Assembly (NCBI GenBank): GCA_947304585.1
Contig: CAMZBI010000001.1
Location: forward strand, 25,501-89,500
From: an uncultured Clostridia bacterium
GTDB taxonomy: Bacteria; Bacillota; Clostridia; UBA1212
DNA: 64,000 nucleotides
Direction of reading: 5' to 3'
Shown: positions 1-64,000 of the stretch, piece after piece
How positions within the stretch are numbered: the first letter of the stretch is position 1
Layout: the number at the start of each line of letters is the position of its first letter
Program-made: the position numbers and the translations under genes
Notes under the pieces: model-generated
The model's database searches: none
Seen by the model: the letters and a program-made list of their open reading frames with translations, nothing else
What the model was told of the DNA's origin: nothing

Positions 1-735
1 GATTCTAACTGTATTTCCCTTGGTCTCACATCCGAGGACAAAGACGAAGGTTATCCGGGCAAGCTTGATCTTACGGTTACGTATACTTTTACCGACACTT
101 CATCGCTCATCATAGACTATTCGGGGACCTGCAATAAAAGGACTGTTTTCAGTCCCACGAACCACAGTTATTTCAATCTGAGCGGTCAGAACTCCGGCAG
201 AAACATTCTGGATACTTATTTGCACCTCAACGCCCCCTATGTCACGCCTCTCGGGCCGGATTTTACTCCGACAGGAGAAATAAGACCGGTGGACGGAACC
301 TCTTTTGACTTCACAGGGCTAAAATCCATTGGCGAAGATATAGACAAAGACGATTCCCAGCTTCTTTTGGCCGGTGGATATGATATAAACTATGTTATTG
401 ACGCCTTTGGCAACGGAAAACTGCCTGATTTCATGAGAAATATCTCGCTGCCGGTGTCGCTGCCGGTAGCAGGCTATGCGTTCAGTACTGATTCGGGGAT
501 TGGGATGGTCGTTCAAACTGACCTTCCCTGTGTTCAATTCTACAGCGGCAACTTTTTGACCCCTTCAGAGGGCAAGGACGGCGCAGTTTACGGTCACCGC
601 TACGGTTTTTGCCTTGAGACCCAGTCCTTCCCGGATGCTGTCAACAAGAAATCTTTCCCGTCAGTGTCTCTTTTCCCCGGGGAGGAATACAGAAGCACCA
701 CCGCCTATTCCTTCGGAACGGTATCCCGTCAATAA
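1..735 (+). CDS. galM: aldose 1-epimerase (galactose mutarotase), 5'-truncated at window edge
   Basis: Frame-1 translation from nt 1 (…GYPGKLDLTVTYTF…HRYGFCLETQ…) matches the mutarotase C-terminal region; the ORF continues upstream of the window. Confidence 0.8.
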   Translation, partial: DSNCISLGLTSEDKDEGYPGKLDLTVTYTFTDTSSLIIDYSGTCNKRTVFSPTNHSYFNLSGQNSGRNILDTYLHLNAPYVTPLGPDFTPTGEIRPVDGTSFDFTGLKSIGEDIDKDDSQLLLAGGYDINYVIDAFGNGKLPDFMRNISLPVSLPVAGYAFSTDSGIGMVVQTDLPCVQFYSGNFLTPSEGKDGAVYGHRYGFCLETQSFPDAVNKKSFPSVSLFPGEEYRSTTAYSFGTVSRQ

Positions 736-854
736 CTGCAAGACTTCAGCTGTCCGAACATATTATATCAGCGTCATACAAAAAAAGAGCTTCACGGTGT
801 CGATCCAGGTTGATCGAAACAGCCCGAAGCTCTTGTTTTTTAATTAAGTCCTTG

Positions 855-1319
855 TTATTTTGCCTTCTCTTCTCGCTTTTTCCTTCGCCTGAGTCCTTCT
901 TCAAACTCGGCTCTCTGTTCTTCGGTCTCTATCTCCAAAAGAGGGACCGCGCAGGGAATATTGTTCTGATCCAGTGCCACCATGGTCACGTAAGCCTTAT
1001 TGATCTGTTTTCTGGTGCCGTCAAGGTTTTCCACAAAGGACTCAACGCAGATCTCCATGGACGTCTTGCCAACGTAAGACACATGTCCGCACAGCAGGAT
1101 CGTGTCATTGGCAAAGGCAGGCGCCTTAAAAACAAGTTCCGAAACATAGGCAGTGGTAACGTTGGCGCCTGAATGCCTTCTGGCCACCACCGCGGCAACG
1201 ACGTCGATCCAGGACATAAGAGTACCGCCAAAAAGCCTGCCGTAGCCGTTCATATGCTCCTGTGTCAGTATCTGGACCTGTTCGGTATAGGATTCTTCCG
1301 CTTTTTTAGTGTCTCTCAT
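855..1319 (-). CDS. acyl-CoA thioesterase (hotdog fold, YciA-like)
   Basis: 154-aa ORF with a hotdog thioesterase core; AGGAG RBS 9 nt upstream of the ATG. Confidence 0.7.
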   Translation of the reverse strand: MRDTKKAEESYTEQVQILTQEHMNGYGRLFGGTLMSWIDVVAAVVARRHSGANVTTAYVSELVFKAPAFANDTILLCGHVSYVGKTSMEICVESFVENLDGTRKQINKAYVTMVALDQNNIPCAVPLLEIETEEQRAEFEEGLRRRKKREEKAK

Positions 1320-1828
1320 TTATCTTTTCTCCTGTATTTAGTGAAAAAATACCCTATTCCGCCTGTTCCGTCAGTCCCGGCATAGGAATGTCTCAGACTG
1401 CTCCTGTATACCGGTTCCCAGTCTTCTGACACCTCAAGGTCCGGAAAATAAACGTCTTTTTCAAAGATCTCAAGTATCTTCGTGACGTAGCAGCAGTCGC
1501 AATAGGGCAGAAACTGTCTGTAAACGCTCCCGCCGCCGATCACAAAAACGTTTTCGGGGTCTTCGCCGGATACCATTGCCAATGCATCCTCAACGGACCT
1601 TGCGATCTCCGCGTTTTCAACCCCTTCAAGTTTTCCGGACAAAATAATATTCCGGCGCCCCTTGAGAGGCACTTTCCCGGGGAAGGTCTCCAGTGTCTTT
1701 GACCCGTAAATGACGGTCTTGCCTTTGGTAAGTCTCGCAAACTGCCTCAGGTCTTCCCGGATACTTATAAGGAGACTGTTTTTGTTCCCGATCCCCCACT
1801 CCTTATCCACAGCAACGATAATATTCAT
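1316..1828 (-). CDS. folA: dihydrofolate reductase
   Basis: MNIIVAVDKEWGIGNKNSLL…VIGGGSVY DHFR signature; GGAGG RBS. Confidence 0.85.
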   Translation of the reverse strand: MNIIVAVDKEWGIGNKNSLLISIREDLRQFARLTKGKTVIYGSKTLETFPGKVPLKGRRNIILSGKLEGVENAEIARSVEDALAMVSGEDPENVFVIGGGSVYRQFLPYCDCCYVTKILEIFEKDVYFPDLEVSEDWEPVYRSSLRHSYAGTDGTGGIGYFFTKYRRKDK

Positions 1829-1843
1829 AAGACCTCCGGCCTC

Positions 1844-3358
1844 TCAGTTCCTTCCGAAAATTTTGTTAACTTCCTTATAATAGGCAAAATCGATATTATC
1901 CAGCGCCTCGTCGGTGATCCTGAACCGCCAGTTGCCCTCCGGCTCTCCGGGTATGTTCATCCTGCAGTCCTTGCCGAAACCGCACATGTCCTGAACAGAG
2001 ACCACCGCAAGCTTTGCGTGGGACTTCCAGACTGCCTCGGTCAGGGCTCTGCAGGAAGCGGATTTGTACCCGCCGCTGCTCCAGTCATCGCCCTGAAATC
2101 CGCAGTATCTCAGAGCAAAATCTCTCTCTTGCGGCAAGGCCTCCCAGAGCCATCCGAGGATGGTGTTGTTGTCGTGGGTCCCCACGTATGCAATCGTATT
2201 TTTCCCGTAATTGTGGGGCAAATTTGAACTTTCAAAAGAATCATCGAAGGCGAACTGTATGACCTTCATTCCGGGAAGCCCCACAGTCCTCAGCAGTTCC
2301 TCCACGTCTTCTCCGAAAACGCCAAGGTCCTCCGCGATAAGTCTGTCCTTTGTATAACCCGGAATGCTTTCAAATGCGTCAAACAGGTCTTTTCCCGGCC
2401 CCTTTTCCCAGGCGCCGGTCCTTGCGTCATCCGAGTCTGCAGGAATTGCCCAGTAGGACGCCAATCCCCTGAAATGGTCTATCCTGACCACGTCGTAAAG
2501 GTCAAGAGCCGTCTTCAGCCTGGCCTTCCACCAGGAAAAGCCGTTTTTCCGCATCTTTTCCCAGTCGTACAGCGGGTTTCCCCAGAGCTGACCTGTTTCA
2601 GAAAAATAGTCCGGAGGCACACCGGCCACTTTAAACGGTTTCAATGTCAGAGGATCTATTTGAAAGTCCGTAATGTTTTCGCTCACGTCGGCGCTTTCAT
2701 AAGATATATAAAGAGGCATGTCTCCGATAATGGAAATACCGGAATCATTGGCGTATTTTCTGATCTCCGCCCACTGGCTGAAGAAAAGAAACTGGACAAA
2801 ACAGTAAAAATCAGCAAGCCGGTCCGCATTTCCGTCTTCCGACAGTTCAGACTTCCAGGTGTTCCAGGCGGCAGTGCCGCTCAGTTCTTTAAGGGCCATA
2901 AACCGCCCGTAGCCTGACACCCACTTCTGATCATAAAGAAAATCCCTATATTTACCTAAAAAATCACTATCGAACGGAAGCCTGAAAAAGTTCTCGTAAG
3001 CCTTAAGAAGCAGCTGCTTTTTCTTTTCTTTGGCAAAAGCGTAGTCTGCGGTGTGGGGCGTTCCCGGATAGTAACACTCCGCCACGTCATCCGGAGTTAC
3101 AAGACCTGCTCTTTCAAGTCCCCTGGGATCAATATAGAGTCCATTCCCTGCAAAGGCGCTCTCTCCGCAGTAGGGAGAATTGCCGTGATCGACGGGGCCC
3201 AGCGGCAGCACCTGCCAATAGGAAAAACCCATTTTCCTGATCCTGTCAACGAACCGCTTGGCTTCTTCTCCGAAAACACCGATTCCGAAAGGTCCGGGCA
3301 GTGAAGAAACGCTGAGCAATACCCCGGCTCTACGCTTGTCAGTAAGTCCTGCCGCCAT
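1844..3358 (-). CDS. malQ: 4-alpha-glucanotransferase (amylomaltase)
   Basis: 504-aa ORF with GH77 motifs (SLPGPFGIG…WQVLPLGP…); AGGAG RBS. Confidence 0.9.
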   Translation of the reverse strand: MAAGLTDKRRAGVLLSVSSLPGPFGIGVFGEEAKRFVDRIRKMGFSYWQVLPLGPVDHGNSPYCGESAFAGNGLYIDPRGLERAGLVTPDDVAECYYPGTPHTADYAFAKEKKKQLLLKAYENFFRLPFDSDFLGKYRDFLYDQKWVSGYGRFMALKELSGTAAWNTWKSELSEDGNADRLADFYCFVQFLFFSQWAEIRKYANDSGISIIGDMPLYISYESADVSENITDFQIDPLTLKPFKVAGVPPDYFSETGQLWGNPLYDWEKMRKNGFSWWKARLKTALDLYDVVRIDHFRGLASYWAIPADSDDARTGAWEKGPGKDLFDAFESIPGYTKDRLIAEDLGVFGEDVEELLRTVGLPGMKVIQFAFDDSFESSNLPHNYGKNTIAYVGTHDNNTILGWLWEALPQERDFALRYCGFQGDDWSSGGYKSASCRALTEAVWKSHAKLAVVSVQDMCGFGKDCRMNIPGEPEGNWRFRITDEALDNIDFAYYKEVNKIFGRN

Positions 3359-3399
3359 ATGCTGCTCCTGTTAAAATTTACCTATTTTTTCGATAAAAC

Positions 3400-4230
3400 T
3401 TATATTGCTACTTCAAATCTCGGGATCTTGTCACCGTGTACGTAGTTTTCGACTTTGAAGCTTTCCGGAGTGAACTTGTAAAAATCGGTTATGGTCGGAT
3501 CCAGTGTTACCTTCGGCGAATCGTACACAGGTCTCTTTATCAGCTCTTCGATGATAGGAATGTGCCTGTCATAGATATGGCAGTCCGCAATAACGTGGAC
3601 GAACTCTCCCGGCTCCAGCCCGGAGGCCTGGGCGATCATCATGACCAATGCCGCATATTGGGCCACGTTCCAGCCGTTGGCGGCAAGCATGTCCTGGGAT
3701 CTCTGGTTCAGGATGGCGCAGAGTTTTCCGTCTGTAACGTTAAAAGTCATGCTATAGGCGCAGGGATACAGGGCCATTTCGCTCAGATCGGCAAAATTGT
3801 AGAGGTTCGTCATTATGCGTCTGCTGCAGGGAGTGTTTTTAAGGTCATAGAGAACCTTGTCCACCATGTCGAAGTCACCCTCTTTATAGTGATGCTTGAC
3901 TCCGGCCTGGTATCCGTAGGCCTTGCCAATAGTTCCGTTTTCGTCCGCCCAGCTGTCCCAGATATGGCTTCCCAGATCGTGAATATTATTTGACTTCTTC
4001 TGATATATCCACAGTATCTCGTCAACTGCAAGCTTCAGCGAGATCGGTCTCAGCGTTATAAGCGGAAACTCTTTTGAAAGATCGTACCTGTTCACTACGC
4101 AAAACAGTTTTTTTGTATATGCCGGCGTTCCGTCGGGCCATTTCGGTCTGACTTTTTCATCTCTCACCCAGGAGCCGTTTTCAAGAATATTCTTACAAGT
4201 TTCAATAAAAGCTACATCTGCAGAACCCAT
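3400..4230 (-). CDS. thyA: thymidylate synthase
   Basis: ThyA motifs (…PCHIYDRH…, RRIIM); start reassigned to MGSAD preceded by GGAGGA. Confidence 0.9.
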   Translation of the reverse strand: MGSADVAFIETCKNILENGSWVRDEKVRPKWPDGTPAYTKKLFCVVNRYDLSKEFPLITLRPISLKLAVDEILWIYQKKSNNIHDLGSHIWDSWADENGTIGKAYGYQAGVKHHYKEGDFDMVDKVLYDLKNTPCSRRIMTNLYNFADLSEMALYPCAYSMTFNVTDGKLCAILNQRSQDMLAANGWNVAQYAALVMMIAQASGLEPGEFVHVIADCHIYDRHIPIIEELIKRPVYDSPKVTLDPTITDFYKFTPESFKVENYVHGDKIPRFEVAI

Positions 4231-4278
4231 GATAATCCTCCGACTGTTGTTCGTTTTTGATCTCATTTTCAAGATCAC

Positions 4279-4560
4279 ACGGTCATTTGATTTTACTATT
4301 TTTTTCCTCTTCTTTCAACTCGGTTAAATTTTACTTTTTTCGTGAAATTTTATTTATTACAATTTCTTGTAGTTTAACGCCTACATGTTTCTATATGTTG
4401 TGTTTTGCGGGTTTAAGTGTTGTTTTTTTCATTTTTTTTCTTGTATTTTCCTTGTTGCATAATTATTTTCCGTTTGTTATACTCTTGAAACCCTCTTACT
4501 AATGATAAATTGATTATATGATTTCAACGATGAGAATTGGACAATTGGTTTTTGTTCACC
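4279..4560. promoter_or_regulatory. AT-rich region upstream of dnaA (putative oriC DNA-unwinding element plus dnaA promoter)
   Basis: About 280 bp of very AT-rich sequence with T-runs between divergent thyA and dnaA. Confidence 0.45.
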
Positions 4561-4581
4561 ATTCTCGCTAAGGAGCACTCC

Positions 4582-5967
4582 ATGAATTTTTTGGATGGAT
4601 ATTCCTCTATCTGGGATAGTTTTACAAGCGAATACAGATCGGTTCTCGGGTCTGCCATTTTCTTTTCAACATATATCGAACCCTCTTCCATCGCATACTA
4701 TGACGGGGAGACTGTAGTTATTGCATGCGAAAATTCTCTTGCCGAGAAGTTTTTTACAAAGCGCTACGAGTCGGTGAATTCTGTTTTCACGCAGGTCCTC
4801 GGCCATGAGTGCACCCTTGTTTTTACTTCTGACAAAGACGAGATCGCCCGCTTCAAGTCCCTCTCTCCCGACGGCGACGCCAATGTTTCCGATATCATTG
4901 ACACTAAAAATGCCGTTGGCAGCGCTGTAGTGACTCTTTTTGGCGATGAAAACTCTTCAAACCTAATTTCCAAGTATACTTTTGACAATTTCGTTGTCGG
5001 CGACAACTGCCGCCAGGCTTACAGCGTAGCCACCCAGATCGCGGCAAATCCCGGCGTTCTCTACAACCCTGTTTTTATTTATGCCAGTTCCGGCCTCGGA
5101 AAGACCCACCTTCTCCATGCCATTGGCAATGAAATAAAAAAGAACGATCCCAAAAAGCGCATTCTGTACGTGCCCACGGAAACCTTCACCACCGACTATA
5201 TTTCATCCATTCAGAACAACAAAATGAGCGAATTCCGGATGAAGTACAGATCTGTTGACGTTCTTCTTATCGACGATATTCAGTTTATTGCCAATAAATC
5301 CGGCACCCAGGAGGAGTTTTTCAACACCTTCAACGAGCTCTATGCCCACGACAAGCAGATAGTCATCTCCAGCGACTGCAGAATATCCGAGATCAATGCC
5401 CTTGCGGAGCGTTTAAAGACAAGGTTTGAGAACGGTTTCCAGACTTCCATCGCCGCGCCTGACTATGAGGTCCGCTATGCGATCATGCTTAAGAAGAGCG
5501 ACGATATGGATATGGACATTTCCCGGGAGATTCTTGATTCCCTTGCCCAGTCTGACCTTACCAACGTCCGTGAAATAGAAGGCATCCTGAACCAGTTCAA
5601 GCTGCTGGCATCCCACGGAGAAAAGATCACCATGGAAGCCGCCAGAAAAGCCCTCAGTCATTTGAATATTTCAGAAATAAAGGAAGTCAATACCGAACTG
5701 ATCCTCGACGTGGTCTCCAGATATTTCAACGTTAAAGTTGAAGACATCACCTCAAGGAGCAGATCCAGAGATCTTGTAAAAGCACGCCACATCGCCATGT
5801 ATCTCTGCAGAACTATTCTCGGATATTCGTATCAAAAGATCGCCGACGATTTCGGAGGTCTGAACCACTCCTCAGTTCTCGACGGCTGCAAAAACGTTCA
5901 GGAACGATACCATACCGACGAGGATGTCAAGGCCTACGTTGACGAGATCAAAAAGCTCATTTCTTAA
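4582..5967 (+). CDS. dnaA: chromosomal replication initiator DnaA
   Basis: AAA+ Walker A GLGKTHLL plus C-terminal DnaA-box-binding domain; AAGGAG RBS; start reassigned to MNFLDG. Confidence 0.95.
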   Translation: MNFLDGYSSIWDSFTSEYRSVLGSAIFFSTYIEPSSIAYYDGETVVIACENSLAEKFFTKRYESVNSVFTQVLGHECTLVFTSDKDEIARFKSLSPDGDANVSDIIDTKNAVGSAVVTLFGDENSSNLISKYTFDNFVVGDNCRQAYSVATQIAANPGVLYNPVFIYASSGLGKTHLLHAIGNEIKKNDPKKRILYVPTETFTTDYISSIQNNKMSEFRMKYRSVDVLLIDDIQFIANKSGTQEEFFNTFNELYAHDKQIVISSDCRISEINALAERLKTRFENGFQTSIAAPDYEVRYAIMLKKSDDMDMDISREILDSLAQSDLTNVREIEGILNQFKLLASHGEKITMEAARKALSHLNISEIKEVNTELILDVVSRYFNVKVEDITSRSRSRDLVKARHIAMYLCRTILGYSYQKIADDFGGLNHSSVLDGCKNVQERYHTDEDVKAYVDEIKKLIS

Positions 5968-5985
5968 GCAAATAACAGCTGCTTT

Positions 5986-6012
5986 TCGGGGGATAAACTC
6001 CCCCTTTTTTTA
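5986..6012 (+). terminator. intrinsic terminator after dnaA
   Basis: GGGGGataaactCCCCC hairpin followed by a T8 run. Confidence 0.55.
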
Positions 6013-6025
6013 TATCATCAACGGA

Positions 6026-6137
6026 TACCCACAGAAGAATCGCCGGATTGTCGGAAACCGACTGCGTTCCCCACATAAAACCCACATATGGTTTTGGCTA
6101 TTTTTAGCGTATTAATAAGGTTTCCCACAAACCCACA
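6026..6137. promoter_or_regulatory. DnaA-box-like cluster between dnaA and dnaN (oriC part)
   Basis: Five 9-mers ATACCCACA, TTCCCCACA, AAACCCACA, TTTCCCACA, AAACCCACA (7/9 matches to TTATCCACA), all in one orientation within about 110 bp. Confidence 0.5.
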
Positions 6138-6332
6138 ATCTCTATTATTACATCTATAAAAACCATTAATAAAAAGAGAGGAAAGCTCTCTCCGTGAGCC
6201 GTTTTTTCATATCGTACAATTTAAGTTTCAGCCCTTTTCAGAAAGGCCGTTTTGCTTTACAGAAAAGTCAAAATATGTTATAATCTCTATATTCCGATCG
6301 AGAGAAAAGATCCGGAAAAAAGGGAGGTAAAT

Positions 6333-7439
6333 ATGAAGTTTACTTGCAACAGAGATTTACTTGCCGAAGGACTCTCCATAGTCCAGAAGGCCATTCCGAA
6401 TAAGTCTAATTATCCTGCTCTTGAATGTGTGTTGATCGATGTCAGCGAGGACCTCATTTTAACCGGCTCTGACACGGATCTCAGTATAACTTATCAGGTT
6501 CCTGTCATGATAATCGAAGAGATCGGACAGACATTGGTCAATGCAAAAGTGTTCTGCGATATAGTGAGAAAACTGCCGGACATTTTTGTTACGATAGAAA
6601 CCGCCGATAACGGTACGCTGGTGGTAAACTGCGGAAATTCCCACTTTGAACTGCCCACCATTAATCCGGAGCAGTATCCGAAGATCAGTTTTCTGACGGA
6701 CTCGGAGAACGCCCTTGAACTTCCCGCAGAGACCCTTAAAAATCTGATCAAACAGACGGTTTTTGCAGCCAGTGTTGACAATGCGAAAATGATCCTGAGA
6801 GGAGTTCTGGCTGAAAACTCCGGGAACGAACTCAGATTTGTGGCAATAGACGGCTACAGGATGGCATACAAGTCATATCCCAGCGATTACGAAGAGGATT
6901 TCCGAATAGTTATTCCTGCAAAGGTGCTAAGCGAACTTGTTAAGATCATTGAGAAAAGCGAAAAATCCGTCAGATTCTGTTTCAGTGACAATCAGGTAAT
7001 GTTCTACAACGGAAGCTTCTCGCTGATCTCGAATCTTTTAAAAGGAGATTTTCCGGACTACAAGATGCTCATTCCGAAGAGCTATATGTGCGTCATGAAG
7101 GTCAAAAATCAGGTCTTTGTGGACACTATCGAAAGAGTATCTCTTGTCATTAACGACGATAAAAAGTGGTTTGTCGATCTGACCACGTATCCGGATCAGG
7201 TGTTTATCTGCGCAGCAGGCGAAAACGGAAGATCCCACGAGACGGTTGCGGCGGATATATCGGGACAGGAGATACTGATCTCGTTCAACGAAAAGATACT
7301 TACCGAATGTTTGAGAGCCATCGACAAAGAGATCGTTACGGTTAATTTTTCTTCTGAAAAAGGACCCTGCGTCATTGCGGCGGACGAAGACAACTCGTAT
7401 TTCATTCTGCTGATGCCTGTCAAACACAAATCCAGGTGA
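6333..7439 (+). CDS. dnaN: DNA polymerase III beta sliding clamp
   Basis: MKFTCNRDLL… sliding-clamp fold; GGGAGG RBS; follows dnaA. Confidence 0.95.
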   Translation: MKFTCNRDLLAEGLSIVQKAIPNKSNYPALECVLIDVSEDLILTGSDTDLSITYQVPVMIIEEIGQTLVNAKVFCDIVRKLPDIFVTIETADNGTLVVNCGNSHFELPTINPEQYPKISFLTDSENALELPAETLKNLIKQTVFAASVDNAKMILRGVLAENSGNELRFVAIDGYRMAYKSYPSDYEEDFRIVIPAKVLSELVKIIEKSEKSVRFCFSDNQVMFYNGSFSLISNLLKGDFPDYKMLIPKSYMCVMKVKNQVFVDTIERVSLVINDDKKWFVDLTTYPDQVFICAAGENGRSHETVAADISGQEILISFNEKILTECLRAIDKEIVTVNFSSEKGPCVIAADEDNSYFILLMPVKHKSR

Positions 7440-7443
7440 AAAG

Positions 7444-8580
7444 GTGATAATTAAAGGGTTAGAACTTCACAATTTCAGAAATTACAACAGCCTCACGGTT
7501 GATTTTTCCCCGTCCATTAACGTTATCTACGGGAAAAACGGTTACGGGAAAACCAATTTGCTTGAGGCTATGTTTTTATGCTGCGTCGGAAAATCCTTTA
7601 AGTCCGTAAAAGACACGGATCTTATACAGTACGGGAAAGACAGTTATAAGGTCAAGACCCGTATCGACAATAACATCTGCAAGAGTATAAGTGTTTTTTA
7701 TGAGAGAAACAAGTCAAAATACGTTGAAATAGACGGAGCCTACATTGAGAAGCTGAGGATGCTTTTCGGCAATCTCATCGGCCTTGTCTTTTCTCCGGAA
7801 TCTGTTAGAGTAGTTACTGACGGCCCGGCCTACAGGAGAAGGCTTCTTGACATTGCCCTTTGCCAAATAAAAAAGGACTACTACTACAGCTTGATGATGT
7901 ACAACCGGTTCTGCGAAGAGAAGGGAAAGCTTCTCGAACAGGGAACGGCTGCCGATCCCATTGAAATGGAGTCGTTAAACGAAAATATTGCACTGTACGG
8001 AGCAAGTATCGCAGTCGACAGAAAAAATTTCGTTGCGCAGCTGAATGAGCTTGCCGGGAAATACTATTCCGAAATCGCAGGTGAAAGGGAGACAGTCACC
8101 ATGCGATACGAGCCTTTCATCCACTCGTTCTCCGGAGCGGTTAACGAAGGCCTTGAAAATGAAAACCGGTCCGTGACGGAAAGGGTCAAAGAGGAATTTC
8201 TGAAGGAACTCTCTGACGAAAGGCTGATGAAGAGGGAAAGGGAATTCAGAAAGAATCTGATCGGCATCCAAAGGGACGACATCGGCATGTTTCTCGGCGG
8301 AAACAGTCTGAGAAATTTCGGCTCTCAGGGGCAGAAGAGAAGTTTTGCCATTGCGATCACATTGGCGGAACTGGAGATTTTGAGGCAGAAATCGGGCAGG
8401 ACACCCGTGCTTTTCCTTGACGACGTGCTCTCCGAACTGGACAGCTCCAGAAAAAGAAAAATCATCGAAATGACCGGAAAAATACAAACGTTTTACACCT
8501 GCACGGAGAAAGAGATGATGGGTGCGGCTGTTGCCGGAGGGGCGCCGGTGAACTTTATTGATGTTGAAAAACTGAGGTAA
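7444..8580 (+). CDS. recF: DNA replication/repair protein RecF
   Basis: N-terminal P-loop NGYGKTNLLEA; SMC-like signature near the C-terminus. Confidence 0.93.
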   Translation: MIIKGLELHNFRNYNSLTVDFSPSINVIYGKNGYGKTNLLEAMFLCCVGKSFKSVKDTDLIQYGKDSYKVKTRIDNNICKSISVFYERNKSKYVEIDGAYIEKLRMLFGNLIGLVFSPESVRVVTDGPAYRRRLLDIALCQIKKDYYYSLMMYNRFCEEKGKLLEQGTAADPIEMESLNENIALYGASIAVDRKNFVAQLNELAGKYYSEIAGERETVTMRYEPFIHSFSGAVNEGLENENRSVTERVKEEFLKELSDERLMKREREFRKNLIGIQRDDIGMFLGGNSLRNFGSQGQKRSFAIAITLAELEILRQKSGRTPVLFLDDVLSELDSSRKRKIIEMTGKIQTFYTCTEKEMMGAAVAGGAPVNFIDVEKLR

Positions 8581-8626
8581 AAATGATAAAATAAATGTGT
8601 ATATTTACACATCCCGGGAGCAGAAA

Positions 8627-10848
<2,222 letters not shown>

Positions 10849-10961
10849 CGATTTACTCCCCAAAGAGGCGGAGGGAGTCGCAAGACCCCGAAAGAATCTT
10901 GATTATCTGACCCCGGACCCTGCGGAAGACGTTGATGCGGGCCGGAGAACGGAAGTAAAAA

Positions 10962-11723
10962 ATGGCTGTTAAGATCATTGCTATTGCAAACCAAAAAGGC
11001 GGAGTGGGAAAGACAACGACTGCGATCAACCTCTCCGCTTCCGTTGCCTATTACGGGAAGAGGGTGCTCCTTGTGGATCTGGATCCCCAGGGAAACGCCA
11101 CTACGGGTCTTGGCATAAACAAGAAAAACCTGGAAAAGTCTTCCTATGACGCCGTGATCAATGACGAACCCGCTTCGGACATTATCATAAAGACGTCCCA
11201 GGAGAATCTGTATCTCATGCCGTCAAACATTTCCCTGGCGGGAGCGGAAGTGGAACTGGTCAGCCTTATGTCGAGGGAGAGCAAACTGAAACTGGCCCTT
11301 GACGAGATCCGGGACGACTATGACTACGTATTTATCGACTGCCCGCCGGCGCTGGGGCTTCTGACGCTCAACGCGCTGACCGCCGCGGATACGGTGCTTG
11401 TGCCCATCCAATGTGAGTTCTACGCCCTTGAGGGACTGTCCCAGCTTCTGGACACTGTTAAAAAAGTTCAGAAGTACCTGAACCGCAGACTGACTGTGGA
11501 GGGCGTAGTTATGACCATGTTCGACGTCAGGACAAATCTTTCGGCGGAAGTTGTCGATGAGGTGAGAAAATATTTCGGGGACAAGGTCTACTCCACATTG
11601 ATCCCCCGGAACATACGGCTGGGCGAGGCGCCGAGCTACGGACAGTCTATAATCCAGTATGACAGCAAATCAAAGGGGGCAGAGGCCTACCTTTCCCTTG
11701 CAAGAGAAGTTCTTGACAAATAG
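10962..11723 (+). CDS. soj: ParA/Soj chromosome partitioning ATPase
   Basis: Deviant Walker A KGGVGKTT. Confidence 0.9.
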   Translation: MAVKIIAIANQKGGVGKTTTAINLSASVAYYGKRVLLVDLDPQGNATTGLGINKKNLEKSSYDAVINDEPASDIIIKTSQENLYLMPSNISLAGAEVELVSLMSRESKLKLALDEIRDDYDYVFIDCPPALGLLTLNALTAADTVLVPIQCEFYALEGLSQLLDTVKKVQKYLNRRLTVEGVVMTMFDVRTNLSAEVVDEVRKYFGDKVYSTLIPRNIRLGEAPSYGQSIIQYDSKSKGAEAYLSLAREVLDK

Positions 11724-11816
11724 TTCAACCGAATCGCATTCTACAGGATCACATTCAAATGGATTGCAGGAGAGGCGAAAATCGTATTAAATCCGGTATT
11801 AAAGGAGGCGGCTTGA

Positions 11817-12710
11817 ATGGCCAGGAAAAGAAACAGCGGTTTGGGACTGGGCATTGACGCACTGTTCCAAAGCACAACAGACCGGGAAGGATCTTTGCCG
11901 GTCACAGGCTCAGTACTGGAAGTGAAGATCAGCGACATTGAGCCGGACGAGAGTCAGCCCCGTAAAAATTTTGATTTCGAGAAGATCAACGAGCTGGCGG
12001 AGTCCATAAAAGCCCACGGCGTTATCCAGCCGCTTATTGTGAGAAGCGAAGGCCCGGTCTATAAAATTATTGCGGGCGAGCGCCGGTGGCGGGCGGCCAG
12101 GATCGCCGGTCTTGAGACTGTGCCGGTCATTGAGAAGTCGGTAACCGAACGGGAAGTTCTGGAGATCGCCCTGATCGAAAACATCCAGCGGGAGGACCTG
12201 AACCCGATTGAAGAGGCGGAGGCCTTTGACAGACTGATCAACGATTTCGGCATGACCCAGGAGACGTTGGCGTCCACTATTTCCAAAAGCAGGACCGACA
12301 TAACCAATTCGATCCGCCTGCTCTCCCTTGACCCCGAGATCAAGGCCATGATCGCAGCAGGTCAGCTCACAAAGGGTCACGGGAAAGCCCTTCTGGGACT
12401 GAACGGTTCCATTGATGCGGTAAAAGTTGCCAAGGCCATGGCGGAGGAGAGCATCAGCGTCCGGCAGGCGGAAAAACTTGTCAGCAGATACAATGCGCTG
12501 AAGAGCGGCTCCGAGCCGAAAAAAGCGGAAGCCGGAAGCGACGAGTTTACCATTTCAAAGAAGAGCGTTGAGTCAAAACTGAAGAAAAAACTGGGGACAA
12601 AGATATCCCTGGTGGAGAAAGCCAAAAACGGAAAAGGCAAGATCCAGATCTTTTACTATTCCGCAGACGAGAGAGAGCGGCTGATAGAGATGCTTCTCGG
12701 CGAAGATTGA
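11817..12710 (+). CDS. spo0J: ParB/Spo0J chromosome partitioning protein
   Basis: GERRWRAA CTPase motif and HTH; AAAGGAGG RBS. Confidence 0.9.
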   Translation: MARKRNSGLGLGIDALFQSTTDREGSLPVTGSVLEVKISDIEPDESQPRKNFDFEKINELAESIKAHGVIQPLIVRSEGPVYKIIAGERRWRAARIAGLETVPVIEKSVTEREVLEIALIENIQREDLNPIEEAEAFDRLINDFGMTQETLASTISKSRTDITNSIRLLSLDPEIKAMIAAGQLTKGHGKALLGLNGSIDAVKVAKAMAEESISVRQAEKLVSRYNALKSGSEPKKAEAGSDEFTISKKSVESKLKKKLGTKISLVEKAKNGKGKIQIFYYSADERERLIEMLLGED

Positions 12711-12738
12711 GCCTTGATAACGGGGAAAGGAGACGAAG

Positions 12739-13488
12739 ATGAAAGAATTTTTTGATAAACTGTCGAATTTTATGGATTTTCAAACGCAGATCTACATCAT
12801 CATGGGAGTCTTTTTTCTCCTGCTTCTGCTTTGCTTCATCCTGCTGGTAGTTGTCGGCGTAAAGAACAAAAAGCTTGCCGAAGAGGTCAAAGGGATGAGA
12901 AAGGCATTGGCAAAGGTCAAAAAAACCGCCAATGCAGTTCAGGAGGCCGCCGGTGAACAGCCGGTTGCCGGTGAGATCTCTGTTGACGCGGAACAAGAGG
13001 CGCCTGAGGAGAAGGTGATTCCGGAAAAAATTGAGGAAGACGAGACCGAAGATTTGCCGGAAGCAGGACAATCACCGGAGAAAGAGGCAGACGACCGGCC
13101 GGCAGAAGATGCCCCGGAGAAGAATGCAGATAAAAACGAGGCCGCAACTGAAGCAACGGCGACGGTCCTTCCCGAGGAACAGCAGGCGTTTAATGAGGCT
13201 GTTGAGGCTGAAATCGACGCCCTTAAGGAAAAAACAGACCTCATCGCCAAAAATCAGCGAAAGAGCTTTGACAAAATTAAAGTTGTGCGGTATAGTTCAA
13301 CTCTGCCTGACGGAACGGAGACCGTTTCATACTCTATCGGTATTACCAATCAGGACAGAGACGGTATCGTGCTGACAGGCACCGAAACTGCGGACGGAGC
13401 CACGTCTCTCGTGGTGAAATCCGTCAAGGGAGGATTAAGCAAAACTCCTTTGACCGCAGCAGAGGACTGCGCCATCAAACGCGGCTGA
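12739..13488 (+). CDS. DUF4446-like membrane-anchored protein with acidic low-complexity linker
   Basis: N-terminal TM helix, E/A/P-rich acidic segment, conserved C-terminal domain; typical position downstream of parB. Confidence 0.55.
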   Translation: MKEFFDKLSNFMDFQTQIYIIMGVFFLLLLLCFILLVVVGVKNKKLAEEVKGMRKALAKVKKTANAVQEAAGEQPVAGEISVDAEQEAPEEKVIPEKIEEDETEDLPEAGQSPEKEADDRPAEDAPEKNADKNEAATEATATVLPEEQQAFNEAVEAEIDALKEKTDLIAKNQRKSFDKIKVVRYSSTLPDGTETVSYSIGITNQDRDGIVLTGTETADGATSLVVKSVKGGLSKTPLTAAEDCAIKRG

Positions 13489-13598
13489 AGGCCGTTCTGA
13501 AAAAGCCGACGGACTGCGGATCATTGGCGTCCGGACTTTCATACAAACAACAGACCCGCAGTTTTGCGGGAAAAACAGATTTCGGGGAGTTGATTTAA

Positions 13599-14900
13599 TT
13601 GTTAGATATAAAACTTATCAGACAGAATCCTGATCTCGTAAGAGAAGCACTGAAAAAGAGAAATTCGTCGCTTACCCTCGACGAAGTCATTGCCGCGGAC
13701 GAACGTCGCCGGGAGATACTGGTGACTGTGGAGCAGCTGAAGAAAAGGCAGAACGACGCCTCAAAACTCATCCCTGCATACAAAAAAGAGGGAAAAGACG
13801 TGGCGCCTCTCATGGACGAGATGAAGGAGATCTCCGCCAAGGTCAAAGATCTCGACGCAGAGCTCAAGGTAGTTGAAGCCAAGATTAGAACTCTGATGCT
13901 TAATTTCCCCAATATTCCCAACGAGAAAGTGCCCTACGGCGTTGACGACAGGGACAATTTCGAGATGAGGAAGTTCGGCGAGCCCACAAAATTTGACTTC
14001 CAGCCCAAGGCTCACTGGGACATCGGAACCGATTTGAATATTCTTGACGCGGAAAGAGCCGCCAAGATCACCGGAGCCAGATTCACGGTCTACCGCGGTG
14101 CAGGGGCCAGACTTGAGCGCGCCATCTACAATTTCATGCTTGACCTCCACGTGGAAAAGCACGGCTACACCGAGATATTCCCGCCCTACATGGTCAACCG
14201 GGCCAGCATGACAGGCACCGGCCAGCTTCCGAAGTTCGAAAACGGCGCATTCAAGATCAAGAACATGGACAGCGAAGCCGCAGAGGACGAAAAAGACTTC
14301 TTCCTCATCCCCACGGCGGAAGTTCCGGTAACGAACCTCCACAGGGACGAGATCCTTGACGGAAGCAAGCTCCCCATCAAATACTGCGCATACTCGGCCT
14401 GCTTCAGGTCCGAAGCCGGTTCCGCCGGCCGCGACACCAGAGGCCTCATCAGACAGCACCAGTTCAACAAGGTGGAACTGGTAAAGTTCACAACGCCGGA
14501 AACCTCTTACGCAGAGCTGGAGACCCTCACCAATGACGCAGAGGACGTCCTCAAGATCCTGGGCCTGCCCTACCGCGTTGTCCGCCTCTGCAGCGGCGAC
14601 CTTGGCTTCTCCTCGGCAATGACCTACGACATCGAAGTCTGGATGCCCAGCTACGGCCGCTACGTCGAGATCTCCTCCTGCAGCGACTTTGAAGACTTCC
14701 AGGCAAGACGTGCCAATATCAAATACCGCGACGCCGACGGAAAACCGAAGCTTGTCCACACTCTCAACGGGTCGGGCCTTGCAGTCGGAAGAACAACCGC
14801 TGCGATCCTGGAGAACTACCAGCAGGCAGACGGCAGCGTAATAATCCCCGAAGCCCTTAGAAAGTACATGGGCGGCATGGAAAAGATTGAAAAGGCCTGA
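13599..14900 (+). CDS. serS: serine--tRNA ligase
   Basis: Class II aaRS motifs; TTG start with GGGGAG RBS. Confidence 0.95.
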
Positions 14901-14928
14901 TCGTAATAATTTGCTATAAAAAGGTAAA

Positions 14929-14970
14929 AGCAGCCTTCCCGCAAAAGCCTTTGCGGGAAGGCTGCTTTCG
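14929..14970. terminator. strong hairpin terminator after serS
   Basis: GCAGCCTTCCCGCAAA/TTTGCGGGAAGGCTGC stem of about 16 bp followed by a T-rich tail; further GC hairpins to 15027. Confidence 0.65.
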
Positions 14971-15028
14971 TCTGCGGCGCCGCAGGCGCAGCACAACTGT
15001 TAACTGACCACTCGCGCCGCAGGCGCGT

Positions 15029-15967
15029 TCACTTGGCAATTTTGATGATGATCTCGATCGCATTATCCGTTTCGGTCCTCTCGATGGTTGCGGGGATGCC
15101 GCTGCTTTTAATTCTGTTGACGTTGGACTGGAGGGTCTTTATCAGCAGGCTCCGTTCCTTGTCAATGGCGAAATTCAGGTCTTTCAGGGACTTGTTAATC
15201 AGGTCGACGTATGCCTCCTTGCCCAGTTCAGACAGAGATACGTTTTTTAGTATTTTCCCCAGCTGCTCGACTCTTTTCGAACCTATCCTCCTGCGAACTA
15301 TCAGTTTAGCGGTGTATAGCTGCATTTCCTCGGTCTCAATGCTGAGGAGCGCTCTGCAATGCCTTTCAGAGAGACCTGAGGCCAGGGCGGCTTTCTGGAC
15401 CGCAGGGCTCAGGCTTGCCAGGCGGAGTTTATTGGCAATTGTGGGCTGAGCGACGCCGAACCAGGCGATCAGGTCCTTTTGGGTCAGTTGAACTTTTGAG
15501 TTAAGAAAATGAAAACCGTTTGAGATCTCGAAAAAATCTGCGACGGGGTTGTTGCAGGCGGTGACGCAGGCAAGGACGTCCTTGATCAGGTCGCTGTCGA
15601 TTTCGTAAATGACGGCTTTTACGAAATCACCGGACTTCGGCGAATGGAGGACAGGTACGGCGCCGTCAACAGGCCTGATCATGCGGTACTTCCCGGGACC
15701 TTCCCAAAGCACGACAGCAATAGGAGTTCGAATCGAAGTCTGCGCGACGGGACCCACAAGGTCGAAATACTGTTCGAGAGCCATTCCTCCCGGCAAAAAG
15801 ACCTCGCCAAGAGGCAATACGTCAATGCGGCAGGAGACCGGCCCGTCCCCGCTTCTGTTAACGATCTGACTGAAGATCTTCCTTTGCTCACTGAAGGAAG
15901 AGGTTTCATGTTTTCGTGACACCGGCAATTCATCCGATTCGTTTCTTTTCTCTTTTGTAGCGTTCAT
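15029..15967 (-). CDS. ParB/Noc-like HTH protein with degenerate N-terminal domain (no GERRxRA motif)
   Basis: C-terminal half aligns by eye with the ParB/Noc HTH (…QPTIANKLRLASLSPAVQKAALASGLSERHCRALLSIE…). Start reassigned to MNATKEK (GGGAGG RBS). Confidence 0.5.
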   Translation of the reverse strand: MNATKEKRNESDELPVSRKHETSSFSEQRKIFSQIVNRSGDGPVSCRIDVLPLGEVFLPGGMALEQYFDLVGPVAQTSIRTPIAVVLWEGPGKYRMIRPVDGAVPVLHSPKSGDFVKAVIYEIDSDLIKDVLACVTACNNPVADFFEISNGFHFLNSKVQLTQKDLIAWFGVAQPTIANKLRLASLSPAVQKAALASGLSERHCRALLSIETEEMQLYTAKLIVRRRIGSKRVEQLGKILKNVSLSELGKEAYVDLINKSLKDLNFAIDKERSLLIKTLQSNVNRIKSSGIPATIERTETDNAIEIIIKIAK

Positions 15968-16101
15968 TATTAACCTCCCGTACGGCAATAAGCCGGAATA
16001 ATGAATAATTATACACTATGTGAAATAAAAAACAAGAGAAAAAATGAAAAAATAGAAAAAAATTCAAGATATAAAAAAACATAGATAAAAAAAGAAAAAA
16101 T

Positions 16102-16132
16102 TCCCGACAAAATCCGACAAATTTCGACAAAA
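16102..16132 (-). promoter_or_regulatory. three tandem Spo0A-box-like repeats (TTTTGTCGRR) at 10-bp spacing upstream of the ParB-like gene
   Basis: Minus-strand reading is TTTTGTCGAAATTTGTCGGATTTTGTCGGGAA. One TGTCGAA is perfect; two TGTCGGR are 6/7. They lie 135-165 bp upstream of the start. Confidence 0.35.
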
Positions 16133-16335
16133 TTAGAAAACGCCAACAAACACGATCCGACACAACAAACAGCCTGACAGCAAAGGGACAGCCGCCAATA
16201 ATCGTTCCGCCGCAGGTTGAAACCTGTATCATGTTCAGATTGAATCAGATTTCGGGGAAATACGTTCTATGACAGAATAAACTCAGAAAAAAAGCGGCTG
16301 CTTGACGTTTGGCAAGTAACCGCAGATCATTACAA

Positions 16336-16815
16336 TTATTGTTTTTTTGTTAACCGGCGAAGGATCTCAACTCCCCGTTGTATCATGTCTTCTTCCCGGC
16401 AATTTTTCGCTTCCAGAATGCGTTCAATGGCAGCGGCGTTGTCAAGAGAGTGGTAAGGATAGAATAGTTCTCTGAGCTCGACCGGCTTTATGATTCGGTA
16501 GACTTGCCGGCTCGTCTTTTCATAGGTATAACACCAATATCGGTAAAGGTAACCCATCCAGTACAATTCATTTTCAGAGTACTTCACTTTGCCGTAACTG
16601 CTCTTTCCAAACGCTTCTTCGATCTCTGCAATAACAGATTCGTTGGTGCTTGATTCAAACAAAAAGCTGCCGTTGTCGATTCTTTTCGCAGCAGAAGAAT
16701 TCATAAAACGGCGCAGGAAAACCGCAGAACTGCAATTCGTCAAATCGATTGATGATACAAACAGTTTCGCCTGGATTCTGCATAGTATTTGTCCTGTTTC
16801 ATCCATTGGCTTCAT
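16336..16815 (-). CDS. hypothetical protein (159 aa)
   Basis: Intact ORF, no family recognised. Confidence 0.4.
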   Translation of the reverse strand: MKPMDETGQILCRIQAKLFVSSIDLTNCSSAVFLRRFMNSSAAKRIDNGSFLFESSTNESVIAEIEEAFGKSSYGKVKYSENELYWMGYLYRYWCYTYEKTSRQVYRIIKPVELRELFYPYHSLDNAAAIERILEAKNCREEDMIQRGVEILRRLTKKQ

Positions 16816-17022
16816 TTTCGTAAATATCCAAAGTAGTCAAGCTGCCTGCGGGCAATAGTGCCGTAACGTTAACAAAACTTGTTATCCGCAAATGTCGACA
16901 GCAAGTTTTCGAGCGTGTCGGATGACACAAGATTAACAGACAGATTTGCACCGGCCTGGCCTTTTTCTGAGACGTAATTATGACATTATTCGGAATAAAA
17001 AAGTATGAGTATTTGACCGCGG

Positions 17023-18831
17023 TTATTTCTGCCTTACGACCGCTTTTTTACCCTTGAAGGCTATGCCGACCCTGATGATTCCGGACATGCCCTGATCAAG
17101 CAGGTCGGATTCATATTTCTTTTCTTCGATCTGCGCGAGAGCCGCATTGGCAAGTGATTCAAGATCATCGGTGTCTTTGCCGGCATATTTGAATTCAAAT
17201 ATAAAGCAGGGGTCTGTTTTGTTTTCCGGTATGAGTGCAATATCAAACCGACCGTATCCGGATTCCGCATTTGACTTGATCCTGTATTGGGGGCTTAGGA
17301 CCGCACAAAGCCCAAGCATCATGCCGTGATAAAAACTCTCGCCTGTTCCGTCGAAAACAGAGACCGAACTGAGCATAAAATCTTCAAGCAGTTTTTGAAG
17401 CTTGGATGCGTCGTTGGAAAAGAGGGCTTGCCGAATATTGATCGCAGCATTTGTTCTTCCGGTTTTGTTCAGGATTTCTTTCCCGTAAACAAAGGCAATT
17501 TCCTTGTTCGGGACCGCCACGTCGCACATATAGTTTCCGTCGTGCTGCGGGTAGATCTTGGCGACCTTGAGATACCCGGCGACAAGCAGAAAACTGTAAA
17601 TGCTGTACGGATTGTTCTGCACTTCCGGATATATGACGCCTGTGTCGATATAGGATGTGACGGTCTCGCCGGACATCAGTTTATACAAAGCCTCTGTAAT
17701 CTCATCGTTTGCGGCGCCGACGATCTCGCCAATAATGTCATTGCTCCCGGTGGATTGCCAAAACGCCTTGGCAAAGCAGTTTTCGGCAACGTAGTTGATG
17801 ACCGACCAGGGGTTGAATATCTCCGTGGTGCCGAACATATATCCATCATACCAGTCGCACACCTCGTCGAACTTGTCGCCGCACCCGTAGTATTCAAGCA
17901 TCCGGCGGACTTCCTCTTTTGTAAAGCCGAAGTAAGAACTGTACTGCTCGTCGAGAATGGAATTGACCGACAAGTTGTTCAGTCCGCTGAAAATGCTTTC
18001 TTTTGCAACCCGAAGAATGCCGGTCAGGAACCCGTACGCAAGGTGGGAATTGTCCTTGAGCCCGCCGGAGAAGAAGTTGCGCATAAAATCTATAACGTCC
18101 TTGTAGAAGCCCTCTGTATGCCCCTGCTGGATAGGAGTGTCGTACTCGTCAATTATTATAATGGTCTGCTTGCCGTAATGCCTGTGAAGAAACAGAGACA
18201 GGGTCTTGAGCGAAAGCTGATACTCGGTCGAATCTGCTTTGCCCGTTGACAGGTCGGCATACTGTGCCTTTTCATAATCACTTAGCCGGTCGCTTTTTTC
18301 GAGTTCCGGGTGCCGCCTGAATTCTGCGGAGACCAACTTTGCGAGCATTTCATAGGTTTCCCGCCAATTTGAACATTTTACGTCCTTAAATGACAGGAAG
18401 ATCACAGGGTATTGGCCCTGATAGCCTGTGTATGCCTTGCCGTATGACCATATGGCTTTATCGCTAAAGTATTTTGAAGTATCTTCGTCCGTTTTTTCAA
18501 AAAACACGCGCAGCATGTCCATGTTCAAGGTTTTGCCGAACCTGCGCGGACGCAAGAAAAGGGAGACCAGCGGCTTTTTGTCAAGAAAGTCCTTGATCAG
18601 CATGGTCTTGTCAACGTAGTAGTAGTCCGACGTCGCAATTCTGTAATCGGAAATGCCCACAGGAAGCGGCTTTTTGGAGCCGCCGATATCGCCAATGGCA
18701 TCGGAAGGGATACGCCAATGTCGTCCTTCTTTTCTGGCGCCGCGGATCTCGCCTGAGGCGCACATTTGCTGAATTCTTCTTGAGGTGATATTCAATTCGT
18801 TTGCCGCATCGGCAACTGAAATAAAGTTCAT
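17023..18831 (-). CDS. HTH + AAA-ATPase-like (AAA_35) + PD-(D/E)XK nuclease-like (DUF1703) protein
   Basis: N-terminal excisionase/MerR-like HTH (…ELNITSRRIQQMCASGEIRGARKEGRHWRIP…). Then …YYYVDKTMLIKDFLDKKPLVSLFLRPRRFGKTLNMDML… typical of the AAA_35 family. Start reassigned to MNFISV (GGGAGG RBS). Confidence 0.7.
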   Translation of the reverse strand: MNFISVADAANELNITSRRIQQMCASGEIRGARKEGRHWRIPSDAIGDIGGSKKPLPVGISDYRIATSDYYYVDKTMLIKDFLDKKPLVSLFLRPRRFGKTLNMDMLRVFFEKTDEDTSKYFSDKAIWSYGKAYTGYQGQYPVIFLSFKDVKCSNWRETYEMLAKLVSAEFRRHPELEKSDRLSDYEKAQYADLSTGKADSTEYQLSLKTLSLFLHRHYGKQTIIIIDEYDTPIQQGHTEGFYKDVIDFMRNFFSGGLKDNSHLAYGFLTGILRVAKESIFSGLNNLSVNSILDEQYSSYFGFTKEEVRRMLEYYGCGDKFDEVCDWYDGYMFGTTEIFNPWSVINYVAENCFAKAFWQSTGSNDIIGEIVGAANDEITEALYKLMSGETVTSYIDTGVIYPEVQNNPYSIYSFLLVAGYLKVAKIYPQHDGNYMCDVAVPNKEIAFVYGKEILNKTGRTNAAINIRQALFSNDASKLQKLLEDFMLSSVSVFDGTGESFYHGMMLGLCAVLSPQYRIKSNAESGYGRFDIALIPENKTDPCFIFEFKYAGKDTDDLESLANAALAQIEEKKYESDLLDQGMSGIIRVGIAFKGKKAVVRQK

Positions 18832-18872
18832 GGCGAACCTCCCTAACGGTTTCTGCCATCCGATTTTAGCAC

Positions 18873-18907
18873 ATCGAGCGAAATCAATCAATGAAATTTC
18901 GCTCGAT
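18873..18907. promoter_or_regulatory. perfect 12-bp inverted repeat operator candidate upstream of the HTH-AAA_35 gene
   Basis: ATCGAGCGAAAT-N11-ATTTCGCTCGAT, plus a third half-site ATTTCGCTCGGAT at 18927. Confidence 0.4.
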
Positions 18908-19281
18908 TTCGCATAAATACAAATCAATTTCGCTCGGATTTCGTTTGCACGCAACGCTCGCGAAGACGGAAATTGCCAATGGAGATCCACAGATGTCAGT
19001 GAAAATTACGCCGCACAGCACAAATCCACATAAAACCCAAAGAAAATTTACACTTTTCCACGGATTTTTCTTCGATTTTCTGCACTTTTTCCGATTGGTG
19101 CGGTCCGGCTCGTACTAGTCAATAAAAAAGACACAAAAGTTCGCAGCAGGCATCAAAAACCGCCCCCCAAAAGTGCGGCTATGCATTGCGGAGCAACGTC
19201 GGGGATTACGGCAGGAGCGACGGTGTTGGCGGCAGAACGGCTTTATTTATAAAATAAAAAGGAAATAATTGAAAAAAACGC

Positions 19282-19311
19282 TTGACAAAGGATTTGGCGC
19301 TGAATTATAAT
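19282..19311 (+). promoter_or_regulatory. sigma-A promoter of the str operon
   Basis: TTGACA-18 bp-TATAAT, about 150 nt upstream of rpsL. Confidence 0.6.
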
Positions 19312-19463
19312 CCCTAAGCTTGCCGCCTTTTGCGGTGTTGCTTGTTTGCGGAATCAAAAGCACGGTCCGGACCGCTTGCGCGGGAGGTCAGCGAAGTGCT
19401 CCGGAAGCGAAAAACAAGGCAAAAGATCACGGCGGGACGTTTTAAAAGGAGGTGAATCGATAG

Positions 19464-19883
19464 ATGCCAACATTTAACCAATTGGTTCGCAAGGGAAGAG
19501 AAATGGTGACTTACAAGTCTACGGCTCCGGCGCTTCAGAAGGGATTTAACTCTCTTAGAAAGAAGAGCACCGACATCAGCAGCCCTCAGAAAAGAGGCGT
19601 TTGCACAAACGTAAGAACAACTACACCGAAGAAGCCGAACTCCGCGCTCAGAAAGATCGCAAGGGTAAGACTGACAAACGGTATGGAAGTCACAGCTTAC
19701 ATTCCCGGAATCGGCCACAATCTGCAGGAGCACAGCGTAGTGCTTATCAGAGGCGGCAGGGTTAAAGATCTCCCTGGTGTAAGATACCACATTATCAGAG
19801 GTTCTCTTGATACAGCCGGTGTTACAAACAGAATGCAGGGCAGATCCAAGTACGGCGCGAAAGTGCCGAAGGCAAAGAAATAA
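19464..19883 (+). CDS. rpsL: 30S ribosomal protein S12
   Basis: Nearly invariant S12 sequence. Confidence 0.97.
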
Positions 19884-20212
19884 TCGTTCATAAAGCTGCT
19901 GTACGATACGGTCGGGGCGGCTGTGGGCAATACCCGTATGAACGATTATTGTTGCCGGTGATTTCTTACGAAATTAGTTTGGCAAGCTGCAGGACGGGCT
20001 GAAGTCCGAAGAGCAGCGGTTAGCCGGAACAGGTCCGGCTAAGAGTGCCGGTTACGTAATCGAATATTTAACGTCAAAATGATTTCCTGAGAAATTATGC
20101 GGCGATATTTCTTTTAAGTAATCCAGCACAGACTGCACACGGCAAGTGCAGAGTACCGTTGGCACAAGGTTTTGTGCCGATTGATTAAAAATAATCAAAG
20201 GAGGGAAGAAAA

Positions 20213-20683
20213 GTGCCGAGAAAAGGTTATATTGCGAAACGTGAAGTTTTGCCGGATCCGGTCTACAATGACGTGATCGTAACAAAACTGATCAACAATA
20301 TCATGCTCGACGGCAAAAAGGGTACAGCCCAGAAAATTTGCTACGCCGCATTTGATATTGTAAAAGAAAAGACAGGCAGAGACGCACTGGAAGTTTTCAA
20401 CCAGGCGCTCAATAACGTAATGCCTCAGCTCGAGGTCAAGGCCAGAAGAGTCGGTGGATCCACATACCAGGTCCCGATGGAGGTCAGACCCGCAAGAAGG
20501 CAGGCGTTAGGCCTGAGATGGCTTGTAACATTTTCCAGAAAGCGCAGCGAGAGAACAATGGCTGAGAGACTTGCAGGCGAGATAATCGATGCAACCAACA
20601 ATGCCGGCGCCGCTTTCAGAAGAAAAGAAGACATGCACAAGATGGCGGAAGCAAACAGAGCTTTTGCCCATTACCGTTGGTAA
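20213..20683 (+). CDS. rpsG: 30S ribosomal protein S7
   Basis: S7 signature sequence. Confidence 0.97.
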
Positions 20684-20704
20684 TTTTTTTGGAGTATCTG
20701 ATCA

Positions 20705-22807
20705 ATGGCCAGAGAGTTTTCGCTTGAGAATACGAGAAACATCGGCATAATGGCCCACATCGACGCCGGAAAGACCACCACCACCGAGAGGATCCTTCTC
20801 TACACCGGAAGGATACACAAGGCGGGCGAGGTCCACGACGGCACGGCCACCATGGATTCAATGGAGCAGGAGCAGGAGCGCGGCATTACCATCGCGTCTG
20901 CTGCGACTACTGTGCATTGGCGTACCACCGATGAAGACGGAACAAGCAAAGACACCAGGATAAACATTATCGATACCCCCGGACACGTTGATTTCACGGT
21001 GGAAGTCGAGCGTTCGCTGAGAGTGCTTGACGGCTCTGTGACGCTGTTTTGCGCCAAGGGAGGCGTTGAGCCCCAGTCCGAGACTGTTTGGCGTCAGGCA
21101 GACCGCTACGGAGTTCCCAGGATCGCCCACGTTAACAAAATGGACATCATGGGCGCCGATTTTTACCGGGTAGTCGACATGATAAAGGCCAGACTTGGCG
21201 CCAATGCGGTTCCGATCCAGCTTCCTATAGGAAAAGAGGACTCGTTTATCGGCGTCATTGACCTGGTTAAAATGGAAGCACACATCTATCGCGATCCCGA
21301 AGGCAACGTTGTTGAGATCGCTCCGATACCTGAGGATATGGTCGAACTGGCCGAACGCTACAGGGCGGAGATGCTCGAGACCATTGTCGAGGAAGACGAT
21401 GATGTGATGATGAAGTACCTTGAGGGCGAGGAACTTTCCGTTGGCGACATTAAAAAGGCTATCAGAAAGGGAACCCTTGCGCTCCATCTCGTTCCGGTGA
21501 CCTGCGGATCCTCCTATAAGAACAAAGGGGTCCAGCAGCTTTTGGACGCGGTGGTGGACTTCCTGCCTTCGCCGTTGGATATTCCCGCAATCAAAGGGCA
21601 AAAACCCAACGGAGAGGATGCGGAGAGACACCCGAGAGATGACGAGCCCTTCTCGGCATTGGCATTTAAGATCGTCTCCGATCAGTACGGAAAGCTCTGC
21701 TTCATAAGAGTTTACTCCGGTGTGCTGAAGGTCGGCTCCTACGTTCTCAACGCGTCGAAAGACAAACGGGAGAGAGTGGGCCGGATCGTGCTCATGCACG
21801 CGGACCAGAAGACCGAGGTGGAGGAAGTATATGCGGGAGACATTGCCGCTGTTATAGGACTGAAGGAAACCACCACGGGCAACACTCTGTGCGACCCCGC
21901 AAAGCCGATAATCCTTGAGTCGATGGAATTCCCGGAGCCGGTCATTTCGGTTGCCGTGGAGCCAAAGACAAAGGCCGGCCAGGAAAAAATGAGCATCGCC
22001 CTTCAGAAGCTTGCGGAAGAGGATCCGACGTTCCGGGTCACCTCCAATGTGGAGACGGGACAGACGGTCATCTCGGGCATGGGCGAGCTTCACCTGGACA
22101 TTATCGTGGACAGGCTGCTTCGCGAGTACCGTGTGGAGGCCAACGTGGGAAAACCCCAGGTCGCTTACAAAGAGGGCATCCGGAAGACGGTCACTCAGGA
22201 GGGCAAATTTGTTCGCCAGACCGGCGGCCATGGCCAATACGGACACTGCGTCATCGTGGTGGAACCCAAGGAGCGGGGAACGGGCTACGAATTCGTCAAT
22301 AAGATCGTTGGCGGCGTTATCCCGAAAGAGTACATTGCCCCCGTTGACCAGGGAATCAAAGACGCGATGATGAGCGGCGTTCTGGCGGGATATCCCGTTG
22401 TCGACGTCAAAGTCACGCTGATCGACGGTTCCTACCACGAGGTGGACTCCTCCGAGATGGCGTTCAAGATCGCCGGATCCATGGCCTTTAAAGAAGCCAT
22501 GAAGAAAGCGGATCCCGTGCTGCTGGAACCGGTCATGAAAGTGGTCGTTACAGTTCCCGAACAGTATTTCGGAGACGTCATCGGAAGCCTCAGTTCAAAA
22601 CGGGCCAGGATCGACGGCTCCGAGGAAGCCGGCAACGGTGCGAAGTACATCAACGCAACAGTTCCGCTGGCGGAGATGTTCGGCTACACCACCACCTTGA
22701 GATCCATGACCCAGGGAAGAGGTACATTCACAATGGAACCGAGCCACTATGAGGAAGTTCCCAGGAGCGTCCAGGAGAACATTCTGAAAGGAAGCCGGCC
22801 CTATTAA
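20705..22807 (+). CDS. fusA: elongation factor G
   Basis: GTPase G1-G4 motifs, 700 aa. Confidence 0.97.
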
Positions 22808-22915
22808 AAAACCGCAAAAACAGGGAAAACCGGGGGAACCAAAGCGAAAACGCCAATGCCCTCCGCCCCTGCACTGCGGACCCGTTGACTTCGGCAGAGA
22901 CGCTGAAAATCATTG

Positions 22916-22944
22916 TTGAAAACCGCAAGTCAATTTGTTATAAT
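22916..22944 (+). promoter_or_regulatory. internal promoter upstream of tuf
   Basis: TTGAAA-17 bp-TATAAT. Confidence 0.5.
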
Positions 22945-23017
22945 CAACTCAGTATGTGCGTAAACCGCACCCATAATCTTGCTGCAGATTCATTTACTAA
23001 AGGAGGAATCACAAACT

Positions 23018-24229
23018 ATGGCAAAGCAAAAGTTCGAAAGAACCAAACCCCACGTCAACATCGGAACCATCGGCCACGTTGACCATGGCAAGACAACACT
23101 CACAGCTGCTATTACCAAAGTTCTCAGCTTCACAGACTCCAGCATCGTCGTTAAAGCATACGATCAGATCGACGCTGCTCCCGAGGAGAGACAGAGAGGT
23201 ATTACCATCAACACAGCTCACGTTGAGTATCAGACAGAGAAAAGACACTATGCTCACGTTGACTGCCCCGGACACGCTGACTATGTTAAGAACATGATCA
23301 CCGGCGCAGCTCAGATGGACGGCGCTATCCTTCTCGTTTCAGGTCCCGACGGCCCGCAGGCTCAGACCAGAGAGCACATCCTTCTTGCCCGTCAGGTCGG
23401 TGTTCCTTACATTGTCGTTTTCATGAACAAGTGCGACATGATCGATCCCGGCGACGAAGAGCTCCTCGACCTCTCCGAGATGGAGATCAGAGAACTCCTC
23501 AACCAGTATGACTTCCCGGGCGATGACATTCCGATCATCAGAGGTTCTGCTCTGAAAGCTCTTGAGAGCACAAGCACAGACCCCAACGCTCCCGAGTACG
23601 CATGCATCCACGAGCTCATGGACGCTGTTGACACCTACATTCCCACTCCTGAGAGACCGACCGACAAACCCTTCCTGCTCCCTGTTGAGGACGTATTCAC
23701 CATCACAGGCCGCGGAACAGTTGCTACAGGCCGTCTTGAGAGAGGCACCATCAGAGTTGGCGACGCAGCTGACATCGTAGGACTTAAAGATGAGAAGATG
23801 AGCACAGTCGTTACCGGCGTTGAGATGTTCAGAAAACTCCTCGACCAGGCAGAAGCCGGCGACAACATCGGTGTTCTTCTCCGTGGTATTCAGAGAACTG
23901 ACGTTGAGCGCGGCCAGGTTATCGTAAAACCCGGCACGATCCATCCTCACACCCACTTTAAAGGTCAGGTCTACGTTCTGACCAAAGATGAGGGCGGACG
24001 TCATAAACCCTTCTTCTCCAACTACAGACCTCAGTTCTACTTCAGAACAACTGACGTTACCGGCGTTATCACTCTCCCCCAGGGCGTTGAGATGGTTATG
24101 CCCGGCGACAACATCGAGATGGAAGTTCAGCTCATTACTCCTATCGCTATGGAGCAGGGTCTCCGCTTCGCTATCCGCGAGGGCGGCAGAACAGTCGGAG
24201 CCGGCACGGTTGCTTCGATCATCGAATAA
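23018..24229 (+). CDS. tuf: elongation factor Tu
   Basis: [27 protein letters not shown]; AAAGGAGG RBS. Confidence 0.97.
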
Positions 24230-24271
24230 TTAAAACAGATCATCCGCTCATTCGGCGGTGACAGTGAGAAG

Positions 24272-24304
24272 GCGGAGGCCCGGTCCCGGGTTTCCGCTTT
24301 TTTC
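24272..24304 (+). terminator. intrinsic terminator after tuf
   Basis: GCGGAGGCCCGG…CCGGGTTTCCGC hairpin followed by T6. Confidence 0.7.
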
Positions 24305-24404
24305 GTAAAAAACGGCAAATGTATCGGCGGCGCTTTAAAACAAGGCACACCCCGGAAACGGCAAATATGAGCAGATCAGAGGTCTCAACAAATCAAAATA
24401 ACGC

Positions 24405-24434
24405 TTGACGCAAGACGGTAGGAAATGATAAAAT
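24405..24434 (+). promoter_or_regulatory. putative xpt promoter
   Basis: TTGACG-18 bp-TAAAAT. Confidence 0.4.
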
Positions 24435-24466
24435 AATTGTGCTATTTTTTCTCAGCGGAGGTATTC

Positions 24467-25039
24467 GTGAAGGCACTCGAGGAAAAAATTTTGGCGGAAG
24501 GTAAGGTTTGTCCCGGCGACATCTTAAAAGTCGGCGGATTCCTTAACCAAAGGATCGACACAGACTTTATTTTCCAAATGGGCAGCGAGATCTCAAGGCT
24601 CTTCGAAACTGCCCGTGTAACCAAAATTCTCACCGTAGAGGCTTCCGGAATAGCCATCGCTCTTGCAGCGGCACATTATCTCAAGGTGCCCATGGTCTTT
24701 GCGAAAAAGAGCACAGCCAAAAATCTGGGAGACGACGTTTACAAGGCTTCGGTCCACTCCTATACCCACGGGAAGGACTACGAGATCGCCGTAAACACCG
24801 ACTATATCAGCCCCGAGGACCGGGTCCTTCTGATCGACGATTTTTTGGCGACGGGCGAAGCAGCTGAAGGCCTCATTGAGATAGTGAGACAGTCCGGCGC
24901 AGAAATTGCAGGATTCTGTGCGGCGATAGAGAAAGGCTACCAGGGCGGCGGAGATTCTCTGCGCGCTAGGGGAATTCGTGTAGAATCGCTGGCGATTATA
25001 GACGAAATGATAGGCGAAAACATCAGATTCAGATCGTAG
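24467..25039 (+). CDS. xpt: xanthine phosphoribosyltransferase
   Basis: PRTase motif VLLIDDFLATGE; GTG start 7 nt after GGAGG. Confidence 0.88.
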   Translation: MKALEEKILAEGKVCPGDILKVGGFLNQRIDTDFIFQMGSEISRLFETARVTKILTVEASGIAIALAAAHYLKVPMVFAKKSTAKNLGDDVYKASVHSYTHGKDYEIAVNTDYISPEDRVLLIDDFLATGEAAEGLIEIVRQSGAEIAGFCAAIEKGYQGGGDSLRARGIRVESLAIIDEMIGENIRFRS

Positions 25040-25378
25040 CATGCACTTTGCATCGCTGCGCTTTTTTGTTTTTGATGATTTCATAAACCCGCACTTAGCT
25101 GCGGGGCGGTAATCTTTGAAATCGCTTTTGCCCAAAAGGCAGGAGCGGCAAACCAAATATTTTGCCAATATATTTCCGGGGAAACGCAGCCGGATTTCGG
25201 ACAGCTGCGACCGGCCCGGATAGTTTCTACCATGACGCCGAATGTCACGACTATTGGGAAACCCCGTTTCAAGCGATCGAATTGCCGGAGCGGGACGTGT
25301 TGGCAAAAACAGACCCCTTAAAAGGTCTGCTTTTTGTTTGCAGTATACACACGTTATATTCAATATTTGGAGGAAATT

Positions 25379-26569
25379 ATGAAAAGAATTATTGCGATCA
25401 TCGTTGCAATCATTGCCGTATTCGCTTTCGCAGCCTGCGGCCCCACAGAGAAACATGACGTTAAAATCGGTGTGATCTGTCTCCACGACGAGAACTCCAC
25501 CTACGACGCCAACTTCATCAACGCCATCAAAGCAGTCCAGAAATCTCTCGGACTCTCTGACAGCCAGGTCATCATCAGAACCAACGTTGACGAGTCCATC
25601 GACTGCTACAACGCAGCAGCCGAGATGGTCGACGCAGGCTGCAACATCGTTTTTGCAGACAGCTTCGGTCACGAGGACTTCATGATCCAGGCAGCTCAGG
25701 AATTCCCGAACGTTCAGTTCTGCCACGCTACCGGAACCAAGGCTAAAACAGCCGGTCTTTCCAACTTCCACAACGCATTCGCTTCCATCTATGAAGGCCG
25801 TTACCTCGCAGGTATCGCTGCCGGCATGAAGCTCAACGAAATGATCGAGAGCGGCAAGATCACAGCTGACCAGGCCAAGATCGGTTACGTCGGTGCATGG
25901 CCCTATGCAGAAGTTAAATCCGGTTACACCTCCTTCTTCCTCGGCGCAAGATCTGTTTGCCAGAGCGCAACAATGAAGGTCGTTTTCACAATGTCCTGGT
26001 TCGATATCGCCAAAGAGAAAGAGTCCGCTGAGAAACTGATCAACGACGGTTGCGTCCTCATCAGCCAGCACGCTGACTCCGAAGGTGCTCCTAAGGCTTG
26101 CGAAAAAGCAGGTGTTCCGAACATTGCCTACAACATCGACACCGGCGACCTCGGCCCCAACACAGCCATCATCTCCTCGAAGATCGACTGGGAGCCTTAC
26201 TTCAAGCTCATCATCGATGCAGTTGCCAACGGCACAGCTATCCCCACCGACTACTGCGGTGACTTCTCCACCGGTTCCGTTGCTCTTACCGAACTCCACG
26301 AGAACGTTGCAGCAGCAGGCACAAAAGCCGCTATCGAAGCTGCAAAAGCAAAACTGATCTCCGGCGAGATCAAAGTTTTCGACACCAGCAAGTTCACAGT
26401 TGAAGGAAAGACTCTTACCGAATACATTGCCGACGTTATCGACAACGGCGACTATGTTCCCGAGACCAACGTTATCCACGACGGTTACTTCGACGAGTCC
26501 AACGCAAAAGACTTCAGATCTGCTCCTTACTTTGATCTCACCATTGACGGTATCACTGTAGAGCAATAA
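25379..26569 (+). CDS. BMP-family (PnrA/Med-like) ABC substrate-binding lipoprotein
   Basis: Lipobox FAACG after MKRIIAIIVAIIAV; BMP family fold; GGAGG RBS. Confidence 0.85.
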   Translation: MKRIIAIIVAIIAVFAFAACGPTEKHDVKIGVICLHDENSTYDANFINAIKAVQKSLGLSDSQVIIRTNVDESIDCYNAAAEMVDAGCNIVFADSFGHEDFMIQAAQEFPNVQFCHATGTKAKTAGLSNFHNAFASIYEGRYLAGIAAGMKLNEMIESGKITADQAKIGYVGAWPYAEVKSGYTSFFLGARSVCQSATMKVVFTMSWFDIAKEKESAEKLINDGCVLISQHADSEGAPKACEKAGVPNIAYNIDTGDLGPNTAIISSKIDWEPYFKLIIDAVANGTAIPTDYCGDFSTGSVALTELHENVAAAGTKAAIEAAKAKLISGEIKVFDTSKFTVEGKTLTEYIADVIDNGDYVPETNVIHDGYFDESNAKDFRSAPYFDLTIDGITVEQ

Positions 26570-26825
26570 TCACTGACCGACAGGGCGGACGGATCTCTTA
26601 AAGATCCAGCCGCACCCAGACGACCGGCAGGGTGCCGCTGACGAAAAGCGCCCTGCCGGAACCCGGTCCATCGGCTTACTGCGGCTCGGTCCGAAAACGA
26701 CGCCGCAGCAGCGGAATTGAAAACATACGGCGGAAAGCCGTGAGAAGAGACCACCACGGGGGCAAAGCTTCGTGGCTGTTTGTTTTGACGGCTTACACAG
26801 GGAAAACTGCGAAGGAGAACAGAGC

Positions 26826-28356
26826 TTTGGAAAGTGTTGCTATAGAGCTGAGAGGGATCTGCAAGCGGTTCGGCCGGATACAGGCGAACAACAATGTGAA
26901 TCTCACACTGTACCACGGAGAAATACTGTCTCTGCTCGGTGAGAACGGTTCCGGAAAGACCACGCTTATGAACATGATCTCCGGCATCTACTATCCCGAT
27001 GCGGGACAGATTTTTATTAACGGGGAAGAAGTGGTCATCAAGTCGCCAAAGGACGCCTTTGACCATGGAATAGGAATGATCCACCAGCACTTCAAACTCA
27101 TTGACGTGTTTACCGCAACGGAAAACATTGTCCTGGGTCTGGAGGAGAAGGGCCGTTTCGACATAAAAGCCGCCTCCAAAAGGGTCAAGGAACTCTGCGA
27201 CAGGTACGGCTTCATTCTTGATCCCGACAAAAAAATATACGAGATGTCCGTCTCCGAAAAGCAGACCGTTGAGATCATCAAGGTGCTTTACAGAGGCGCC
27301 AATATCCTTATCCTTGACGAGCCCACGGCGGTGCTGACTCCTCAGGAAACCGTAAAGCTGTTCGAAGTCATGCGCAAAATGAAAGAGGACGGCAAGGCCA
27401 TCATAATCATCACCCACAAGCTCAACGAGGTCCTTTCGGTCTCCGACCGTGTCACGGTGCTGAGAAAGGGCGAGACCATCGGCTCCGTCAATACCGCGGA
27501 GGCGACGGCCGAGAGCCTTACGGAGATGATGGTCGGCAAGAAAGTCGTTCTCAACATAGAGCGCACGGATCCTGACAACCCGGAGGACAGGCTTATCATT
27601 GACGGTCTGAACTGCATCAACCGTGAAGGCGTCCAGGTACTCAAAGATATTTCCTTTACCGCAAAAGCGGGAGAGATCCTGGGCATTGCCGGAATCGCAG
27701 GCAGCGGCCAGAGGGAGCTTCTTGAGTCCATTGCCGGACTTCAGCATGTGAACACCGGATCCATCGTCTATATCGATCCTGAAACCGGGAAAGAAAAGAA
27801 ACTCAGAGACATGACCCCAATGCAGATAAGAAGCCTTGGCGTCAGACTTTCCTTCGTGCCTGAGGACAGGCTCGGCATGGGTCTTGTGGGTAACATGGAT
27901 ATTGTCGACAATATGATGCTGAGAAGCTACAGCAAAGGAAAATCCGCATTTTTACAGAAAAAAGAGCCTACAGACCTGGCACAGCAGATAGTGGACAGGC
28001 TGGAAGTGGTGACGCCAAACATCTCCACTCCCGTGAGAAGGCTTTCCGGCGGCAACGTGCAGAAAGTCCTTGTGGGCAGAGAGATATCCTCGGGACCCAC
28101 AGTCCTTATGGTGGCCTATCCCGTGAGAGGTCTTGACATCAACTCCTCCTACCTCATCTACAATCTCCTCAACAAGCAGAAGGAGAACAGGGCGGCGGTC
28201 ATTTTCGTTGGCGAGGACCTGGACGTGCTCATCGCCCTCTGCGACAGGATCATCGTTCTCGGCGGCGGCCGCATCACAGGCGAAGTTGACGCCAGAAACA
28301 CGACAAAAGAACAGATAGGATATCTTATGACAAAATCGGCCGGAGGTGAGGAATGA
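26826..28356 (+). CDS. ABC transporter ATP-binding protein (duplicated NBD)
   Basis: Two Walker A/signature sets (GENGSGKTT…, …LSGGNVQK…). TTG start after AAGGAG; the upstream ORF extension is judged non-coding. Confidence 0.8.
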
Positions 28357-29462
28357 TGGAAGCGAAACCAAAAAAGGAACCTCTGATCCACATAACCAAA
28401 CGTGACGTGATGCCCCTCTGGAAGGCGATACTGGTTAGAGTTATCGCCATTGCCATTGCCCTTGCGGTATCGGCGGGCCTCGTGGTCATCCTGACCCAGA
28501 AGAACCCTTTGGAGATCTTCTCCGCCATGTTCAACGGCAGCTTCGGAACCCCCAGAAAGATCCTCAACATGCTGCAGGACGTGGCAATGCTTCTCTGCAT
28601 CGCATTGGCGGTGACGCCGGCCTTCAGAATGAAATTCTGGAACATCGGAGCCGAGGGACAGGTGCTCATGGGGGCGTTGGCGTCTGCGGCGCTCATGTAT
28701 TTCCTTGGCGGCAGCGGTCTTCCCAACGGGGTGCTGATCCCGATGATGTTCATTGGGTCCCTTGCCGTGGGTATGATCTGGGCGGTGATCCCGGCCATAT
28801 TTAAAGCGATCTGGAACACCAATGAGACCCTGTTCACCCTGATGATGAACTACGTGGCAATGCAGATAATCCAGATTTGCATCGCCAGCTGGGCCACCAG
28901 CGGCTCCGGCGTCATGGGCGTCATCAACCTGAACACCAAGTTGGGCTGGCTCCCGGATCTCTTTGGCCAGAAATACATTCTGAACATAATTTTTGTGGCG
29001 CTGCTCACGGTCTTCGTGTTCATCTACATGAAGTACAGCAAGCAGGGCTACGAGATCGCAGTCGTTGGCGAGAGCGAGAACACCGCCAGGTACATCGGCA
29101 TCAACGTAAAGAAGGTCATCATCAGGACGATGCTCATTTCCGGTGCGATGTGCGGTTTTGCGGGCTTCCTGCTGGTCTCCGGCGCAAGCCATACTATAAC
29201 CAAGGACCTTGCCGGCGGCATGGGCTTTACGGCAATCATGGTCTCCTGGCTTGCCAAGTTCAACCCCGCGATAATGGTGGGCACCTCCTTCCTGCTGGTC
29301 TTCCTCGACAAGGGCGCCAGCAGCATTGCCATGGAGTGCAGGCTTAACGAGAGCGTTGGCGAGATCATCACTGGCATAATCATTTTCTTCATAATCGGCT
29401 GTGAATTCTTCATCAGATACAAGATCAACTTCCGTTCTTCCGGAAAGGAGGCGGCGAAATGA
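28353..29462 (+). CDS. ABC transporter permease
   Basis: Polytopic membrane protein; 4-nt overlap with the ATPase gene. Confidence 0.85.
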   Translation: MMEAKPKKEPLIHITKRDVMPLWKAILVRVIAIAIALAVSAGLVVILTQKNPLEIFSAMFNGSFGTPRKILNMLQDVAMLLCIALAVTPAFRMKFWNIGAEGQVLMGALASAALMYFLGGSGLPNGVLIPMMFIGSLAVGMIWAVIPAIFKAIWNTNETLFTLMMNYVAMQIIQICIASWATSGSGVMGVINLNTKLGWLPDLFGQKYILNIIFVALLTVFVFIYMKYSKQGYEIAVVGESENTARYIGINVKKVIIRTMLISGAMCGFAGFLLVSGASHTITKDLAGGMGFTAIMVSWLAKFNPAIMVGTSFLLVFLDKGASSIAMECRLNESVGEIITGIIIFFIIGCEFFIRYKINFRSSGKEAAK

Positions 29463-30439
29463 CCAAGATAATCCATATTCTGATCGCGGCAATAGTTCAG
29501 GGCATCCCCCTTCTGTTCGGCGCCACAGGTGAGATAATCACCGAAAAGAGCGGCAACCTAAACCTGGGCATACCGGGAATAATGTACGTTGGCGGAATCT
29601 CAGGAATCGTTGGCGGTTACCTCTACGAAAGGGCGACGGACACGCCAAACGGTTTCCTGCTGGTACTGATCCCGCTGCTCTCCTCGCTGCTGGGCTCGCT
29701 GCTGATGTCGCTGATCTACAGTTTTCTGACCATCACCCTCAGGGCGAACCAGAACGTCACGGGACTTGCCCTCACCACCTTCGGTATTGGCGTCGGCAAC
29801 TTCTTCGGCGGCTCCCTCCTCAGTATGTTCGGTGAGACGGGCTCCATTGCCCTCAAGGAAACCGGCAAGGCCTTCAGAACGACGCTGCCCTTTGCCTACT
29901 CCCTTGGTCCTGTCGGCGAGCTATTCTTCTCCTACGGTTTTCTGGCTTACACCGCGATCATCATCGCAGTGGTGGCGGGCATCATATTCAACAAGACCAG
30001 AGTCGGCCTGAACCTTAAGTCGGTGGGCGAAAATCCGGCAACGGCAGACGCTGCAGGCATCAACGTCACAAAGTACAAGTATTTCGCAACCTGCATCGGC
30101 GGCATGATCGCGGGCCTGGGCGGACTCTACTGGGTCATGGACTACACCGACGGCGCCTGGACCAACAACGGTTTCGGCGACAGAGGCTGGCTTGCAATCG
30201 CCATCGTAATTTTCGCGATATGGCGGCCACGCTTGGCAATCCCCAGCGCCTTCCTGTTCGGCGGCCTGTACATCCTCAGCGTGTTCATCCCGGGCCTCAC
30301 CAGCTGGATGAAGGAAGCCATCAACATGCTGCCCTACCTTGTCACCATCATAGTTCTGTGCACCGTGAGCGCGAGAAAGAAGAGGGAAAACCTGCCTCCC
30401 GCAAGCCTGGGCCTGTCCTATTTCCGGGAAGAGCGTTGA
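29459..30439 (+). CDS. ABC transporter permease
   Basis: Second permease; 4-nt overlap with the first. Confidence 0.85.
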   Translation: MTKIIHILIAAIVQGIPLLFGATGEIITEKSGNLNLGIPGIMYVGGISGIVGGYLYERATDTPNGFLLVLIPLLSSLLGSLLMSLIYSFLTITLRANQNVTGLALTTFGIGVGNFFGGSLLSMFGETGSIALKETGKAFRTTLPFAYSLGPVGELFFSYGFLAYTAIIIAVVAGIIFNKTRVGLNLKSVGENPATADAAGINVTKYKYFATCIGGMIAGLGGLYWVMDYTDGAWTNNGFGDRGWLAIAIVIFAIWRPRLAIPSAFLFGGLYILSVFIPGLTSWMKEAINMLPYLVTIIVLCTVSARKKRENLPPASLGLSYFREER

Positions 30440-30462
30440 CTTGAATCAAGACATAATGAAAA

Positions 30463-30498
30463 AGCCTGCGAAGCTTGAAACGGCTGCGCAGGTTTTTT
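30463..30498. terminator. bidirectional terminator between the permease gene and tmcAL
   Basis: CCTGCG…CGCAGG hairpin followed by T6. Confidence 0.5.
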
Positions 30499-30519
30499 AA
30501 TTGTGACGGACTTTTGAGT

Positions 30520-31716
30520 TTAGACCCTTATAAGAGGGGTGGTCAGCTCTTTATGGGCGTTCACGTCGGGTGATCTCATCCCGAGAACGTAATAGTCGGA
30601 GGCCAGGATCTCGAGGCGGAGAATCTCTGCAACTTCAGCGGGAAAAACGTCCGCGTAATTCTTAGGAACGTTGCCAATGATCACAGGACCGCCAATACCG
30701 GAAAGCGTCGAAAGCAGGTCCGGTCTTTCCTTTGAAACGGCCAACACTCTAACGTACGGCACCGTCAGTCTGTCGCCAAGCATATCCGCCGCTGCACCGG
30801 TCAGGACCGAAAGAAGTATCCTGCGTATCCTGCCGGAGGTGAAGGTCCTGCTGGTGGCAAGTTCAACGACTTTCTCCACCGAAGAGGTCCCGCAGGCGGC
30901 GTCGAAGATCTTTGCAGCCAGCCCCTCCGAGGCAAAGGGAAGCCGCGCGACACCCTCGGGTCCCATCTCCCGGATCTTTCCTATTATTAGGGAATTATAT
31001 GACTCTATCGAGGGCACGAAAAAGCCCTTTTCAACAAGGCCCACAAGCAGCTCTGCGCAGGGCCCCGGCATGTATTGGCTGAGTTCGTCAGTGCTTCCGG
31101 CGGCGATCGCCCTTCTGAGAGACGCGGCACTCGTTATCCGGCCCTCGCCCGTGATCTCCGGGTCCCCGTGGTCTGCCTGTCCAACCCTTTTCATGCAATG
31201 AACCTGTATTGGCGAGGACCGCTTGGCAAGGGCAACCAGATATTCGACGCCAAGGGTGTCGTTGGACCCAAGTTCACATCCGTAAAGAGCCGCCAGCGCA
31301 CGGGGATAGGAAAGCCCGCCGTCCATGAGTTTTTTGATCTCTTCGCCAAAACCGTCGCTCAGCTTTTTATCCGCAAGAGACCGCAGAAAAGCCAGATCTC
31401 CCGACTCGCTCCCGAAAACAAGCGCATCGCAAAGACCAGACCGGCACAGGACGTCCACTGCCGCATCTGCAAAAAACTGGGCGCTCTGCTGGGCAAAAAC
31501 CGACGGTATCTCAAGAACGATATCCGCCCCTCCCATAACCGCCATCCGGGCCCGGATCCACTTGTCAACGACCGCCGGCTCGCCCCGCTGGGTGTAATTG
31601 CCGCTCATAACGGCGACAACGGTGTTTCCGCCCCCGCCAAGCCCCTTTGCAAACTCAAAGACTGCCCGGTGCCCGTTGTGAAAAGGATTCAATTCGCAGA
31701 TAACGCCAACATTCAT
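30520..31716 (-). CDS. tmcAL: tRNA(Met) cytidine acetate ligase (YlbM/UPF0348 nucleotidyltransferase)
   Basis: MNVGVICELNPFHNGH HxGH-type motif; start reassigned to MNVGV. Confidence 0.7.
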   Translation of the reverse strand: MNVGVICELNPFHNGHRAVFEFAKGLGGGGNTVVAVMSGNYTQRGEPAVVDKWIRARMAVMGGADIVLEIPSVFAQQSAQFFADAAVDVLCRSGLCDALVFGSESGDLAFLRSLADKKLSDGFGEEIKKLMDGGLSYPRALAALYGCELGSNDTLGVEYLVALAKRSSPIQVHCMKRVGQADHGDPEITGEGRITSAASLRRAIAAGSTDELSQYMPGPCAELLVGLVEKGFFVPSIESYNSLIIGKIREMGPEGVARLPFASEGLAAKIFDAACGTSSVEKVVELATSRTFTSGRIRRILLSVLTGAAADMLGDRLTVPYVRVLAVSKERPDLLSTLSGIGGPVIIGNVPKNYADVFPAEVAEILRLEILASDYYVLGMRSPDVNAHKELTTPLIRV

Positions 31717-31897
31717 TCCCGAAAAGCTCCCAGAAAAATACACGCCAATTGTATCACTGAAGAGGGGCTGCCGCAAGGGATGCGCTTCGCGCAGTGTGCG
31801 CCTGCGGCGCAAACGATTTCACCGAAAGTTCACAACAACTATTCACAAACCGCCGGAAGCGCATGCTTCCCGCGAAGCGAAGAAGAGAACTTCTTCA

Positions 31898-31926
31898 TTG
31901 ACACAAACGCTTCAATATGATACCAT
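31898..31926 (+). promoter_or_regulatory. putative promoter of tRNA-Ala
   Basis: TTGACA-17 bp-TACCAT, about 55 nt upstream of the tRNA. Confidence 0.4.
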
Positions 31927-31983
31927 CTCATCCGCACGGTTGGGAGTTATCTCGACAGACTGCGCAAAGGCTGAAGAAAATAC

Positions 31984-32056
31984 GGGCCTATAGCTCAGTT
32001 GGGAGAGCGCTGCGTTCGCAACGCAGAGGTCATGGGTTCGAATCCCACTAGGTCCA
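31984..32056 (+). tRNA. tRNA-Ala (anticodon CGC)
   Basis: Manual cloverleaf: acceptor GGGCCTA/TAGGTCC with the G3:U70 Ala identity pair, D-arm GCTC-AGTTGGGA-GAGC, anticodon loop TTCGCAA, T-loop TTCGAAT; no encoded CCA. Confidence 0.85.
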
Positions 32057-32415
32057 CAAGACAGAATCAGGGGGGGTAGCCGTCGAGGTTACCCCCCTGA
32101 TTCTGTCTTGAAACAATAGCGTTGGATTCGAACCCGAGGCCCCCGCAAAATCGTCAGATATATTAAATATGGGGTCCCCGTAAAATCGTTAGATTTTGCG
32201 GGGAAGAGGAGCCACAGCGACGCAAACGGAGACTTTCAAGAGAGAAAGAGAGGAAGTTTCTTGAAAGTCGGAGTCCACGTTGCTTGTGGCGACGTGGAGC
32301 CGCAGCGGAGCGATTGAAGTCTTCCAACAAAGGAGAAAAAAAGAAAACCGTATTAAAACAAGAAATAACGGTTTGTTGCCGACTGAATGATGAAACTTCT
32401 GCCGGCTTTTTTATG
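32057..32415 (+). repeat. structured modular repeat, copy A (abuts tRNA-Ala; ends in terminator)
   Basis: 17-bp hairpin immediately after the tRNA; GGGATTCGAACCC; helix CCCCGCAAAATC…GATTTTGCGGGG; GAGGAGCC; GACTTTCAAGA…TCTTGAAAGTC hairpin; terminator TGCCGACTGA…TCAGCCGGCTTTTTT. Confidence 0.7.
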
Positions 32416-32516
32416 CAAAAGCAAACTTTTTGTGGCAAGACAAGACGAAATGAGTTTGGTACAATTTGCAATGTAAAAAATAGCCGGCATTTTTAAGACG
32501 GGAGGTGATTCCGCAA

Positions 32517-33005
32517 ATGAACACAGCTGAAAAAATCATAGCGCTCAGAGCTGAGAGAGGCATTTCGCAGCAGGAACTTGCTGACGCAGTTTTTGTTTCA
32601 CGATCTCTCGTGTCAATGTGGGAGGCGGGAACACGCATTCCGGACAGTTTGAGCGTTGAGAAAATGGCTGCGTTGTTCAATGTAAGTGAGGAGGAGATTT
32701 TGAGCGATAGGAAATACGCTTTTGCGTCGTCGCTTGAGAGGAAACTCATTGGCGATGAGATTGCGGAGTTTACCGATGTTGACAGTTCACCGGGTGACAA
32801 GGAACAGGTAAAAAAGATAATGAACGGGTTCCTTCAAAGCATTGGTGGCGTTGACCGCGAGTTGTTTATGAGTCGATACTTCGAAATGAAAACATGCAAA
32901 GCTATCTCAGAGGAAACGCATATGAACGTTTCTACAGTCAGGTGGAGATTGTCCAAACTGAGAAAGAAGCTTGTGCTTTACGCGAAAAAAGGAGGTAAAA
33001 AATGA
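32517..33005 (+). CDS. XRE-HTH + sigma-70 region 4 fusion regulator (ECF-like)
   Basis: N-terminal Cro/C1 HTH (…RGISQQELADAVFVSRSLVSMWEAG…); C-terminal sigma region 4.2-like (…RELFMSRYFEMKTCKAISEETHMNVSTVRWRLSKLRKKL). GGAGGTG RBS. Confidence 0.65.
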   Translation: MNTAEKIIALRAERGISQQELADAVFVSRSLVSMWEAGTRIPDSLSVEKMAALFNVSEEEILSDRKYAFASSLERKLIGDEIAEFTDVDSSPGDKEQVKKIMNGFLQSIGGVDRELFMSRYFEMKTCKAISEETHMNVSTVRWRLSKLRKKLVLYAKKGGKK

Positions 33006-35233
33006 ACGAAAAAGACTTTAGGGAGGCTTTGTCTGAGATTGGAAATGACGTCGATGCGCCAATTTCGGGCGACGCAGTGATAAAAAATAAAAGTAAATTC
33101 AGAAACATTGTGATCATATCTGCCGCGGCGGCAATCGTGCTGACTTTTGCGGTCATTGCCGCTGTTATTATCGGTACGATCGGATCGAATAATCAAAACA
33201 TAAGCGGGGGAGGGCCTTCTGACAAGGTCCTTTTGGTGAATACTCCTTCGCCTGGAGGTATTGACAAGACCGAAGAACCCGGCAATAAAGCAAACCACGG
33301 GGCAACGTCCTCGCCGACCGCAGACCCGACTTCAGCTCCCACAAATCCGCCAATTTCTCAGCCCACTGAGACTCCTGATGGACCTCAAGGGACTCGGGAG
33401 CCTTATTACGTTGAGCCTTTCTGGCTTAAGGGGGAGTATTTGACGGTCAAAAAGCTTGGCTACGGCGGCTCCTCAAACATCGTTTCCTTTGGCGAGGGGA
33501 GTGTCAGCGCAAAGATTATCCCCACAACGGTATTCGGCGAGCATGAGAACTGCGGGAAGGTCTACTATAACACGGAGACCAATGAGATATATTGCGTTTA
33601 CCACGAGTTTCTGGAGGCCTCGGGCGTGACCGTGCCGGAGGGTTATTACATCTATTATGAGCAGGACACGGTGCGGGACGATCTGATGTGCATAAAGATT
33701 GTTGATCCGGGTGACCTTGGCACCACGGACCTGTGGCTTTTTGACATGGACGACCGCCTGGCAAAGAGAGTGGGGCTTCCGGAGGGATGCGGCAGCTACG
33801 AGGATATAAAGATCTATACGCCGGGCCTCTGCAACGGGAAGCTTGCCCTTTGCGTCAGCGATGACATTGGCGATTGCTACATAAGTATTTTTAACAGCGG
33901 AACAGGTGAATATCAGGACTTCGGCAAGGACGCAGGCCTTAAGTCTCTGACCTGCACCTTCCTGACGGAGACTGTGCTTGAGGTGTCGACTCCCGACGGG
34001 TATTACGCCTGGAACACCGCCAATTCTAGAATGTTCAAGCTTATCGGTGAGCACAATATCGTGTTTGACGGGCTCCTTTATTCCGTGAAGAACTGGTGGG
34101 GAGGCTACCATAAGGACGTGGAAGTGGCGGTATATAACGTCGAGACCGGGCTCCTGAGGAAGGGAAGCGGCGGCGTGTTGGCATTGGCGGTGATGGACGA
34201 CGGATCCTACGGCGTGCTTTCTATTGACGACGAGACCGGAAATGAGACGGTCATCATGGATCATTATACGGAGGGCGCTACTGCCTGGAGCAAAGATCAT
34301 GCCTACTTTTACGCATATTCCGCCAAGGACAACAGAGTCCTCTGCTATTCGGTCTCCGCTTGCCAATGGACTTTTGCAGACGTTGCTCCGATAACAAAAG
34401 ATCCGGTACTCGTCGAAGGGACTCTTTATGCGGTGTTCAACAGCTGCAGGCTTGCCGTCGACGACAACTGCAGGGAGGTTACGCTTTACCACACAAGAAA
34501 ACTGGAAGAAATACCTGACCTTCCGGATTTTGAGGAGCAGAGGGTTGACTCCCCTTACTGGGACGACTATCGCGACATTGCCGCAAATAACCGTTTCTCG
34601 GAAACTGACCGCTGGTATGTCACCTACAAAGAGGACAGGGTCAGCACGGGATGGATCGGACATGACGTCGCCAACATGGATGCCCTGCGGGATATCATAC
34701 TGCTTTGCCTGGAGACCCGGGGCGAAAGACTAAAATACGATTTGACTGAAAGCGATTACGACTTCTTTAAAATGAGTTTCAGCTACAGTACATTCAGCAT
34801 GGAGTTTTTTGAAAAAGACGGCAGATACTACTTGAATCTCAATGCCAACAGACAGCCTCCAATGGGTTTCGTGAGTGAATTCAGCGAGATACCGGAAGAG
34901 ACTTTCCTAAGGGTCATGGATATGCACAGCCCTTACGTTCAGTTCACATGGATATCGGTATCAGCCCGAATCGACGATGTTTCAGATCCAAATTGCAAGG
35001 TGGTACTTGATGAGAGCGAGAAGAGTTATTTGAAGGAGTTAATATCTTCCGGCAATTGGAGGCAAAACGATTTTCAGGGCGTTACGTATTTCAGGTACGC
35101 ATGCTTTTTCATTGACGGTGATGTGTGGTTCTGTTATGAGCCCAACATGAAAATCTTGCAGGATATCATGCACTCAACACATATAGAGCTAACAGACGAG
35201 GAGTGCGCCGCCATCGACATAATGCTGAATTGA
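33002..35233 (+). CDS. single-pass membrane anti-sigma-like protein with large extracytoplasmic domain
   Basis: 4-nt overlap with the regulator gene; short cytoplasmic N-terminus, one TM helix (IVIISAAAAIVLTFAVIAAVIIG), about 680-aa exterior domain. Confidence 0.5.
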   Translation: MNEKDFREALSEIGNDVDAPISGDAVIKNKSKFRNIVIISAAAAIVLTFAVIAAVIIGTIGSNNQNISGGGPSDKVLLVNTPSPGGIDKTEEPGNKANHGATSSPTADPTSAPTNPPISQPTETPDGPQGTREPYYVEPFWLKGEYLTVKKLGYGGSSNIVSFGEGSVSAKIIPTTVFGEHENCGKVYYNTETNEIYCVYHEFLEASGVTVPEGYYIYYEQDTVRDDLMCIKIVDPGDLGTTDLWLFDMDDRLAKRVGLPEGCGSYEDIKIYTPGLCNGKLALCVSDDIGDCYISIFNSGTGEYQDFGKDAGLKSLTCTFLTETVLEVSTPDGYYAWNTANSRMFKLIGEHNIVFDGLLYSVKNWWGGYHKDVEVAVYNVETGLLRKGSGGVLALAVMDDGSYGVLSIDDETGNETVIMDHYTEGATAWSKDHAYFYAYSAKDNRVLCYSVSACQWTFADVAPITKDPVLVEGTLYAVFNSCRLAVDDNCREVTLYHTRKLEEIPDLPDFEEQRVDSPYWDDYRDIAANNRFSETDRWYVTYKEDRVSTGWIGHDVANMDALRDIILLCLETRGERLKYDLTESDYDFFKMSFSYSTFSMEFFEKDGRYYLNLNANRQPPMGFVSEFSEIPEETFLRVMDMHSPYVQFTWISVSARIDDVSDPNCKVVLDESEKSYLKELISSGNWRQNDFQGVTYFRYACFFIDGDVWFCYEPNMKILQDIMHSTHIELTDEECAAIDIMLN

Positions 35234-35282
35234 CGTGCAGGGTTCAAAAGGACAGGTCGGCGGATGTGACGGATTGAACAGC

Positions 35283-35752
35283 GCATCTATTAAGGATGCA
35301 CTGTAGGGTAAAAACGGCCCACTGCATCTAAACCGACCACACACCACACAGACGCAGGGAGTAGCCTCCACGGCTACTCCCTGTGTCTGTAATAGAAACT
35401 ACCTGGTGGGATTCGAACCGGGGCCCCCGCAAAGATTTGGCGAAAAGGCTTTAATAACGCCAATTCTTTGTGGGGAAAAGGAGGCGCAGAGATGCAAACA
35501 AAGTGATTCAAGCGAATTTGTTCTTAAAATGCTTAGATCACGCAGTCGGCGTCTCTTGCGGCGACGCATTCGTACGCTATTGAGGCTTTTCAAACACGGG
35601 TTTCAAAACTGAAAAACAGTCTTTTTTACAGGTTTTTCTAAAGATTTTTTTGCCGAAATCAATGACCGGTTTCCGGGAAATCCGAGAACAGGATCAAGAA
35701 TAACAACGATATGTTCCCGACTGATTGATGAATATTCAGCCGGCTTTTTTTT
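35283..35752 (+). repeat. structured modular repeat, copy B
   Basis: TGCACTGTAGGG…CTGCATCTAAACCGACCACACACCACA; hairpin CAGACGCAGGGAGTAGCC/GGCTACTCCCTGTGTCTG; 18-bp helix CCCCGCAAAGATTTGGCG…CGCCAATTCTTTGTGGGG; AAAGGAGGCGCAGAGATGCAAAC; micro-ORF; terminator. Confidence 0.75.
35529..35612 (+). other. Arg-rich micro-ORF inside repeat copy B (MLRSRSRRLLRRRIRTLLRLFKHGFQN)
   Basis: ATG conserved in copies B, C and D2; coding status uncertain. Confidence 0.25.
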
Positions 35753-35821
35753 ATGCAAAAAAATGAATTGAAGGATTTCACATCGAAGGAACAATTGAAA
35801 ACAATTTCACACTTTGTACAT

Positions 35822-38230
35822 TCACTCAACCGCTTTCTGTTTACCGAAAAGGATAGAGCCAAGAGAAATATAGTCTCCGCGCACATGATCGATCCTGAAC
35901 CTCGCCGAGCGGTCATACTCATATACCATGTATGCGCCGCCGCAATAATCCTTTAAAATTTTCACAGGAGCAATCAGGTTTAAGCTTTTTGCGTCAAACA
36001 TCTCTACCGCGAGGCAGCAGTCCGGAGCATTGGCAGTAAAACGGAGAGCCACAGTATATTTCTGCTTCCGTTTCATCTTAATATCGGCGGTGAAAGACTG
36101 GGCGCAAACGTTATCATAATTTGTGCCGTAGGTTTCAGAGCCGCCGTTTTTGATGTAAATCCCGCGTGACAGGACGATATCTTCAACATATTCCGGAAGC
36201 TTTGATTTAACCATGGAAGAGCAGTCAAAGAAGCCGTCACTGCCGTATTTCTCATTGGCGTCGCGGTCGATGCCTTTGAAGGACGCAGGGTAGCAAAACA
36301 TAGGTGCTCTGTACGTTTTAACCCTTCCGGTATAAGCGGCGCTGAAAGTGTATTCCCCGGCGGAAATGTTTTCATAATAACAAAAATCATCGTCTTCCTT
36401 GTCAAAGGTTGCAGGGGAACCATTCAATTCTATATTTGAAATACGCATTCCTGCCTTGGGGATGGCGACGAGAGCTTCCGTACCTTCGGGTACCGAAACA
36501 TGATGAATTCCTTTTTTTATGTCAAACGAGGCTCTTATTGTGCCGTGAGGCGTAGGCATATCGCCAATGACATTTTTTAACTGAGTGCCCAAATGGGGGA
36601 TAACCGAAAACTTCTCGAAACCCGGTTTGACAGGTTTTATACCCAGTACTTCTGTGCTTAGAAAAGCAAGGACGCCTGCGCTCCAGGGATGAGCAAGACT
36701 TGTATATCCCGCCTGACTGTTCGGCAAGGGACCGTTCTTGTCGATTTCGTCTTTCCAGCCCGGACGAAAAACTTCAAAGAAGCAGGTCCCGCCGTATTCT
36801 ATCTGAGACCCCCAAAGATCAAGGATCGATGATAAAGCATCATCGTATTTACCTGTTTTGGCGAGAGCCTTAAGGATAAAGAACTCGTTGAAGGGAGAAT
36901 AGGATATGCGGTTGGTGCGGTCGTTAAAAAACTTTTTGAACAATTCTTCTCGGACCTTTCCGTCTGCGACACCGGCATTCACCGAGTCCGCAAAAGCATG
37001 GATGCCGCAGGACTTGTGCCATAAAGGATCGCTGCTTAAAAGAATACCCTTTTCCTCAGCATATCTCGTGCAACGCCGGGCGTAGTCCTGCCGCCCGAGC
37101 AAATTGAATATATCGGCATATTTTTTGAAACATTCAATGGAAAGAAACTTATATGAAAGACGGTTCTCGGGTATGTCCGGGTTTTCAAAACCCGCGCCAA
37201 GGCGTTCATCCCAGCCGAAAAATGAGAGCGGATAGTTTTTGTCAAAGATTTCATTGGCGTGTTCCAGTCTTTTAACAGCCTCGTCGATCAAACTCAATAC
37301 GCCTACATTATCTCCGGAAAAATCATAGTAGTCGGCAAGTGAAAGAAGCCAGTACAGTTCAAAGCTTTCTATACCGTTCGGGTGTGCGGAAGTATGTTTC
37401 AGGTTTTCAAGCACAAAGTCATAGTTGGCAAATGCTGCAAGAGAAGCTGCCTGAGCGGTGTAAGCGTCTCCTGTCCACGAATGGCGATCACCGCGGTCAA
37501 TAAGTATTGCCGACATGTAGTCTTTTTTCAAATTGACTCTAACGTCATAGGCAGCCGTGTACCAGATCCGGTTCAGCATCCGATTGTCGCACTCAAATGA
37601 GCCGTAATAGTTGACCGGTTTTACCTGGCAGACAAGTCTTACGCCGGTGATATGAAATTCCTTTTTAAGTCCTTGTATATGAATGAAACCGAAGCGCACG
37701 CCCTCATAAAGTTCCGGGTTAAGAACAAGCCTGTAAACGGTATCTGACACTTTTACGGGGTGCCTTGTCTTTTTTGATGACTGAACTCCCCGGTTAACGA
37801 TCTCGGGACTTGTGTACTCACTGACGCTTAACACAATGTTTTCCGGATCGCCAAGGTCAGGACTCATTATCTCAAGCCACGCCGCAAATTCCGAACCGAA
37901 GTCGATCATTACGGTACCATCGCCTTTTACGGTTAAATCTGTATCACCGGAAAGCAACGATTCAAGGTTCAGGAAACTGTTATTGTCCTCCGTTTCATAC
38001 TTTACCGGATAGGCGAAGAAAACCCGCAGCTCGTTTCCTGCGCTCACGTCGTCAAAGCGATAAGACAGAAGAGGATCAGGGGAAAAAGCAGCACCGGCGT
38101 TTTTTACCAATGTCCCGCCCGATATGTGTTTATAAGGTTCTTCGATATCAATATTGGCGATATTGATTCTGAATCTGTCGGAATGATCGTTGCACATGAA
38201 ACTCTGATTATCAATTTCCCGCAAAAGCAT
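35822..38230 (-). CDS. six-hairpin glycoside hydrolase, alpha-L-rhamnosidase-like (GH78-like)
   Basis: 802-aa ORF; central (alpha/alpha)6-type segment (…RHSWTGDAYTAQAASLAAFANYDF…). Exact start uncertain; family assignment by resemblance only. Confidence 0.5.
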   Translation of the reverse strand: MLLREIDNQSFMCNDHSDRFRINIANIDIEEPYKHISGGTLVKNAGAAFSPDPLLSYRFDDVSAGNELRVFFAYPVKYETEDNNSFLNLESLLSGDTDLTVKGDGTVMIDFGSEFAAWLEIMSPDLGDPENIVLSVSEYTSPEIVNRGVQSSKKTRHPVKVSDTVYRLVLNPELYEGVRFGFIHIQGLKKEFHITGVRLVCQVKPVNYYGSFECDNRMLNRIWYTAAYDVRVNLKKDYMSAILIDRGDRHSWTGDAYTAQAASLAAFANYDFVLENLKHTSAHPNGIESFELYWLLSLADYYDFSGDNVGVLSLIDEAVKRLEHANEIFDKNYPLSFFGWDERLGAGFENPDIPENRLSYKFLSIECFKKYADIFNLLGRQDYARRCTRYAEEKGILLSSDPLWHKSCGIHAFADSVNAGVADGKVREELFKKFFNDRTNRISYSPFNEFFILKALAKTGKYDDALSSILDLWGSQIEYGGTCFFEVFRPGWKDEIDKNGPLPNSQAGYTSLAHPWSAGVLAFLSTEVLGIKPVKPGFEKFSVIPHLGTQLKNVIGDMPTPHGTIRASFDIKKGIHHVSVPEGTEALVAIPKAGMRISNIELNGSPATFDKEDDDFCYYENISAGEYTFSAAYTGRVKTYRAPMFCYPASFKGIDRDANEKYGSDGFFDCSSMVKSKLPEYVEDIVLSRGIYIKNGGSETYGTNYDNVCAQSFTADIKMKRKQKYTVALRFTANAPDCCLAVEMFDAKSLNLIAPVKILKDYCGGAYMVYEYDRSARFRIDHVRGDYISLGSILFGKQKAVE

Positions 38231-38233
38231 TTC

Positions 38234-39307
38234 TCATCGGTCTATAACAGCTTTAATAACTCCGCCGCCGATAACCAAACCTCTTTCATCATAAAAAACG
38301 GCGGACTGCCCCTGTGCGGCAGCCCTCACGGGCTCGTCAAATTCAACTCTTACAGTGTCGTTTCTCGCTTTTTCGATAAATGCGGGCTGACCTTTGTGCC
38401 CGTATCTGATCTTGACAATGCATCTTACTTTTTTACTGTCCTCAAGGCTCTCAATACTCATAAAGTTCAGATTATTGCAAAGTATTTCCCGATTGTAGAG
38501 AGAGTCACTCTTTCCGATAACGACTTCGTTTTTTTCCGGGAGTATTTCCTTCACATAGCCCGGATATCCCAGGGAAATACCGAGCCCTTTTCTTTGGCCC
38601 ACAGTGTAATATATGATTCCCTTATGCCTTCCCAGCACATTTCCGTCAGGATCGACAAAATTGCCTTCTTTTGCACAGCCTGTTTTGGCTGCAATAAAGT
38701 CCCCGTAGCTCCCGCCGGTCACAAAGCAAATCTCCTGAGAATCCGGCTTTGAAGCAACGGCAATTTCCGCCTCCTTTGCGATACTTCTGACTTCGTCTTT
38801 ACTTAAACCGCCAAGAGGCATCAGCGTCGCTGCAAGCTGTTCCTGGGTCAGCCTGTAAAGCATGTAAGTCTGGTCCTTTTCGGTATGGCAGGCTGTCTTC
38901 ACCGTATACCTTCCGTTCTCAAGCTTTTCAACAGAAGCGTAGTGCCCGGTGGCAATATGATCTGCCCCGAAAACCTTGGCGTAAAACAGAAGCTTCTCCC
39001 ATTTAACATACCTATTGCAAAAAACACAGGGGTTGGGTGTACGGCCGGAAAGGTATTCGCCGACAAAAGGCTCTACTATATGTCTCCTAAAATCCGACGT
39101 ACAGTTTATGGGATAATAAGGTATGCCGATGCTTCTTGCGGCGTCTCTTGCATCGTCGATGTCGCAACAACGTCCTTCGTCACCGTCTTCAGTCTGCCAG
39201 ACCCTCAGGGTCACGCCAATGACATCATATCCCTCTTTTTTTAGGAGATATGCCGCTACGGCGCTGTCGACTCCTCCCGACATTCCCACAACAACCTTAT
39301 TACCCAT
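38234..39307 (-). CDS. mnmA: tRNA 2-thiouridine(34) synthase
   Basis: PP-loop VVVGMSGGVDSAVAA and conserved cysteines. Confidence 0.9.
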   Translation of the reverse strand: MGNKVVVGMSGGVDSAVAAYLLKKEGYDVIGVTLRVWQTEDGDEGRCCDIDDARDAARSIGIPYYPINCTSDFRRHIVEPFVGEYLSGRTPNPCVFCNRYVKWEKLLFYAKVFGADHIATGHYASVEKLENGRYTVKTACHTEKDQTYMLYRLTQEQLAATLMPLGGLSKDEVRSIAKEAEIAVASKPDSQEICFVTGGSYGDFIAAKTGCAKEGNFVDPDGNVLGRHKGIIYYTVGQRKGLGISLGYPGYVKEILPEKNEVVIGKSDSLYNREILCNNLNFMSIESLEDSKKVRCIVKIRYGHKGQPAFIEKARNDTVRVEFDEPVRAAAQGQSAVFYDERGLVIGGGVIKAVIDR

Positions 39308-39572
39308 AATAATTTACTGCCCGGAACACATTGCTATAAAAGAAATGCGATCATTCAACTTTTTTGAGTGGTTTAAAGTTTTTGTCACCATCCCTGAAAA
39401 AAGATTACGGTAGATTATAAACCTTTCTGCCTACTATGTCAATGGGTATATTCTGCTGTGCCGGGATCAATGTATCAACACGGATTGGTATGGAAAAGCA
39501 TTGGCGGCTTTGATATCTTCCTGTGACGCATATTTCACCAAGGTAACGCTGCAGTTAGGTCCGTAGGAGAGC

Positions 39573-40266
39573 GACTCTATTTAGTTTTCAAGTCATGTTA
39601 TCTTGTACACTGTATCTATTTAGTCTGTACAGTGCATCTTTTAGGGATGTACAGTAGGCCAAAAACGGCCCTCTGCATCTAAATCGACCACACACCACAA
39701 GGTGAACCCGGGTCCCCGAAAGTGCTCGCGCTTTTGGGGAGAGGAGCCGGGGCGGCGGGAATGGAGTCTTTCAAGTGAGGATCTATAAACTTCTTGAAAG
39801 ACGGAATCGTCGGCGTTCGCGGCGACGAAAATAGATGCACACGCAAAAATCGGCTATTTTTAGCCGATTGGAGCGGCTCGAAAGGCCAAAAATTTTAGTG
39901 CGAAATAAAAAGATGCAAAAGCCTATTCCCGAGGGGAATCCATAGGGGCCCCCGAAACTCGCTTTCACACATTGGCCCGTCACTAGTCCGCTTTCGCGGA
40001 AATCGTTCCGGCTCCAATGTGTGGCGCGAGATGGGCCTATTTATGCGCTTTTGGGGAGAAGGAGCCGCAGAGACGCAAACGAAGTGGTCCAAGCGAATAC
40101 AATCTTATAATGCTTGAAACACGCAGTCGGCGTCTCTTGCGGCGACGCATTCGTACGCTATTAAAGCCTTACAACAAGAGTCTTTAAGGGAAAAAGAGAG
40201 CTATATTAAAACAAGAAATAACGGTTTGTTGACGACTGAGTGATGAAACTTCAGCCGGCTTTTTAG
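39573..40266 (+). repeat. structured modular repeat, copy D (composite, two tandem module sets)
   Basis: ACTGTATCTATTTAG and TGTACAGT(×2) block; CCCCGAAAGTGC…GCGCTTTTGGGG; GTCTTTCAAG…CTTGAAAGAC; AATCGGCTA-TTTTT-TAGCCGATT; second helix CCCCCGAAA…CTTTTGGGG enclosing CACACATTGG…CCAATGTGTG; micro-ORF; terminator. Confidence 0.75.
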
Positions 40267-40409
40267 ATCCGACAAACATCCAATCAATGTTTCTTTGTTT
40301 TGTAACGGTTGACTTTCTGCCATTTAAAAATCACGCAATCTATGCTATACTGTCATTACTAAATTTGAAATGCCAAACTGGCAGAGCAAGTTAAGATTGG
40401 AGCCTTGCT

Positions 40410-41357
40410 ATGAGCAATGATAAAACGAAACTCATTCTCGCGAATACCAATGAGCAGGGCACAGATGCCCTCAATATTCAAAGCTTAATTTACGTTTTTC
40501 GTGATAAACAGGTCATGCTTGACAGTGACTTGGCTTATTTGTATAAAGTTGAGACCGGATATCTCAACAGAGCAGTAAAACGCAACATCAGCCGATTTCC
40601 AGAGGATTTTTGTTTTCAACTTACAATAGAAGAATATGCAATCTTGAAATGCCAAATTGGCATAGCAAGTTCGGAGTCAGCTAATGGATATGGCGGCAGG
40701 AGGACTCGGCCATATGTGTTTACAGAGCAAGGCATTTCGATGCTTGCAAGTGTTTTGCATAGTGATGTCGCCGTTAGTGTAAGCATCCGGATTATGAGAG
40801 CTTTTGTGGAGCTGCGACATTTCATTTCCGGCAATGCGCTGCTGTTTGAGCGAATAAGTTCCGTTGAACTTCGTCAACTGGAATACCAAAAAGAGGTTGA
40901 TGAAAAGTTTGAGAAGGTTTTTGAATATATTTCGGATCATCAAGAGGCTTCGCAGAAGGTCTTTTTCAATGGGCAGATTTATGATGCTTTCAGCCTGATT
41001 TCCAGTTTGATTAAGAAGGCTTCAACAGATATTATCCTGATTGATGGATACGTAGACACGGGAACCCTTGATTTGCTCTCAAAGAAACGGTCAGGCGTTG
41101 GCGTCTCTGTTTATACCTCGCAACACGGATGCCGACTCACTAATGCTGAAGTTACTGCATTTAATGCCCAGTATCCCGCTCTCTCTGTGTCATATACCAG
41201 CGTTTTTCATGATCGCTTTTTAATTTTGGATCACCGGAAAGGATATCACATTGGAGCCTCAATTAAAGATGCCGGGGGAAAGTGTTTTGCTATTTCCAAG
41301 TTGGAGGATTCACAGATTATACAAGACATCATCAATAGGCTATCGCATTCAAACTGA
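40410..41357 (+). CDS. ORF6N (KilA-N-related) domain protein with C-terminal extension
   Basis: …VMLDSDLAYLYKVETGYLNRAVKRNISRFPEDFCFQLT… matches the ORF6N domain; low-GC gene. Confidence 0.65.
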   Translation: MSNDKTKLILANTNEQGTDALNIQSLIYVFRDKQVMLDSDLAYLYKVETGYLNRAVKRNISRFPEDFCFQLTIEEYAILKCQIGIASSESANGYGGRRTRPYVFTEQGISMLASVLHSDVAVSVSIRIMRAFVELRHFISGNALLFERISSVELRQLEYQKEVDEKFEKVFEYISDHQEASQKVFFNGQIYDAFSLISSLIKKASTDIILIDGYVDTGTLDLLSKKRSGVGVSVYTSQHGCRLTNAEVTAFNAQYPALSVSYTSVFHDRFLILDHRKGYHIGASIKDAGGKCFAISKLEDSQIIQDIINRLSHSN

Positions 41358-41379
41358 CTGCACGAAAGGCTGAAATCTC

Positions 41380-42726
41380 ATGGGACAATCATTTGAACGA
41401 ATACTTGCTCTAAACAAGGAAACAACAGGCTTGTCGTTGGTTCCCGGAATGCGTAAAGCTGCTGCAGAAATCGGATATTCAGAAAGCACGGAGGGTATTG
41501 GCATTTCCGTTCGTATAAGGCGTCATGAAGACAGCGAGTGGTACGAAATCGAGTCGCCTCTGCTTGGATCCACCGCAGAAACAGCAGAGCCTTTTTTGAG
41601 GGCAATTTCCCGCGAAGTGCATACACCGGTGCTTTTCCTTTGTTGTGTCGACAGTGATTTTGTTTATTGCCGGTTGATAGACTCTACTACCGAAATCGAT
41701 ACAGGCGCCTGCTTAGGAGAACCGTATGTTGACGTCGGTGAACCGGATTACAATGCGTGGGCCGGAGCATGTAAAAAGAAATGGAAGTGCACTGCCGAAC
41801 AGTTTCGTGAAGTGTTCGAGGGCGATTATGTCTTCGCAGAAGAGGGGCTGGAACCGCTTGCTGCGCTGATGCATTTCTCACCGGTTGTTGTAAATGTGTC
41901 TGAAGATGAGCCTGCCGACAGGATAATATGGTTTTCACCTTCTGGAGATGGGACCAACGCCAGGTCTCCGCAAACGTTGCTCGAAAAAGCTGCGGATTTC
42001 ATGGAAACAGAGTATGCGGACAAATTGGTCGAAAAAGGCTTTCAACGGTTTAAAAACTCTCCGCTTCGGTGGCATAAGCTCGTTGGCGACGAGGGCAACG
42101 AGGTGCTGCAGAGCATTGTTATCACTTCGCATTACGATTGGTATGAGATCTTTTACGGAGCACAATCGCTGTATTGTCCGGTTGTCTTCTCCGACAAGTA
42201 TTATCCGCATCACGACAATGATCTTTACTGGCTGGAAGCTCGTTTTGAGTATGTATGTAATGTCGACAAAGGTCTGTTCTACATTGAAGAGGAGAATCCT
42301 GAACTTGGCAAATGCGAAAGAATGTTGCCTTTTGACGACCCGCAGCAGTTCCGTCCCATACTGGAAAGATTGATCTTTCCTGCGCTCGACCGCATCGTTG
42401 ATCTTACGACATGCCACGATGCATATATGCAAACGCGCCTGGTCAAACTCTATAAGGACAATCCAAAGATTAATATTGATCATTCAAGGCTTTGGCTCGA
42501 GGCATTTCTCTCCGGCGATGAAGCATTGACCAAAAAACATTTTGCGCTTGTTAAACAACTGTATGAAAATCAAAAACAAATAGCACGAAATCTAAACATA
42601 GAATGTGAAGAGCCGCTGGTCGAAGCCTTTGGCAAAGGCGATATGGTCCTGTTCAGAGAATTATTGGACAAGACATATGCCACCAATATGAAAAATCTCA
42701 GGAACGCAGGGGTCGTTCAACGGTGA
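41380..42726 (+). CDS. hypothetical protein (448 aa, no recognised domain)
   Basis: Intact ORF 22 nt downstream of the ORF6N gene; low GC. Confidence 0.4.
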   Translation: MGQSFERILALNKETTGLSLVPGMRKAAAEIGYSESTEGIGISVRIRRHEDSEWYEIESPLLGSTAETAEPFLRAISREVHTPVLFLCCVDSDFVYCRLIDSTTEIDTGACLGEPYVDVGEPDYNAWAGACKKKWKCTAEQFREVFEGDYVFAEEGLEPLAALMHFSPVVVNVSEDEPADRIIWFSPSGDGTNARSPQTLLEKAADFMETEYADKLVEKGFQRFKNSPLRWHKLVGDEGNEVLQSIVITSHYDWYEIFYGAQSLYCPVVFSDKYYPHHDNDLYWLEARFEYVCNVDKGLFYIEEENPELGKCERMLPFDDPQQFRPILERLIFPALDRIVDLTTCHDAYMQTRLVKLYKDNPKINIDHSRLWLEAFLSGDEALTKKHFALVKQLYENQKQIARNLNIECEEPLVEAFGKGDMVLFRELLDKTYATNMKNLRNAGVVQR

Positions 42727-42755
42727 ACCTGGACTGAGCTTTTATAATCCAATCT

Positions 42756-43254
42756 CATATGCATCTATTTGGTCTGAACACTGTATCTATTTAGGATGTA
42801 CAGTAGGGTAAAAACGGGCCTCTGCATCTAAATCGACCACACACCACACACAGAATCAAGGGGTAGCCTTCGCGGTTACCCCTTGATTCTGTGTTGAAAC
42901 AATAGCGTGGGATTCGAACCCGGGGCCCCCGAAAGATTTGGCGAAAAGGCTTTAATAACGCCAATTCTTTGTGGGGATAAGGAGCCGCAGAGACGCAAAC
43001 GAAGTGATTCAAGCGAATTTATTCATAAAATGCTTGGATCACGAAGTCGGCGGCTCTTGCGGCGACGCATTCGTACGCTATTGAGGCTTTTCAAACACGG
43101 GTTTTAAGACTGAAAAACAGTCTTTTTTACAGGTTTTTCAAAAGATTTTTTACCGAAATCAACGACCGGTTTCCGGGAAATCCGAGACCGGGATCAAGAC
43201 AAATAACAACGATCTGTTGCCGACTGAGTGATGAAAATTCAGCCGGCTTTTTGG
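42756..43254 (+). repeat. structured modular repeat, copy C
   Basis: Near-identical architecture to copy B, but the 5' hairpin is ACAGAATCAAGGGGTAGCC-TTCGC-GGTTACCCCTTGATTCTGT. Confidence 0.75.
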
Positions 43255-43344
43255 TTTGTTCGAAATGTTTGATTTTTGGCGTTGTTTAGAGTAAGATAGT
43301 TTTGAAATCTAACAGTTCGATAAACAGGGATTTGTGAGGATGTT

Positions 43345-43812
43345 ATGATCATCAGAAGAATCGAGCCAGAAGATGCAGAAAAGGTATCTGCTTTGATCGC
43401 CAGGACGCTCAGAGAAGTCAACATCAAAGACTATTCGAGCGAATACATAGAAAAGATTGTTCAGGAATTACAGCCTAAAGACATCCTGGAACGTGCGAAA
43501 TGGACTCATTTTTATGTAGTATGTGATGAGGACAGAATTGTGGGCTGCGGGGCAATCGGTCCGTACTGGGGCAAGGTGGACGAAAGCAGTTTCTTCACTA
43601 TCTTCGTTTTGCCCGAGTATCAGGTGCAGGGAATCGGAAGAAAGATCATAGATACTTTGGAAAAAGACGAATATTTCCTTCGTGCGAACAGAATTGAAAT
43701 ACCTGCCTCGATCACTGCAACTCCCTTTTATATAAAAATGGGATACACATATAAAAACGGAATTAGTGTACCGGATGAAGAAGGTCTTATACGCTTAGAA
43801 AAGCATAGATAA
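43345..43812 (+). CDS. GNAT family N-acetyltransferase
   Basis: Acetyl-CoA-binding motif …VLPEYQVQGIGRKII…. Confidence 0.8.
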   Translation: MIIRRIEPEDAEKVSALIARTLREVNIKDYSSEYIEKIVQELQPKDILERAKWTHFYVVCDEDRIVGCGAIGPYWGKVDESSFFTIFVLPEYQVQGIGRKIIDTLEKDEYFLRANRIEIPASITATPFYIKMGYTYKNGISVPDEEGLIRLEKHR

Positions 43813-44034
43813 AGACATATTCCGGTTTGTCAAAATAAAACCATCCCGCAAAAAAGCATAGGGCCTGTGGAAAGTGATAACATTATTGATTATTGATTCC
43901 GCAGTTTCCTTTTTGCACACTGTTTGCCTTCTTTTGCAATTGCAAATACACCCATTATTTCTTAGAATATGAACACTGCATGATGCTGTTCACTTTTGAG
44001 AGAGGTTTCCGAAAAACGGAAAGATGGCGCTTTT

Positions 44035-45576
44035 ATGAAGAAATTGATCGCATTTTTGATTTGCTTGCTGGTCCTGATGTCTGCTGCTGAGATCTGTTCC
44101 TTCGGGATGAGCGACGAAAAGCTTGACGGCGAGATCTCCCGCACCACGGAAATTATTCGCAAAGGAGTTGTCTGCACCCATATATCCCTTGGCGACAGTT
44201 CCAAGTATAAGAGGCAGGAGATATGGGTCGTCGAGTTCGATCCGCAAGATCCCGTCTTCGACTTGCAGGTTACCTGCGGCGGGAAGTACACGACGAAGCT
44301 TGTGACCGTGGAGGAAACAGTCAAAAGGTTCAAAGACGCCAACGTTGACAAAGGACTGGTCCCCGTTGTTGCGATCAACGGCGATATATGGACAACGTCT
44401 TACGCCCATGCGAGGATACTGGGCAGCGGAACGGAATACGGAGGTTTCAGCGACCCCGTGGTTACCCACGCAATGACACTTCCGAGGGGCCTTGATATCT
44501 ATGACGGAGAGATCGTTTCCAGCCCTCACACCGCCAAGGAGACCCCCTACGAGAGGCAGCTGCACGCCTTTGGCATTACGCCGGACGGCAGGACCGTTCT
44601 GGGCACGCCAAGCCTCAAAATACGCCTTAACGACCTCTCGCTTAATGGCTTTGAGGAGGTCGACATCTCGGGGCTCAACAGGCTTCCCGCTAAGAATACG
44701 ATCATGATCTACTCCGACAAAGTTGGGGAAGACACGGCTGCGCTTGACGACGCCTATGAGATAGTGATCGACTGTGACTACGATTACGTGATAAAACACG
44801 GCGCCGCGATAAAGGGCAGGGTCACCGCCATCTGCAAAGAAGGCGACGAAGATCCTAAAATGCAGGAAAACCGCCTGATCGTGACTGCAAGGGGGACAAG
44901 ATACGTCCAAAAAGTCAAAAACATCAGGGTCGGAGACGACGTGGAAGTGTCCTTCGAGATCTCAGACGCCAAGAACGACGGCGATATATGGTCACAGGTG
45001 ACCAACTGCGTCGGCGGCCATACGATATTGGTGAAAAAAGGCAAAGCGGTGGCAAACACCGATTCGGACGTGATCCCCGCAACAGCCATCGGGAACACCG
45101 CTGACGGGCACGTTATGTTCCTGGTGTGCGACGGGCGGCGGAAAGATTATTCGGTCGGCCTCAAGATCAGCGATATGCCCGGACTGTGCAAAGCTCTCGG
45201 TTATGAAAACTGCTTTCTCGTTGACGGGGGCGGCAGTTCGACTCTTTTGAAGGAAAGCGGGGATGGAAACTATGAAGTCGTCAACGTGCCCTGCGACAAA
45301 TATGAAGACGGCACGTACGGAAAACCCCGGACCGTCGTTAATTCAATCATTTTGTCGTTTATAGACGAGAGCCTTATCCCGACTCCGGAACCCGTTCAGA
45401 CTCCAACCGCAGAAGAACCGACCGATCCTGCGGCGGAAACTCCGACGACCGGCGGGGACTCCGAAAAAACCGGATGCGGCTCCTCCGTCACAGCTCTTGC
45501 AGTACTTCTGACCGCAACTGCCGCAATGTTTGCTTTGATAAAAAAACCGGAGGTTCACAAGTCAAAAGGCCGTTGA
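44035..45576 (+). CDS. secreted phosphodiester glycosidase-like (DUF2233/NAGPA-like) protein with C-terminal membrane anchor
   Basis: Signal peptide MKKLIAFLICLLVLMSAA; …GGHTILVKKG…FLVCDGRR…FLVDGGGSSTL… core; C-terminal TPTTGGDS + TM + KKPEVHKSKGR. Confidence 0.55.
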   Translation: MKKLIAFLICLLVLMSAAEICSFGMSDEKLDGEISRTTEIIRKGVVCTHISLGDSSKYKRQEIWVVEFDPQDPVFDLQVTCGGKYTTKLVTVEETVKRFKDANVDKGLVPVVAINGDIWTTSYAHARILGSGTEYGGFSDPVVTHAMTLPRGLDIYDGEIVSSPHTAKETPYERQLHAFGITPDGRTVLGTPSLKIRLNDLSLNGFEEVDISGLNRLPAKNTIMIYSDKVGEDTAALDDAYEIVIDCDYDYVIKHGAAIKGRVTAICKEGDEDPKMQENRLIVTARGTRYVQKVKNIRVGDDVEVSFEISDAKNDGDIWSQVTNCVGGHTILVKKGKAVANTDSDVIPATAIGNTADGHVMFLVCDGRRKDYSVGLKISDMPGLCKALGYENCFLVDGGGSSTLLKESGDGNYEVVNVPCDKYEDGTYGKPRTVVNSIILSFIDESLIPTPEPVQTPTAEEPTDPAAETPTTGGDSEKTGCGSSVTALAVLLTATAAMFALIKKPEVHKSKGR

Positions 45577-46443
45577 TGACTGCTCTCCGGCATCTGTTGG
45601 GGAAACGGGACCCGACCGGATCTTGACGGAGGAGGGGGAGATTCCGAAATGTTTGACAAAGGATTTGTAGAACACCGAGTAATCCCCGAAACCGCACCTT
45701 GATGCCGCAGTCTTAATGCTGCAGCCTTCCGATATGAGATTGTAGGCCAGATCAAGCTTTTTTACGGTGATATATTGCCAAACGGATATGCCCAGGGCAT
45801 CGCGGAAAAGCCGGTTCACGTGGGAGTTGCTGTAATGGAACACTGATTCGATAAACGACAGATCGGATATCATGTTGAGATTGTCGCCAATGTAGTCGAT
45901 CACCGCGTTCAGAAGCTCTGTGCCCCCGTTCTTTTTGCCCTTATATTCAAACGCAATACCGTTTTTCCGGACCGCATTGTGACAAAGTTCATAAAGTACA
46001 GCCTTAATATACGTGAAGTACATTTCCGGGTTCGTATCCGAACGCTCGTCGCAGATACGGCTCATACATGAAACGACTGTCGGGTAGATCGCGCTGTCTA
46101 CCGTAAGAACAGCTCCGCTTTTGCTCTTGCACAGATCTGCAAGGCCGGCAAGCACATTGTCGAGTTCCGCATTTTTGCAGGCTTTGGGAATAAACTGCAC
46201 AGCGAAAAATTCAAACGGCGCTTCATTTATCAAAAGGCCGTGGGATTCATTTTCAATCATGAATGCGACGTCATTGGCGCCAAGTTCATACTCCGTGCCG
46301 CCGATAACGATCCCGCATTTTCCCTTTGTAACGACAAGTATTTCATGCGAGGTGTGGCTGTGAACGGGATATGAAAAGCCGTCAGCGCTTTTTTCGACTT
46401 TATGAACAGTGTATAATCCGTACATCTCCATATTGTGCATCAC
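45562..46443 (-). CDS. AraC family transcriptional regulator (cupin + HTH)
   Basis: C-terminal AraC HTH (…IKTAASRCGFGDYSVFYKSFVKHFGISP…). Confidence 0.85.
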   Translation of the reverse strand: MMHNMEMYGLYTVHKVEKSADGFSYPVHSHTSHEILVVTKGKCGIVIGGTEYELGANDVAFMIENESHGLLINEAPFEFFAVQFIPKACKNAELDNVLAGLADLCKSKSGAVLTVDSAIYPTVVSCMSRICDERSDTNPEMYFTYIKAVLYELCHNAVRKNGIAFEYKGKKNGGTELLNAVIDYIGDNLNMISDLSFIESVFHYSNSHVNRLFRDALGISVWQYITVKKLDLAYNLISEGCSIKTAASRCGFGDYSVFYKSFVKHFGISPSSVKIRSGPVSPTDAGEQSSTAF

Positions 46444-46561
46444 CCGCTTCGATTATATTAAAACAGTATCGTTATTGCAATATCGCTTCACGGTTTTGCA
46501 ATTGTAATTGCAATCATTATGAAGTAATCTTATTTCATACTTTTGTTTGGAGGACGCAGCA

Positions 46562-49500
46562 ATGAAAAAACGGATTCGAGGGTTTCTCTGTATTCTGTTG
46601 GGCATAGTGATGATATTGCTCTACGGCTGTGACGGGACAGGCAACGGCCCCGGAAGAGTATACGTTTTTGACGACGGCATAACAGAAGACAGAGGTCAGG
46701 CGGGCACGGAAACGAAGGAGCCGCAGATCTATTCGTACACTCAGAATTTTGACCAAAGGATAAAGGCAAACGATCCCGACTGGTACGTAAATTCCGAGGG
46801 GACCTTCGAGGACGGAGTGTTCAAGAGCAAAACGAATCACGCCTATTTTGCCTCAAAACACAAGATAAAAACTGATGTATTTGTCGCCGAATGGGACGTC
46901 AATACGGACAGAAAAGGCAATACCGATAACGTTTCCGAATACATAGGACTGAGGCTTCCGGGATACGATGATCAGTTCGCCGCCGTCGGGTCCAACGGCA
47001 TCTGGTTCCTGTTTCACAATAACAAAGTCGGAATAATAGACACCTGGCCGACAGTTAAATCGTTTAAGGTTGACGTCGATTTCTCAAAAACGCAGCGCGT
47101 CAGAGTTACCGACAATACCGTTGACAACATCATTACTTTTGAAGTGCAGCAGGAGGGTGAATTCCGGCCTCTCTTTTCTGCGGTGATCGAAGACGGGAAA
47201 AACGTTTTTGTGAAGGACGTGAACGGTAAAGACAGGATCAAAGCCAAATTCACTTATGATATTGACACAAAGGGCTATTTTTCTCTCTGGTCAAGCGGGG
47301 GCAATTCGGGAAGCGCATACATTGACAATGTTGAGATCAATTGGAAAGAAGCTTTGCCGGAGCAATACCATCCTGCGGATATTACTCTTTTGCGCGACCT
47401 GTACTCCGACACCTGGGTAGCGACTGACGACCTTGACAGAACGGTTTCTGACGGCGCCGCTGCACCCCGCGACAAGCTTGTGGGAATGTTTTACCAGATC
47501 TGGTTTACGCCAACGAGCGTGACCTATTCCGATCAAAAAATATACGATCACAACAAGATCTATCATGAGGGCGGTTTTGAAGCCCTCAAAAAGGCCTACG
47601 ATAAAGGTCCGCAGGGCTGGGGCCACTACTGGGGAGAGCCCTATTTCGGCTATTATCTCACCAATGACAAATGGATAATCCGGAAGCACGCGTCAATGCT
47701 TTCGGACATTGGCGTGGATTTCATATTTCTTGACGTTACAAACGGCAACTCCCAGACCACGAGCTACCGCGCAATATTCAAGGAGTACGAGCAGATGCGC
47801 AAAGAGGGCCTTGATACGCCTGACATTTGTTTCTTCATTGCCGACAACACAAGTCTTGTGGAGAACGTTTTTCTTGACATTTGGGACGACGTTTATTCCA
47901 CCGGCCGGTACAGTGATCTTTACGTCATGTACGACGGAAAGCCCCTTATCCTTGGCAATTTGTCGGAACTGTCTGAAGAGGCAAGTGCGATCGCCAATGA
48001 GAATTTCACCTGGCGCCGCTGCTGGGCGCTCCGGGAAAACGTAAAAGACGGAAAGGATTTCTGGACCTGGATGCACGAGACGCCTCAGGTCGCGTCCTAT
48101 AACTCGAAAAAAGGCAATGCGGTGGAGGAGATCTCTATATCCGCAGGAATACTTGCCAATACGAGCACGGGCAGAAGTTTCTCAAACGGCAAACAGCCCG
48201 GAGTCGGCACGCTCCCTGACGGTACGAAGGATTATTTCCAGTTCAACCTCGAAACGACGGGACAGGGTCTGCTGTTTAAAGAGCAAATGCAACGGGCTCA
48301 AGAGGTAGATCCATATGTTGTTCTTATCAACGAGTGGAACGAGTGGATCGCGGGGCGCTGGGAGGGAACGGGGCATCCCACGATTGCCAACACATACGTA
48401 TCATGGTCCGACAGCTTTTACGTTGACTGCTTCGATCCGGAATTCAGCCGCGACATCGAGCCGATGAAGGGCGGATTTGGCGATAATTATTATTATCAGC
48501 TGGCTGCATTCCTGCGTACCTTTAAGGGCGGACGTACCGCTCCTGCAGCCTCCGGCCAGCACGAAATATCGCTTAACGGGGGGCTTGACCAGTGGTCAGA
48601 CGTATGGCCCGAATACCGCGATACGACGGGCGATACGCTCCACAGGGATTCGCTTGGCTACGGCGGACTGGTATCTTATAAGAACGACAGCGGCAGGAAC
48701 GATATCGTCAGCGCGAAAGTTTCAAGAGCCAACGGAAAAACGTACTTCCTGGCGGTATGCGCGGATTCGCTGACTCCCCGGGAAGGCGAAAACTGGATGA
48801 ACCTTTTCATTGATACCGACGGCAATTCCGCCAACGGCTGGCACGGATACGATCTGATCATAAACCGCGACAACGGCTCTATCGAAAAGTTCACGGACGG
48901 ATGGAATATGCAGAAGACCGGTCAGTGCGAACTGTTTGCAGGCGAGAACTATCTGGTGCTCGCAGTCGACGACGCTTCCTGCGGCCTTGGCGCTGATTTT
49001 AACTTCAAATGGTCCGACAACTCCACCACCACAGGCGAGATAATGCAGTTCCTTGACCTTGGGGACGCCGCTCCGAATGCCCGGTTCAACTATGCGTACA
49101 GAACAAAAGCAAAAGAAACAAAGCTTACCGCCAATGTCAAGACCGTTGTCGGCGCAGGCGCTTCGTTTACAGCGAACAGACCTTACGCTTTGTCTGACGG
49201 GAAAATCGCGGCTGTCTACGGTGCGGATACGGCGGTCCTGCCGGAGATGCATAAAAACAGGCTGTTTGTACCCGCCTCTTCCCTAGACATCATCAAAGAT
49301 ATGACGGTCACGGTATCGGGCGGTACCGCAACCGTAAAGTATAAAAACAAGACTTTTGTTTTCGAGGACGGCAACAAAGAAGTGAAACGCGGCAATGATA
49401 CCTATCAGATACCTGTGGCGCCTTACGTAAAAGGCAACGTCCTGTACGTTCCGCTCAATGCCGCCGCATTTATTGCCGGATTGAATTACGTGCAAAATGA

Positions 49501-49588
49501 TCTTGGCGTTGCGATCGTTACTCCCGCCAAACTGCCAAATGAAGATAAAGTCAATGGGGCGTTAAACGAACTGTATATTTCGTATTGA
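46562..49588 (+). CDS. large secreted lipoprotein, glycoside-hydrolase-like core plus C-terminal copper-amine-oxidase-N-like domain
   Basis: Signal/lipobox …LLYGCDG; GGAGG RBS. C-terminal …YQIPVAPYVKGNVLYVPLNAAA… resembles the Cu-amine-oxidase N-domain of clostridial surface proteins. Catalytic family unresolved. Confidence 0.45.
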   Translation: MKKRIRGFLCILLGIVMILLYGCDGTGNGPGRVYVFDDGITEDRGQAGTETKEPQIYSYTQNFDQRIKANDPDWYVNSEGTFEDGVFKSKTNHAYFASKHKIKTDVFVAEWDVNTDRKGNTDNVSEYIGLRLPGYDDQFAAVGSNGIWFLFHNNKVGIIDTWPTVKSFKVDVDFSKTQRVRVTDNTVDNIITFEVQQEGEFRPLFSAVIEDGKNVFVKDVNGKDRIKAKFTYDIDTKGYFSLWSSGGNSGSAYIDNVEINWKEALPEQYHPADITLLRDLYSDTWVATDDLDRTVSDGAAAPRDKLVGMFYQIWFTPTSVTYSDQKIYDHNKIYHEGGFEALKKAYDKGPQGWGHYWGEPYFGYYLTNDKWIIRKHASMLSDIGVDFIFLDVTNGNSQTTSYRAIFKEYEQMRKEGLDTPDICFFIADNTSLVENVFLDIWDDVYSTGRYSDLYVMYDGKPLILGNLSELSEEASAIANENFTWRRCWALRENVKDGKDFWTWMHETPQVASYNSKKGNAVEEISISAGILANTSTGRSFSNGKQPGVGTLPDGTKDYFQFNLETTGQGLLFKEQMQRAQEVDPYVVLINEWNEWIAGRWEGTGHPTIANTYVSWSDSFYVDCFDPEFSRDIEPMKGGFGDNYYYQLAAFLRTFKGGRTAPAASGQHEISLNGGLDQWSDVWPEYRDTTGDTLHRDSLGYGGLVSYKNDSGRNDIVSAKVSRANGKTYFLAVCADSLTPREGENWMNLFIDTDGNSANGWHGYDLIINRDNGSIEKFTDGWNMQKTGQCELFAGENYLVLAVDDASCGLGADFNFKWSDNSTTTGEIMQFLDLGDAAPNARFNYAYRTKAKETKLTANVKTVVGAGASFTANRPYALSDGKIAAVYGADTAVLPEMHKNRLFVPASSLDIIKDMTVTVSGGTATVKYKNKTFVFEDGNKEVKRGNDTYQIPVAPYVKGNVLYVPLNAAAFIAGLNYVQNDLGVAIVTPAKLPNEDKVNGALNELYISY

Positions 49589-49629
49589 CCGTACTCGTTT
49601 GAATACGGGAAGAGTCTTCCTTCAGCGCC

Positions 49630-49740
49630 GCACCTGTTTGGTCTGCATACAGTATCTTTTTATATGCACACGCAGAAATCGGCTATTTTTAGCCGATTGG
49701 AGCGGCTTGGAAAGCGATTTTTTGAGCAATGAAATAAAAA
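49630..49740 (+). repeat. partial copy (E) of the structured repeat
   Basis: TTTGGTCTGCATACAGTATC…GCACACGCAGAAATCGGCTATTTTTAGCCGATTGGAGCGGCTTGGAAAG matches the internal segment of copy D. Confidence 0.55.
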
Positions 49741-49819
49741 GAGACAAATGCCAATTATGGCGTTTTTGTGCTGTCGATTGCGGATCGGTAGGCATTGGCG
49801 CCAATGCTGCCGGATCGCA

Positions 49820-51238
49820 TCACCTTTTTCCCGCATCCTTGCCGATCCTGAAGATAAGATTGCCGTTTTCGTCATAGCCGGAATAAACGGTCTCCACGTT
49901 GAGTCCGATCGAATTAACAAGCGGGCCCTTATCATATACACTTTTCACGTATTCCGAAACTATGAGACAGTACTCACCGTAATCAATAACTGCAGTCGGC
50001 GTTCCTGCGTCAAAGTCCTGAAAACGACTGTCATTTGAGAAAATGAATGAACCGTTTATAATTCCCACTAACGATTCGTTGCGAAACATATTATCTGACA
50101 CTGTCGATCCGAGAACGTTAAGGTCGTAATCGATCTCCACGTTCATGTCGACAGCGAGAACGGTTTTACCGGAATCAACAAAATCACCGTCGGTCGACTG
50201 CGTTCTGACGAAAAGCATAAACCCGCCCTCAGAGGGTTTTGCATAGTTTAAATGATCAAAATCACTGCCTTTGAGGAAACCTCTTTTGATCTCTTGTCCG
50301 TCATCGGCGAGAATGATCATTATAACGTCGGTCTCTCCGTAGTCACGCCACTTCTGCTGATCACGATGCGTTCCGAAAAAGAAATATCTGCCTTCCCTTT
50401 CGATGCAGTTGTAAAACGAACTGCCCTCAAGGCCGTCAAATGCTTTATCAAACTGGAGATTTCCGAATCTGTCGCATTTTATGACTCTCGAGGCGTAACC
50501 TTCATCGCTCGCCCGTTTTTGATCCAAATAGTCATAAGTATAATCTTGAAAGCCGAGGACGAAAAGAAAGCCTCCGTCGGAAGTTGCGGTCAGTGTCGTG
50601 ACGATGTATGCGTCATCGCATTTCACGGTATACTCGGCAAGAACGTCGCCAAAGATATCGAGCATCGTTACCTTTTGAACGACCGTTCTCGTTTCCGGAT
50701 CTTTTTCAACGGTCTCACTTTTCAGCAGTCTGTCGGAAAAAGCTTTGGCGTCTTTAAAGGCGTTCTCATCGATGAGGCTCGTAAGCTCCGGCGGTATCGC
50801 GCCGCTGTCTGTCTCTCGAGGCGGGAAAACGTACCTGTTCCAGATTTCCTCAAGCATCTCGGGTGTCATTTCGGCGTTCCCGATCTCCTCGCAGGGAACA
50901 CTGTTTTTGATTACTTCCGCTGTTTTCTCATCCGTGAACCTTTTTTCTATGATATCGAAGAATACGTTTTTCATTTCTGTACGGCTGAGACCTTCCGAAT
51001 TCAGTCCGTTGTTTTCAAAGAAGGCTGAAGCAGCGTCAAAGGCCTTGGCTTCCGAATAGGCAAATACGCCTGCCACGGCAGCAAGTGCCGCGATTAGAAG
51101 AACGCATACGGACACGGGTATCCATCGTAAATGGTTCCGGCTGTTTTTTTTACTCGATCCTGAGTACGATCTCAAAGCACGGTCAGCCATTTCTTCGTCT
51201 ATACCGGCGAACGCGTCGAAAAGCTGGTTATCTTTCAT
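49820..51238 (-). CDS. single-pass membrane anti-sigma-like protein (paralog of 33002..35233)
   Basis: N-terminus MKDNQLFDAFAGIDEEM resembles MNEKDFREALSEIGNDV of the first partner; one TM helix; 4-nt overlap with the upstream regulator gene. Confidence 0.5.
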   Translation of the reverse strand: MKDNQLFDAFAGIDEEMADRALRSYSGSSKKNSRNHLRWIPVSVCVLLIAALAAVAGVFAYSEAKAFDAASAFFENNGLNSEGLSRTEMKNVFFDIIEKRFTDEKTAEVIKNSVPCEEIGNAEMTPEMLEEIWNRYVFPPRETDSGAIPPELTSLIDENAFKDAKAFSDRLLKSETVEKDPETRTVVQKVTMLDIFGDVLAEYTVKCDDAYIVTTLTATSDGGFLFVLGFQDYTYDYLDQKRASDEGYASRVIKCDRFGNLQFDKAFDGLEGSSFYNCIEREGRYFFFGTHRDQQKWRDYGETDVIMIILADDGQEIKRGFLKGSDFDHLNYAKPSEGGFMLFVRTQSTDGDFVDSGKTVLAVDMNVEIDYDLNVLGSTVSDNMFRNESLVGIINGSFIFSNDSRFQDFDAGTPTAVIDYGEYCLIVSEYVKSVYDKGPLVNSIGLNVETVYSGYDENGNLIFRIGKDAGKR

Positions 51239-51717
51239 TTTTTTGACTCCTTTATGTACCTTGCAAGTTTGGCTCTTGTCTTTGAGAGAATGCTCCTGAC
51301 GTGATTCTCGCGAATGCCGTACGCTTCAGCGATCTCGGCAGTGTTCTTCAGGTGATAGTAACGATTAATAAAAATATCAGCGTCCTTTTCCGGGATGCTC
51401 CTTAGAAAACGGTCCAAAACAACTGCCAGATCTGCGTCGCTGATTTCGATTCCGGCAAGGTTGCCGTCAAAGAGTTCTTTGAAAACAAGGTCGGTTGTAT
51501 CAACTATTTCGTCAACTTTGGCGTTAAATACTTCTGCTATTTTTTCGATCATACGATAATTCGGACGCCTCGTTCCGTTTTCCCATTTTGAGACCAGATC
51601 TCTTGAGACAAACAAACTGTCGGCAAGCACCTGCTGAGACATACCGTTTTTATTGCGCAATTCACTTATTTTTTTGCCGATATTCAGCGAAAACACCTCC
51701 TTTGACCATGATCGCAT
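51235..51717 (-). CDS. XRE-HTH + sigma-70 region 4 fusion regulator (paralog of 32517..33005)
   Basis: Same two-domain architecture (…GMSQQVLADSLFVSRDLVSKWENG… and …DIFINRYYHLKNTAEIAEAYGIRENHVRSILSKTRAKL). Confidence 0.65.
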   Translation of the reverse strand: MRSWSKEVFSLNIGKKISELRNKNGMSQQVLADSLFVSRDLVSKWENGTRRPNYRMIEKIAEVFNAKVDEIVDTTDLVFKELFDGNLAGIEISDADLAVVLDRFLRSIPEKDADIFINRYYHLKNTAEIAEAYGIRENHVRSILSKTRAKLARYIKESKK

Positions 51718-51900
51718 GTAAATTATACCTCATTGACGGTAACATAATAAGGGACAAAACGCACCCGGACCGGAAAGATTGTTTTCGTAAGCTTATTCCC
51801 CGAATTTTTTATGATTTTGGGAAATAATCCCGGTACTCTGATGATCCGAAGGTGCTCTCTTGCCAATGGGACAGGGAAGAAGTAAGCGGGACTCTTTACG

Positions 51901-52085
51901 GAGTTATGTACAGTACCCGCGAAAACCCTTAAAAACCCGGGAAAATACCGCCAAGAAATCTAAAACGACCACACCCCCCAAGGATAAAGACTCCTTCGCG
52001 GGGGCTTTTTCGTGGCGTTGTACAAGCGCTAAGAGGCCCCCGAAAGCGCTTGCACTTTTGGGAGGAGAAAAGCCGCAACGACGTT
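51901..52085 (+). repeat. partial copy (F) of the structured repeat, upstream of the AAA ATPase gene
   Basis: ATGTACAGTA…TCTAAAACGACCACAC; GACTCC-TTCGC-GGGGGTC hairpin; GAGGCCCCCGAAAGCGCTTGCACTTTTGGGAGGAG. Confidence 0.65.
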
Positions 52086-52201
52086 TTTGGATATGAATCA
52101 AATTCACTTGACAAATTGCGATTATGTATATATAATGCCAAAAACAAATTGCGATTACGTCGTGATTTGACCCAAAAGAAATTGCGACAGGAGATTACGC
52201 C

Positions 52202-53530
52202 GTGTTTAGAAGAAAAATCTATGATAAGCTTTTGGAGTGGAAAAAGGAATCACAGGGCAGAACTGCGTTGATGATTGAAGGGGCTGGGCGAGTTGGAAAA
52301 TCGACAGTAGCGGAAGAATTTGCGAAAAATGAATATGACAGTTTTATTCTTATAGACTTTTCAATTGCGCCGCAGGCTGTCAAGAACCTTTTCGATGATA
52401 TGTCGAATCTTGATTTCTTCTTTCTTCAACTTCAACTGCTATACCATGTCGACCTCGAAGAACACAGATCTATTATTATTTTTGACGAAGTGCAGTTCTT
52501 TCCAAAAGCCAGGCAGGCGATAAAGCATCTGGTCAAGGACCGAAGATACGATTATCTTGAGACGGGCTCTCTTATCTCGATAAAGAAAAACGTAAAAGAC
52601 ATTCTGATTCCAAGTGAGGAACAGAAAATCAAAATGTATCCGATGGACTATGAGGAATTCCTTTGGGCCATTGGCGATAATACGACGATTCCTCTGATCC
52701 GCCAATGCTTTGAATCGCGAAAGGCTGTGGGCGAACAGCTGAACCGGAGACTTATGCGCGATTTCAGGTTATATATGCTTGTCGGCGGTATGCCTCAGGC
52801 TGTAAATGAATACCTGGAAACGAATAATTTACGGAAAGTCGATCTTGTCAAGCGAACGATTTTGTCGCTTTACGAAGAGGATTTCAGGAAAATCGACCCA
52901 TCCGGAAGAGCTTCTATGATGTTCGATGCCATACCTGCGCAACTTTCGAAGAACGCATCAAGATATATGATAACAAGTGCTCTGCAAAAGAGAAAGACCG
53001 AAAAAACATCCGAAATGATAGCCGATATGGCAGATTCAGGGACCGTTTTGATTGCTTGTCATGCTGACGACCCGAACGTCGGCCTTTCGGCCACCGGAGA
53101 CTTTTCCTCTTTTAAGATGTTTGTATGTGATACCGGACTTTTCGTAACACTGATGTTCAAGGACCGTGATTTTACTGAAAATATCATATATGAAAAACTG
53201 CTTAACGACAAGATTGGAGCAAATCTTGGATATTTGTACGAGAATGCCGTGGCACAAACGCTTGCATCTAACGGAGACAGGTTGTTTTACTACACATTTT
53301 TCAACGAGTCATCCCGGCACAACTACGAGATCGATTTTCTCTTGGCACGCGGAAACAAGATTTGCCCTGTTGAAGTTAAATCGTCAGGATACAAGGCCCA
53401 TGTTTCTTTAGATAAGTTTTTTGAGAAGTACTCGTCGCGTATTCTTCAAAAATATCTTGTTTATACTAAAGATCTCGCCAAAGATACCGATACGCTTTGC
53501 GTGCCTGTTTATATGGCCCAATTCATGTAA
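52202..53530 (+). CDS. AAA+ ATPase (AAA_14 + DUF4143 family)
   Basis: Walker A GAGRVGKST; the widespread orphan ATPase family; GTG start after AGGAG; low GC. Confidence 0.75.
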   Translation: MFRRKIYDKLLEWKKESQGRTALMIEGAGRVGKSTVAEEFAKNEYDSFILIDFSIAPQAVKNLFDDMSNLDFFFLQLQLLYHVDLEEHRSIIIFDEVQFFPKARQAIKHLVKDRRYDYLETGSLISIKKNVKDILIPSEEQKIKMYPMDYEEFLWAIGDNTTIPLIRQCFESRKAVGEQLNRRLMRDFRLYMLVGGMPQAVNEYLETNNLRKVDLVKRTILSLYEEDFRKIDPSGRASMMFDAIPAQLSKNASRYMITSALQKRKTEKTSEMIADMADSGTVLIACHADDPNVGLSATGDFSSFKMFVCDTGLFVTLMFKDRDFTENIIYEKLLNDKIGANLGYLYENAVAQTLASNGDRLFYYTFFNESSRHNYEIDFLLARGNKICPVEVKSSGYKAHVSLDKFFEKYSSRILQKYLVYTKDLAKDTDTLCVPVYMAQFM

Positions 53531-53775
53531 GATTATTGCCAAGAAAACTAAAACGTCTACACACTCCACGAAAAAAGACTCCTTCGCGGGGTCTTTTTTC
53601 GTGGTGGAGCAAGTAAAGAAAGAGGCCCCCGAAAGTGCTTGCACTTTTGGGAGGAGGAGCCAAAACGGCGGAAATGGGGAGTCCTTCAAGGAAACGAAAA
53701 AACGAGAGTGGAATAATGACAAATAATAACGGTTTGTTGCCGACTGAGTGGTGAAGCTTCAGCAGGCATTTTTTA
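53531..53775 (+). repeat. copy G of the structured repeat, immediately downstream of the AAA ATPase gene
   Basis: CTAAAACGTCTACACAC; perfect 14-bp stem CCACGAAAAAAGAC/GTCTTTTTTCGTGG around the TTCGC loop; GAGGCCCCCGAAAGTGCTTGCACTTTTGGGAGGAGGAGCC; terminator. Confidence 0.7.
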
Positions 53776-54033
53776 CAAATTGAAAATAGGAGGATCTTAA
53801 AAAGAAATAAACAATTGAAAACGACATTTATTCAGAAAAGTACTGTTGCCCGCTCAAGTTCAATTGCTACGAAGGAGGCGTTGAAGAATGTTGAATGTGA
53901 GTTCAAAATGAAGTATCATTCCGGTGGATATTGTATGCATAAGAAGCAGAAAAAACCTAATGGTTTTTCATACCGGTCTGCGGTATAAAAAGCGGATGAG
54001 ATTCACATATTGTTGCGACATTTTGGAGGGAAC

Positions 54034-54384
54034 ATGAAAACAATAGTTATTGGGCTTGGCGGATTAGGATGCAGGGCTGTTTCACAAATATATGGGAAAC
54101 TTGATAAAAGAAAAGTTGAGGCATTTGGATTAGATGTCGATTGTGTTGATCTTGACCATATAATGAAAGGATCGACCGGACTCCCGTGTTTTTTCGTGAG
54201 TCCTATAAGAGATTTGAACTCGACGGATTTATCAGTATTAACATCAATATTAAACAATAAAGAATGGTTTCCGTTTGATCATATTCCTCCCATCTCACAT
54301 AATGTGGGAGGCAATAGAGCATTCGGAAGACTGTTTTTTGAATCATTCCTTCAACTGAAAAAAATGATTTCTTATCTCGCCTAG
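54034..54384 (+). CDS. tubulin/FtsZ (TubZ-like) GTPase, N-terminal part (T1 loop), separated from its continuation by an A7 homopolymer frameshift
   Basis: MKTIVIGLGGLGCRAV resembles the FtsZ/TubZ T1 glycine loop; frame-1 ORF stops at 54384. Confidence 0.45.
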   Translation: MKTIVIGLGGLGCRAVSQIYGKLDKRKVEAFGLDVDCVDLDHIMKGSTGLPCFFVSPIRDLNSTDLSVLTSILNNKEWFPFDHIPPISHNVGGNRAFGRLFFESFLQLKKMISYLA

Positions 54385-54422
54385 AGCAAGCGTATTACGA
54401 GGCTCAAGGACCTGTTAGAGTT

Positions 54423-56567
54423 GTGATTGTGACTTCTTTAGCAGGAGGCTTTGGCTCAGGGGTACTAATACCTTTATCATTGATGATAAGGGGACTGTCC
54501 GAGGCTTATAGTACCGGAAAAACAATAATAACAGGCGTTTTTATCTCTCCTGAATCCTTTATTTCTTTTTTATGGGACGATCTGTCGTTATATGAGAAAG
54601 ACGCTATGCGTGCGAATGCGTATGCAACTTTAAAAGAGTTGAATATGATTAACGAAATATGTATGTCAAAGTCACCGGCAAATGATGTATGGGATATGAA
54701 AATAATGGATCTGTTTGATAGCGACAAAGACAAGGGAAATAGAAGAAAAATCCCATTTGATGAAGTCTTATTTGTCAAATCTCAATACGCAAAAAACGAC
54801 CGGTGGGACTTCATTGATGAAGTGTCCAATTGCCTGTTGACCATTGTAACGTCTGGATTATATGCCTCTAAAAAGGATGCGAATTTAGCCCTAGTACCGT
54901 ACGGGATTTATGGTGACTATTCCGGAGTTTGTGGATACGTTGGCTCGTCGTGCATAACTTATCCTTACCGTTTTGTTGTGAAATACTGTTGCTGGCGCGC
55001 AACGATTCGTGAATTATCCGACGTGTGGACGTTAGTAGATCGAGAAATAAAAAACACAAAATGTGATCATAGCCCTGAAAGCGGTGACTCAAGAGACAAC
55101 AAGGAGAGCCTTGGAAAGCTGTTTGTTGCGACTGTTAACAGCATGCTTGAAGATGGCAACTCCAAACTTGGTTTTATTGCCAATGCAATTACAGATAGCT
55201 CTGAAGACGGAAGTCAGTTCGACAAGGTCGACGTATATTACGATCATGTGTATAATTTTGTCTTGGATAAAATTAGGAGTGACGAAGAAATCAAGACGAA
55301 ATCTGATGGAGCCGGTGTTACAGAGAAGCAGCTGAAGGACAATTTAGTGACCGGTGTAACCCGCTGCGAAACTGCTTTAAAGGATTATTTTTATACGATC
55401 GACAGCAGAATTGACCATATTCGCAGTTTGGTTGTTCCTGTCATCCCGGATGATTCAGGTTTTGTAATTATTCCTGACAGCAACTTGGACATCATGAAGC
55501 TTGTTACAAGTCATGGACACATTGTCCACCCGCTTGCAATGCGTATGCTTCTGTATAAGTTCAGAGCAAAAGTGGCTGAAGAGTATGAACGCAGCTCTTC
55601 GTTAACGGCATCTTATATTGAAGACATTAACTACTATTTTAAAAAAGCATACGACATCAAGGGAACAGAGAGAATTGAGCATGCGTACGATCGCGCTGAT
55701 CAGAAAGGGTTTTTCAAACAAAGAAAGTTCAGAGCAGAGTATTTGATTAAATCTGCAGATCAGAAGTCATTACTTGACAAATACCGTGATACAAAAGCTA
55801 TTGCAGTTGTTTTTGGTGATATCCTTGAGCGCCTTGATTATATTATTGATGTTTTTGAAAAGTTCTTTGATTCTTTGGATCATGTAGTAAAGGAATTACA
55901 ACGCGGTGTTGAGGATTTGGAAAAAAGTATAATGAAAACGGAGGGAAGCCTGTATCTGTCGAAACCCGAAATTGAAGAGATTTATGACTCCCTGGATATA
56001 AGTTCTTTTGAGTTTAACAATAGTGACATATTTGAAGTTATCTTTAATGAGTTATATATGAAGGCACTTCATCCCTATGAGTACAAACATTATGGAGACA
56101 ATTTTTTTGTGGAAAAGATTATTCCAATAATAGAGTCCAATTTTACTGAGGCGTTTTCCAATAAACTTAATCTGGATCTATTTGATGTGATGGAGAAAGT
56201 TGCTGAGGGAGACAGAGGTTTAGAAGAAAAAATGGTTGGTTCTGCCTGTCAACGAGCAACTCCTCCGGTAGCTTTTGCTCCGATCGATTTGTCGATATGC
56301 ATTGTAAACAACTCGTTATATGAGCACCTTGAAATGGATAATGCTTTGTCAGTATTCTCCCACCATTGTGGTGTTGATACGGCTGACTGCGTCAGTAATA
56401 AAGATGCGATATTTTTAAGAGAAAAAAGCGGATTGTCTTTTGCCGATATTATTCTTTCAGCGGAATTCACCAAGTGTGAAGAGGCGTATAAATTAGTGCT
56501 TGATAAATACAAAAAAAGCCCCCGGGGTAATTATTGTCCGCATATTGACAAGAGATGGTGCGTGTAA
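54423..56567 (+). CDS. tubulin/FtsZ (TubZ-like) GTPase, continuation (T4 loop onward) with about 570-aa C-terminal extension
   Basis: Frame-3 reading is already open from 54342 (…KNDFLSRLEQAYYEAQGPVRVVIVTSLAGGFGSGVLIPLSLMIRGL…); AGGFGSG matches the tubulin signature [SAG]GGTG[SA]G. One extra A in the run 54358-54364 fuses both parts into a protein of about 840 aa. Confidence 0.45.
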   Translation: MIVTSLAGGFGSGVLIPLSLMIRGLSEAYSTGKTIITGVFISPESFISFLWDDLSLYEKDAMRANAYATLKELNMINEICMSKSPANDVWDMKIMDLFDSDKDKGNRRKIPFDEVLFVKSQYAKNDRWDFIDEVSNCLLTIVTSGLYASKKDANLALVPYGIYGDYSGVCGYVGSSCITYPYRFVVKYCCWRATIRELSDVWTLVDREIKNTKCDHSPESGDSRDNKESLGKLFVATVNSMLEDGNSKLGFIANAITDSSEDGSQFDKVDVYYDHVYNFVLDKIRSDEEIKTKSDGAGVTEKQLKDNLVTGVTRCETALKDYFYTIDSRIDHIRSLVVPVIPDDSGFVIIPDSNLDIMKLVTSHGHIVHPLAMRMLLYKFRAKVAEEYERSSSLTASYIEDINYYFKKAYDIKGTERIEHAYDRADQKGFFKQRKFRAEYLIKSADQKSLLDKYRDTKAIAVVFGDILERLDYIIDVFEKFFDSLDHVVKELQRGVEDLEKSIMKTEGSLYLSKPEIEEIYDSLDISSFEFNNSDIFEVIFNELYMKALHPYEYKHYGDNFFVEKIIPIIESNFTEAFSNKLNLDLFDVMEKVAEGDRGLEEKMVGSACQRATPPVAFAPIDLSICIVNNSLYEHLEMDNALSVFSHHCGVDTADCVSNKDAIFLREKSGLSFADIILSAEFTKCEEAYKLVLDKYKKSPRGNYCPHIDKRWCV

Positions 56568-56723
56568 GTTGCATAACGATCCATTCAGTGAGAACGGCTA
56601 AGATTTGACTCCACGCAGACACACAAGAGCCGTCAAAGAAAAATGGACAGTATGGAAAAACTTTAGTGGCTTCGACAACAGCCCGGCGCTGTTTATCGCC
56701 AAGGAAAAGGGGGCATCAGGTCC

Positions 56724-57236
56724 GTGCAAAAAATGGACTTGCAACTATACATCCCGAAAAAAGAAGACGGCTGGTTCTATATAAAAATGATGACTGACCC
56801 GGAAACGATGGCTTACAATGCACCCTGGTTTCCGCCGGACGGATGTATTCCTGATCCGGAAGAGGAGTGGGAGAAGTTGCTCGCTTCGTGGATCGGCAAC
56901 GAGGACAAAAGGTTTTATGCCTTTTTAAAGCGCACCTCTGACGGCGCTTTTGTTGGCGACGTAAACTATCATTACAACCCCCGGCAGGATTGCTACGAAA
57001 TTGGCGTGGTGATTTTTGCCCCGGAGAGAGGCAAGGGCTATGCCAAGCAGGGTCTTCAGTTGCTCCTGGATCGAGCTTTCAGGGTTAACAGAATACCAAA
57101 GCTGCGCAATTCTTTCGAGACTGACCGCAATGCGGCGTACAGGGCACATAAGGCGGCAGGGTTCAAAGAGATAGGAATTGTAGACGGATGTTACCTTTTT
57201 GAAATAACAAGAGAGGATTATTTGGGTGAGGCTTGA
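56724..57236 (+). CDS. GNAT family N-acetyltransferase
   Basis: …GVVIFAPERGKGYAKQGLQLLL… acetyltransferase core. Confidence 0.7.
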   Translation: MQKMDLQLYIPKKEDGWFYIKMMTDPETMAYNAPWFPPDGCIPDPEEEWEKLLASWIGNEDKRFYAFLKRTSDGAFVGDVNYHYNPRQDCYEIGVVIFAPERGKGYAKQGLQLLLDRAFRVNRIPKLRNSFETDRNAAYRAHKAAGFKEIGIVDGCYLFEITREDYLGEA

Positions 57237-57459
57237 GGGAAAGCAAAGGGAACACCGGATCCGGATTCCCGGAGACGTTGCTTTTTATCTGATAAAGAAA
57301 TCAATCTTGACCGTGAGCCCGGAACAAAGTATCATATACGGGGGAATGGCATGCATGAGGATCAAGGAAAACGCCAATACTTTTCCGTGTCGGCACCCAC
57401 AGACAGAAAGGCGGATCGTAAATGAGAACCATGCGAATACGTAAAGCTTCTGCTTTTTT

Positions 57460-58479
57460 TTGATAATATTTTTGTTGCTGGCAGGTTGTTCGGGCAACGT
57501 TTCTCCTGTAGAATCGCCGACTGAAACAGCAGACATAACGCCGGAGGCTTCACCCACAACGGCCTCGCAATACTACACCCGCGTCGGCAATTGCATCTAT
57601 TTGGGCAGGTATCCTCAAACCGAAGTCACGGACGAGGAGCTCAAAGCTGCCCTGACAAATTCCGCCGGAGACACAAGCACCTGGACTTCCTATGACTATT
57701 TCATTGAAGGCACAGCCTCTGACTTCATGGTCTATAAAGACGTTAGCTTTGGCGGAGAAAAGTACAGGGGGGTATATTTTTCAAAATACAGACCCTGGTT
57801 TATCACACAAAGCTCCGTGGAGGAAAAATCTTATCAGGACGACAACGGCTACTATCCCGACACGGTTTATTGGTTCAAATATGATCCCATCAAATGGAGA
57901 ATACTGTCGAAATCAAACGGCAGCGCACTCCTTTTGGCAGACATGCTGCTTGACTGTCCGAATTTTCCCGAATATCCGCTGGATGAACAAAGCGATTTTT
58001 TCCTTAACAACTACGAAATGTCTCACATAAGGACCTGGTTAAATGATTCGTTCTTAAAGACTGCGTTTACAGACGATGAAAAAGGAATTATCAAAAAATC
58101 ATTTGTTGACAACAGTGCATCAACAACATTTATTGTACATGGTTCCGGCATCAACCAAAGCAGGTATATCTGCGACGACACTTACAACAGGCTGTTCCTG
58201 CTGAGCTACATGGAAGCCATCGATAGCAGGCTTGGATTTATAGGCAGTTCACGAGATGACCCATACAGGGAAGGCGTTCCAACGGCCTATGCAATGTCGC
58301 AGGGCGCTCGGGTTGACGTTAATACTGCCGCAGGCAGCTGGTGGTTGCGGTCGCCCGGCTGGTATTCTTATGAAACCTACTTCGTTTCCGGTAAAGGCAG
58401 AATAGATAACAGAAGCACAAGCGTCAATTATACTTGCATTTGCGTGAGGCCTGCTTTGCAGCTGAGTTTGAACGGCTGA
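57460..58479 (+). CDS. surface lipoprotein with DUF1566/Fib_succ_major-like C-terminal motif
   Basis: Lipobox LLLAGCSG at a TTG start; C-terminal …SWWLRSPGWYS…CVRPALQL…. The better signal peptide (MRTMRIRKASAFF…) sits in another frame across a T8 run. Confidence 0.5.
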   Translation: MIIFLLLAGCSGNVSPVESPTETADITPEASPTTASQYYTRVGNCIYLGRYPQTEVTDEELKAALTNSAGDTSTWTSYDYFIEGTASDFMVYKDVSFGGEKYRGVYFSKYRPWFITQSSVEEKSYQDDNGYYPDTVYWFKYDPIKWRILSKSNGSALLLADMLLDCPNFPEYPLDEQSDFFLNNYEMSHIRTWLNDSFLKTAFTDDEKGIIKKSFVDNSASTTFIVHGSGINQSRYICDDTYNRLFLLSYMEAIDSRLGFIGSSRDDPYREGVPTAYAMSQGARVDVNTAAGSWWLRSPGWYSYETYFVSGKGRIDNRSTSVNYTCICVRPALQLSLNG

Positions 58480-58558
58480 ACGGCTGAATGGCGCCGCTGC
58501 GCCTGCCCGATGACCATTGTCTCTGCGGCAGGATGCGACAATACGCTCCGTCCAACGA

Positions 58559-58593
58559 CCCCGAAAAACACCGTTGTTTTCGGGGTTTTGTTG
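58559..58593 (+). terminator. intrinsic terminator after the lipoprotein gene
   Basis: CCCCGAAAAACA-ccgt-TGTTTTCGGGG followed by TTTTGTTG. Confidence 0.6.
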
Positions 58594-58782
58594 TATTGGT
58601 TGTATTGTTTGCGGATTTCCAAGATTGAAATCGGGTGAGGAATGAAGTATCATTTTAGCGACGACCGGTTATTTGTGCGGCGAGGTGTCCGCTGATATAT
58701 TTGCGCAACAGTTTTGAATAACGGCAGCGGTCCGGAAGAGCGCTGAAAACGCAAAAACTGAACTTGATGAAAGGATACAGAC

Positions 58783-61410
58783 ATGTTTAAAAGTACCGCA
58801 AAAACGATTTGTTTAATATTATTGGCATTGGTCATTGCCGCAGGAACGCCCCTGTGTTCCGTTGCAGACGGAGAAACACAGATGCCGGCTGTGATCAGCG
58901 GCTCTTACAGCTACACCTCGAACGAGAGCGAGACAAACGTTCAGGGGACAGACACCTTTACCTTCAGAGAAAGATGCTTTATGGCCTCGTCTTATACCGG
59001 CTGTGTGCATTTGGCCACTTTGTCCGCTCAGGTTGCGATCTCTTCCGCAGGCCGCTGGGGCGAAGACATCGATCCGGAGCTTACCGACGATCCCTCCTCC
59101 AACCCCCAAAACGTCATCGACATGCTGCAGAGCATGGGTTTTTCGGACGTCGAAACGAACAAATACTATACGCTTGAAAAGCAGGAAAACAGCGCCGGCG
59201 TGGCGTTAGGCCGCAGAACGTTGGAGGCGGACGGAAAGACCTATACACTGCTTGCCGTTGTCCCGAGAAGCGCCAACTACAAACAGGAGTGGGTCGGCAA
59301 CTTCACCGTCGGCGACGCCGAATATCACGACGGGTTCAAACAGGGCAGGGACGAGATCCTTCGCTTTGTAAAGCAGTACCTCACCGCCAACAACGTCACC
59401 GGCGATCTCAAGATCTGGATCGCGGGACACTCGAGAGGCGCTGCACTTTCAAACGCTCTAGGCGGGTTCTTTGCCGGCGGCGGGGCGGCCTTTTTCGACA
59501 ACGTCAATATTACCCCCGACAACGTCTACTGCTACACTTTTGCCACGCCGAAGACCGTTACGGAGAGCGTCTCAAAGGCGGCCTGGCTCAGCGTTTCGGG
59601 GCCAAGGGAGGACCCCGCATACGCCGGCGACACTGAGGGAGAAGCGTATGTTTGCACGGACGAAGGAACTCTGGACCCCCACGATCCGGTGTTCAACTGT
59701 ATAAGAAACTATCCTCTTCCCTATGACGTTATCACAAAATTGCCCCCTGAGGCGTGGGGATACACCTATTTCGGCACTGTCGAGACCAGCGACCTTAACG
59801 GTGCGGTCACAGTTGAGGAGATGCTGGAACAACTCATTGTTTTCGCGCCGTTTACCTACGAAGAATACGTAAACGGAGGCGATTACAGGACGTTCTCCAT
59901 GAAGACCTTCGACCTTGCAAATCTTGCGATAGTTGACGATCCTTCCGCTCCGGAGGGAGTGAGTCTGGCTCAGTTTGTTGAATCGCGGGTGGCAGGCCTT
60001 GTTCACCTGGCTCCTTCGATCGGCGACCTTCCCGCCAACGGCTACGACGAGACCCTGAAGGCTGTCGCCGGGCTTTACGGAATGCTCCACAGCTTTAAAG
60101 ACGTTGAACTCGACAGCGCGGTCGGCATTATGGTCGAACCTCTTGCATTGGCGTATATCGCCTACGGAAGAGATCTGCTCAAAGCCGAGGGAAGGCTCCC
60201 TCAGGAAGCGACGGATGAAGAAGCCGCCTGCGCGGTGCTCTGCGATCTGTTGTCGTATTTCACCGGTACAGAGATCACCGGAGAGACACTGACGGATACC
60301 GCCATTAGAGCGATTCTTACCTATATTGTCGAAAACGAGGGCTCGCCCCTCTACAATACCGCAATCGCAACAGTCTCCGGCATGCTTCCGACGGAAGGTT
60401 TTGCGGCGAGCATGGTGGTGGCCCTCCTGAGAATGTTCGTTGCCGATCCGGACAATGCGACAGACGAAGAAATGGTTGGCGCTCTGCTGAAGGCATGTAT
60501 CTACGGTCCCGAGGAGGGAACCCAGGCGTACGAGGACGGAGTCGCTGCGGAGACGGTCTGCTCGCTCATTTACGCAACGCTGGGCATGGTGGATTCGGAT
60601 CTCGGAGACGCAGTGGGATACGGATATTCGCCAACGTCCGGACTCACGAACTACATACTCAAATATCTCCTTGTCAGCGAAAAGGACGACGACGGCAAAC
60701 CGATCGCGTATTACTCTTCCCTTGACGAGGGCGCGGACGCAAAATTGGCAACTGCAGCCGAAACAGTCCTTCGGCCCTTGATCGAAATGCATACCGGCAA
60801 GTACGGCGACCTGTTCGACGCCCAGTTGCAGGGCCACATGGACACCCTGCTCTCGGGAAGCAACGTTACAAACCTGCGGAAAATAGTGACGTACATGCTC
60901 ATGTACAGTGAAGGCGAGTCCTTCGGAGCCAAGACAGCAGTCGGCAACGCCGCTACACTCGCAGGCGCCGCGTCAATACTTCCTCTCGCACACTACAACG
61001 AGGTCAACGTTGCCTGGTGCAAGGCTGTCGAAAACAGACTGAGCGCACCGGCTCCTGAGACGAAGCGCCTGAACGAGAACGGAACCGCTCAGCCCCTCGT
61101 CATCCCCGCAGAGGCGAAAGAAGGCTTGACGGTGCTTTACGCCCTGGGAAGCGACGGCGTTACCGTTCCCCCTGAGGATGCATTCAGCGAAACCGTTCCG
61201 ACCGCAACCGAAAGCGGCGTCTATTACGTCTGGTTCAAAACCGTCAGCGGAAACATCACCGGAGAGGCTGACTGCATAGAGGTGAGGATCCTCGAACCCG
61301 AACACGTTGCTCCTGTGCCCACCGGAGACTCCGGCATTGGCGTCATGGTCTTCTGCCTGGCCGTCAGCGCGGTGATGCTTATGACTGTGCGGAGAAAAAA
61401 GGCTGATTGA
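58783..61410 (+). CDS. cell-surface alpha/beta hydrolase, lipase class 3 (GHSRG) family, with C-terminal sorting-signal-like anchor
   Basis: Signal peptide MFKSTAKTICLILLALVIAAG; …IWIAGHSRGAALSNALG… nucleophile elbow; C-terminal VPTGDSG + TM + RRKKAD. Confidence 0.55.
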   Translation: MFKSTAKTICLILLALVIAAGTPLCSVADGETQMPAVISGSYSYTSNESETNVQGTDTFTFRERCFMASSYTGCVHLATLSAQVAISSAGRWGEDIDPELTDDPSSNPQNVIDMLQSMGFSDVETNKYYTLEKQENSAGVALGRRTLEADGKTYTLLAVVPRSANYKQEWVGNFTVGDAEYHDGFKQGRDEILRFVKQYLTANNVTGDLKIWIAGHSRGAALSNALGGFFAGGGAAFFDNVNITPDNVYCYTFATPKTVTESVSKAAWLSVSGPREDPAYAGDTEGEAYVCTDEGTLDPHDPVFNCIRNYPLPYDVITKLPPEAWGYTYFGTVETSDLNGAVTVEEMLEQLIVFAPFTYEEYVNGGDYRTFSMKTFDLANLAIVDDPSAPEGVSLAQFVESRVAGLVHLAPSIGDLPANGYDETLKAVAGLYGMLHSFKDVELDSAVGIMVEPLALAYIAYGRDLLKAEGRLPQEATDEEAACAVLCDLLSYFTGTEITGETLTDTAIRAILTYIVENEGSPLYNTAIATVSGMLPTEGFAASMVVALLRMFVADPDNATDEEMVGALLKACIYGPEEGTQAYEDGVAAETVCSLIYATLGMVDSDLGDAVGYGYSPTSGLTNYILKYLLVSEKDDDGKPIAYYSSLDEGADAKLATAAETVLRPLIEMHTGKYGDLFDAQLQGHMDTLLSGSNVTNLRKIVTYMLMYSEGESFGAKTAVGNAATLAGAASILPLAHYNEVNVAWCKAVENRLSAPAPETKRLNENGTAQPLVIPAEAKEGLTVLYALGSDGVTVPPEDAFSETVPTATESGVYYVWFKTVSGNITGEADCIEVRILEPEHVAPVPTGDSGIGVMVFCLAVSAVMLMTVRRKKAD

Positions 61411-61532
61411 CCGGCGCCTTGAGGGCTTATGGCCGTGCACACCGCCAAGGCGCAGCACAGGGCTCTTACACTTTGTTCACATTCATCCGGCCCGGTATGA
61501 TTTGCTTTCCGGGCCGTTTTGCGGAGATCAGA

Positions 61533-61913
61533 ATGAAAACCTGTCTAAAGGTAATTATAATATCGCTTTCATTCTACGTCATCGTGCCCTTGGCGTTTAT
61601 GACGTACTTTGGCGGCGCGCCTTTTGACATCGTTGTATTCTTTGTTGCCGCCCCGATCGCCTTTCTCATCATCGGGCTTGCGTCAGACCGCTGGTGGATG
61701 GTGCCTCTCTTCGGGACCAACTTCGCAGCCGCCTACCTCCTGCACGTCGCCCTTTCGACCCGCCTGTACTACGACAACATCTCATCTGACGAACTGACCC
61801 CGCCCATAGGCATGCTGGTTGCATTCGCCGGCGCGTTCATCGCCCTGGCTGTAACGGCAATAATGACGGTCGTAAAGGTGATCGTGCATAGAAAAGAGAC
61901 AAGGCGCTCCTGA
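61533..61913 (+). CDS. small integral membrane protein
   Basis: Three to four predicted TM helices; GGAG RBS. Confidence 0.4.
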   Translation: MKTCLKVIIISLSFYVIVPLAFMTYFGGAPFDIVVFFVAAPIAFLIIGLASDRWWMVPLFGTNFAAAYLLHVALSTRLYYDNISSDELTPPIGMLVAFAGAFIALAVTAIMTVVKVIVHRKETRRS

Positions 61914-61995
61914 AACAGCGACCAACGGACTTTTATCGCAGCCAACCGCCAATGCCGGCAGCCGCAAACATTACTCCCGGAAAGGAAAGAAACCC

Positions 61996-62352
61996 GTGAA
62001 AAGACACTATAATCGGAACCTGTTTTGGGCAGGCTTTTTGATTAATCTTTTTAGATTGTTCTTTATCGTGATCCCTGCGCTGATACTTGTTATCGTTGGC
62101 ATCTGGGTCAGGCCCTGCCTGTTCATTGGCCTCGGTCTTTTGGCGATAGCGCTAATCATTGCATTCATCCAGCAACTGGCGATCAAGAGGACTGCGGAAA
62201 CAAGCGACAACCCGAACTTCGAGCCCTTCGCAGAGGCCATGTGCTCCGACGACTGGAGGGAAAAGATTGACGAACTGGTCAATGAGAGGATAAAAGATCA
62301 GACAGAAGGGGACGGGGATAAAACCGGAGAAGATGAGGCGCCGGATCAATAA
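61996..62352 (+). CDS. small membrane protein with acidic C-terminal tail
   Basis: Two TM helices; GTG start after AAAGGAAAG. Confidence 0.35.
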   Translation: MKRHYNRNLFWAGFLINLFRLFFIVIPALILVIVGIWVRPCLFIGLGLLAIALIIAFIQQLAIKRTAETSDNPNFEPFAEAMCSDDWREKIDELVNERIKDQTEGDGDKTGEDEAPDQ

Positions 62353-62477
62353 AAAGAGTCTGAAAATAGAGTATCGTTGTTGTTAAAAATTATTAATAAT
62401 TATAAATCGACGAGCACCAGGCAAACCGTCGAAAAAATAGCTTTGAAATAATTTAAAAATACAGTTTATAATTTTCA

Positions 62478-62535
62478 ATTTTGTGGTAGATTGCAGTCAC
62501 AGAGGCAAACAAGCACTTGCCCTTGGAAGTCAAAC
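62478..62535 (+). repeat. ~55-bp repeat, copy 1 (GTGGTAGATTGCAGTCACAGAGGCAAACAAGCACTTGCCC…AGTCAAA)
   Basis: Same element recurs at 63232 and 63338. Confidence 0.5.
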
Positions 62536-62592
62536 TATAATTCACAATTGTTTCTCACCAATATTCTAATAATTCAAAAAAGGAGGGTTTTT

Positions 62593-63111
62593 ATGAAAAA
62601 ACTCATTACTGTTGTCCTCGTTGTTCTTTCACTCATCATATGCATACAGCCTTTTGCAGCTGAAGCAAATGCGTTCACAAGCCAGGAAGAGGACGAGATT
62701 AATCGGTATTCCGGCGGTCTTTATAAAAAAATAAACACTTTGACCAGAAAAGATTGCATCGATAGAGGTTATATATCAAAATCCGATTTGAAGGGATGGC
62801 GAGCCGGCGCATTTGATTGTTATCTGAAGACTATTGCGCCCCATGCCAAAGGCAAAGCTTACAAGGACCTTTGCGAGATTTTCATCGACACCGCCAAGAA
62901 GCTCGATGAAGCGTATAATAAATATAGTGATAATTACAGTTTGTTTTTCCGTATTTTTAATATTGGAAACTGCATAGATAAAATAAAAGCCAACGCCATC
63001 TCCTTTGTGGAAGATAAATACCTGGACGAAATCAAATCGGTCTATTACAAAAGACTTGGCACATTGTGCGAATACGCTTTCGAAAAGGCCCTTGAATCAT
63101 TTAATAAATAA
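62593..63111 (+). CDS. small secreted protein (172 aa)
   Basis: Signal peptide MKKLITVVLVVLSLIICIQPFAAEANA; AAAAGGAGGG RBS. Confidence 0.4.
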   Translation: MKKLITVVLVVLSLIICIQPFAAEANAFTSQEEDEINRYSGGLYKKINTLTRKDCIDRGYISKSDLKGWRAGAFDCYLKTIAPHAKGKAYKDLCEIFIDTAKKLDEAYNKYSDNYSLFFRIFNIGNCIDKIKANAISFVEDKYLDEIKSVYYKRLGTLCEYAFEKALESFNK

Positions 63112-63231
63112 TGTCGTAGAAGACATCGTTCATCCCTTCAACAATAGTTGGAGGGATGATTCCTTACGCGCAGGAGAATAATCACATTATAGTTTTGATT
63201 ATTTTTTTAAAAGCTCTTTAAAAAAACCATT

Positions 63232-63395
63232 TTCGTGGTAGATTACAATCACGGAGGCGAACAAACAGTTGCCTCTGAGAGTCAAAAAAATTCCAGTCAA
63301 AAAAATTATTTAAAACCCTTTAAAAAATTCAATTTCGTGGTAGATTAAAGTCACAGAGGCGAACAAACAGTTGCCCCTGAAAGTCAAAAAAAGTT
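63232..63395 (+). repeat. two tandem copies of the ~55-bp repeat (63232-63290 and 63338-63395)
   Basis: TTTCGTGGTAGATTACAATCACGGAGGCGAACAAACAGTTGCCTCTGAGAGTCAAAAAAA and TTTCGTGGTAGATTAAAGTCACAGAGGCGAACAAACAGTTGCCCCTGAAAGTCAAAAAAA. Confidence 0.55.
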
Positions 63396-63689
63396 TCAGT
63401 TAGATTTTAGTTAACAGATTCGTTTTTACCTAAATTATCAAATAATTTATTCGGAAGAACAGGTTGGCGTTCGTTGCCGGCAATGCAGCCGAACATTATT
63501 AAAGATTCTTTTTTCAACCTTTTTAATTCACCGTCGCTTTTTCAAATAAATGCATCGGCCAAAAGGCAAAAGGCCGAACGAAAAAGATAAACAGCGAACG
63601 ATAATTTATCCGGTCAGGACAAGAAATCCCAAAAAACAATAAAATCATTGGCGGCATGACCGCCTTTCAAATCAAAATGGAGGTTTATC

Positions 63690-64000
63690 ATGAGTACTAC
63701 TAATAGATCGCGTATAATTGCTGTTATTCTGGCAGTAATAGTACTTTTCGGAGTTGCTGTTGGAACAGTTCGCCCTACAGAGGCAGCTGAATATGCACCC
63801 GCCAAAGCGCTCCCGAGTCTTTCCGGCAAAACCACTCAGCAGAAAGTTGTTGCCATTGCTCAATCACAGATCGGCTATGCCGAGACTGTTAACAACAAGA
63901 CAGTTTATGGAAAATGGTTCCACGATAAAACCGGTAAACAGGGGTATTGTGCCTGGTGTGCGATATTTATCTCATGGGTCCTGATGAAGGCCGACGCAGG
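63690..64000 (+). CDS. CHAP-domain (peptidoglycan amidase/peptidase) protein, 3'-truncated at window edge
   Basis: TM/signal MSTTNRSRIIAVILAVIVLFG; …IAQSQIGYAETVNNKTVYGKWFHDKTGKQGYCAWCAIFISWVLMKA contains the CHAP Cys motif. Confidence 0.55.
   Translation, partial: MSTTNRSRIIAVILAVIVLFGVAVGTVRPTEAAEYAPAKALPSLSGKTTQQKVVAIAQSQIGYAETVNNKTVYGKWFHDKTGKQGYCAWCAIFISWVLMKADA

Follow-up and report, generated by a model that had tools for sequence, protein, structure and literature searches.

What remains of a ParB-type scaffold once its nucleotide switch has been lost, and what binds the phased direct repeats found upstream of the gene that encodes it? These questions are raised by a locus on the minus strand of the 64-kb stretch of Clostridia DNA analysed here in full (the window). 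The gene, for a box-less Noc-like protein called PBL below, lies close to the replication origin and has the following features.

Gene structure and location

15029–15967, minus strand: PBL coding sequence (312 aa), start MNATKEK, stop codon TGA at 15029–15031
15974–15979, minus strand: ribosome-binding site GGGAGG; AGGAGG-type sites stand at the same place in orthologues
14926–14969, both strands: bidirectional intrinsic terminator (20-bp stem followed by a T-run), common to PBL and the convergent serS gene

The open reading frame that carries the gene extends from 15029 to 15988 on the minus strand in the window's list of reading frames. The start MNATKEK proposed in the initial annotation is backed by the ATG at 15967, 6 nt downstream of GGGAGG, by an identical 312-aa protein in public databases (P0001) and by the N-terminus M(N/K)xTK(E/D) common to the orthologues. 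The 23-residue N-terminal extension mentioned there does not hold, as the alternative upstream TTG start gives only seven extra codons. With a promoter and a terminator of its own, the gene is monocistronic. Its location next to oriC, also part of the initial annotation, agrees with the presence of dnaA (4537–5967) and soj-parB (10962–12710) in the window.

A Noc-type protein without nucleotide boxes

15593–15838, minus strand: degenerate ParB_N-like N-terminal domain, residues 44–125 (hhalign against clostridial Noc-like proteins and ParB; PDB profile alignment to Noc 7ol9; AF2 model)
15656–15676, minus strand: Box II position, R98-P-V-D-G-A-V104 instead of GERRxRA (hhalign, PDB profile alignment)
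15542–15562, minus strand: Box III position, residues 136–142, TACNNPV instead of ENxQRxD (alignments and motif scan)
15251–15535, minus strand: ParB-type HTH domain, residues 145–239, with Noc-type specificity residues Q174, K180, (S185) and R202 (Pfam HTH_ParB; Noc 7ol9/6y93; mapping of PMC7383237)
15032–15220, minus strand: C-terminal helix and two-strand dimerisation-type domain, residues 250–312, ending in ...IEIIIKIAK (alignment; AF2)

Profile comparisons uphold the earlier proposal of a ParB/Noc-like C-terminal half joined to a degenerate N-terminal domain that lacks GERRxRA. The sole Pfam match of the protein is to HTH_ParB (PF17762; residues 145–239, E 1.5e-18, 67 bits with the cutoff at 22.6). 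No Pfam match to ParB_N was obtained in the protein, and the NCBIfam Noc model (TIGR04285) matches the C-terminal part only (positions 98–255), scoring 89 bits where 315 are required. Homology to a clostridial Noc-type ParB paralogue is full-length (hhalign E 3.7e-50, probability 100%, 269 columns), and the C-terminal domain, predicted to mediate dimerisation, aligns end to end with that of clostridial Noc-like proteins ("..Y.E..I.IPK"). An AF2 model (pLDDT 82), with strands at 293–310, superposes on the N-terminal and DNA-binding domains of Noc and ParB over 200–230 columns, and Noc structures (7ol9/6y93) are the best solved relatives by sequence as well as by fold. By HTH, N-terminal fold and C-terminal domain, PBL is thus assigned from alignments and models to the ParB/Noc superfamily.

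Specificity of Noc for its binding site (NBS) is set by Q173, K179/K184 and R201, i.e. QK(K)R, one permissive lysine being enough (Jalal 2020, PMC7383237). This set is present in PBL as Q174, K180 and R202, with serine at position 185, and the parS-type residues R173 and G201 are replaced by Q174 and R202. None of the 11 family representatives contains GERR, ENxQR, QPR or the ParA-binding motif LG[KR]GL, and both hhalign and the family motif scan indicate that Box I, (N/Q)PR, and Box III, ENxQRxDL, have been replaced. As aligned, PBL is a full-length Noc-type homologue, and in every family member the three nucleotide boxes (QPR, GERRxRA and ENxQR) are gone. Because of this loss, and because the gene is monocistronic and has no ParA partner of its own, PBL is probably not a canonical CTP-gated clamp, as had been suggested at the outset; loss of the boxes is not proof that all nucleotide binding was lost. 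The N-termini are variable, of low complexity and predicted to be disordered (pLDDT <50 for residues 1–29), with no conserved amphipathic helix seen.

A fast-evolving family in a fixed chromosomal slot

PBL represents a small, unannotated family in MAGs of uncultured Clostridia (e.g. GCA_017444825.1, or JAFSVU01, and GCA_045640365.1; representatives P0015–P0025), all members of which are presently labelled "hypothetical protein". The family was obtained by exhaustive homologue search, a word-index search having returned P0001 itself and HTH-level ParB matches. A profile search of genome contigs, based on the family alignment and on the peptide LSERHxRALL common to all clostridial Noc-like proteins, gave no true PBL orthologue among the matches listed; the clostridial loci returned by the LSERHxRALL-based search make up the 1.08-Mb control set used below. 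A corrected metagenome pattern search gave five loci. The gene order soj-parB-DUF4446-serS> <PBL ... rpsL was found in every locus fetched with flanks, PBL always lying between serS and rpsL, near soj-parB. The best generic relatives of PBL are paralogues upstream of soj, called noc by PGAP.

Orthologues of PBL are 31–51% identical where SerS proteins are 84–96% and neighbours 80–98% identical, and PBL evolves about 10 times faster than the neighbouring genes. The dN/dS ratio, rough because dS is near saturation, is 0.24 overall, 0.07–0.08 in the HTH, 0.07–0.23 in the folded part and about 1 in the N-terminal tail, compared with 0.03–0.06 for serS and parB. The folded part of the protein is under purifying selection. 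There are 19 invariant columns in the family alignment, and reading frames are intact in all sampled lineages (11 representative clusters and the metagenome loci, with one truncated sequence in each of the two sets). A tblastn search of plasmids and phages with PBL retrieved nothing but noc genes of chromosomal origin whose records were mislabelled, giving no sign of an origin on a mobile element, and PADLOC produced no match for the protein and hence no link to known defence systems.

A conserved, phased repeat array upstream of the promoter

16008–16015, minus strand: extended −10 element TGTATAAT; (T)GTATAAT is kept in all orthologues, as TATAAT without the TG extension in lineages L081 and L093
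16030–16035, minus strand: −35-like hexamer TTGTTT, with a 16-nt spacer; orthologues have TTGCAT, TTGATT or TTGAAA there
16036–16100, minus strand: spacer between array and promoter, with helically phased T-tracts; length kept, sequence not
16101–16131, minus strand: three direct repeats TTTGTCG at exactly 10-bp spacing
16156–16162, minus strand: fourth box TGTCGGA, in the same orientation, 33 bp upstream of the array
16249–16261, minus strand: NBS-like 13-mer ATTTCCCCGAAAT with a perfect left half of the Noc-binding site; candidate PBL site of uncertain significance

The three direct repeats, described initially as lying about 135–165 bp upstream at exact 10-bp spacing, are present as such. 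Their boxes start 136–162 bp upstream of the PBL ATG, and the array precedes the transcription start of a near-consensus extended −10 promoter by about 107–127 bp. Counted from the first T of the −10 element, the GTCG cores lie 95, 105 and 115 bp upstream. On the minus strand the boxes read TGTCGAA (16123–16129), TGTCGGA (16113–16119) and TGTCGGG (16103–16109), so that the claim of one perfect and two 6/7 matches to the Spo0A (0A) box, TGNCGAA, is correct for the first two, the third matching at 5/7. The fourth box, upstream of the array, is a 6/7 match. The additional TGTCGAC/TGTCGGA motifs noted at 16890–16930 do exist, but are isolated, of mixed orientation and unremarkable.

Calibration of 0A-box clustering placed single boxes in the window at chance level (17 exact boxes against 12 expected, and 255 with one mismatch against 232 expected), but not the phased triple. 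The pattern TTTGTCG-N4-TTGTCG-N4-TTGTCG is expected 0.01 times per window, and GTCG triples at 9–11 bp from start to start, expected 0.07 times per 64 kb, were absent from the 1.08 Mb of other clostridial loci. Among all 3193 windows of 140 bp, the lag-10 G/C autocorrelation peaks at 16001–16180, and seven of 13 orthologue regions reach about the 97th percentile or above of intergenic controls for 10-bp periodicity. An Rfam search of 15900–17100 found nothing, which makes an RNA element unlikely in that interval.

In 12 PBL upstream regions, 29 copies of GTCG were counted where 9.5 are expected, and two of its reverse CGAC where 3.2 are expected. The cores are at −105/−106 in seven lineages and at −115 to −117 in five (Rayleigh p about 1e-6); these phase statistics do not represent independent events, since they include lineages that are related and several units of the same array. 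Across orthologues, the location of GTCG relative to the promoter varies by no more than 1 bp, and unit copy number ranges from 1 to about 10, with 8–10 in L096. Ungapped identity is 0.61 in the promoter block (0.34 expected) and 0.40 in the spacer between array and promoter (0.37 expected). The best-conserved positions of the array belong to the G/C core, not to the A/T part, and a 15-mer, TTTTGTCGCATTTTT, is identical in three lineages with one unit only. The most divergent lineage, L091, features four to five copies of GTAC instead of GTCG in the same architecture; no GTCG was found within the upstream 200 bp in L081, and the single GTCG of L085 lies in the promoter spacer, with none in the array region. 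Sites of type ATTTCCGGAAAT or TTTTCCGTGGAAAT, comparable to ATTTCCCCGAAAT, occur between array and promoter in L090/L098, L095 and L091. The repeat array is a genuine, non-random and conserved cis-element.

Candidate functions of the array

The initial annotation saw in the repeats a tandem array of Spo0A boxes. PBL would then be a sporulation-phase factor switched by Spo0A~P and involved in nucleoid occlusion or origin tethering, a reading that we consider tentative and short of an even chance. Spo0A contacts bases G2, C4 and G5 of its box, and degenerate 0A boxes are common among its real targets (PMC3485338). The GTCG core with its A/T flanks provides these contact bases, in units arranged head to tail at 10 bp. 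The box at 16123–16129 is a perfect 0A box, xGTCGAA units are numerous in L090, L096 and L098, TGTCGAA itself is found in L095, L096 and the window, and the gene is oriC-proximal. Positions 6 and 7 of the 0A consensus are poorly kept, however: A is found at position 6 in only 9 of 27 units, and at the weakly conserved position 7 in 17 of 27. The DNA-binding domain of Spo0A is near-invariant, and the GTAC array of L091 is difficult to reconcile with this. Two lineages without an array (L081 and L085) and arrays of up to about 10 units (L096) also speak against the reading. Moreover, the array is distal (−107 to −127) to a near-consensus extended −10 promoter that looks constitutive, single 0A boxes are at chance density in the window, and no sporulation genes were found in the 64-kb window or in the flanks (≤10 kb) of related contigs. 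DnaA-box, CodY-box, parS and WalR/PhoB-type consensus sequences gave partial matches by eye, none better than 0A and of the kind expected from AT-rich DNA with a CG core.

Alternatively, as also envisaged initially, PBL may bind its own upstream region and either autoregulate or nucleate a small centromere-like complex, its targets being the GTCG units and/or NBS-like "split" half-sites of the form TTTTGTCG-N6-8-CGGAAAT (split site TTTTGTCGCATTTTTGCGGAAAT) and ATTTCCGGAAAT palindromes (12-mer). This auto-operator appears doubtful. In its favour, the array is found at the PBL gene only, in the window and the 1.08-Mb control, and protein and upstream region both turn over fast. The Noc-type specificity residues of PBL are compatible with it, as are the anchored consensus ATTTTtgtcg.aTTTT..GGAaa.T, which looks like a pair of NBS half-sites separated by one turn of the helix, the NBS-like palindromes between array and promoter in L090/L098, L095 and L091, and ATTTCCCCGAAAT at 16249. 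NBS ATTTCCCGGGAAAT with up to three mismatches is found at 12 sites against 5.1 expected in 64 kb. NBS-like matches also arise by chance, and some of these sites are clearly incidental, e.g. inside a purine riboswitch. In most lineages the array does not overlap the promoter. The idea is weakened by the strict one-orientation layout of the direct repeats (29 GTCG against 2 in reverse), a poor fit to a dyad-symmetric dimer, and because no covariation of recognition-helix residues with the repeat core was seen across orthologues, the recognition helices NLSQST(V/I)SNRLRLLS being near-identical in L096 (GTCG) and L091 (GTAC).

A third explanation, to our mind also an unlikely one, is architectural: the 10-bp phasing of A/T tracts would make the DNA intrinsically curved or let it wrap around a RemA-type ring, giving an upstream activating element of little sequence specificity. 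The 10-bp periodicity, the highest of the window and recurrent among the orthologue regions, argues for it, as does the variation of unit sequence and copy number at constant period. A RemA-like gene (remB position) is present at 8597–8911. RemA sites consist of at least six AT-rich repeats of 7 bp that recur periodically with 3-bp spacers, are poorly conserved and extend to about −150 (PMC8481266). In layout, this arrangement is matched by L096 (8–10 units) and in part by the window (three units and phased T-tracts). Conservation that peaks in the G/C core and the 15-mer shared by the three single-unit lineages speak against it, and curvature alone would not be expected to produce a strict orientation bias.

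That PBL is a functionless former noc copy drifting towards a pseudogene is very improbable, since loss of all nucleotide boxes, low identity relative to neighbours and a dN/dS of about 1 in the N-terminal tail are countered by intact reading frames in the sampled lineages, low dN/dS in the folded part, the 19 invariant columns and conservation of promoter, ribosome-binding site and genomic slot.

Proposed mechanism and implications

The best joint explanation of gene and upstream region, to which we assign a probability of roughly 55%, is that PBL is a Noc-derived static DNA-binding protein whose phased array serves for docking of a factor of the response-regulator type. PBL would be a lineage-restricted, fast-evolving descendant of a clostridial Noc-type ParB paralogue that appears to have kept the fold of the ParB N-terminal domain, the Noc-type HTH and the C-terminal dimerisation domain, and to have lost the boxes and the ParA-binding peptide. 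Most likely it acts as a static, dimeric, site-specific DNA binder of NBS-like preference, and would be neither a CTP-gated sliding clamp nor a CTP-controlled membrane tether. The gene appears to be transcribed alone, from a conserved promoter of the extended −10, sigma-A type, preceded by GTCG-core repeats in A/T tracts that seem to be held in fixed helical register with it. This array may be where a factor docks, in a head-to-tail arrangement along one helix face. Such a mode of binding points to a response-regulator-type protein, and the factor would tune PBL expression. Spo0A~P is the best named candidate, as yet unproven.

It is tempting to go further and regard PBL as a Noc descendant which, freed of its CTP switch, has taken on a new role in clostridia without RacA, that of a static DNA anchor or regulator near the origin. 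Spo0A~P or another master response regulator of this kind would govern PBL production via the phased array, and the fast evolution of the protein would reflect co-evolution with lineage-specific sites or partners. This wider scenario is speculative, and we consider it quite improbable as a whole.

Current understanding holds ParB, Noc, KorB and VirB all to be clamps gated by CTP. The PBL family, of the Noc line, has lost every CTP box, yet is maintained by purifying selection in a fixed slot by parAB and oriC. If the static-anchor reading is true, the family is a natural experiment on the ParB/Noc scaffold without nucleotide gating. It raises the question of how the ParB scaffold functions without its switch, for which PBL, at 312 aa, offers a compact test case, and in its upstream module uncultured Clostridia of gut and rumen supply a case of distal, phase-locked promoter control that is open to testing.

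Comparison with known systems

Noc of B. subtilis and Geobacillus (PDB 7ol9, 7nfu, 6y93) and the clostridial noc-position paralogues are homologous to PBL over the N-terminal domain, the HTH and the C-terminal domain. Similarities to Noc also include the Q/K/R specificity residues, lack of a ParA-binding peptide and an oriC-proximal location, and a C-terminal motif of clostridial Noc-like proteins ("..IxIPK") recurs in PBL. Unlike Noc, which has CTP Boxes I, II and III and an N-terminal amphipathic membrane helix, PBL has none of the three boxes and a variable disordered tail with no recognisable helix, and its score is far under the NCBIfam cutoff (89 against 315 bits). The clostridial paralogues are located upstream of soj, whereas PBL, flanked by serS and rpsL, is encoded on the opposite strand; evolution about 10-fold faster than that of its neighbours also sets it apart from Noc and these paralogues.

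With canonical ParB/Spo0J, encoded in the window at 11817–12710 and 2.3 kb from PBL, the protein shares superfamily and three-domain plan, but not GERRWRAA, ENIQRED, the ParB-type specificity residues (R...G) or an operon with soj. Orphan ParB-like proteins are widespread, some of them without NTP binding (2025 survey, PMC12704722). PadC and such orphans offer a precedent for a ParB fold kept without canonical CTP switching; they are mostly long-branch and often mobile-element-borne or domain-fused, whereas PBL is chromosomal, syntenic, and retains the HTH and the dimerisation domain. KorB and VirB are ParB-type HTH regulators with promoters as their targets, which they control in some cases from distal sites. 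Both require CTP for clamping or switching (PMC11790492, PMC10770331), a dependence that distinguishes them from PBL with its lack of CTP boxes. Tandem Spo0A sites (e.g. at the abrB promoter) and OmpR/PhoB-type arrays differ from the PBL array, which lacks conserved A6/A7, comprises up to about 10 units and is distal. Like it, they consist of short direct repeats in one orientation, 10–11 bp apart and upstream of a promoter, and the GxCG core of the PBL array corresponds to the contacts of Spo0A.

A Noc-derived protein without nucleotide boxes

The gene under study encodes a 312-aa box-less Noc-like protein (PBL, a name also used for its orthologue family; P0001 among the public protein entries).

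15029-15988, (-): PBL open reading frame as called
15967, (-): PBL start ATG, internal to that frame, with GGGAGG before it at 15974-15979
14926-14969: terminator with a 20-bp stem, common to PBL and the convergent serS

The initial annotation had placed the start at this internal ATG, which is borne out by the GGGAGG, by the identity of the resulting 312-aa product (CDS 15029-15967) to P0001, and by orthologue N-termini of the form M(N/K)xTK(E/D). The 23-aa upstream extension described with it was too long, the alternative TTG start giving just 7 more codons. PBL is monocistronic because it shares its terminator with convergent serS.

The sole Pfam domain of PBL is HTH_ParB (residues 145-239), and the NCBIfam Noc model matches its C-terminal part only, scoring 89 bits where the cutoff is 315. 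An exhaustive search yielded a small family (P0015-P0025) that shares 26-41% identity with the window protein in family alignments, mostly over residues ~44-312, with thousands of ordinary ParB/Noc proteins ranking below. Over its whole length the family profile aligns with clostridial Noc-like/ParB proteins (269 columns, probability 100%, E 3.7e-50), so that the ParB/Noc relationship first proposed from the sequence is upheld by domain and profile alike. In the profile alignment, Box I of the ParB nucleotide (CTP) motifs (QPR) is gone from the family, Box II (GERRxRA) has become xP.dG.v (R98-P-V-D-G-A-V104 in the window protein), and Box III (ENLQRxDL) has become v..Cssp.ah (T136-A-C-N-N-P-V142). 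No family member contains GERR, QPR, ENxQR at the Box III place or the ParA-binding peptide LG[KR]GL; the arginine patch reported missing from the window protein is thus missing throughout the family.

The AF2 model (pLDDT 82; residues 1-29 disordered) matches Noc structures best, followed by ParBs bound to CDP or CTP, in alignments of 200-230 columns corresponding to the N-terminal and DNA-binding domains, and a PDB sequence-profile search placed Noc 7ol9 (3.7e-21) ahead of Spo0J 6sdk (1.3e-14). The choice between parS (the ParB site) and the Noc-binding site (NBS) is set by four positions, R173/T179/A184/G201 in ParB and Q/K/K/R in Noc, and a single permissive lysine suffices for NBS (Jalal et al. 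2020, PMC7383237). The window PBL has Q174, K180, S185 and R202; across the family Q is present in all, position 180 is K or R in most, and 202 is R or K. The window's canonical ParB (11817-12710) has the ParB residues at these positions and retains GERRWRAA intact. Judged by its sequence, PBL has three domains, derives from Noc, lacks the nucleotide boxes and carries Noc-type DNA-reading residues.

Genomic position, origin and rate of evolution

Gene order is identical in every locus fetched with flanks: dnaN-recF-remB-like-gyrB-soj-parB-DUF4446-serS, convergent PBL, then divergent rpsL-rpsG-fusA-tuf. The slot of PBL is fixed and oriC-proximal. Its nearest generic relatives lie directly upstream of soj in their own genomes, under the PGAP name noc; in the PBL lineage that place is empty, since gyrB abuts soj, which leads us to read PBL as a probable relocated, box-less descendant of a clostridial Noc-type paralogue. 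More distant box-less proteins (P0025-P0028, P0040) occupy the same serS-rpsL slot in two related loci (L093, 724-1644; L099, 498-1370) and wherever their context is known. This wider, older Noc-like set also lacks GERR, ENxQR and QPR, and has the Trp that precedes the HTH in PBL (..W[LF]..SQP..). All NCBI copies of PBL come from MAGs and are titled 'hypothetical protein [Clostridia bacterium]'; in JGI metagenomes just five loci were matched by a family-specific codon pattern.

The PBL-rpsL interval (16336-18990 (-) in the window; 805-7096 in L091, the most divergent lineage) is an insertion hotspot, empty in most relatives. It holds, in the window, ORF159, with a weak PADLOC match to defence candidate PDC-M42B (E 4e-6), and a gene combining HTH_17, AAA-ATPase_like and PDDEXK_9; in L091, it holds a gene of 844 aa and a Tubulin_2-like one. 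A related domain is found in a 714-aa Tubulin_2-like protein elsewhere in the window (54423-56567 (+)).

Pairwise identity of PBL and neighbouring proteins across genomes
PBL: 31-51%
Canonical ParB: 57-85%
SerS: 84-96%
Soj: 79-93%
RpsL: 92-99%

Between L096 and L098, the closest pair, PBL has a dN/dS of 0.24, compared with 0.06 (parB), 0.03 (serS) and 0.17 (DUF4446). Within PBL the ratio is lowest in the HTH (0.07-0.08), intermediate in the C-domain (0.17) and the N-domain (0.15-0.23), and ~1 in the N-terminal tail; all these values are rough because dS is close to saturation. PBL is even so functional and under purifying selection, though unusually fast-evolving. The likewise fast-evolving DUF4446 membrane protein (12739-13488 (+), downstream of parB) is conserved in its C-terminal ~100 aa only and has an acidic low-complexity middle.

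A phase-locked array upstream of the promoter

16129, 16119 and 16109 (starts), (-): TGTCG cores of the array, spacing exactly 10 bp
16156-16162, (-): fourth TGTCGGA, 33 bp upstream of the array

On the gene strand the array reads TTTTGTCGAAA-TTTGTCGGAT-TTTTGTCGGGAA, its boxes matching the Spo0A consensus TGTCGAA (0A box) at 7/7, 6/7 and 5/7 positions. The annotated three repeats, their 10-bp spacing, the perfect 0A box and one 6/7 box therefore stand, the third box being 5/7 rather than 6/7. Exact TGTCGAA occurs 17 times in the window (12 expected) and one-mismatch forms 255 times (232 expected): a lone 0A box carries no meaning here. The pattern TTTGTCG-N4-TTGTCG-N4-TTGTCG is expected 0.01 times per window and GTCG triples at 9-11 bp start to start 0.07 times per 64 kb, and unrelated loci from clostridia (1.08 Mb) contain none; 10-bp G/C periodicity is strongest at 16001-16180 among 3193 140-bp windows across the 64 kb. 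Calibrated in this way, single boxes are near chance and the phased triple exceeds it. Rfam matched no RNA family in the PBL upstream region.

An extended -10, (T)GTATAAT, lies 36-75 bp ahead of the ATG in every orthologue (TATAAT without TG in L081 and L093), with a -35 TTGxxx 16-17 bp upstream of it; all upstream regions were anchored on the -10, from which array positions are counted. Seven lineages have a GTCG core at -105/-106 and five have one at -115 to -117; the window has further cores at -95 and -148. The array has 8-10 units in L096 (GTCGAAAAT), ~6 in L098, three TGTCG units in L084 (-131, -115, -105), two followed by CCGGAAAT units in L095, and one, an identical TTTTGTCGCATTTTT, in each of L082, L087 and L088; GTCG is absent from the array region of L085 and from the 200 bp upstream in L081 and L093. 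L091 has four GTAC and a fifth unit, CTAC, in steps of exactly 10 bp. The units keep a coherent phase for a period of 10 (R = 0.71, p ~1e-6, a value that overstates the case, since neither units nor lineages are independent of one another). Counted over twelve upstream regions of 200 bp, GTCG is found 29 times where 9.5 +/- 3.2 would be expected, and its reverse orientation, CGAC, 2 times where 3.2 would be. Ungapped comparison shows conservation of an island, ATTTTtgtcg.aTTTT..GGAaa.T (-111 to -86), and of the promoter block; the 50-bp spacer between them is unconserved in sequence (0.40 against 0.37 expected) and kept in length. The predicted promoter is conserved and of sigma-A type, the array is phase-locked and oriented, and the module bears the signature of a distal cis-element in helical register with the promoter.

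Two orthologous upstream regions that lack a GTCG array have repeats of other kinds: in L081, a tandem direct repeat of 23 bp and a perfect palindrome of 24 bp with ATATTTCCGAAAATTC in its loop (7600-7650, 7775-7850), and in L088, four 12-bp units of form TTCCGAATATAT at ~7760-7810.

Candidate factors binding the array

The foremost candidate, a tentative one, is Spo0A. A head-to-tail layout at 10 bp, as in the array, is also that of the abrB site and of the crystal structure of Spo0A on DNA. Spo0A contacts G2, C4 and G5 of TGTCGAA, its sites usually have A/T flanks, and real targets often have degenerate boxes (PMC3485338, on C. difficile, which summarises the structure from Bacillus); the invariant G-T-C-G core is exactly the contacted base set. 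However, of 27 units only 9 have A at 0A position 6 and 17 at position 7, L091 has GTAC in place of GTCG, ten-unit arrays would be unusual for Spo0A, the array is followed by a constitutive-looking promoter whose start lies ~107-127 bp downstream, and no sporulation gene is found among the ~50 window genes. Tandem-binding response regulators of the OmpR/PhoB type would fit the geometry equally well, and another tandem-binding factor seems only a little less probable an occupant than Spo0A.

Binding of PBL to its own upstream region is unlikely. Two NBS-like half-sites separated by one turn (TTTTGTCG ... CGGAAAT) can be made out in the island, the interval from array to promoter contains NBS-like palindromes in L090 and L098 (ATTTCCGGAAAT), L095 and L091 (TTTTCCGTGGAAAT), and ATTTCCCCGAAAT occurs at window 16249-16261, but a dyad-symmetric dimer is ill-suited to a one-orientation bias, and repeat cores differ between L096 and L091 despite a near-identical recognition helix. 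An architectural element, whether RemA-type wrapping or plain curvature, is just as doubtful, for although the DNA protected by RemA consists of at least 6 AT-rich 7-bp repeats, periodic and little conserved, set 3 bp apart and extending to ~-150 (PMC8481266), the same geometry as here, the conserved part of the array is a G/C core, not A/T.

Other elements in the window

No parS-like site (TGTTNCACGTGAAACA, <=2 mismatches) occurs in the 64 kb despite soj-parB and dnaA, the sole match, at 38188, having 3 mismatches. NBS-like sites (ATTTCCCGGGAAAT, <=3 mismatches) number 12 against 5.1 expected, a count reached in 0 of 100 shuffles; the best is ATTTCCCGGGAGAT at 5518 (5518-5531, in dnaA), and others lie at e.g. 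20082 and 41605. At least one of them, at 25172, is simply part of a purine riboswitch (25146-25273 (+)) ahead of a Bmp-family binding protein and ABC transporter operon (25334-30439), an arrangement kept beside tuf in related loci.

A noncoding element without a match in Rfam is present in two copies (40055-40265 and 42990-43255, (+)), upstream of plus-strand genes for an ORF6N-domain protein (40410) and a GNAT protein (43345); the copies share a ~125-nt core (~88% identical) and a conserved, terminator-like 3' end (...TGACGACTGAGTGATGAAAnTTCAGCCGGCTTTTT), and the second has a 68-nt insertion. Two similar gene pairs (32505-35233 (+) and 49820-51717 (-)) each encode a ~160-aa HTH_3 and sigma-70 region-4 protein in 4-nt start/stop overlap with a large ORF (743 or 472 aa) that has no family match.

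Proposed role and relation to known systems

We favour, with a probability of about 0.55, a composite reading in which a box-less Noc-derived protein in an oriC-proximal slot, headed by a phase-locked array, would have a static DNA-binding role and array-modulated expression. PBL would bind specific NBS-like DNA as a dimer and be unable to close a CTP gate, slide or use the CTP-controlled membrane switch; it would therefore serve as a static regulator or anchor, and a head-to-tail oligomerising factor on the array may modulate its expression. Loss of the switch has precedent, since several proteins in a 2025 survey of orphan ParB-like proteins bound no NTP in vitro (PMC12704722).

In the literature searched we found no description of a chromosomal, syntenic Noc descendant with such a promoter module. 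PBL differs from canonical ParB in its boxes, ParA peptide and parS residues, and from Noc as curated in its CTP boxes, family score and genomic position, with no evident membrane helix. It does belong to the ParB/Noc superfamily, and in its working it most resembles the DNA-binding module of Noc/ParB with the switch removed.

Follow-up and report, generated by a model that had tools for sequence, protein, structure and literature searches.

The sequence directly behind the tRNA-Ala(CGC) gene in the 64,000-nucleotide stretch of uncultured Clostridia DNA analysed here (the window) is best explained, with about even confidence on our part, as the first, degenerate unit of a modular, single-strand-structured repeat family, which belongs to a narrow clade of rumen Clostridia and is anchored at the 3' ends of tRNA genes. 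We call this unit copy A. In the explanation that we favor, arrays of such units would be gained and lost through recombination, homologous or site-specific, between repeated copies of the tRNA end. Their plus strand would be transcribed from the tRNA promoter by read-through of the hairpins. The same tRNA loci double as landing sites for cargo cassettes. Recombination between repeated modules would also have removed most cassette left ends and the tRNA-end copy of copy A, and the enzyme that moves the cassettes would be encoded outside the window and the related loci.

Copy A and its counterparts in the window

The tRNA gene (31984-32056, plus strand) is genuine: ARAGORN finds it, and no second tRNA anywhere in the window, and Rfam scores it at 66.1 bits for RF00005 against a gathering score of 29. 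The G3:U70 pair and the discriminator A32056 can be read directly from the sequence, and CAA follows the discriminator, so that no CCA is encoded, as the original prediction held. Its promoter was also recognized correctly. A promoter-like site, TTGACA-17-TACCAT with an upstream TG (31898-31926, plus strand), matches the consensus at 10 of 12 positions and would give the tRNA a leader of about 50 nt.

A terminator-like hairpin with a weak U-tract, defined by its MFE fold, a terminator scan and comparison with relatives, occupies 32057-32110 on the plus strand. It starts at the base right after the discriminator, where it had been placed before; the 17 bp then assigned to it are the G+C-rich core of a stem that comprises 24 pairs with one unpaired position in the MFE fold. 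The hairpin is homologous to another at 42849-42893 and corresponds in position to canonical terminators behind the same tRNA in relatives, where the hairpins carry 6-U tracts; the tail here is GAUUCUGUCU. By inspection, the flank of the tRNA (ACA, hairpin and the T-arm complement described below) closely resembles, over about 95 nt, the flank behind a cassette right end that terminates at 42845. The terminator of copy A is not the first one downstream of the tRNA, as had been claimed, since a simple terminator consensus scan already flags 32070-32098 within this hairpin. A conserved terminator does exist at the 3' end of copy A (about 32376-32415) and is kept in five copies (family D3).

These features bear directly on how copy A might be expressed. 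A promoter scan detected no promoter-like site from the hairpin to 32437, so copy A, if transcribed at all, would be transcribed from the tRNA promoter. Such co-transcription would need read-through of a terminator-like hairpin whose homologues are canonical tRNA terminators, and the poor U-tract makes read-through plausible. The proposal that copy A shares the promoter and terminator of the tRNA therefore stands for the promoter, in that no other was found, and for the terminator only in read-through transcripts.

Copy A lies entirely on the plus strand. Behind the hairpin it carries a reverse complement of the tRNA T-arm, termed rcT (GTTGGATTCGAACCCGA, 32121-32137), which carries one change, G to T at its second base, inside the segment that matches in relatives. 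A P hairpin follows (CCCCGCAAAAUC...GAUUUUGCGGGG with a variable insert, 32141-32203), as defined by copy alignment and fold, and then a type-1 rod hairpin (GGAGCC...GGCGACG, 32208-32294), supported by covariation and by 91.5 bits with covariance model R1. The truncated start of a further, type-3-like body (GGAGCCGCAGCGGAGCGA..., 32295-32337) was recognized from the T3 motif and by comparison with L020. The copy closes with a 74-nt terminator module of family D3, common to five copies, that ends GCCGACUGA..UCAGCCGGC plus a U-run (32338-32415). Copy A folds far better than shuffled sequences (z = -9.4).

The window contains five full repeat copies, copy A included, all on the plus strand and scoring 76-101 bits with the covariance model, in agreement with the expectation that the element is repeated. 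In copy B (35260-35750, plus strand; assigned from repeat families and a rod hairpin of 89.3 bits), a cassette right end of 22-bp repeats, which ends CGACCACACACC at 35345, continues through ACA, a hairpin (35349-35389) and rcT (35406-35420) into the P hairpin, the rod hairpin (35480-35566), an extension and the terminator module. Copy C (39611-40264, plus strand) has two bodies, of 76.4 and 97 bits with the covariance model: a right end (to 39696), ACA and the C1 body with its rod hairpin (39743-39827) precede a cassette left-end fragment (39828-39930, TAGATGCACACGCAAAAATCGGC...), the C2 body (rod hairpin 40061-40147) and the terminator module (40191-40264). Copy D (42760-43252, plus strand) has the highest-scoring rod hairpin, at 100.7 bits (42981-43067). 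Its right end, with three 22-bp repeats at 42760, 42782 and 42823, stops at 42845 and is followed by ACA, the hairpin at 42849-42893, rcT (42907-42921) and the P hairpin; behind the rod hairpin come the 3' strand of the closing helix (43068-43086) and the terminator module (43179-43252). Further remnants, also on the plus strand, are more decayed. Copy E (53538-53772; families D3, D7 and D10) retains a degenerate right end, hairpin, P hairpin, truncated body and terminator module; copy F (51950-52090; D7) a degenerate right end (..AAAACGACCACACCCCCC), hairpin, and partial P hairpin and body; and at 49620-49750 a right-end-like fragment is joined to a left-end fragment, itself a copy of 39832-39886 (family D9).

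The motif GGATTCGAACCC is the exact reverse complement of the tRNA T-arm, as had been noticed, and occurs three times on the plus strand, at 32124, 35409 (one mismatch) and 42910, against 0.46 matches expected by chance. The repeats that bear it do not fold as tRNAs, again as foreseen: ARAGORN and Rfam find no tRNA or tmRNA fold in them on either strand and, in relatives likewise, only bona fide tRNAs. A degenerate tRNA or tmRNA on the minus strand was rejected on these negative results and because the G-U pattern and covariance-model scores favor the plus strand. The 89-nt "leader" of copies B-D was also tried as a tRNA-like module or promoter, but a cassette right end that bears repeats accounts for it better. 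A short ORF behind a GGAGG-like motif was dismissed: only a few copies have an ATG, the reading frame is not kept from copy to copy, and the sequence forms a covarying stem.

Intact units in relatives and their fold

The family was recovered from about 21 true loci belonging to one clade, a thin sample biased by a search pattern for type-1 bodies, within which it is confined to a narrow clade of rumen Clostridia. High-GC chance hits of the genome and metagenome pattern scans (L002, L003, L007, L012, L014, L016 and L022) were discarded. Among the true loci, 11 of 14 in genomes and 6 of 7 in metagenomes have the element directly 3' of a co-oriented tRNA, and the tRNAs concerned are Ala-CGC, Ala-GGC, His-GTG, Ser-GGA, Gln-CTG and Lys-CTT.

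An intact unit measures about 195-245 nt, lies on the same strand as its tRNA, and is present singly or in tandem, up to five together. It consists, in order, of a terminator hairpin, a short stretch that complements the T-arm, the acceptor end or both in the adjoining tRNA, a conserved body, and a copy of the tRNA end. The type-1 body combines the P hairpin with an imperfect rod hairpin of about 87 nt; body types 2 and 3 are also present, and bodies can be nested. The 3' copy reproduces, in direct orientation, the last 19-21 nt of the adjoining tRNA, from mid-T-loop through CCA, and such copies, each differing at no more than 2 of 16 positions, bound 21 units. In every array the 5' segment and 3' copy fit the adjoining tRNA, as in the Ser array (GGGGGGATTCGAACTCC with AATCCCCCCATCTCCGCCA) and the His array (GTGGGACTCGAACCC with AGTCCCACTAGCCACCCCA). 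In relatives, direct repeats of the tRNA 3' end define the intact family members. The T-arm-complementary motif, for its part, is not incidental: it matches whichever tRNA its unit follows and is predicted to pair with the tRNA-end copy, which closes the unit.

Within the window no second copy of the tRNA 3' end occurs, even with up to 3 mismatches allowed, which bears out the earlier statement that such a repeat is absent. In copy A the truncated type-3-like body (32295-32337) occupies the place that the tRNA 3'-end copy holds in intact units. Judged by this comparison, copy A is a degenerate, truncated member of the modular family that has lost its own tRNA-end repeat.

The units clearly share a predicted fold. 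Because the 5' segment pairs with the tRNA-end copy, each unit folds as a three-way junction whose closing helix contains the tRNA tail, and MFE folds of Ser, Lys, Ala-GGC and Ala-CGC units, each folded independently, give this same closed junction. In the rod hairpin (26 sequences by 26 pairs), 94.4% of cells are paired, against 30-49% in slid-partner controls; 11 pairs show compensatory changes (56 cells), and none of 500 shuffles reaches the observed values. By manual count, a 17-sequence alignment has about 29 G-U cells on the plus strand against 5 C-A cells, and the covariance model that gives 76-101 bits on the plus strand gives 29-38 on the minus strand. Covariation beyond shuffled and slid controls, together with this strand asymmetry, is the pattern generally expected of a structured RNA, and indicates a repeat that folds as a single strand in the orientation of the tRNA. 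Conservation of a fold on one strand would also be compatible with a role as single-stranded DNA.

The family is apparently undescribed. In the window and seven related loci no Rfam 15 family covers the units at gathering or permissive E-values, the only Rfam hits in the window and its relatives being tRNAs and one purine riboswitch. A blastn search with copy D against phage and plasmid collections returned no match, a scan of viral contigs for the type-1 and type-2 patterns gave 0 hits, and a full-text literature search of limited coverage yielded no description of such units.

The cassette array and its ends

The stretch from the tRNA to about 56.6 kb had been described as a low-GC, tRNA-associated genomic island. 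Its composition is indeed distinct, though heterogeneous: GC over 32057-56600 is 0.460, compared with 0.532 on the upstream and 0.526 on the downstream side, and the GC3 of genes is 0.31-0.65 inside against 0.60-0.78 upstream, far from the uniformity that would have spoken against an island. Nor is the block conserved among relatives. Four related contigs carry tRNA-Ala(CGC) (L006, L013, L020 and L028), and the downstream content is different in all four; the window shares its upstream TmcAL-type gene with L006, L013 and L020, and L028 has too little upstream sequence for this comparison. The region is thus foreign-looking and variable, as proposed, but appears to be built of tandem cassettes between repeat modules and not bounded by one pair of ends.

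We infer that about seven cassettes, three with intact right ends, are stacked behind the tRNA in this low-GC array (32057-56600, plus strand), which was delimited by composition and cassette ends. The presumed segments are 32057-35348, 35349-39699, 39700-42848, 42849-~49660, ~49661-51980, 51981-53566 and 53567-~56600, the distal limit of about 56.6 kb being set by composition only. Cargo includes candidate defence genes (PDC-S05, E 8e-124; PDC-S01, E 4e-97). One inferred cassette contains mnmA, a tRNA-modification gene of core type, which counts against the cassette reading. Exact-sequence look-ups of window proteins (MnmA, the XRE-type protein and, from either of two possible starts, the TmcAL-type protein) returned no record.

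In related contigs the cassette left end (GGTGTGYAGACTAAATAGATGCA) is an inverted repeat of about 23 bp that abuts the tRNA or the CCA of a tRNA-end copy and has its own terminator; four of five left ends abut ..CCA-A. The right end carries 22-bp direct repeats (TGCATCTAWWTNGNCTGNACAC) that end ..CACACC and are followed by ACCA or ACA and a terminator hairpin, a tRNA-end-like junction. Because the right end recreates such a junction, the next cassette could land there. The terminal 22-bp site has eight matches as right ends, six of them followed by ACA or ACCA; of the other two, one continues with T and a hairpin and the eighth is a left end, matched in the opposite orientation. Of the six ACA/ACCA right ends, five continue into a hairpin and the one at 39696 into the C1 body. 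At the three intact ends in the window, the 22-bp repeats are likewise followed by ACA and, apart from the end at 39696, a hairpin, like the tRNA's own 3' flank. In a manual alignment the left end GGTGTGCAGACTAAATAGATGCA shares 17 of 23 positions with the right end in reverse complement and 20 of 23 with the inner 22-bp repeat; the cassettes thus have the terminal inverted repeats expected of a TIR-bounded transposon. The possible target-site duplication, ACCA or ACA on both sides in L028 and at window-type junctions, is only 3-4 bp, and no window element has both ends intact.

Comparisons between genomes suggest that the cassettes are mobile. Modules share 92-98% identity between genomes in which the housekeeping genes alongside share about 69-75%, and the cassette at 32363-35390 is 94-97% identical in L023 (where the context is a tRNA-Lys), L025 and L028. 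Units have been gained and lost among L009, L010, L021, L024 and L027, and between L018 and L019.

By analogy, the cassettes may be akin to Tn7-like transposons. Those elements have asymmetric ends with several transposase-binding repeats of about 22 bp, terminal inverted repeats and a fixed site beside a conserved gene, and the type V-K CRISPR-associated Tn7-like transposons home to tRNA genes. The cassettes resemble them in a right end with three direct repeats of about 22 bp (TGCATCTAWWT...), a left end with an inverted copy and a further subterminal site, and insertion at a fixed point, where a tRNA or a copy of its end stops. They differ in that they contain no tnsA, tnsB, tnsC, tniQ or DDE gene, the apparent duplication is 3-4 bp and not 5 bp, and there is no CRISPR array here.

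What the units may be

A first, improbable alternative is that the units are small-RNA genes that mimic the tRNA acceptor end and act in trans. They would be processed by the tRNA machinery (RNase P, RNase Z, exonucleases and the CCA-adding enzyme), with the scaffold presenting the last 19-21 nt in a closing helix that ends in CCA. They might then serve as decoys or sponges for enzymes or toxins that recognize tRNA 3' ends, or as guides that mark cassette landing sites. The strong, plus-strand-specific covariation is consistent with this, as is the retention of the closing helix with wholly different sequences and registers in Ser, His, Lys, Ala-GGC and Ala-CGC units; in Lys units the T-stem and acceptor parts are paired and only CCA is free. 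Each unit has its own terminator hairpin behind it, cassettes land exactly at the CCA junctions of tRNAs or tRNA-end copies, and the neighboring cargo is of defence type. As in tmRNA, viral 3' tRNA-like structures and YrlA, the 3' end of the unit is a tRNA acceptor strand with NCCA held in a helix with the RNA 5' end. Unlike those RNAs, the units have no analogue of the T-loop or D-loop, ARAGORN and Rfam see no tRNA-like or tmRNA-like gene in them, and the partner in the helix is an inverted copy instead of a tRNA 5' strand. Since that strand is a Watson-Crick inverted copy, with A opposite U70, the units do not have the G3:U70 identity pair, which argues against mimicry. Moreover, CCA is base-paired in Ala-GGC units and Ser and Ala-CGC units leave the acceptor strand unpaired, so no single mimic geometry is conserved. 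No partner protein consistently adjoins the units, and neither a scan of the window nor inspection of spacers in relatives revealed a convincing promoter for them. As the hairpins look like efficient terminators in relatives, the steady-state level of unit RNA could be very low.

We give the same low weight to the possibility that ordinary integrase-mediated events at tRNA genes left the units behind as scars, either attP-only remnants or minimal, gene-less elements mobilizable in cis by a tyrosine integrase supplied in trans. In that case the tRNA-end copy would be a displaced attR fragment and the tandem arrays, of up to five units, would be successive integrations. The tRNA 3' direct repeat begins within the T-loop, at positions 56-58, which is the typical crossover region of tRNA-targeting integrases. 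A complete tRNA is regenerated, a terminator comes with each unit, and in L018 compared with L019 units were lost exactly between two tRNA-end copies. Precedent comes from tycheposon islands, which show tandem elements with partial tRNAs between them and also degenerate remnants (bioRxiv 10.1101/2020.12.28.424599). Like Islander-type islands and the tycheposons of Prochlorococcus, the arrays are anchored at the 3' end of a tRNA that is left intact, direct copies of the tRNA 3' part bound inserted units (here in relatives), and tandem accretion, degenerate remnants, accessory or defence cargo and content that varies between relatives are all evident.

The enzyme expected of such a process is nevertheless missing from the surroundings. 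The original prediction that the window lacks an integrase agrees with our Pfam and NCBIfam searches of all larger ORFs at 28-58 kb, which detected neither an integrase nor a transposase in the cassettes. Around the arrays no recombinase was found in sequence of up to 8 kb at genome loci and up to about 15 kb at metagenome loci, with neighbors profiled in seven loci; the lone exception in the Pfam/NCBIfam/PADLOC recombinase search is an unrelated DDE insertion sequence adjoining the array in L026. The region does have the atypical composition and variable presence among relatives of an integrase-type island, with no integrase gene at either end and no distal tRNA 3' repeat in the window. Direct repeats of the tRNA 3' segment bound only the units of about 200 nt in relatives; in the window, the cassettes are bounded by 22-bp repeat ends and not by tRNA fragments. 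In addition, the units are gene-less, strand-specific compensatory changes and many G-U pairs are not expected of attP arms, and the inverted T-arm/acceptor copy has no role in integration of this kind.

It is also conceivable, at still lower probability, that the units form a new class of tRNA-end-presenting RNAs. As an address label, the scaffold could show the last 20 or so nucleotides of the tRNA together with their complement, for RNA-guided insertion by some enzyme at the CCA/terminator junction. As a decoy, it could be bait for factors that attack or recognize tRNA 3' ends in a defence hotspot. The omega RNAs of TnpB and IscB and the bridge RNA of IS110 offer a parallel, in that a conserved scaffold precedes some 20 nt that repeat the neighboring target DNA exactly, and two segments, rcT and the tRNA-end copy, could each pair with a different strand of one target. 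The differences are that domain searches of the neighbors found no such gene adjoining the units, the closing helix ties up half of what would be the guide, and there is no Rfam match to an omega RNA.

Least probable is the original model of one tRNA-associated island in which copy A is a structured RNA using the tRNA promoter and a terminator at 32390-32415: promoter, tRNA and hairpin are truly adjacent, no other promoter lies upstream of copy A, the poor U-tract allows for read-through and GC is lower over 32-56.6 kb, but the hairpin resembles a terminator and has canonical terminators as homologues, the region is pieced together from several cassettes that have their own ends, and copy A is truncated relative to intact units.

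A modular, tRNA-anchored repeat family remains the explanation that we favor, and it leaves two features without a reason: the inverted copy of the tRNA end in the 5' segment, and the different hairpins carried by identical bodies in L018 and L019. In its architecture the family recalls REP/BIME, BOX, Correia and ERIC elements, which are also mosaics of few modules with nesting and with hairpins kept by compensatory changes, sited at gene ends or terminators in multiple copies per genome. Unlike these, the units are tied to tRNA 3' ends and carry sequence of the adjoining tRNA, they are very few per genome, and no RAYT-type transposase was seen; they are also far larger and more elaborate than REP sequences.

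In summary, tRNA genes are classic landing sites of mobile DNA, and the known route is an integrase that leaves a partial copy of the tRNA. Here, direct copies of the tRNA tail are attached to gene-less units of about 200 nt with a one-strand fold and an inverted tRNA segment, and the units mark loci where cargo cassettes, including candidate phage-defence genes, appear to stack with no visible recombinase. Should the units be no more than scars or selfish repeats, they would still be useful markers of hypervariable defence hotspots in rumen Clostridia, and they call for caution in annotation, because fragments in them look like tRNA without being tRNAs. If they are working RNAs, they would represent a new use of the tRNA's own sequence, for insertion targeting or imitation of the tRNA end, and would provide a testable link among tRNA 3' ends, terminators and the assembly of genomic islands.

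The window tRNA and its repeat copies

The only tRNA in the window is tRNA-Ala(CGC) (31984-32056, plus strand; ARAGORN and Rfam concordant), which carries the G3:U70 pair and leaves CCA unencoded, since its discriminator, A32056, is followed by CAA. At 31898-31926 there is a promoter-like site, TTGACA-17-TACCAT, preceded by a TG. In the MFE fold a long hairpin of 24 pairs and one unpaired position (32057-32110) begins at the base directly after the discriminator. It opens copy A, the first of the window repeat copies, and is followed by GTTGGATTCGAACCC, which, save for a G-to-T change at its second base, is reverse-complementary to the tRNA T-arm, and then by a type-1 body consisting of a second hairpin (CCCCGCAAAAUC...GAUUUUGCGGGG) and an imperfect 87-nt rod hairpin (GGAGCC...GGCGACG, 32208-32294). 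The truncated start of a further body comes next, and a 74-nt module with a terminator at its end (32338-32415) closes the copy. The whole 359 nt of copy A folds far more strongly than shuffled sequence (z = -9.4). The tRNA, promoter, hairpin and repeat reported in the original prediction are all real by these analyses.

Combined repeat finding, motif searches and covariance modelling showed that the rod hairpin is present in five full copies, every one on the plus strand (32208-32294, 35480-35566, 39743-39827, 40061-40147 and 42981-43067). Shorter derivatives of the repeat lie at 51950-52090 and 53538-53772, and 49620-49750 holds a fragment. The copies matched no Rfam family, E-values up to 5 included, and blastn against phage and plasmid collections gave no match to the repeat. 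Near the window end, in a stretch of 40% GC, stand three direct repeats of about 87 nt (core GTGGTAGATT..AATCACGGAGGCGAACAAACAGTTGCC; 62452-62538, 63204-63290 and 63306-63392, plus strand), a family distinct from the tRNA-linked repeats.

Intact units in rumen Clostridia

A degenerate pattern for the rod hairpin retrieved 14 true loci from species-representative genomes and a further 7 from metagenomes; viral contigs yielded no loci. All 14 genome loci are in Clostridia MAGs of rumen origin (labelled Ruminococcus sp. RUG12790 and RUG13779, Clostridia bacterium RGIG10266 and RGIG3519, Mageeibacillus sp. UBA1212 and UBA1243, Bacillota RUI406). In 17 of the 21 loci a co-oriented tRNA stands immediately 5' of the element, and the tRNAs heading units are Ala-CGC, Ala-GGC, His-GTG, Ser-GGA, Gln-CTG and Lys-CTT. 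A single plan, constant across the mapped arrays, runs outward from a tRNA with encoded CCA: a canonical bidirectional terminator in the form of a hairpin flanked by A-rich and U-rich sequence; 10-17 nt of spacer; a segment reverse-complementary to the adjacent tRNA's T-arm (in Lys and Ala-GGC units the acceptor strand is complemented too, or in its place); a body; a direct copy of the adjacent tRNA's 3' end, starting at T-loop position 56-58 and ending with CCA; and the next hairpin, from which the series repeats. Such tRNA-end copies bound 21 units, of 193-243 nt when simple and 308-328 nt when nested, and the longest array has five units after one tRNA (Lys, contig L023). Copy A has a truncated body and the terminator module where the tRNA-end copy would stand, that copy being absent from it; by this comparison of sequences it is a decayed unit of the tRNA-linked family. 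Neither Rfam nor the literature searched yielded a description of such units.

Three body types recur, and they can be nested. In L018, L019 and L026 a small hairpin of the type-2 body has given way to a type-1 body, and a body like C1 (the first of two in copy C) apparently sits within a cassette left end, flanked by AGGTG and ATAGATGCA (window 39700-39840; L013 at ~925-935; L020 at ~6800-6810), so the two-hairpin body behaves as an insertable module. Bodies and tRNA ends are also combined in different ways: A-like bodies are paired with the ends of Ala-CGC and Lys tRNAs, and C1-like bodies with those of Gln, His and Lys tRNAs.

Units appear to turn over at the same tRNA locus. The window shares an upstream TmcAL-type gene with L006, L013 and L020 (~69-75% nucleotide identity), and the modules downstream of tRNA-Ala(CGC) in related contigs are 92-98% identical to the window copies in another order: a C2-like unit and an ORF6N gene in L006, a type-2 unit, D-like body and XRE-type module in L013, and a type-3 unit and A-like body in L020. 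In L028, whose sequence starts too near the tRNA for the upstream gene to be compared, a cassette left end directly follows tRNA-Ala(CGC). The tRNA-Ser(GGA) arrays of L009, L010, L021, L024 and L027 differ by whole units, and what separates L018 from L019 is a deletion that runs exactly from one tRNA-end copy to another. Downstream of the last hairpin of the L028 array (1650-1700, minus strand), a body tail is followed by AAATCCCGCCGGGTCCGCC, a tRNA-end-like copy mismatched to the tRNA-Ala that heads the array; this non-cognate copy suggests that exchange between tRNA loci may occur.

A plus-strand fold

RNAalifold applied to 17 cores predicted a rod of 26 pairs and the P hairpin of the type-1 body. 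When a fixed structure was applied to 26 distinct cores, 94.4% of cells were paired, with compensatory double changes at 11 pairs (56 cells); none of 500 shuffles reached the observed values, and sliding the partners by one to three columns left 30-49% of cells paired. The 17-sequence alignment holds, by our own count, about 29 G-U cells on the plus strand against 5 C-A cells. G-U is thus frequent where the minus strand would give C-A, which argues for a plus-strand fold, and the covariance model scored the five window copies at 76-101 bits on the plus strand versus 29-38 bits on the minus strand. The unit is, as judged from these comparisons, predicted to fold as a single plus strand.

The MFE folds of whole units from four tRNA contexts are all three-way junctions, closed by a helix in which the tRNA-end copy pairs with the complementary segment on the 5' side. 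As the partner strand, this segment is an inverted copy with Watson-Crick pairs (A faces U70 in Ala-GGC units), and differs from the tRNA 5' strand rather than copying it. In Ser, His and Ala-CGC units the register is confined to the T-stem part, and in Lys and Ala-GGC units it takes in the acceptor part as well. Pairing per se seems to be the feature retained. Under one alternative to our preferred reading of the units as markers of insertion hotspots, they may be functional RNAs that mimic tRNA ends or serve as guides, a reading with which the covarying plus-strand fold is consistent; no single tRNA-like geometry is conserved across units.

If unit RNA is made, it would probably arise by read-through from the tRNA promoter. 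There is no promoter-like site between the long hairpin and 32437, and relatives have too little spacer before their units to accommodate one. Hairpins in relatives have good U-tracts and the window hairpin has the tail GAUUCUGUCU, so read-through may be more plausible in the window than in relatives. A purine riboswitch aptamer with a 30-nt insert in one loop lies at 25146-25273 (plus strand; 39.3 bits, Rfam gathering score 37), upstream of an ORF at 25334-26569.

Cassettes, cargo and the low-GC stretch

Copies B, C and D are each preceded by an 89-nt "leader", best read as a cargo-cassette right end, with three direct repeats of about 22 bp (TGCATCTATTTGGTCTGAACAC, TGTATCTATTTAGGATGTACAG, TGCATCTAAATCGACCACACAC) and the terminus ..CACACC. 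The left end in related contigs, GGTGTG(C/T)AGACTAAATAGATGCA, repeats the 22-bp site in inverted orientation; in four of five cases it directly adjoins the CCA that ends a tRNA or a tRNA-end copy, and it carries its own terminator hairpin next. Of eight matches to the terminal 22-bp site, six are followed by ACCA or ACA; the L023 right end is followed by T and a hairpin instead, and the L026 match belongs to a left end, read on the other strand. A terminator hairpin comes after ACCA or ACA in five of the six, the right end at 39696 running into the C1 body. ACA, the form in the window and L025, is the exact ending of the window's CCA-less tRNA-Ala (GGTCC-ACA-hairpin), and ~95 nt past the right end at 42845 are, by inspection, closely similar to the tRNA-Ala 3' flank. 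We infer that cassettes land at the junction of a tRNA end and a terminator, and that each would rebuild a similar junction on its far side. Recombination between repeated modules may since have removed most left ends in the window, where the only fragments are at 39828-39930 and about 49661, beside three intact and two degenerate right ends.

The units may instead be scars of integrase action. Within the low-GC stretch, and within up to 8 kb (genome loci) or about 15 kb (metagenome loci) around the relatives' arrays, no integrase or transposase was found except in L026, where an IS-type DDE transposase (DDE_Tnp_1 / DDE_Tnp_1_6; 3244-4857, minus strand) directly adjoins the tRNA-Ser array.

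GC is 0.460 inside the low-GC stretch versus 0.532 upstream and 0.526 downstream, and gene GC3 is 0.31 to 0.65 inside versus 0.60 to 0.78 upstream. The single island of the original prediction would account for this composition; the cassette at 32363-35390 (an XRE-sigma70_r4 gene and a 743-aa protein) recurs in three other contigs at 94-97% identity, one of them in a tRNA-Lys context. We infer instead about seven stacked cassettes in 32057-56600, the distal limit being set by composition only. The original prediction correctly recognized a tRNA-associated foreign region and a folded tRNA-linked element, and missed the nature of the repeat.

A two-gene module occurs beside repeat elements in five versions, in each of which a ~160-aa protein with HTH_3 and sigma-70 region 4 domains precedes a 458-1778-aa protein without a family match. 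Two are window cargo (32517-33005 with 33002-35233; and, on the minus strand, 51235-51717 with 49820-51238) and three are in relatives (L013 1430-3821; L001 1483-7294; L026 6195-8020, minus strand); the arrangement resembles, by analogy, a sigma/anti-sigma pair. Other cargo comprises GNAT acetyltransferases, a NAGPA-domain protein, an AraC regulator and, on the opposite strand, a rhamnosidase-like gene and mnmA. The latter, a tRNA 2-thiouridylase gene (38234-39307, minus strand; GC3 0.49), lies between copies B and C; in L015 its homologue adjoins a homologue of the window gene at 17.0-18.9 kb, so the window locus appears rearranged. The cargo also has a tubulin-like gene (Tubulin_2, TubZ-type), whose GC3 of 0.31-0.39 is the lowest in the window. 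It is in two parts on the plus strand, an N-terminal one of 124 aa (54010-54384) and another of 714 aa (54423-56567); it could be frameshifted or a pseudogene, or be organized as two genes.

Taken together, we consider it an evenly balanced proposition that modular, plus-strand-structured units anchored at tRNA 3' ends mark, and probably help build, insertion hotspots, with copy A a degenerate unit and the 24-kb stretch a cassette stack. The nearest precedent is the tycheposon islands, in which tandem elements are separated by partial tRNAs. Two further cargo products, the ORF6N protein (40410-41357) and the AAA_14/DUF4143 ATPase (52202-53530), both encoded on the plus strand, match the PADLOC candidate defence families PDC-S05 (E 8e-124) and PDC-S01 (E 4e-97). 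Similar genes, as judged from N-terminal sequences only, recur beside arrays in L023 and L025, which suggests that the hotspot collects candidate phage-defence genes.

Follow-up and report, generated by a model that had tools for sequence, protein, structure and literature searches.

Structured repeats 3' of tRNA genes in rumen Clostridia appear to derive from an undescribed tRNA-targeting mobile-cassette system

An uncultured Clostridia bacterium carries large structured intergenic repeats 3' of its tRNA-Ala(CGC) gene, and the question is what these repeats are and how they came to lie there. The window is the whole stretch of DNA analysed, 64,000 nt. Seven repeat regions, linked by the shared repeat families D1-D4, D6-D11 and D18, were found in a repeat search of the window: A 32057-32415, B 35260/35283-35752, D 39573-40266, C 42756-43254, E 49630-49756, F 51901-52085 and G 53531-53775. 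Compared by blastn with the entire window, each copy had partners solely within 32.0-53.8 kb, all on the + strand; minus-strand matches were the copies' own hairpins. Both searches agree with the initial annotation, which had placed seven co-oriented regions on the + strand, confined to 32.06-53.78 kb, and none in 1-31.9 kb. A covariance model of the core module was likewise without matches in 1-31.9 kb. It gave five strong matches in the window (92-127 bits; 32171-32294, 35420-35566, 39709-39827, 39945-40147, 42921-43067) and weak ones in G (53621-53745, E 0.011) and F (52032-52095, E 0.041). The module 6 pattern was matched five times in the window, with 0.00 matches expected from shuffles.

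The copies had been taken for variants of one element. They are instead mosaics of at least four modules: RE2, H1 + antiT + core, LE2, and right arm + module 6. RE2 is the right end of a cassette, with three ~20-nt repeats, terminating ...CGACCA-CACCA. H1, the long 5' hairpin of the initial annotation, is very stable (-21 to -42 kcal/mol, z -6 to -10). AntiT comprises 13-20 nt antisense to a tRNA T arm and corresponds to GGGATTCGAACC, which is perfectly complementary to the T arm of the neighbouring tRNA-Ala; this link had been overlooked. The core is ~125 nt long, with three helices, a 3' end GGCGACG and strong covariation on the tRNA-sense strand. LE2 is a second type of left end, an inverted copy of the RE2 motif followed by a hairpin. 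Region D is composite (RE2, core D1, truncated LE2, core D2), and region E, an RE2 fragment joined to LE2, is coreless. The features are as follows.

31984..32057, + strand: tRNA-Ala(CGC), array anchor, 3' CCA not encoded (..GGTCCAC followed by AAGAC); ARAGORN, Rfam tRNA 66 bits, sequence.
32058..32110, + strand: copy A H1, beginning directly at the tRNA 3' end; -42.2 kcal/mol, z -10.4.
32124..32136, + strand: copy A antiT (GGATTCGAACCCG), antisense to the tRNA T arm; sequence match to tRNA.
32137-32170, + strand: copy A partial P3 duplicate, 5' of the core.
32171..32294, + strand: copy A core (P3, P4/hairpin/P5, terminating GGCGACG); covariance model R1, 127 bits.
32352..32411, + strand: copy A module 6, weak hairpin and T run; repeat search, pattern, folding.
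32505-35233: cassette 1, after copy A, with an HTH-sigma4 gene and a 743-aa gene; ORF domain scan.
35260..35348, + strand: copy B RE2 (module 1 of the initial annotation), right end of cassette 1, terminating ..CCGACCACA-CACCA; repeat family D4.
35349..35392, + strand: copy B H1; -38.4 kcal/mol, z -8.9.
35400..35419, + strand: copy B antiT (TACCTGGTGGGATTCGAACC), 19 nt of it a perfect antisense match to nt 52-70 of tRNA-Ala(CGC) in the variant carried by sister arrays L001 and L012; tRNA match.
35420..35566, + strand: copy B core; covariance model, 117 bits.
35567..35752, + strand: copy B right arm (CATTCGTACGCTATTG..) and module 6; sequence, repeat search, pattern.
39573..39699, + strand: copy D RE2, three ~20-nt repeats of the TGTACAGTGCATCTATTTAG type, the last split by a small hairpin; sequence, repeat search.
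39709..39827, + strand: copy D1 core, H1 absent, antiT shortened to GGTGAACCC; covariance model, 92 bits.
39828..39929, + strand: copy D truncated LE2, inverted RE2 motif and hairpin AAAAATCGGCTATTTTTAGCCGATT, terminating ..AAAAAGATGCAAAAG; repeat families D10, D18.
39945..40147, + strand: copy D2 core, large P3 insertion, antiT absent; covariance model, 108 bits.
40148..40266, + strand: copy D2 right arm and module 6; sequence, pattern.
42756..42848, + strand: copy C RE2; sequence, repeat search.
42850..42892, + strand: copy C H1; -33.6 kcal/mol, z -8.8.
42907..42920, + strand: copy C antiT (GTGGGATTCGAACC); folding, tRNA match.
42921..43067, + strand: copy C core; covariance model, 122 bits.
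43068..43254, + strand: copy C right arm and module 6; sequence, pattern, folding.
49630..49756, + strand: copy E, RE2 fragment (49630-49660) joined to LE2 (49661-49756), coreless; repeat families D10, D18, blastn.
51901..52095, + strand: copy F, variant RE2, G-type H1, P3 and truncated P4; repeat families D7, D8, core E 0.041.
52202-53530: cargo of copy F, an AAA_14/DUF4143 = PDC-S01 gene starting inside the core; domain scan.
53531..53775, + strand: copy G, variant RE2 remnant, H1 (53568-53606), degenerate core, module 6; repeat search, core E 0.011, folding.

Cassette 3, 3' of copy D, holds an ORF6N/PDC-S05 gene and a 448-aa gene (domain scan). Module 6 had been called an intrinsic terminator; its T run and hairpin exist, but two of the three hairpins folded are weak (-6.7, -6.9 and -13.9 kcal/mol; z -0.35, +0.26 and -2.2), and the terminator assignment is supported only in part.

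The core is a new conserved nucleic-acid structure of 34 base pairs, 16 of them changed on both sides by compensatory substitution. In the core alignment 94.4% of pair cells are paired, against 39-47% in slid controls, and none of 500 shuffles reaches the observed values. G.U occupies 45 pair cells, A.C 14. Model scores are 85-130 bits on the tRNA strand (53 in one divergent copy) and do not exceed 33 bits on the other strand. The pairing of modules 4 and 5 and the CCCCG..AAAG/CTTT..GGGG helix, both proposed initially, are confirmed by covariation. RNAfold predicts a further helix, P1, in which antiT and the 19-nt tRNA repeat (described below) or the right arm close the core, in Ser, Lys, Ala-GGC and window-C units; the predicted closing helix of a recombinant L001 unit uses neither. 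Copy C is the one copy in the window able to form P1, by pairing of the flank CAATAGCGT (42900-42908) with ACGCTATTG of the right arm.

In the window only tRNA and a purine riboswitch reached the Rfam gathering score. At E<=5 (31.9-54 kb) and E<=1 (sister arrays L005, L014) the repeats gave only chance-level matches of miRNA or snoRNA type. Known RNAs (ROOL, GOLLD, raiA, HEARO, OLE, tmRNA, T-box, group I/II introns and others) were rejected, none matching near its gathering score. No described element corresponding to these repeats was found in the literature, and the description of a structured, modular, co-oriented and undescribed family stands.

In contigs and MAGs from rumen metagenomes, the same architecture occurs 3' of tRNA-Ala(GGC), tRNA-Lys(CTT) and tRNA-Ser(GGA). 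Anchors are Ala-CGC in the window, L001 and L012, Ala-GGC in L004, Lys-CTT in L003, L007 and L014, and Ser-GGA in L005, L009 and L010. Every array whose start is covered begins at the tRNA 3' end and is oriented like the tRNA; L008, where the array runs past the end of the sequence, is excluded from this statement. Behaviour of the BOX type, as initially proposed, or of dispersed RUP or REP repeats or MITEs is not borne out: the 32-kb core part of the window holds no copy, and arrays with a known start begin at a tRNA gene.

Each module terminates in ..CCA, and the next starts directly after it. In a unit, such a tRNA-type end is succeeded by a hairpin of terminator type (H1, or that of LE2), by antiT in H1-type units, where it is antisense to the T arm/acceptor of the local tRNA, and by the core, ending GGCGACG(C). 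The core is followed either by exactly 19 nt that repeat the tRNA from A58 in the T loop to CCA (units without cargo, ~220 nt long, six of them in L007), or by the arm and a weak terminator, then by cargo that has a promoter of its own, and finally by RE2, again terminating in ..CCA. The 19-nt direct repeat has the same T-loop start in all four tRNAs; copies were seen for Ala-GGC, Lys, Ser and Ala-CGC, up to seven per array (L007). None survives in the window, where ..CACCA ends alone remain. The tRNA matched by antiT is invariably the one whose 19-nt copy comes after the core, and at the sister loci both segments correspond without exception to the local tRNA. The match extends over 16-17 nt for Ser, 13 nt and a further 6 for Lys, 14 nt for Ala-GGC and 13-19 nt in copies 3' of tRNA-Ala(CGC). 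In Ser and Lys units the next-best tRNA matches over 7-11 nt only; the match of copy A, 12-13 nt, is too short to separate the two Ala tRNAs. Window copies B and C keep 14-19 nt of antisense in the absence of any 19-nt repeat. LE2-type units have a core and no antisense segment.

The initial annotation had offered stable sRNAs or 3' UTR elements as one reading. Small RNAs or 3' trailers produced by tRNA read-through or from cassette transcripts, with a cellular role unrelated to mobility, would account for the covariation, the strand-specific fold with its G.U pairs, the tRNA-trailer position and the 3' T-run hairpin. However, H1 is positioned 5' of the core: most cores lie directly 3' of a terminator-type hairpin (15-20 nt in H1-type units), and a consensus promoter scan of H1-type units found none. 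The 19-nt repeats and the tRNA-matched antisense also remain unexplained, as does cassette turnover and exchange between genomes (below). This reading is very unlikely.

Cassettes pass between genomes that are only distantly related, and also from one tRNA locus to another. Copies at different tRNAs are 94-98% identical, and the flanking core protein of the genomes concerned only 48%. The cassette 1 protein shares 96% identity between the window (tRNA-Ala) and RUG13779 (tRNA-Lys), while the core protein beside tRNA-Ala shares only 48% in the same comparison; the ORF6N cassette lies directly 3' of tRNA-Ala in L001 (98% identity). Similarity breaks off within the repeats, at window positions 32167, 32351, 32363 and 32413 on the left and 35291, 35390 and 35515 on the right, which fits the other initial reading, cassette boundaries or a recombination scaffold. 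The variable breakpoints show homologous recombination, which by itself could relocate cassettes in arrays already formed.

Neither the island part of the window (28-64 kb) nor the arrays of 11 sister loci yielded an integrase, transposase, HUH enzyme or reverse transcriptase gene, with the sole exception of an ordinary IS-type DDE transposase in L009. About 60 array ORFs were scanned with Pfam, and a further complete island, L014, and also L015 were judged from precomputed Pfam hits; neither set gave a Phage_integrase or recombinase match. The complete island, ~10 kb from tRNA-Lys to the L20 leader/infC, has no recombinase. No excised circle or empty site was seen. A phage- or plasmid-borne element was rejected: blastn of plasmid and phage collections gave no match to the repeats, and pattern scans of viral contigs gave one chance match lacking a core and nothing else.

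Ordinary decayed tyrosine-integrase islands, accreted at tRNA genes like CIMEs, are quite unlikely as an explanation. The 19 nt would then be att scars, RE2 and LE2 arm-type integrase sites, and the core a structured passenger or regulatory sequence. The T-loop-to-CCA identity, the regenerated tRNAs and tandem accretion are a classical integrase signature, and the three direct ~20-nt repeats of RE2, with inverted copies of the same motif in LE2, resemble attP arms. According to PMC4383910, integrase insertion in tRNA genes leaves such an identity block and a regenerated tRNA, and displaced partial-tRNA copies mark successive insertions in tycheposon (Prochlorococcus) and Islander-type tDNA islands. 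At the sister loci an intact tRNA is likewise accompanied by displaced direct copies of its 3' part at element ends. Insertion at a regenerated tRNA gene, displacement of older elements deeper by newer ones and cargo-rich variable islands beside tRNAs are further shared features. Tycheposon and Islander-type islands carry their own tyrosine recombinase, often replication genes too, and att sites of ~40-bp duplex, whereas the present arrays, even the complete island, have none of these genes and their junctions combine a ~125-nt covarying single-strand fold with an inverted T arm. This reading gives no reason why a double-stranded arm region should retain 34 pairs by compensatory substitution on one strand. 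Neither the inverted T arm that matches the tRNA nor the multiplication of bare units is explained, integrase remnants were seen in none of the arrays, and the element to the left of the repeat (GGCGACGC) lacks similarity to a T-stem half-site.

CIMEs and ICE-IME accretion arrays of Firmicutes are tandem, recombinase-less cassettes bounded by att repeats and mobilised in trans. The present arrays are alike in their recombinase-less tandem cassettes; they differ in that the att sites of CIMEs are short and lack structure, that the arrays show no partner ICE/IME, and that one junction family serves four different tRNAs.

The repeats are tentatively explained as the non-coding junctions of a tandem cassette array 3' of tRNA-Ala(CGC), derived from non-autonomous elements that target tRNA 3' ends, carry a folded attachment module and were later reshuffled; confidence in this preferred account stops somewhat short of an even chance. 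The elements would integrate site-specifically within the T-loop-to-CCA segment, rebuilding the tRNA 3' end and supplying a new terminator. Mobilisation would occur in trans by an enzyme encoded elsewhere, which is hypothetical because no recombinase-type gene was found in the arrays. Each insertion would recreate the ..CCA target and so permit array growth. The covarying, strand-specific core and the antisense/sense pair of helix P1 may form a cis-acting attachment module, read as a folded single strand like integron attC or IS200/IS605 ends. Later homologous recombination between repeated cores would reshuffle cassettes and produce the mosaic, copy-specific module content.

Several observations count against this account. 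H1 sequences differ widely among units, unexpected for a protein-recognised end. LE2-type cores lack the antisense, and copy C alone in the window can form P1. G.U pairs and the module 6 T run suit RNA equally well as single-stranded DNA. Recombinase-type genes, excised circles and empty sites were not found, and homologous recombination alone could shift cassettes in existing arrays.

Resemblance to integron sites, as strand-specific, structure-conserved separators, is functional only. Integron arrays (attC, CALINs) share heterogeneous co-oriented cassettes with such sites between them, closure of the site by pairing of its two ends, a possibly missing integrase and shuffling of cassettes between arrays. 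The attC boxes RYYYAAC...GTTRRRY, however, gave 0 matches on both strands of the seven regions (2606 nt) and 10 chance matches in the whole window, the criterion being R''/R' boxes closing a 55-141-nt imperfect palindrome. The present module is 3-5x longer than attC, the anchor is a tRNA gene instead of attI/intI, and cargo genes have their own promoters and either orientation.

IS200/IS605 ends and PATEs are alike in strand-specific hairpin ends and in non-autonomous derivatives mobilised in trans. IS200/IS605 elements insert 3' of a short motif with no classical duplication, which T-loop TTCG would fit, and TnpB/IscB omega-RNAs have a structured right-end scaffold abutting a guide-length flank. 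In contrast to IS200/IS605, the arrays have no TnpA, TnpB or IscB gene and no Rfam HEARO match, their cargo is multi-kb, the left hairpins (H1) are not sequence-conserved and the right-end helices are unlike H1. Tn7-like transposons and attTn7 islands share fixed orientation 3' of an undamaged conserved gene, build-up of elements and remnants in tandem, three contiguous repeats at one end (RE2) and dispersed ones at the other (LE2), and 5'-TGTG...CACA-3'-like termini, CACCA lying on both sides in some copies. TnsA/B/C/D genes are absent from the arrays, however, a 5-bp duplication is inconsistent (L014: AATCG vs AGGCG) and the innermost RE2 repeat is broken by a hairpin.

It is unlikely that the core is a guide-type ncRNA, in which a P3-P5 scaffold with a tRNA-matched guide lets a trans-encoded effector direct cassette insertion or homing to tRNA genes. 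The guide could be the 5' antisense (sgRNA or IscB omega-RNA layout) or the 3' 19 nt (TnpB omega-RNA layout, T-loop TTCG as adjacent motif). TnpB/Cas12-type nucleases cut about 19 nt from their adjacent motif, and the insertion point, directly after CCA, lies 19 nt from TTCG. The strand-specific fold with G.U pairs and conserved purine-rich single strands, the arm and T-run hairpin 3' of the core in cargo-bearing elements, the conserved promoter-like TTGAAA-N17-TGAAAT stretch of LE2 5' of the core in some elements and the antisense retained in copies B and C also agree with a guide. Scaffolds are 88-92% identical at three different tRNAs, but inter-array recombination can account for this. The position of H1-type cores behind a strong hairpin with no detected promoter, the LE2-type cores devoid of antisense, the absence of an effector gene from all arrays and of any Rfam match to HEARO or other guide scaffolds argue against it.

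Retroposon-type spread, in which RNAs with tRNA-like ..CCA ends are reverse-transcribed and inserted behind the tRNA CCA by target priming or template switching, is barely credible. It would explain the direct succession of modules after ..CCA, the variable left ends against a constant right end (GGCGACGC + 19 nt) and the left-shortened units. Reverse transcriptase is not nearby, hairpin deletion or microhomology (GGTGCGCCAACAC vs GGTGCACCAACAC in L003 unit 2) explains the left-shortened units better, and cargo of several kb that contains internal terminators and genes on both strands is unlikely to pass through RNA.

Even on a conservative reading, cassettes 94-98% identical move between genomes whose neighbouring core protein is 48% identical. 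The preferred account, if true, would explain how variable, defence-gene-rich islands beside tRNA genes are assembled in rumen Clostridia in the absence of an internal recombinase. The two short tRNA-matched segments, present at four tRNAs, raise the possibility that nucleic acid and not protein specifies the target, which, if true, would offer a compact, re-addressable insertion system for safe-harbour sites just 3' of tRNA genes. A bolder version, possible but rather doubtful, is a trans-recombinase cassette system of Firmicutes, a functional integron analogue anchored at tRNA genes, whose ~200-nt module acts as a folded single strand or RNA and whose target is set by base pairing (antisense T arm and 19-nt sense copy), hence re-addressable by sequence change alone. 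To our knowledge integrons have not been reported in this phylum, and the arrays would then be its first integron-like cassette platform.

The seven modular repeat regions A–G (32057–53775, + strand) of the initial annotation are confirmed at their locations, both by direct reading and by a repeat search of the window, in which eleven repeat families connect them. Their confinement and co-orientation hold: with each region as blastn query, partners within the window occur only at 32.0–53.8 kb, all on the + strand, and the minus-strand matches are the regions' own hairpins only. A degenerate pattern for module 6 has five matches in the window (0.00 expected). The sole tRNA gene of the window is tRNA-Ala(CGC), 31984–32057, and copy A starts exactly at its end. 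Overlap of the repeats with an Rfam family, considered in the initial annotation, is not observed at gathering score or E ≤ 5 in the window, nor at gathering and permissive thresholds across the window and sister loci. The composite D region has no blastn match in phage and plasmid collections. Viral contigs scanned with four patterns yielded nothing real; the match L013 is a chance one, without core module or tRNA. Literature searches found no description of this element. A coding region is rejected (no ORF consistent across copies; a 4-codon ORF in copy B alone), as are a group I or group II intron (no Rfam support) and a minus-strand tRNA or tRNA-like gene (T stem of just 3 bp, ARAGORN negative, G.U versus A.C counts favouring the + strand).

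The regions are mosaics of four modules rather than seven variants of one element. Their parts are as follows.

RE2, cassette right end (formerly module 1): spans about 90 nt and holds three direct repeats of ~20 nt each (type TGTACAGTGCATCTATTTAG), the last interrupted by a small hairpin; terminus ..TCGACCACA-CACCA.
H1, hairpin (formerly module 2): 16–20 bp; −21 to −42 kcal/mol, z −6 to −10.
Core module (formerly modules 3–5): starts after the GGGATTCGAACC motif; about 125 nt; helix P3 (CCCCGAAAG..CTTTTGGGG) and a long helix P4/P5 enclosing a third hairpin; terminus GGCGACG.
Right arm (CATTCGTACGCTATTG..): connects the core module to module 6.
LE2, second left-end type: 39828–39929 in D and 49661–49756 in E; first 24 nt an inverted copy of the RE2 motif, then hairpin AAAAATCGGCTATTTTTAGCCGATTTTT; terminus ..AAAAAGATGCAAAAG, with divergence beyond.

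Copy D, previously a single copy, is re-described as RE2, core, truncated LE2 and a second core; copy E is without any core module. LE2 always directly adjoins a ..CCA end and the RE2 terminus is ..CGACCA, so that a tRNA-like CCA terminates each module and the following one starts straight after it. Module 6 had been called an intrinsic terminator; its conserved T-run stretch stands, but of the three hairpins folded, two are weak. Its loop, CUGA-N-UGAUGAA (32380–32400, 35718–35738, 40233–40253, 43221–43241 and 53741–53761), is C/D-box or kink-turn-like and better conserved than the stem, which suggests a role other than, or beyond, termination.

A scan of the genome collection with the module-6 pattern returned at least three loci, in two rumen MAGs, and a scan of the metagenome collection at least nine, including two chance matches without core module (L006, L011); L014 and L015 were added by later look-ups. 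One scan of each collection gave at least ten real sister loci, all in rumen MAGs or metagenome contigs. As these were exact-pattern scans, the family's apparent confinement to a few rumen Clostridia gives only a minimum of its spread. Arrays, that is, tandem gene cassettes with junction repeats, are anchored at tRNA 3' ends: in nearly all sister loci the array starts directly 3' of a tRNA gene and in its orientation. The anchors, with the segment antisense to the tRNA T arm (antiT), are as follows.

tRNA-Ala(CGC), L001 and L012: antiT of copies behind this tRNA a 13–19-nt match to it.
tRNA-Ala(GGC), L004: antiT CGGGATTCGAACCC.
tRNA-Lys(CTT), L003, L007 and L014: antiT AGGGACTCGAACC plus TGCACC.
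tRNA-Ser(GGA), L005, L009 and L010: antiT GGGGGGATTCGAACTCC, 16–17 nt.

The cleanest units carry no cargo and measure about 220 nt (two in tandem in L005, six in L007). Each consists of tRNA ..CCA, H1, a 15–20-nt spacer, the antisense segment, the core ..GGCGACGC and 19 nt equal to the tRNA from T-loop A58 to CCA, followed by the next H1. The anchor tRNA stays intact and gains a new hairpin, and units are delimited by direct repeats of part of the tRNA, with an identical T-loop start position in all four tRNAs. Both antisense and sense segments match the tRNA: without exception, antiT matches the tRNA whose 19-nt copy comes 3' of the core. Copy B of the window has 19 nt antisense to tRNA nt 52–70; the match in copy A, only 12–13 nt, cannot separate the two Ala tRNAs. 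Since antiT tracks the local tRNA, the GGGATTCGAACC motif is the inverted T arm of the adjoining tRNA. In RNAfold predictions a helix, P1, closes the core in Ser, Lys and Ala-GGC units, its strands being antiT and the 19-nt repeat. In window copy C, P1 is predicted to form from flank CAATAGCGT and arm segment ACGCTATTG; in a recombinant L001 unit the predicted closing helix uses neither antiT nor the expected arm segment.

The window tRNA-Ala(CGC) does not encode CCA (..GGTCCAC|AAGACAG, 32050–32062); its orthologues in L001 and L012 do (..GGTCCACCA), and differ further in ACCAGG versus ACTAGG. It is the ACCAGG form, rather than the tRNA of the window itself, that the copy B antisense segment fits. 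A second scaffold, unrelated to the first ('type 1b', antiT-GCGAGGGTTTCGGCGTTAAGCAAATTCTCCGGTGGAGG...GCAGGCGGCG), lies between antiT and the 19-nt tRNA repeat at L003 3020–3210, L007 14140–14330, L009 8620–8900 and L014 5510–5700; tRNA identity in these units reaches 21 nt (CG+19). Within the tRNA-Ser array of L009, non-local tRNA 3'-end copies (..CGTTCGAATCCCAATAGGTGCACCA, 8442–8460, −; ..GCTGCGCCA, 5760–5771, −) stand immediately before LE2 ends. Cassettes seem to carry along att-like fragments from other tRNA loci.

A covariance model confirms the core as a conserved, strand-specific fold. Thirteen cores went into the model (125 positions, 34 pairs), which has 20 strong matches in the window and sister loci, 19 at 85–130 bits and one divergent at 53, all oriented like the adjacent tRNA; on the reverse strand no score exceeds 33 bits. 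In the alignment of these 20 sequences, which is fitted to the model and drawn from a few closely related arrays, 94.4% of cells are paired, versus 39–47% with partners slid by 1–3 columns. Two-sided changes occur in 16 of the 34 pairs (55 cells), values reached by 0 of 500 shuffles. G.U cells number 45 and A.C cells 14; the folding strand is therefore the tRNA-sense strand. A strand-specific, covarying core sits exactly at the element/target junction. The G.U pairs would also suit a guide-type RNA, as would the layout of antisense segment, scaffold and T-run hairpin, or alternatively of scaffold and 19-nt flank beside TTCG. Such an RNA is unlikely: a terminator-type hairpin lies immediately upstream of the core, a consensus scan found no promoter for the cores, and no effector was found in the arrays. 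An sRNA family unrelated to mobility is very unlikely.

Against Pfam, the approximately 60 array ORFs include no integrase, resolvase, HUH enzyme, Tn7-type transposase, Cas-like protein or reverse transcriptase; the sole enzyme match is an ordinary DDE IS transposase in L009. None of the same enzymes is present in L014, a complete island of about 10 kb between core genes, from tRNA-Lys to the L20 leader/infC. The distal border of that island is an L20 leader (15786–15906, +) below gathering score (49.6 versus 58.7 bits), followed by infC-rpmI-rplT. Genes upstream of the anchor tRNAs are housekeeping. Plain decayed integrase islands would account for the att-like repeats and the arm-like RE2/LE2 motifs; they leave the covariation and the inverted T arm unexplained, and are rather improbable.

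Cargo is heterogeneous across arrays. The cassettes and genes of the window referred to here are as follows.

32.4–35.4 kb: cassette 1, an HTH_3+sigma70_r4 gene and a 743-aa gene.
32505–35233 (+) and 49820–51717 (−): HTH_3+sigma70_r4 loci.
38234–39307 (−): mnmA, between copies B and D.
40.0–40.6 kb: ORF6N cassette.

Cassette 1 recurs at 94–97% nucleotide identity in L003, L007 and L014 (tRNA-Lys), L012 (tRNA-Ala) and L008, and the ORF6N cassette lies directly 3' of tRNA-Ala in L001 at 98% identity. In RUG13779 the cassette-1 protein shares 96% identity with its window counterpart, whereas the core protein next to tRNA-Ala shares just 48%. Cassettes are exchanged horizontally. Similarity to the window ends at limits that vary among loci (left 32167, 32351, 32363, 32413; right 35291, 35390, 35515) and always fall within repeat modules. 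The repeats therefore clearly exchange sequence by homologous or microhomology-mediated recombination, and this recombination within them accounts for several truncated units. Such '5'-truncated units' had been considered as evidence of reverse transcription; hairpin deletion and microhomology explain them better, and a CCA-primed retroposon is most improbable.

Candidate defence cargo comprises AAA_14/DUF4143 genes, matching PADLOC candidate family PDC-S01 (five copies, recurring in either orientation), ORF6N (PDC-S05), Fic/Bro-N and AbiEi-like genes. Other cargo comprises four HTH-sigma4 genes with unrelated large partners, glycosidase-like proteins and mnmA. The four small HTH_3+sigma70_r4 proteins (the two of the window, L008 6080–6544 and L009 7541–8020) are homologous at 32–49% identity. 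In the window and in L009 a large Pfam-negative protein comes after each of them, forming a recurring two-gene cassette type; the partners are mutually non-homologous, and so are not one shared recombinase. The mnmA gene adjoins a rhamnosidase-like gene; its product, tRNA 2-thiouridine synthase, has all three Pfam domains and usually belongs to the housekeeping set. For two cargo genes, more distant homologues (L016, L017) show no association with the repeats.

Other features of the window are as follows.

25146–25273 (+): purine riboswitch aptamer, 39.3 bits, just above the Rfam gathering score of 37, upstream of ORFs in the core part.
54010–54384 and 54423–56567 (+): Tubulin_2-like protein divided over adjacent ORFs (profile positions 1–130 and 166–298); the gene may be frameshifted or interrupted.
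62452–62538, 63204–63290 and 63306–63392 (+): separate ~87-nt repeat, ..TTTTGTGGTAGATTRCARTCACRGAGGCRAACAA..TTGCC..AGTCAAA, one copy upstream of a small signal-peptide-like protein gene starting near 62594; resembles a common promoter or leader and has no relation to the tRNA-linked family.

The units are best read, tentatively, as non-autonomous, trans-mobilised elements that would integrate site-specifically, with an attachment module that would be read in folded, single-stranded form. P1 would then offer the target's T-loop/T-stem segment as a duplex, which would explain why the antisense must match the tRNA supplying the 19 nt; its counterparts would be the R box in attC sites of integrons and, in single-stranded phages, the folded attP. 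Each insertion would recreate the ..CCA target, and arrays would grow for that reason; later recombination would shuffle the cassettes.

Closest in logic are tRNA-anchored islands with partial-tRNA repeats (tycheposons, Islander-type islands) and CIME accretion; closest in anatomy are integron attC arrays and IS200/IS605 ends. Unlike tRNA-integrating integrase islands, the arrays yielded no integrase; the repeats lack the attC boxes of integrons and belong to no Rfam family, and neither TnpA/TnpB of IS200/IS605 nor Tn7 genes were found in the arrays. For each known system at least one defining feature was not found in the arrays, which are therefore classed as a novel form of tRNA-targeting integrative elements. 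That they constitute a new kind of nucleic-acid-addressed cassette system is a more far-reaching interpretation, less likely but to be taken seriously.

Follow-up and report, generated by a model that had tools for sequence, protein, structure and literature searches.

Results

A modular repeat array behind tRNA-Ala(cgc)

The window, by which we mean the whole 64-kb stretch of DNA that was analysed, from a genome of rumen-type Clostridia, contains a modular repeat in seven copies, A to G, all of them in one 22-kb block that begins at a tRNA gene; there are none in the other 42 kb. The modules of each copy (M1 to M6) and their 5' hairpins are listed below in window coordinates.

31984–32057, plus strand: tRNA-Ala(cgc), anchor of the array (Rfam, 66.1 bits; ARAGORN)
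32058–32109, plus strand: hairpin A, GTAGCC family, one bulged G, directly after the tRNA
32122–32136, plus strand: M3 of copy A, an inverted copy of the tRNA T-arm (TTGGATTCGAACCCG)
32138–32294, plus strand: structured core of copy A, with the M4 hairpin (to 32204) and an 89-nt M5 (32206–32294)
32365–32411, plus strand: M6 of copy A, a terminator-like hairpin with a T-run (repeat family D3)
35260–35347, plus strand: M1 of copy B, the right-end module of the cassette (repeat family D4)
35348–35390, plus strand: hairpin B, GTAGCC family, 19 pairs including one G·U
35398–35419, plus strand: M3 of copy B, the tRNA-Ala 3' end inverted (reverse complement GGTTCGAATCCCACCAGGTAG)
35421–35749, plus strand: remainder of copy B, with M4, M5 (35478–35566), a linker and M6 (35705–35749)
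39611–40264, plus strand: copy D, no 5' hairpin; M1 (to 39699), M4 and M5 (39711–39827), an E-type terminator hairpin (39845–39869), a second M4 and M5 (39943–40147) and M6 (40218–40264)
42760–42847, plus strand: M1 of copy C (repeat family D4)
42848–42894, plus strand: hairpin C, GTAGCC family, 21 pairs, loop TTCGC
42906–43252, plus strand: remainder of copy C, with M3 (42906–42921), M4, M5 (42979–43067), a linker and M6 (43208–43252)
49620–49756, plus strand: copy E, a partial M1 and an E-type terminator hairpin (49675–49698)
51906–52075, plus strand: copy F, with M1, a decayed GACTCC-family hairpin (about 51978–52015) and truncated M4/M5
53538–53563, plus strand: M1 of copy G, short (repeat family D7)
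53564–53606, plus strand: hairpin G, GACTCC family, A6-stem-T6
53625–53772, plus strand: remainder of copy G, with M4, partial M5 and M6 (53726–53772)

The tRNA ends in ...GGTCCA-CAA, so its CCA is not encoded. The inverted match behind the M3 of copy A runs from 32057–32135 to 32110–32034, and the M6 of this copy forms the closing end of the repeat, ahead of the cassette promoter. The M1 of copy B contains the direct repeats ATCTAWWTAG/ATGTACAG and its terminal letters are ...CGACCACACACCAC. Each hairpin directly follows a tRNA 3' end, a copy of such an end, or the end of a cassette.

The intact hairpins all lie downstream of a co-directional unit. Hairpin A follows the tRNA, and B, C and G begin 115, 122 and 34 nt after the stop codons of plus-strand ORFs (33002–35233, 41380–42726 and 52202–53530, respectively). 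Within the window, a divergent upstream gene goes with a hairpin that is decayed, as in copy F (51235–51717, minus strand), or absent, as in copy D (38234–39307, minus strand). Copy E is flanked by convergent genes.

The hairpin fold is maintained by compensatory change within one family

A first-pass annotation had described hairpins in copies A, B, C, F and G, and all five were found in their places. Folding energies were −42.2 kcal/mol for A (z −9.1), −38.5 for B (z −10.8), −38.2 for C (z −10.3) and −27.9 for G (z −6.3). Hairpin F, one arm of which had been called degenerate, is indeed decayed: it carries four substitutions and one indel, none compensated, and at about −14 kcal/mol (z −0.5) its shuffles fold equally well. 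The window holds five stems of at least 16 pairs, compared with 0–1 per shuffle in 20 dinucleotide shuffles; two of the five belong to genes in other parts of the window, as their ordinary terminators. The junction stems, near-perfect at 17–22 pairs, are unusual for terminators. Their supposed perfect complementarity was a miscount in the case of hairpin A, which has seven G in the 5' arm and six C in the 3' arm and hence one bulged G.

The hairpins of A, B and C are homologous to one another (GTAGCC), as are those of F and G (GACTCC), and the two groups are unrelated in sequence. The entirely different outer stems that had been taken for a single hairpin drifting through compensation are therefore the product of module replacement, with the non-homologous G/F hairpin occupying the same position. 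In relatives this position is taken by at least eight hairpin types. A stem identical to that of hairpin G lies behind tRNA-Ala in loci L001 and L018–L025.

Covariation was assessed in the GTAGCC family, using A, B, C and two relatives. At six of the 22 stem pairs both partners have changed; pairing is kept in 96% of cells, against 40–46% when partners are slid, and the covariation score was matched by none of 500 shuffles. A G·U pair in C (GTAGCC/GGTTAC) stands at the position of a G-C pair in B (GTAGCC/GGCTAC), as the first-pass annotation had noted, and a G47·T57 pair is present in four of the five family members. Substitutions are as common in the stem as in the flanks, but they are compensated, so that mismatches, whose accumulation at the flank rate would have spoken against selection, do not pile up. 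Compensatory change is thus real within the GTAGCC family and does not extend across families, and the earlier proposal that the fold, not the primary sequence, is under selection is supported.

Conservation at the apex is more limited. Within the window the TTCGC loop is common to C, F and G, as reported; the matching hairpins of relatives have TTCGA, which adds one pair and leaves a 3-nt loop, and other hairpin types have loops of 3–6 nt and different closing pairs. The CC/GG clamp and 5-nt loop, previously regarded as retained, are accordingly not conserved in the family. A CCTTCGMGG apex with the same C/A polymorphism occurs in two unrelated hairpin families.

The junction hairpins are built like intrinsic terminators

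In all 14 distinct junction hairpins a G+C-rich core is followed by 6–10 U in the next 14 nt, and the U-rich 3' arm pairs with an A-rich 5' arm. The terminator of tuf (24266–24303) and that of a convergent gene pair (14927–14968), both in the window, are built in the same way, and a simple terminator scan marked the cores of A and F as terminator-like. Hairpin G has the shape of a textbook bidirectional intrinsic terminator. Runs of 4–6 U are found in G, F, the L001 hairpin, the Lys types and the E-type. The tails of A, B and C (CCCUGAUUCUGUCU, CCUGUGUCUGUAAU and CUUGAUUCUGUGUU) have 6–8 U in 14 nt in an interrupted tract, and in the absence of an uninterrupted U-run these three are weak by canonical terminator rules. 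The fold is no special motif; it is put together in the same way as the ordinary intrinsic terminators of this genome.

The pairing also has a strand preference. Non-Watson-Crick stem pairs are G·T on the plus strand, with a single A·C exception (hairpin L011_9992), and the plus-strand fold is better than the minus-strand fold by 2–6 kcal/mol. Both observations favour a fold of RNA transcribed in the same sense as the tRNA. Of the two possibilities raised by the first-pass annotation, RNA or DNA cruciform, the evidence favours the former and does not require a DNA-level role, whether as a cruciform or as a folded single strand.

Related arrays are linked to three tRNA genes

In relatives, arrays of gene-less units of about 200 bp (about 190–240 bp) lie behind tRNA-Ala(cgc), tRNA-Ala(ggc) and tRNA-Lys(ctt), the one unit family having versions fitted to each of the three. 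The order within a unit is hairpin, inverted T-arm copy, structured core and finally the tRNA 3' end repeated directly, from within the T-loop onward. At all three tRNAs the hairpin starts 0–3 nt after, or overlaps, the CCA of the tRNA or of the direct 3' fragment. Direct repeats of the tRNA 3' end, with identity beginning at the T-loop, were found in L011 (Lys), L006 (Ala ggc) and L014, L017 and L018–L025 (Ala cgc). The window itself contains no recognisable tRNA fragments as direct repeats, having degenerate M1 ends instead, and the signature of integration therefore comes from the relatives. We also asked whether the M1 end might be a degenerate piece of tRNA-Ala: the two agree at 15 of 27 positions, but the same end precedes a Lys-type hairpin in L011, which makes this a weak candidate.

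Relative to L016, L017 carries a clean 209-bp insertion consisting of hairpin, M3, M4 and M5, flanked by AATCCCACYAGGTCCACCA and placed between GGGTTCG and AATCCCAC..., which amounts to a presence/absence polymorphism with precise boundaries. L018 and L019 differ in their number of units. The 150 nt behind the tRNA are 95–98% identical between hosts in which the adjacent TmcAL gene is only 63–68% identical, and another genome has cassettes at 97–98% identity in different contexts. In every related locus the modules are bound to an array or to the 3' end of a tRNA. A search of genome contigs with an M6 pattern found three loci only, and one of metagenomes with an M5 pattern gave 13 matches, of which four are real relatives; the family seems restricted to a narrow group of rumen and gut Clostridia. 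Viral contigs, searched with three patterns, and phage and plasmid collections gave no matches, and a phage or plasmid origin was rejected on these grounds.

Modules beyond the hairpin

M3 lies just 3' of the hairpins, is conserved and follows the identity of the tRNA, reading GGGATTCGAACCC in Ala units and GGGACTCGAACC in Lys units and being CCCG-specific in those of Ala(ggc). In the tRNA-bound units each hairpin is flanked by the cognate T-arm region, direct on one side and inverted on the other. The conserved structured core is M4/M5 or a type X. M5 has a constant length of 87–89 nt; 90.8% of its cells are paired, against 34–47% in slid controls, with 11 pairs changed on both sides and a mild strand bias (23 G·T against 11 A·C cells). 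A complete unit folds at z −9.8, and in minimum-free-energy folds M3 pairs with the 3' tRNA fragment and closes the unit. Hairpin types have been swapped independently of core types. Two hairpins, L014_1966 and L016_1700, have no core, and copy D is a unit with no hairpin.

Searches with Rfam 15 at gathering scores (window and six loci) returned only tRNA, 5S rRNA and a purine riboswitch, and E-value searches with copy C and the L011 array gave only miRNA-type matches at chance level. No sigma-70 promoter was predicted upstream of the hairpin or the units. Two tRNA-like interpretations were set aside. ARAGORN detected no tRNA or tmRNA pseudogene on the minus strand behind M3 and the type-X core, and by eye the T-stem of one would have just three pairs. 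An acceptor/T-arm minihelix closing the units as RNA holds for the Lys type-Y units of L011 only; the acceptor-stem pairing is absent from the L006 and L014 units, in which the T-loop part alone is conserved, and the minihelix was therefore dropped as a general feature.

Cargo of the array

The array cassettes encode sigma/anti-sigma pairs, AbiEi, Fic, ORF6N and AAA_14-DUF4143 proteins, that is, accessory and defence-type functions, and some copies adjoin the housekeeping-type gene mnmA. Neither the 64-kb window nor the 10-kb arrays of about ten related loci yielded an integrase or any other recombinase domain. The commonest cassette encodes a 743-aa protein whose N-terminal segment is anti-sigma-like and which also has a single membrane helix and a Pro/Thr linker; it has no matches in Pfam, NCBIfam or the PDB. 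This domain make-up and the lack of matches led us to reject it as a hidden recombinase, and we read it as the anti-sigma partner of the HTH/sigma-r4 protein. The recombinase is presumably a trans-acting tyrosine integrase.

Discussion

The hairpin is probably a Rho-independent terminator module at the tRNA-proximal end of an integrated unit, within an integrase-less tandem array accreted behind tRNA-Ala(cgc). An element recombining inside the T-loop would supply a replacement tRNA 3' end, and the insertion would cut the tRNA, or the preceding cassette, off from its old terminator, which is why such an element would carry a terminator of its own right behind the att core. Selection would then act on the RNA stem-loop of the sense transcript, with its G+C-rich core and U-rich distal 3' arm, and so keep the arms complementary while the sequences of A, B and C drift. 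Recombination between units may exchange whole hairpin modules (GTAGCC, GACTCC, E-type and Lys types), and with no co-directional unit to terminate, the hairpin would decay, as in F, or disappear, as in D. From sequence and position, we infer that transcription terminates at these hairpins.

The likeness to known intrinsic terminators, including bidirectional ones with paired A- and U-tracts, lies in the G+C-rich stem-loop followed by a U-rich stretch, in the location just after tRNA genes and ORFs, in a sequence that is free while the stem is kept, and in the build shared with the tuf terminator of the same genome. The junction hairpins differ in the unusual length and perfection of their stems, in the interrupted U-tract of the GTAGCC family, and in moving with a mobile unit that places an inverted T-arm copy behind each. 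A role as terminator explains neither M3 nor the apex shared by the two unrelated families.

An alternative is that the tRNA 3' fragment, the palindrome and M3 form one long hairpin, as single-stranded DNA or a cruciform, whose base would rebuild the duplex tRNA T-arm (the attB core) for a recombinase acting on the fold. The central stem would then need self-complementarity only, as in integron attC or CTX-phi attP. The cognate T-arm copies on either side of the hairpin, an M3 that matches the specific tRNA (Ala, Ala(ggc) or Lys), central stems that vary freely with pairing kept, the lack of a predicted promoter for the units, and gene-less units with no nearby integrase, like integron cassettes, are all consistent with this. 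We nevertheless consider it unlikely. The uniform G+C core and U-rich 3' arm would be superfluous in a DNA site, the decay of F goes with the absence of an upstream transcription unit, and in copies B, C and G it is M1 and not a T-arm that lies upstream, which makes the long hairpin impossible there. The near-perfect hairpins are also devoid of extrahelical bases, which are the source of strand choice in attC, and GTTRRRY/RYYYAAC cores are absent. The window hairpins thus show none of the attC features (RYYYAAC ... GTTRRRY cores, extrahelical bases, an adjacent intI/attI). Conserved inverted repeats around a variable self-complementary centre, cassettes with no recombinase of their own and growth at one anchor site do recall integrons and CTX-phi; unlike in those systems, there are no R''/R' core motifs and no IntI adjoining the array, the genes lie outside the palindrome-to-palindrome frame, and the anchor is a tRNA T-loop. 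There is an equally small chance that the locus is a tRNA-anchored, integron-like platform on which a trans-acting recombinase inserts gene cassettes, together with gene-less units of about 200 bp, at a folded single-strand site, with M5 and type X as structured accessory sites. If so, stem compensation would reflect selection on a DNA fold, and the platform would be a new route for assembling accessory and defence genes in rumen Clostridia.

It is unlikely, too, that the hairpin is the 5' domain of a structured non-coding RNA spanning M2–M6, serving there as the first helix or as a signal for processing or stability, a proposal that stands close to the view of the first-pass annotation. The constant length and strong covariation of M5, the stability of the whole-unit fold and its closure by pairing of M3 with the 3' tRNA fragment would fit such an RNA. 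Against it, no sigma-70 promoter is predicted, Rfam gave no match, hairpin and core types are exchanged independently and each occurs without the other, the strand bias of M5 is mild, and transcription into the unit would be stopped by the very hairpin that opens it, a strong and terminator-like one. Dispersed palindromes of the REP/BIME kind, serving as mRNA 3'-end stabilisers or protein-binding sites and spreading independently of tRNA integration, are a very unlikely explanation. The copies share with REP/BIME and BOX-type repeats a palindrome-rich mosaic of short modules between genes, and some flank the housekeeping-type mnmA; unlike those repeats, they are clustered, as far as seen, in tRNA-anchored arrays with direct repeats of the tRNA 3' end, as the confinement of all seven window copies to the tRNA-started block and the tie to a tRNA 3' end or array in every related locus attest. 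Template switching in palindromes yields double changes automatically. The nearly perfect stems could accordingly reflect hairpin-templated repair (quasi-palindrome correction or gene conversion), the apparent compensation being a mutational by-product with no selection involved. This is highly improbable: G·T pairs such as G47·T57 persist in diverged copies, where templated correction would erase them, mismatches are almost solely of the kind that RNA tolerates, on one strand, and F has decayed and been left uncorrected.

The preferred reading, a terminator carried by an integrated unit, is in line with established concepts. T-loop attB/attP cores are known for tyrosine integrases, as in phage Ms6, whose att site in tRNA-Ala likewise lies in the T-loop (PMC1762012), and tandem accretion with integrase-less, att-flanked elements (cis-mobilizable elements, CIMEs) is an established concept (PMC5704250). 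Our arrays resemble these in their direct repeats starting in the T-loop, in the tandem att-flanked elements behind one tRNA, in elements that lack an integrase and in the accessory and defence-type cargo. In contrast to them, many units here are only about 190–240 bp long and contain no gene, they combine a structured core (M4/M5 or type X) with an inverted T-arm copy, no integrase was found in any of about ten arrays, and one unit family fits three tRNAs. The hairpin is ordinary; the system around it is an unusual variant of accretion arrays.

These hairpins illustrate clearly, in a natural setting, how the stems of probable terminators evolve both through compensatory change and through the swapping of modules, and how mobile DNA would bring a replacement terminator for the tRNA gene that it invades. 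Gene-less units of about 200 bp have spread almost unchanged between hosts in which a neighbouring gene is about 65% identical. Were the recombinase and the mechanism to be found, the units would constitute a new miniature class of integrative elements, and Firmicutes of the gut and rumen might prove to have a new platform for cassette capture.

Repeat copies and their hairpins in the window

All seven copies of the repeat (A to G) lie within 32-54 kb, and the rest of the 64-kb window is without copies. The first-pass annotation had placed hairpins in five of them, and all five were found there.

Modules of the repeat and positions of the M2 hairpins
M1, about 90 nt: direct ATCTAWWTAG/ATGTACAG repeats, with the end ...CGACCACACACCACA
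M2: the hairpin of the first-pass annotation
M3, an inverted tRNA T-arm copy: GGGATTCGAACCC and flanks
M4: variable-length hairpin with conserved base CCCCCGAAAG...CTTTTGGGG
M5: structured element, 87-89 nt
M6: hairpin, then a T-run
32058-32109: hairpin A
35348-35390: hairpin B
42848-42894: hairpin C
about 51978-52015: hairpin F
53564-53606: hairpin G

Folded as RNA, hairpins A, B, C and G reach -42.2, -38.5, -38.2 and -27.9 kcal/mol (z -9.1, -10.8, -10.3 and -6.3), and F reaches -14 kcal/mol (z -0.5). The window holds five stems of at least 16 pairs against 0-1 per dinucleotide shuffle (n=20); two of the five are terminators, that of tuf and one lying between two convergent genes. The hairpin sequences as first reported are correct for all but copy A, where 7 G face 6 C and one G is therefore bulged.

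Copies A, B and C form one homologous group (the GTAGCC family) and F and G another (GACTCC). These groups are mutually unrelated, and the idea of one hairpin drifting into unrelated stem sequences does not hold. The TTCGC loop proposed as common to C, F and G is indeed present in all three. The apex reads CCTTCGCGG in the window (42869-42873, 51995-51999, 53585-53589) versus CCTTCGAGG in relatives (L014 about 1945, L001 about 3491, L014 about 11345; L-numbers denote related loci in other assemblies). A 9-nt apex, CCTTCGMGG, recurs with the identical C/A polymorphism in two hairpin families of unrelated sequence, possibly through apex exchange or parallel change.

Two other modules carry features of their own. 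M1 (35260-35347, 39611-39699, 42760-42847, 51906-51977) contains two to three of its direct repeats at a spacing of about 22 nt; these resemble arm-type sites for protein binding, placed at each gene cassette's right end. M6 (32365-32411, 35705-35749, 40218-40264, 43208-43252, 53726-53772) has the same + strand A·C mismatch in all copies, a position that would be a G·U pair if read on the - strand, although it is the + strand that carries the conserved T-run.

The stem is under selection, probably as sense RNA

The GTAGCC family was aligned over five members (A, B, C and the hairpins L014_1966 and L016_1700). Changes on both sides were seen in 6 of 22 stem pairs, including A-U to G-C, G-C to C-G, G-C to A-U and U-A to G·U, which bears out the earlier proposal that the fold itself is selected. 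Paired cells make up 96% of the stem alignment, compared with 40-46% for slid partners, and none of 500 shuffles reached its covariation score. Stem substitutions are no rarer than those in the flanks, yet they are compensated. Uncompensated changes are a 1-nt bulge in hairpin A, a 2-nt bulge in L016_1700, a single A·C pair in L011_9992, and four substitutions and one indel in hairpin F. Save for that A·C pair, the non-Watson-Crick stem pairs are + strand G·T, and + strand folding beats - strand folding by 2-6 kcal/mol. Both observations point to sense RNA as the target of selection and speak against a mere templated 'correction' acting on palindromic DNA.

Build and position fit a terminator

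We compared 14 distinct hairpins from the window and its relatives. In all 14, the 14 nt behind a G+C-rich core contain 6-10 U, and this U-rich stretch pairs with a 5' arm rich in A. This genome's tuf terminator shares that build. Hairpin G, an A6-stem-T6, is a textbook terminator; A, B and C show no more than interrupted U-rich tails.

The junctions in the window serve as a natural experiment. Hairpin A lies directly behind the tRNA, B, C and G lie behind co-directional ORFs at 115, 122 and 34 nt, and the E-type hairpin (49675-49698) is enclosed by a convergent gene pair. Two junctions have a divergent gene upstream; of these, F holds a decayed hairpin and D has lost it, as expected of a terminator. 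The hairpin thus appears to be an ordinary module of the terminator type.

Genes between and around the copies

Unrelated accessory genes separate the copies, and the remaining window belongs to the core chromosome, with dnaA, dnaN, fusA and tuf among its genes.

Genes between the repeat copies
HTH/sigma-r4 proteins, each with a large membrane protein partner
ORF6N
GNAT
NAGPA
AraC
AAA_14-DUF4143
rhamnosidase and mnmA

The commonest cassette (32505-35233, + strand; 49820-51717, - strand) encodes an HTH_3/sigma-70 region 4 protein and then a large membrane protein of the single-pass kind (743-792 aa or 472 aa) without known domain. The two resemble a sigma/anti-sigma-type pair, and the cassette turns up again in many arrays (L003, L011, L014, L016, L018, L021, L022). 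The rhamnosidase-like gene and mnmA (35822-39307, minus strand) lie inside the array between B and D in opposite orientation; mnmA encodes the tRNA 2-thiouridylase and is usually a core gene. Just beyond the last copy, a tubulin-like (PF13809) gene is broken up into two ORFs (54010-54384 and 54423-56567); a sequencing error, a frameshift or decay to a pseudogene could lie behind the split. A purine-riboswitch match (25146-25273; 39.3 bits vs a gathering score of 37) has a 30-nt insertion in P2 and lies upstream of ORF 25334-26569.

Arrays behind tRNA genes in relatives

Pattern scans recovered related loci (L001-L003, L006, L011, L014, L016) and placed the repeat family only in rumen/gut-type Clostridia assemblies; viral, phage and plasmid collections gave zero matches to it. 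The arrays lie behind tRNA-Ala(cgc), tRNA-Ala(ggc) and tRNA-Lys(ctt). At L011, five tandem gene-less units follow tRNA-Lys, each ordered as hairpin, M3 (an inverted T-arm/3'-end copy), a structured core (M4+M5 or a second type, X) and a direct repeat of the tRNA 3' end whose start is within the T-loop (GAGTCCCTGAAGGTGCACCA). Units at Ala(ggc) in L006 and at Ala(cgc) in L014, L017 and L018-L025 follow this scheme too, and M3 and the direct fragment match the local tRNA without exception. By this order every hairpin stands directly behind a tRNA 3' end or its copy, a position occupied by at least eight unrelated hairpin sequences. In the window, tRNA-Ala(cgc) (31984-32060) ends in ...GGTCCA-CAA, with CCA not encoded, and CCA is encoded in all relatives; its acceptor stem shows compensatory changes relative to L001.

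Conserved cores
32206-32294, 35478-35566, 39741-39827, 40059-40147, 42979-43067: M5, AAGGAGCC ... GGCGACG
L011 14296-14118 (minus strand): type X
L003 3062-3240: type X
L014 13510-13176 (minus strand): type X
L018-L025, just after tRNA-Ala: type X

M5 also occurs in L001, L003, L006, L011, L014, L016 and L017. Both sides have changed in 11 of its 26 pairs, and 90.8% of cells are paired vs 34-47% in slid controls; strand bias is mild (23 G·T cells vs 11 A·C cells). M5 had no match in Rfam, and promoter prediction returned none for it. Type X, the second gene-less core (...CGAGAGGGTCGAGGCG..TCCGGTGGATGATTTGTAGCCGAGATCGCG..GCTCGAGCAG...), exists in versions fitted to Ala and to Lys and is 95-98% identical across hosts whose flanking gene is ~65% identical.

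Evidence for mobility of the units

Relative to L016, L017 carries a clean 209-bp insertion of hairpin+M3+M4+M5 with a T-loop start and flanks AATCCCACYAGGTCCACCA. L018 and L019 are identical save for one 196-bp X unit, which fits homologous recombination between units. The first 150 nt behind the tRNA are 95-98% identical between hosts, compared with 63-68% DNA and 54-65% protein identity for the TmcAL gene adjoining the tRNA. In the RUG13779 assembly, cassettes 97-98% identical to those of the window occupy other contexts. Searches of the window and of about 10 related arrays turned up no recombinase.

Interpretation

We consider it somewhat probable that the hairpin serves as a replacement terminator. 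Recombination by the element at the T-loop would swap the tRNA 3' end, and insertion there would sever the tRNA gene from its old terminator; a terminator right behind the att core would make the transcription unit whole again. Where units bear cassettes, this module would end the preceding cassette. Such a role would account for the position and build of the hairpin, its free sequence with pairing preserved, the swaps to unrelated hairpins and the decay where no upstream transcription runs towards it. It does not explain M3, which lies behind almost all hairpins and changes in step with the target tRNA, nor the conserved cores (M5 has a constant length and strong covariation), the missing recombinase or the CCTTCGMGG apex in two families. 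Such gaps make space for a reading at the DNA level, which we regard as unlikely, in which fragment, palindrome and M3 would fold in single-stranded DNA and mimic the T-arm duplex, much as in attC and CTX-phi attP.

The arrays have two published precedents. T-loop-start direct repeats are the signature of T-loop-class tyrosine integrases such as that of Ms6 in tRNA-Ala, where minor attP core changes redirect the element to different tRNA-Ala genes (PMC1762012), and tandem att-flanked elements without integrase are known as CIMEs, arising by accretion (PMC5704250). The present array, built of miniature units that lack genes and have spread horizontally, is an unusual form of tRNA-linked accretion island, and it merits follow-up more than the hairpin.
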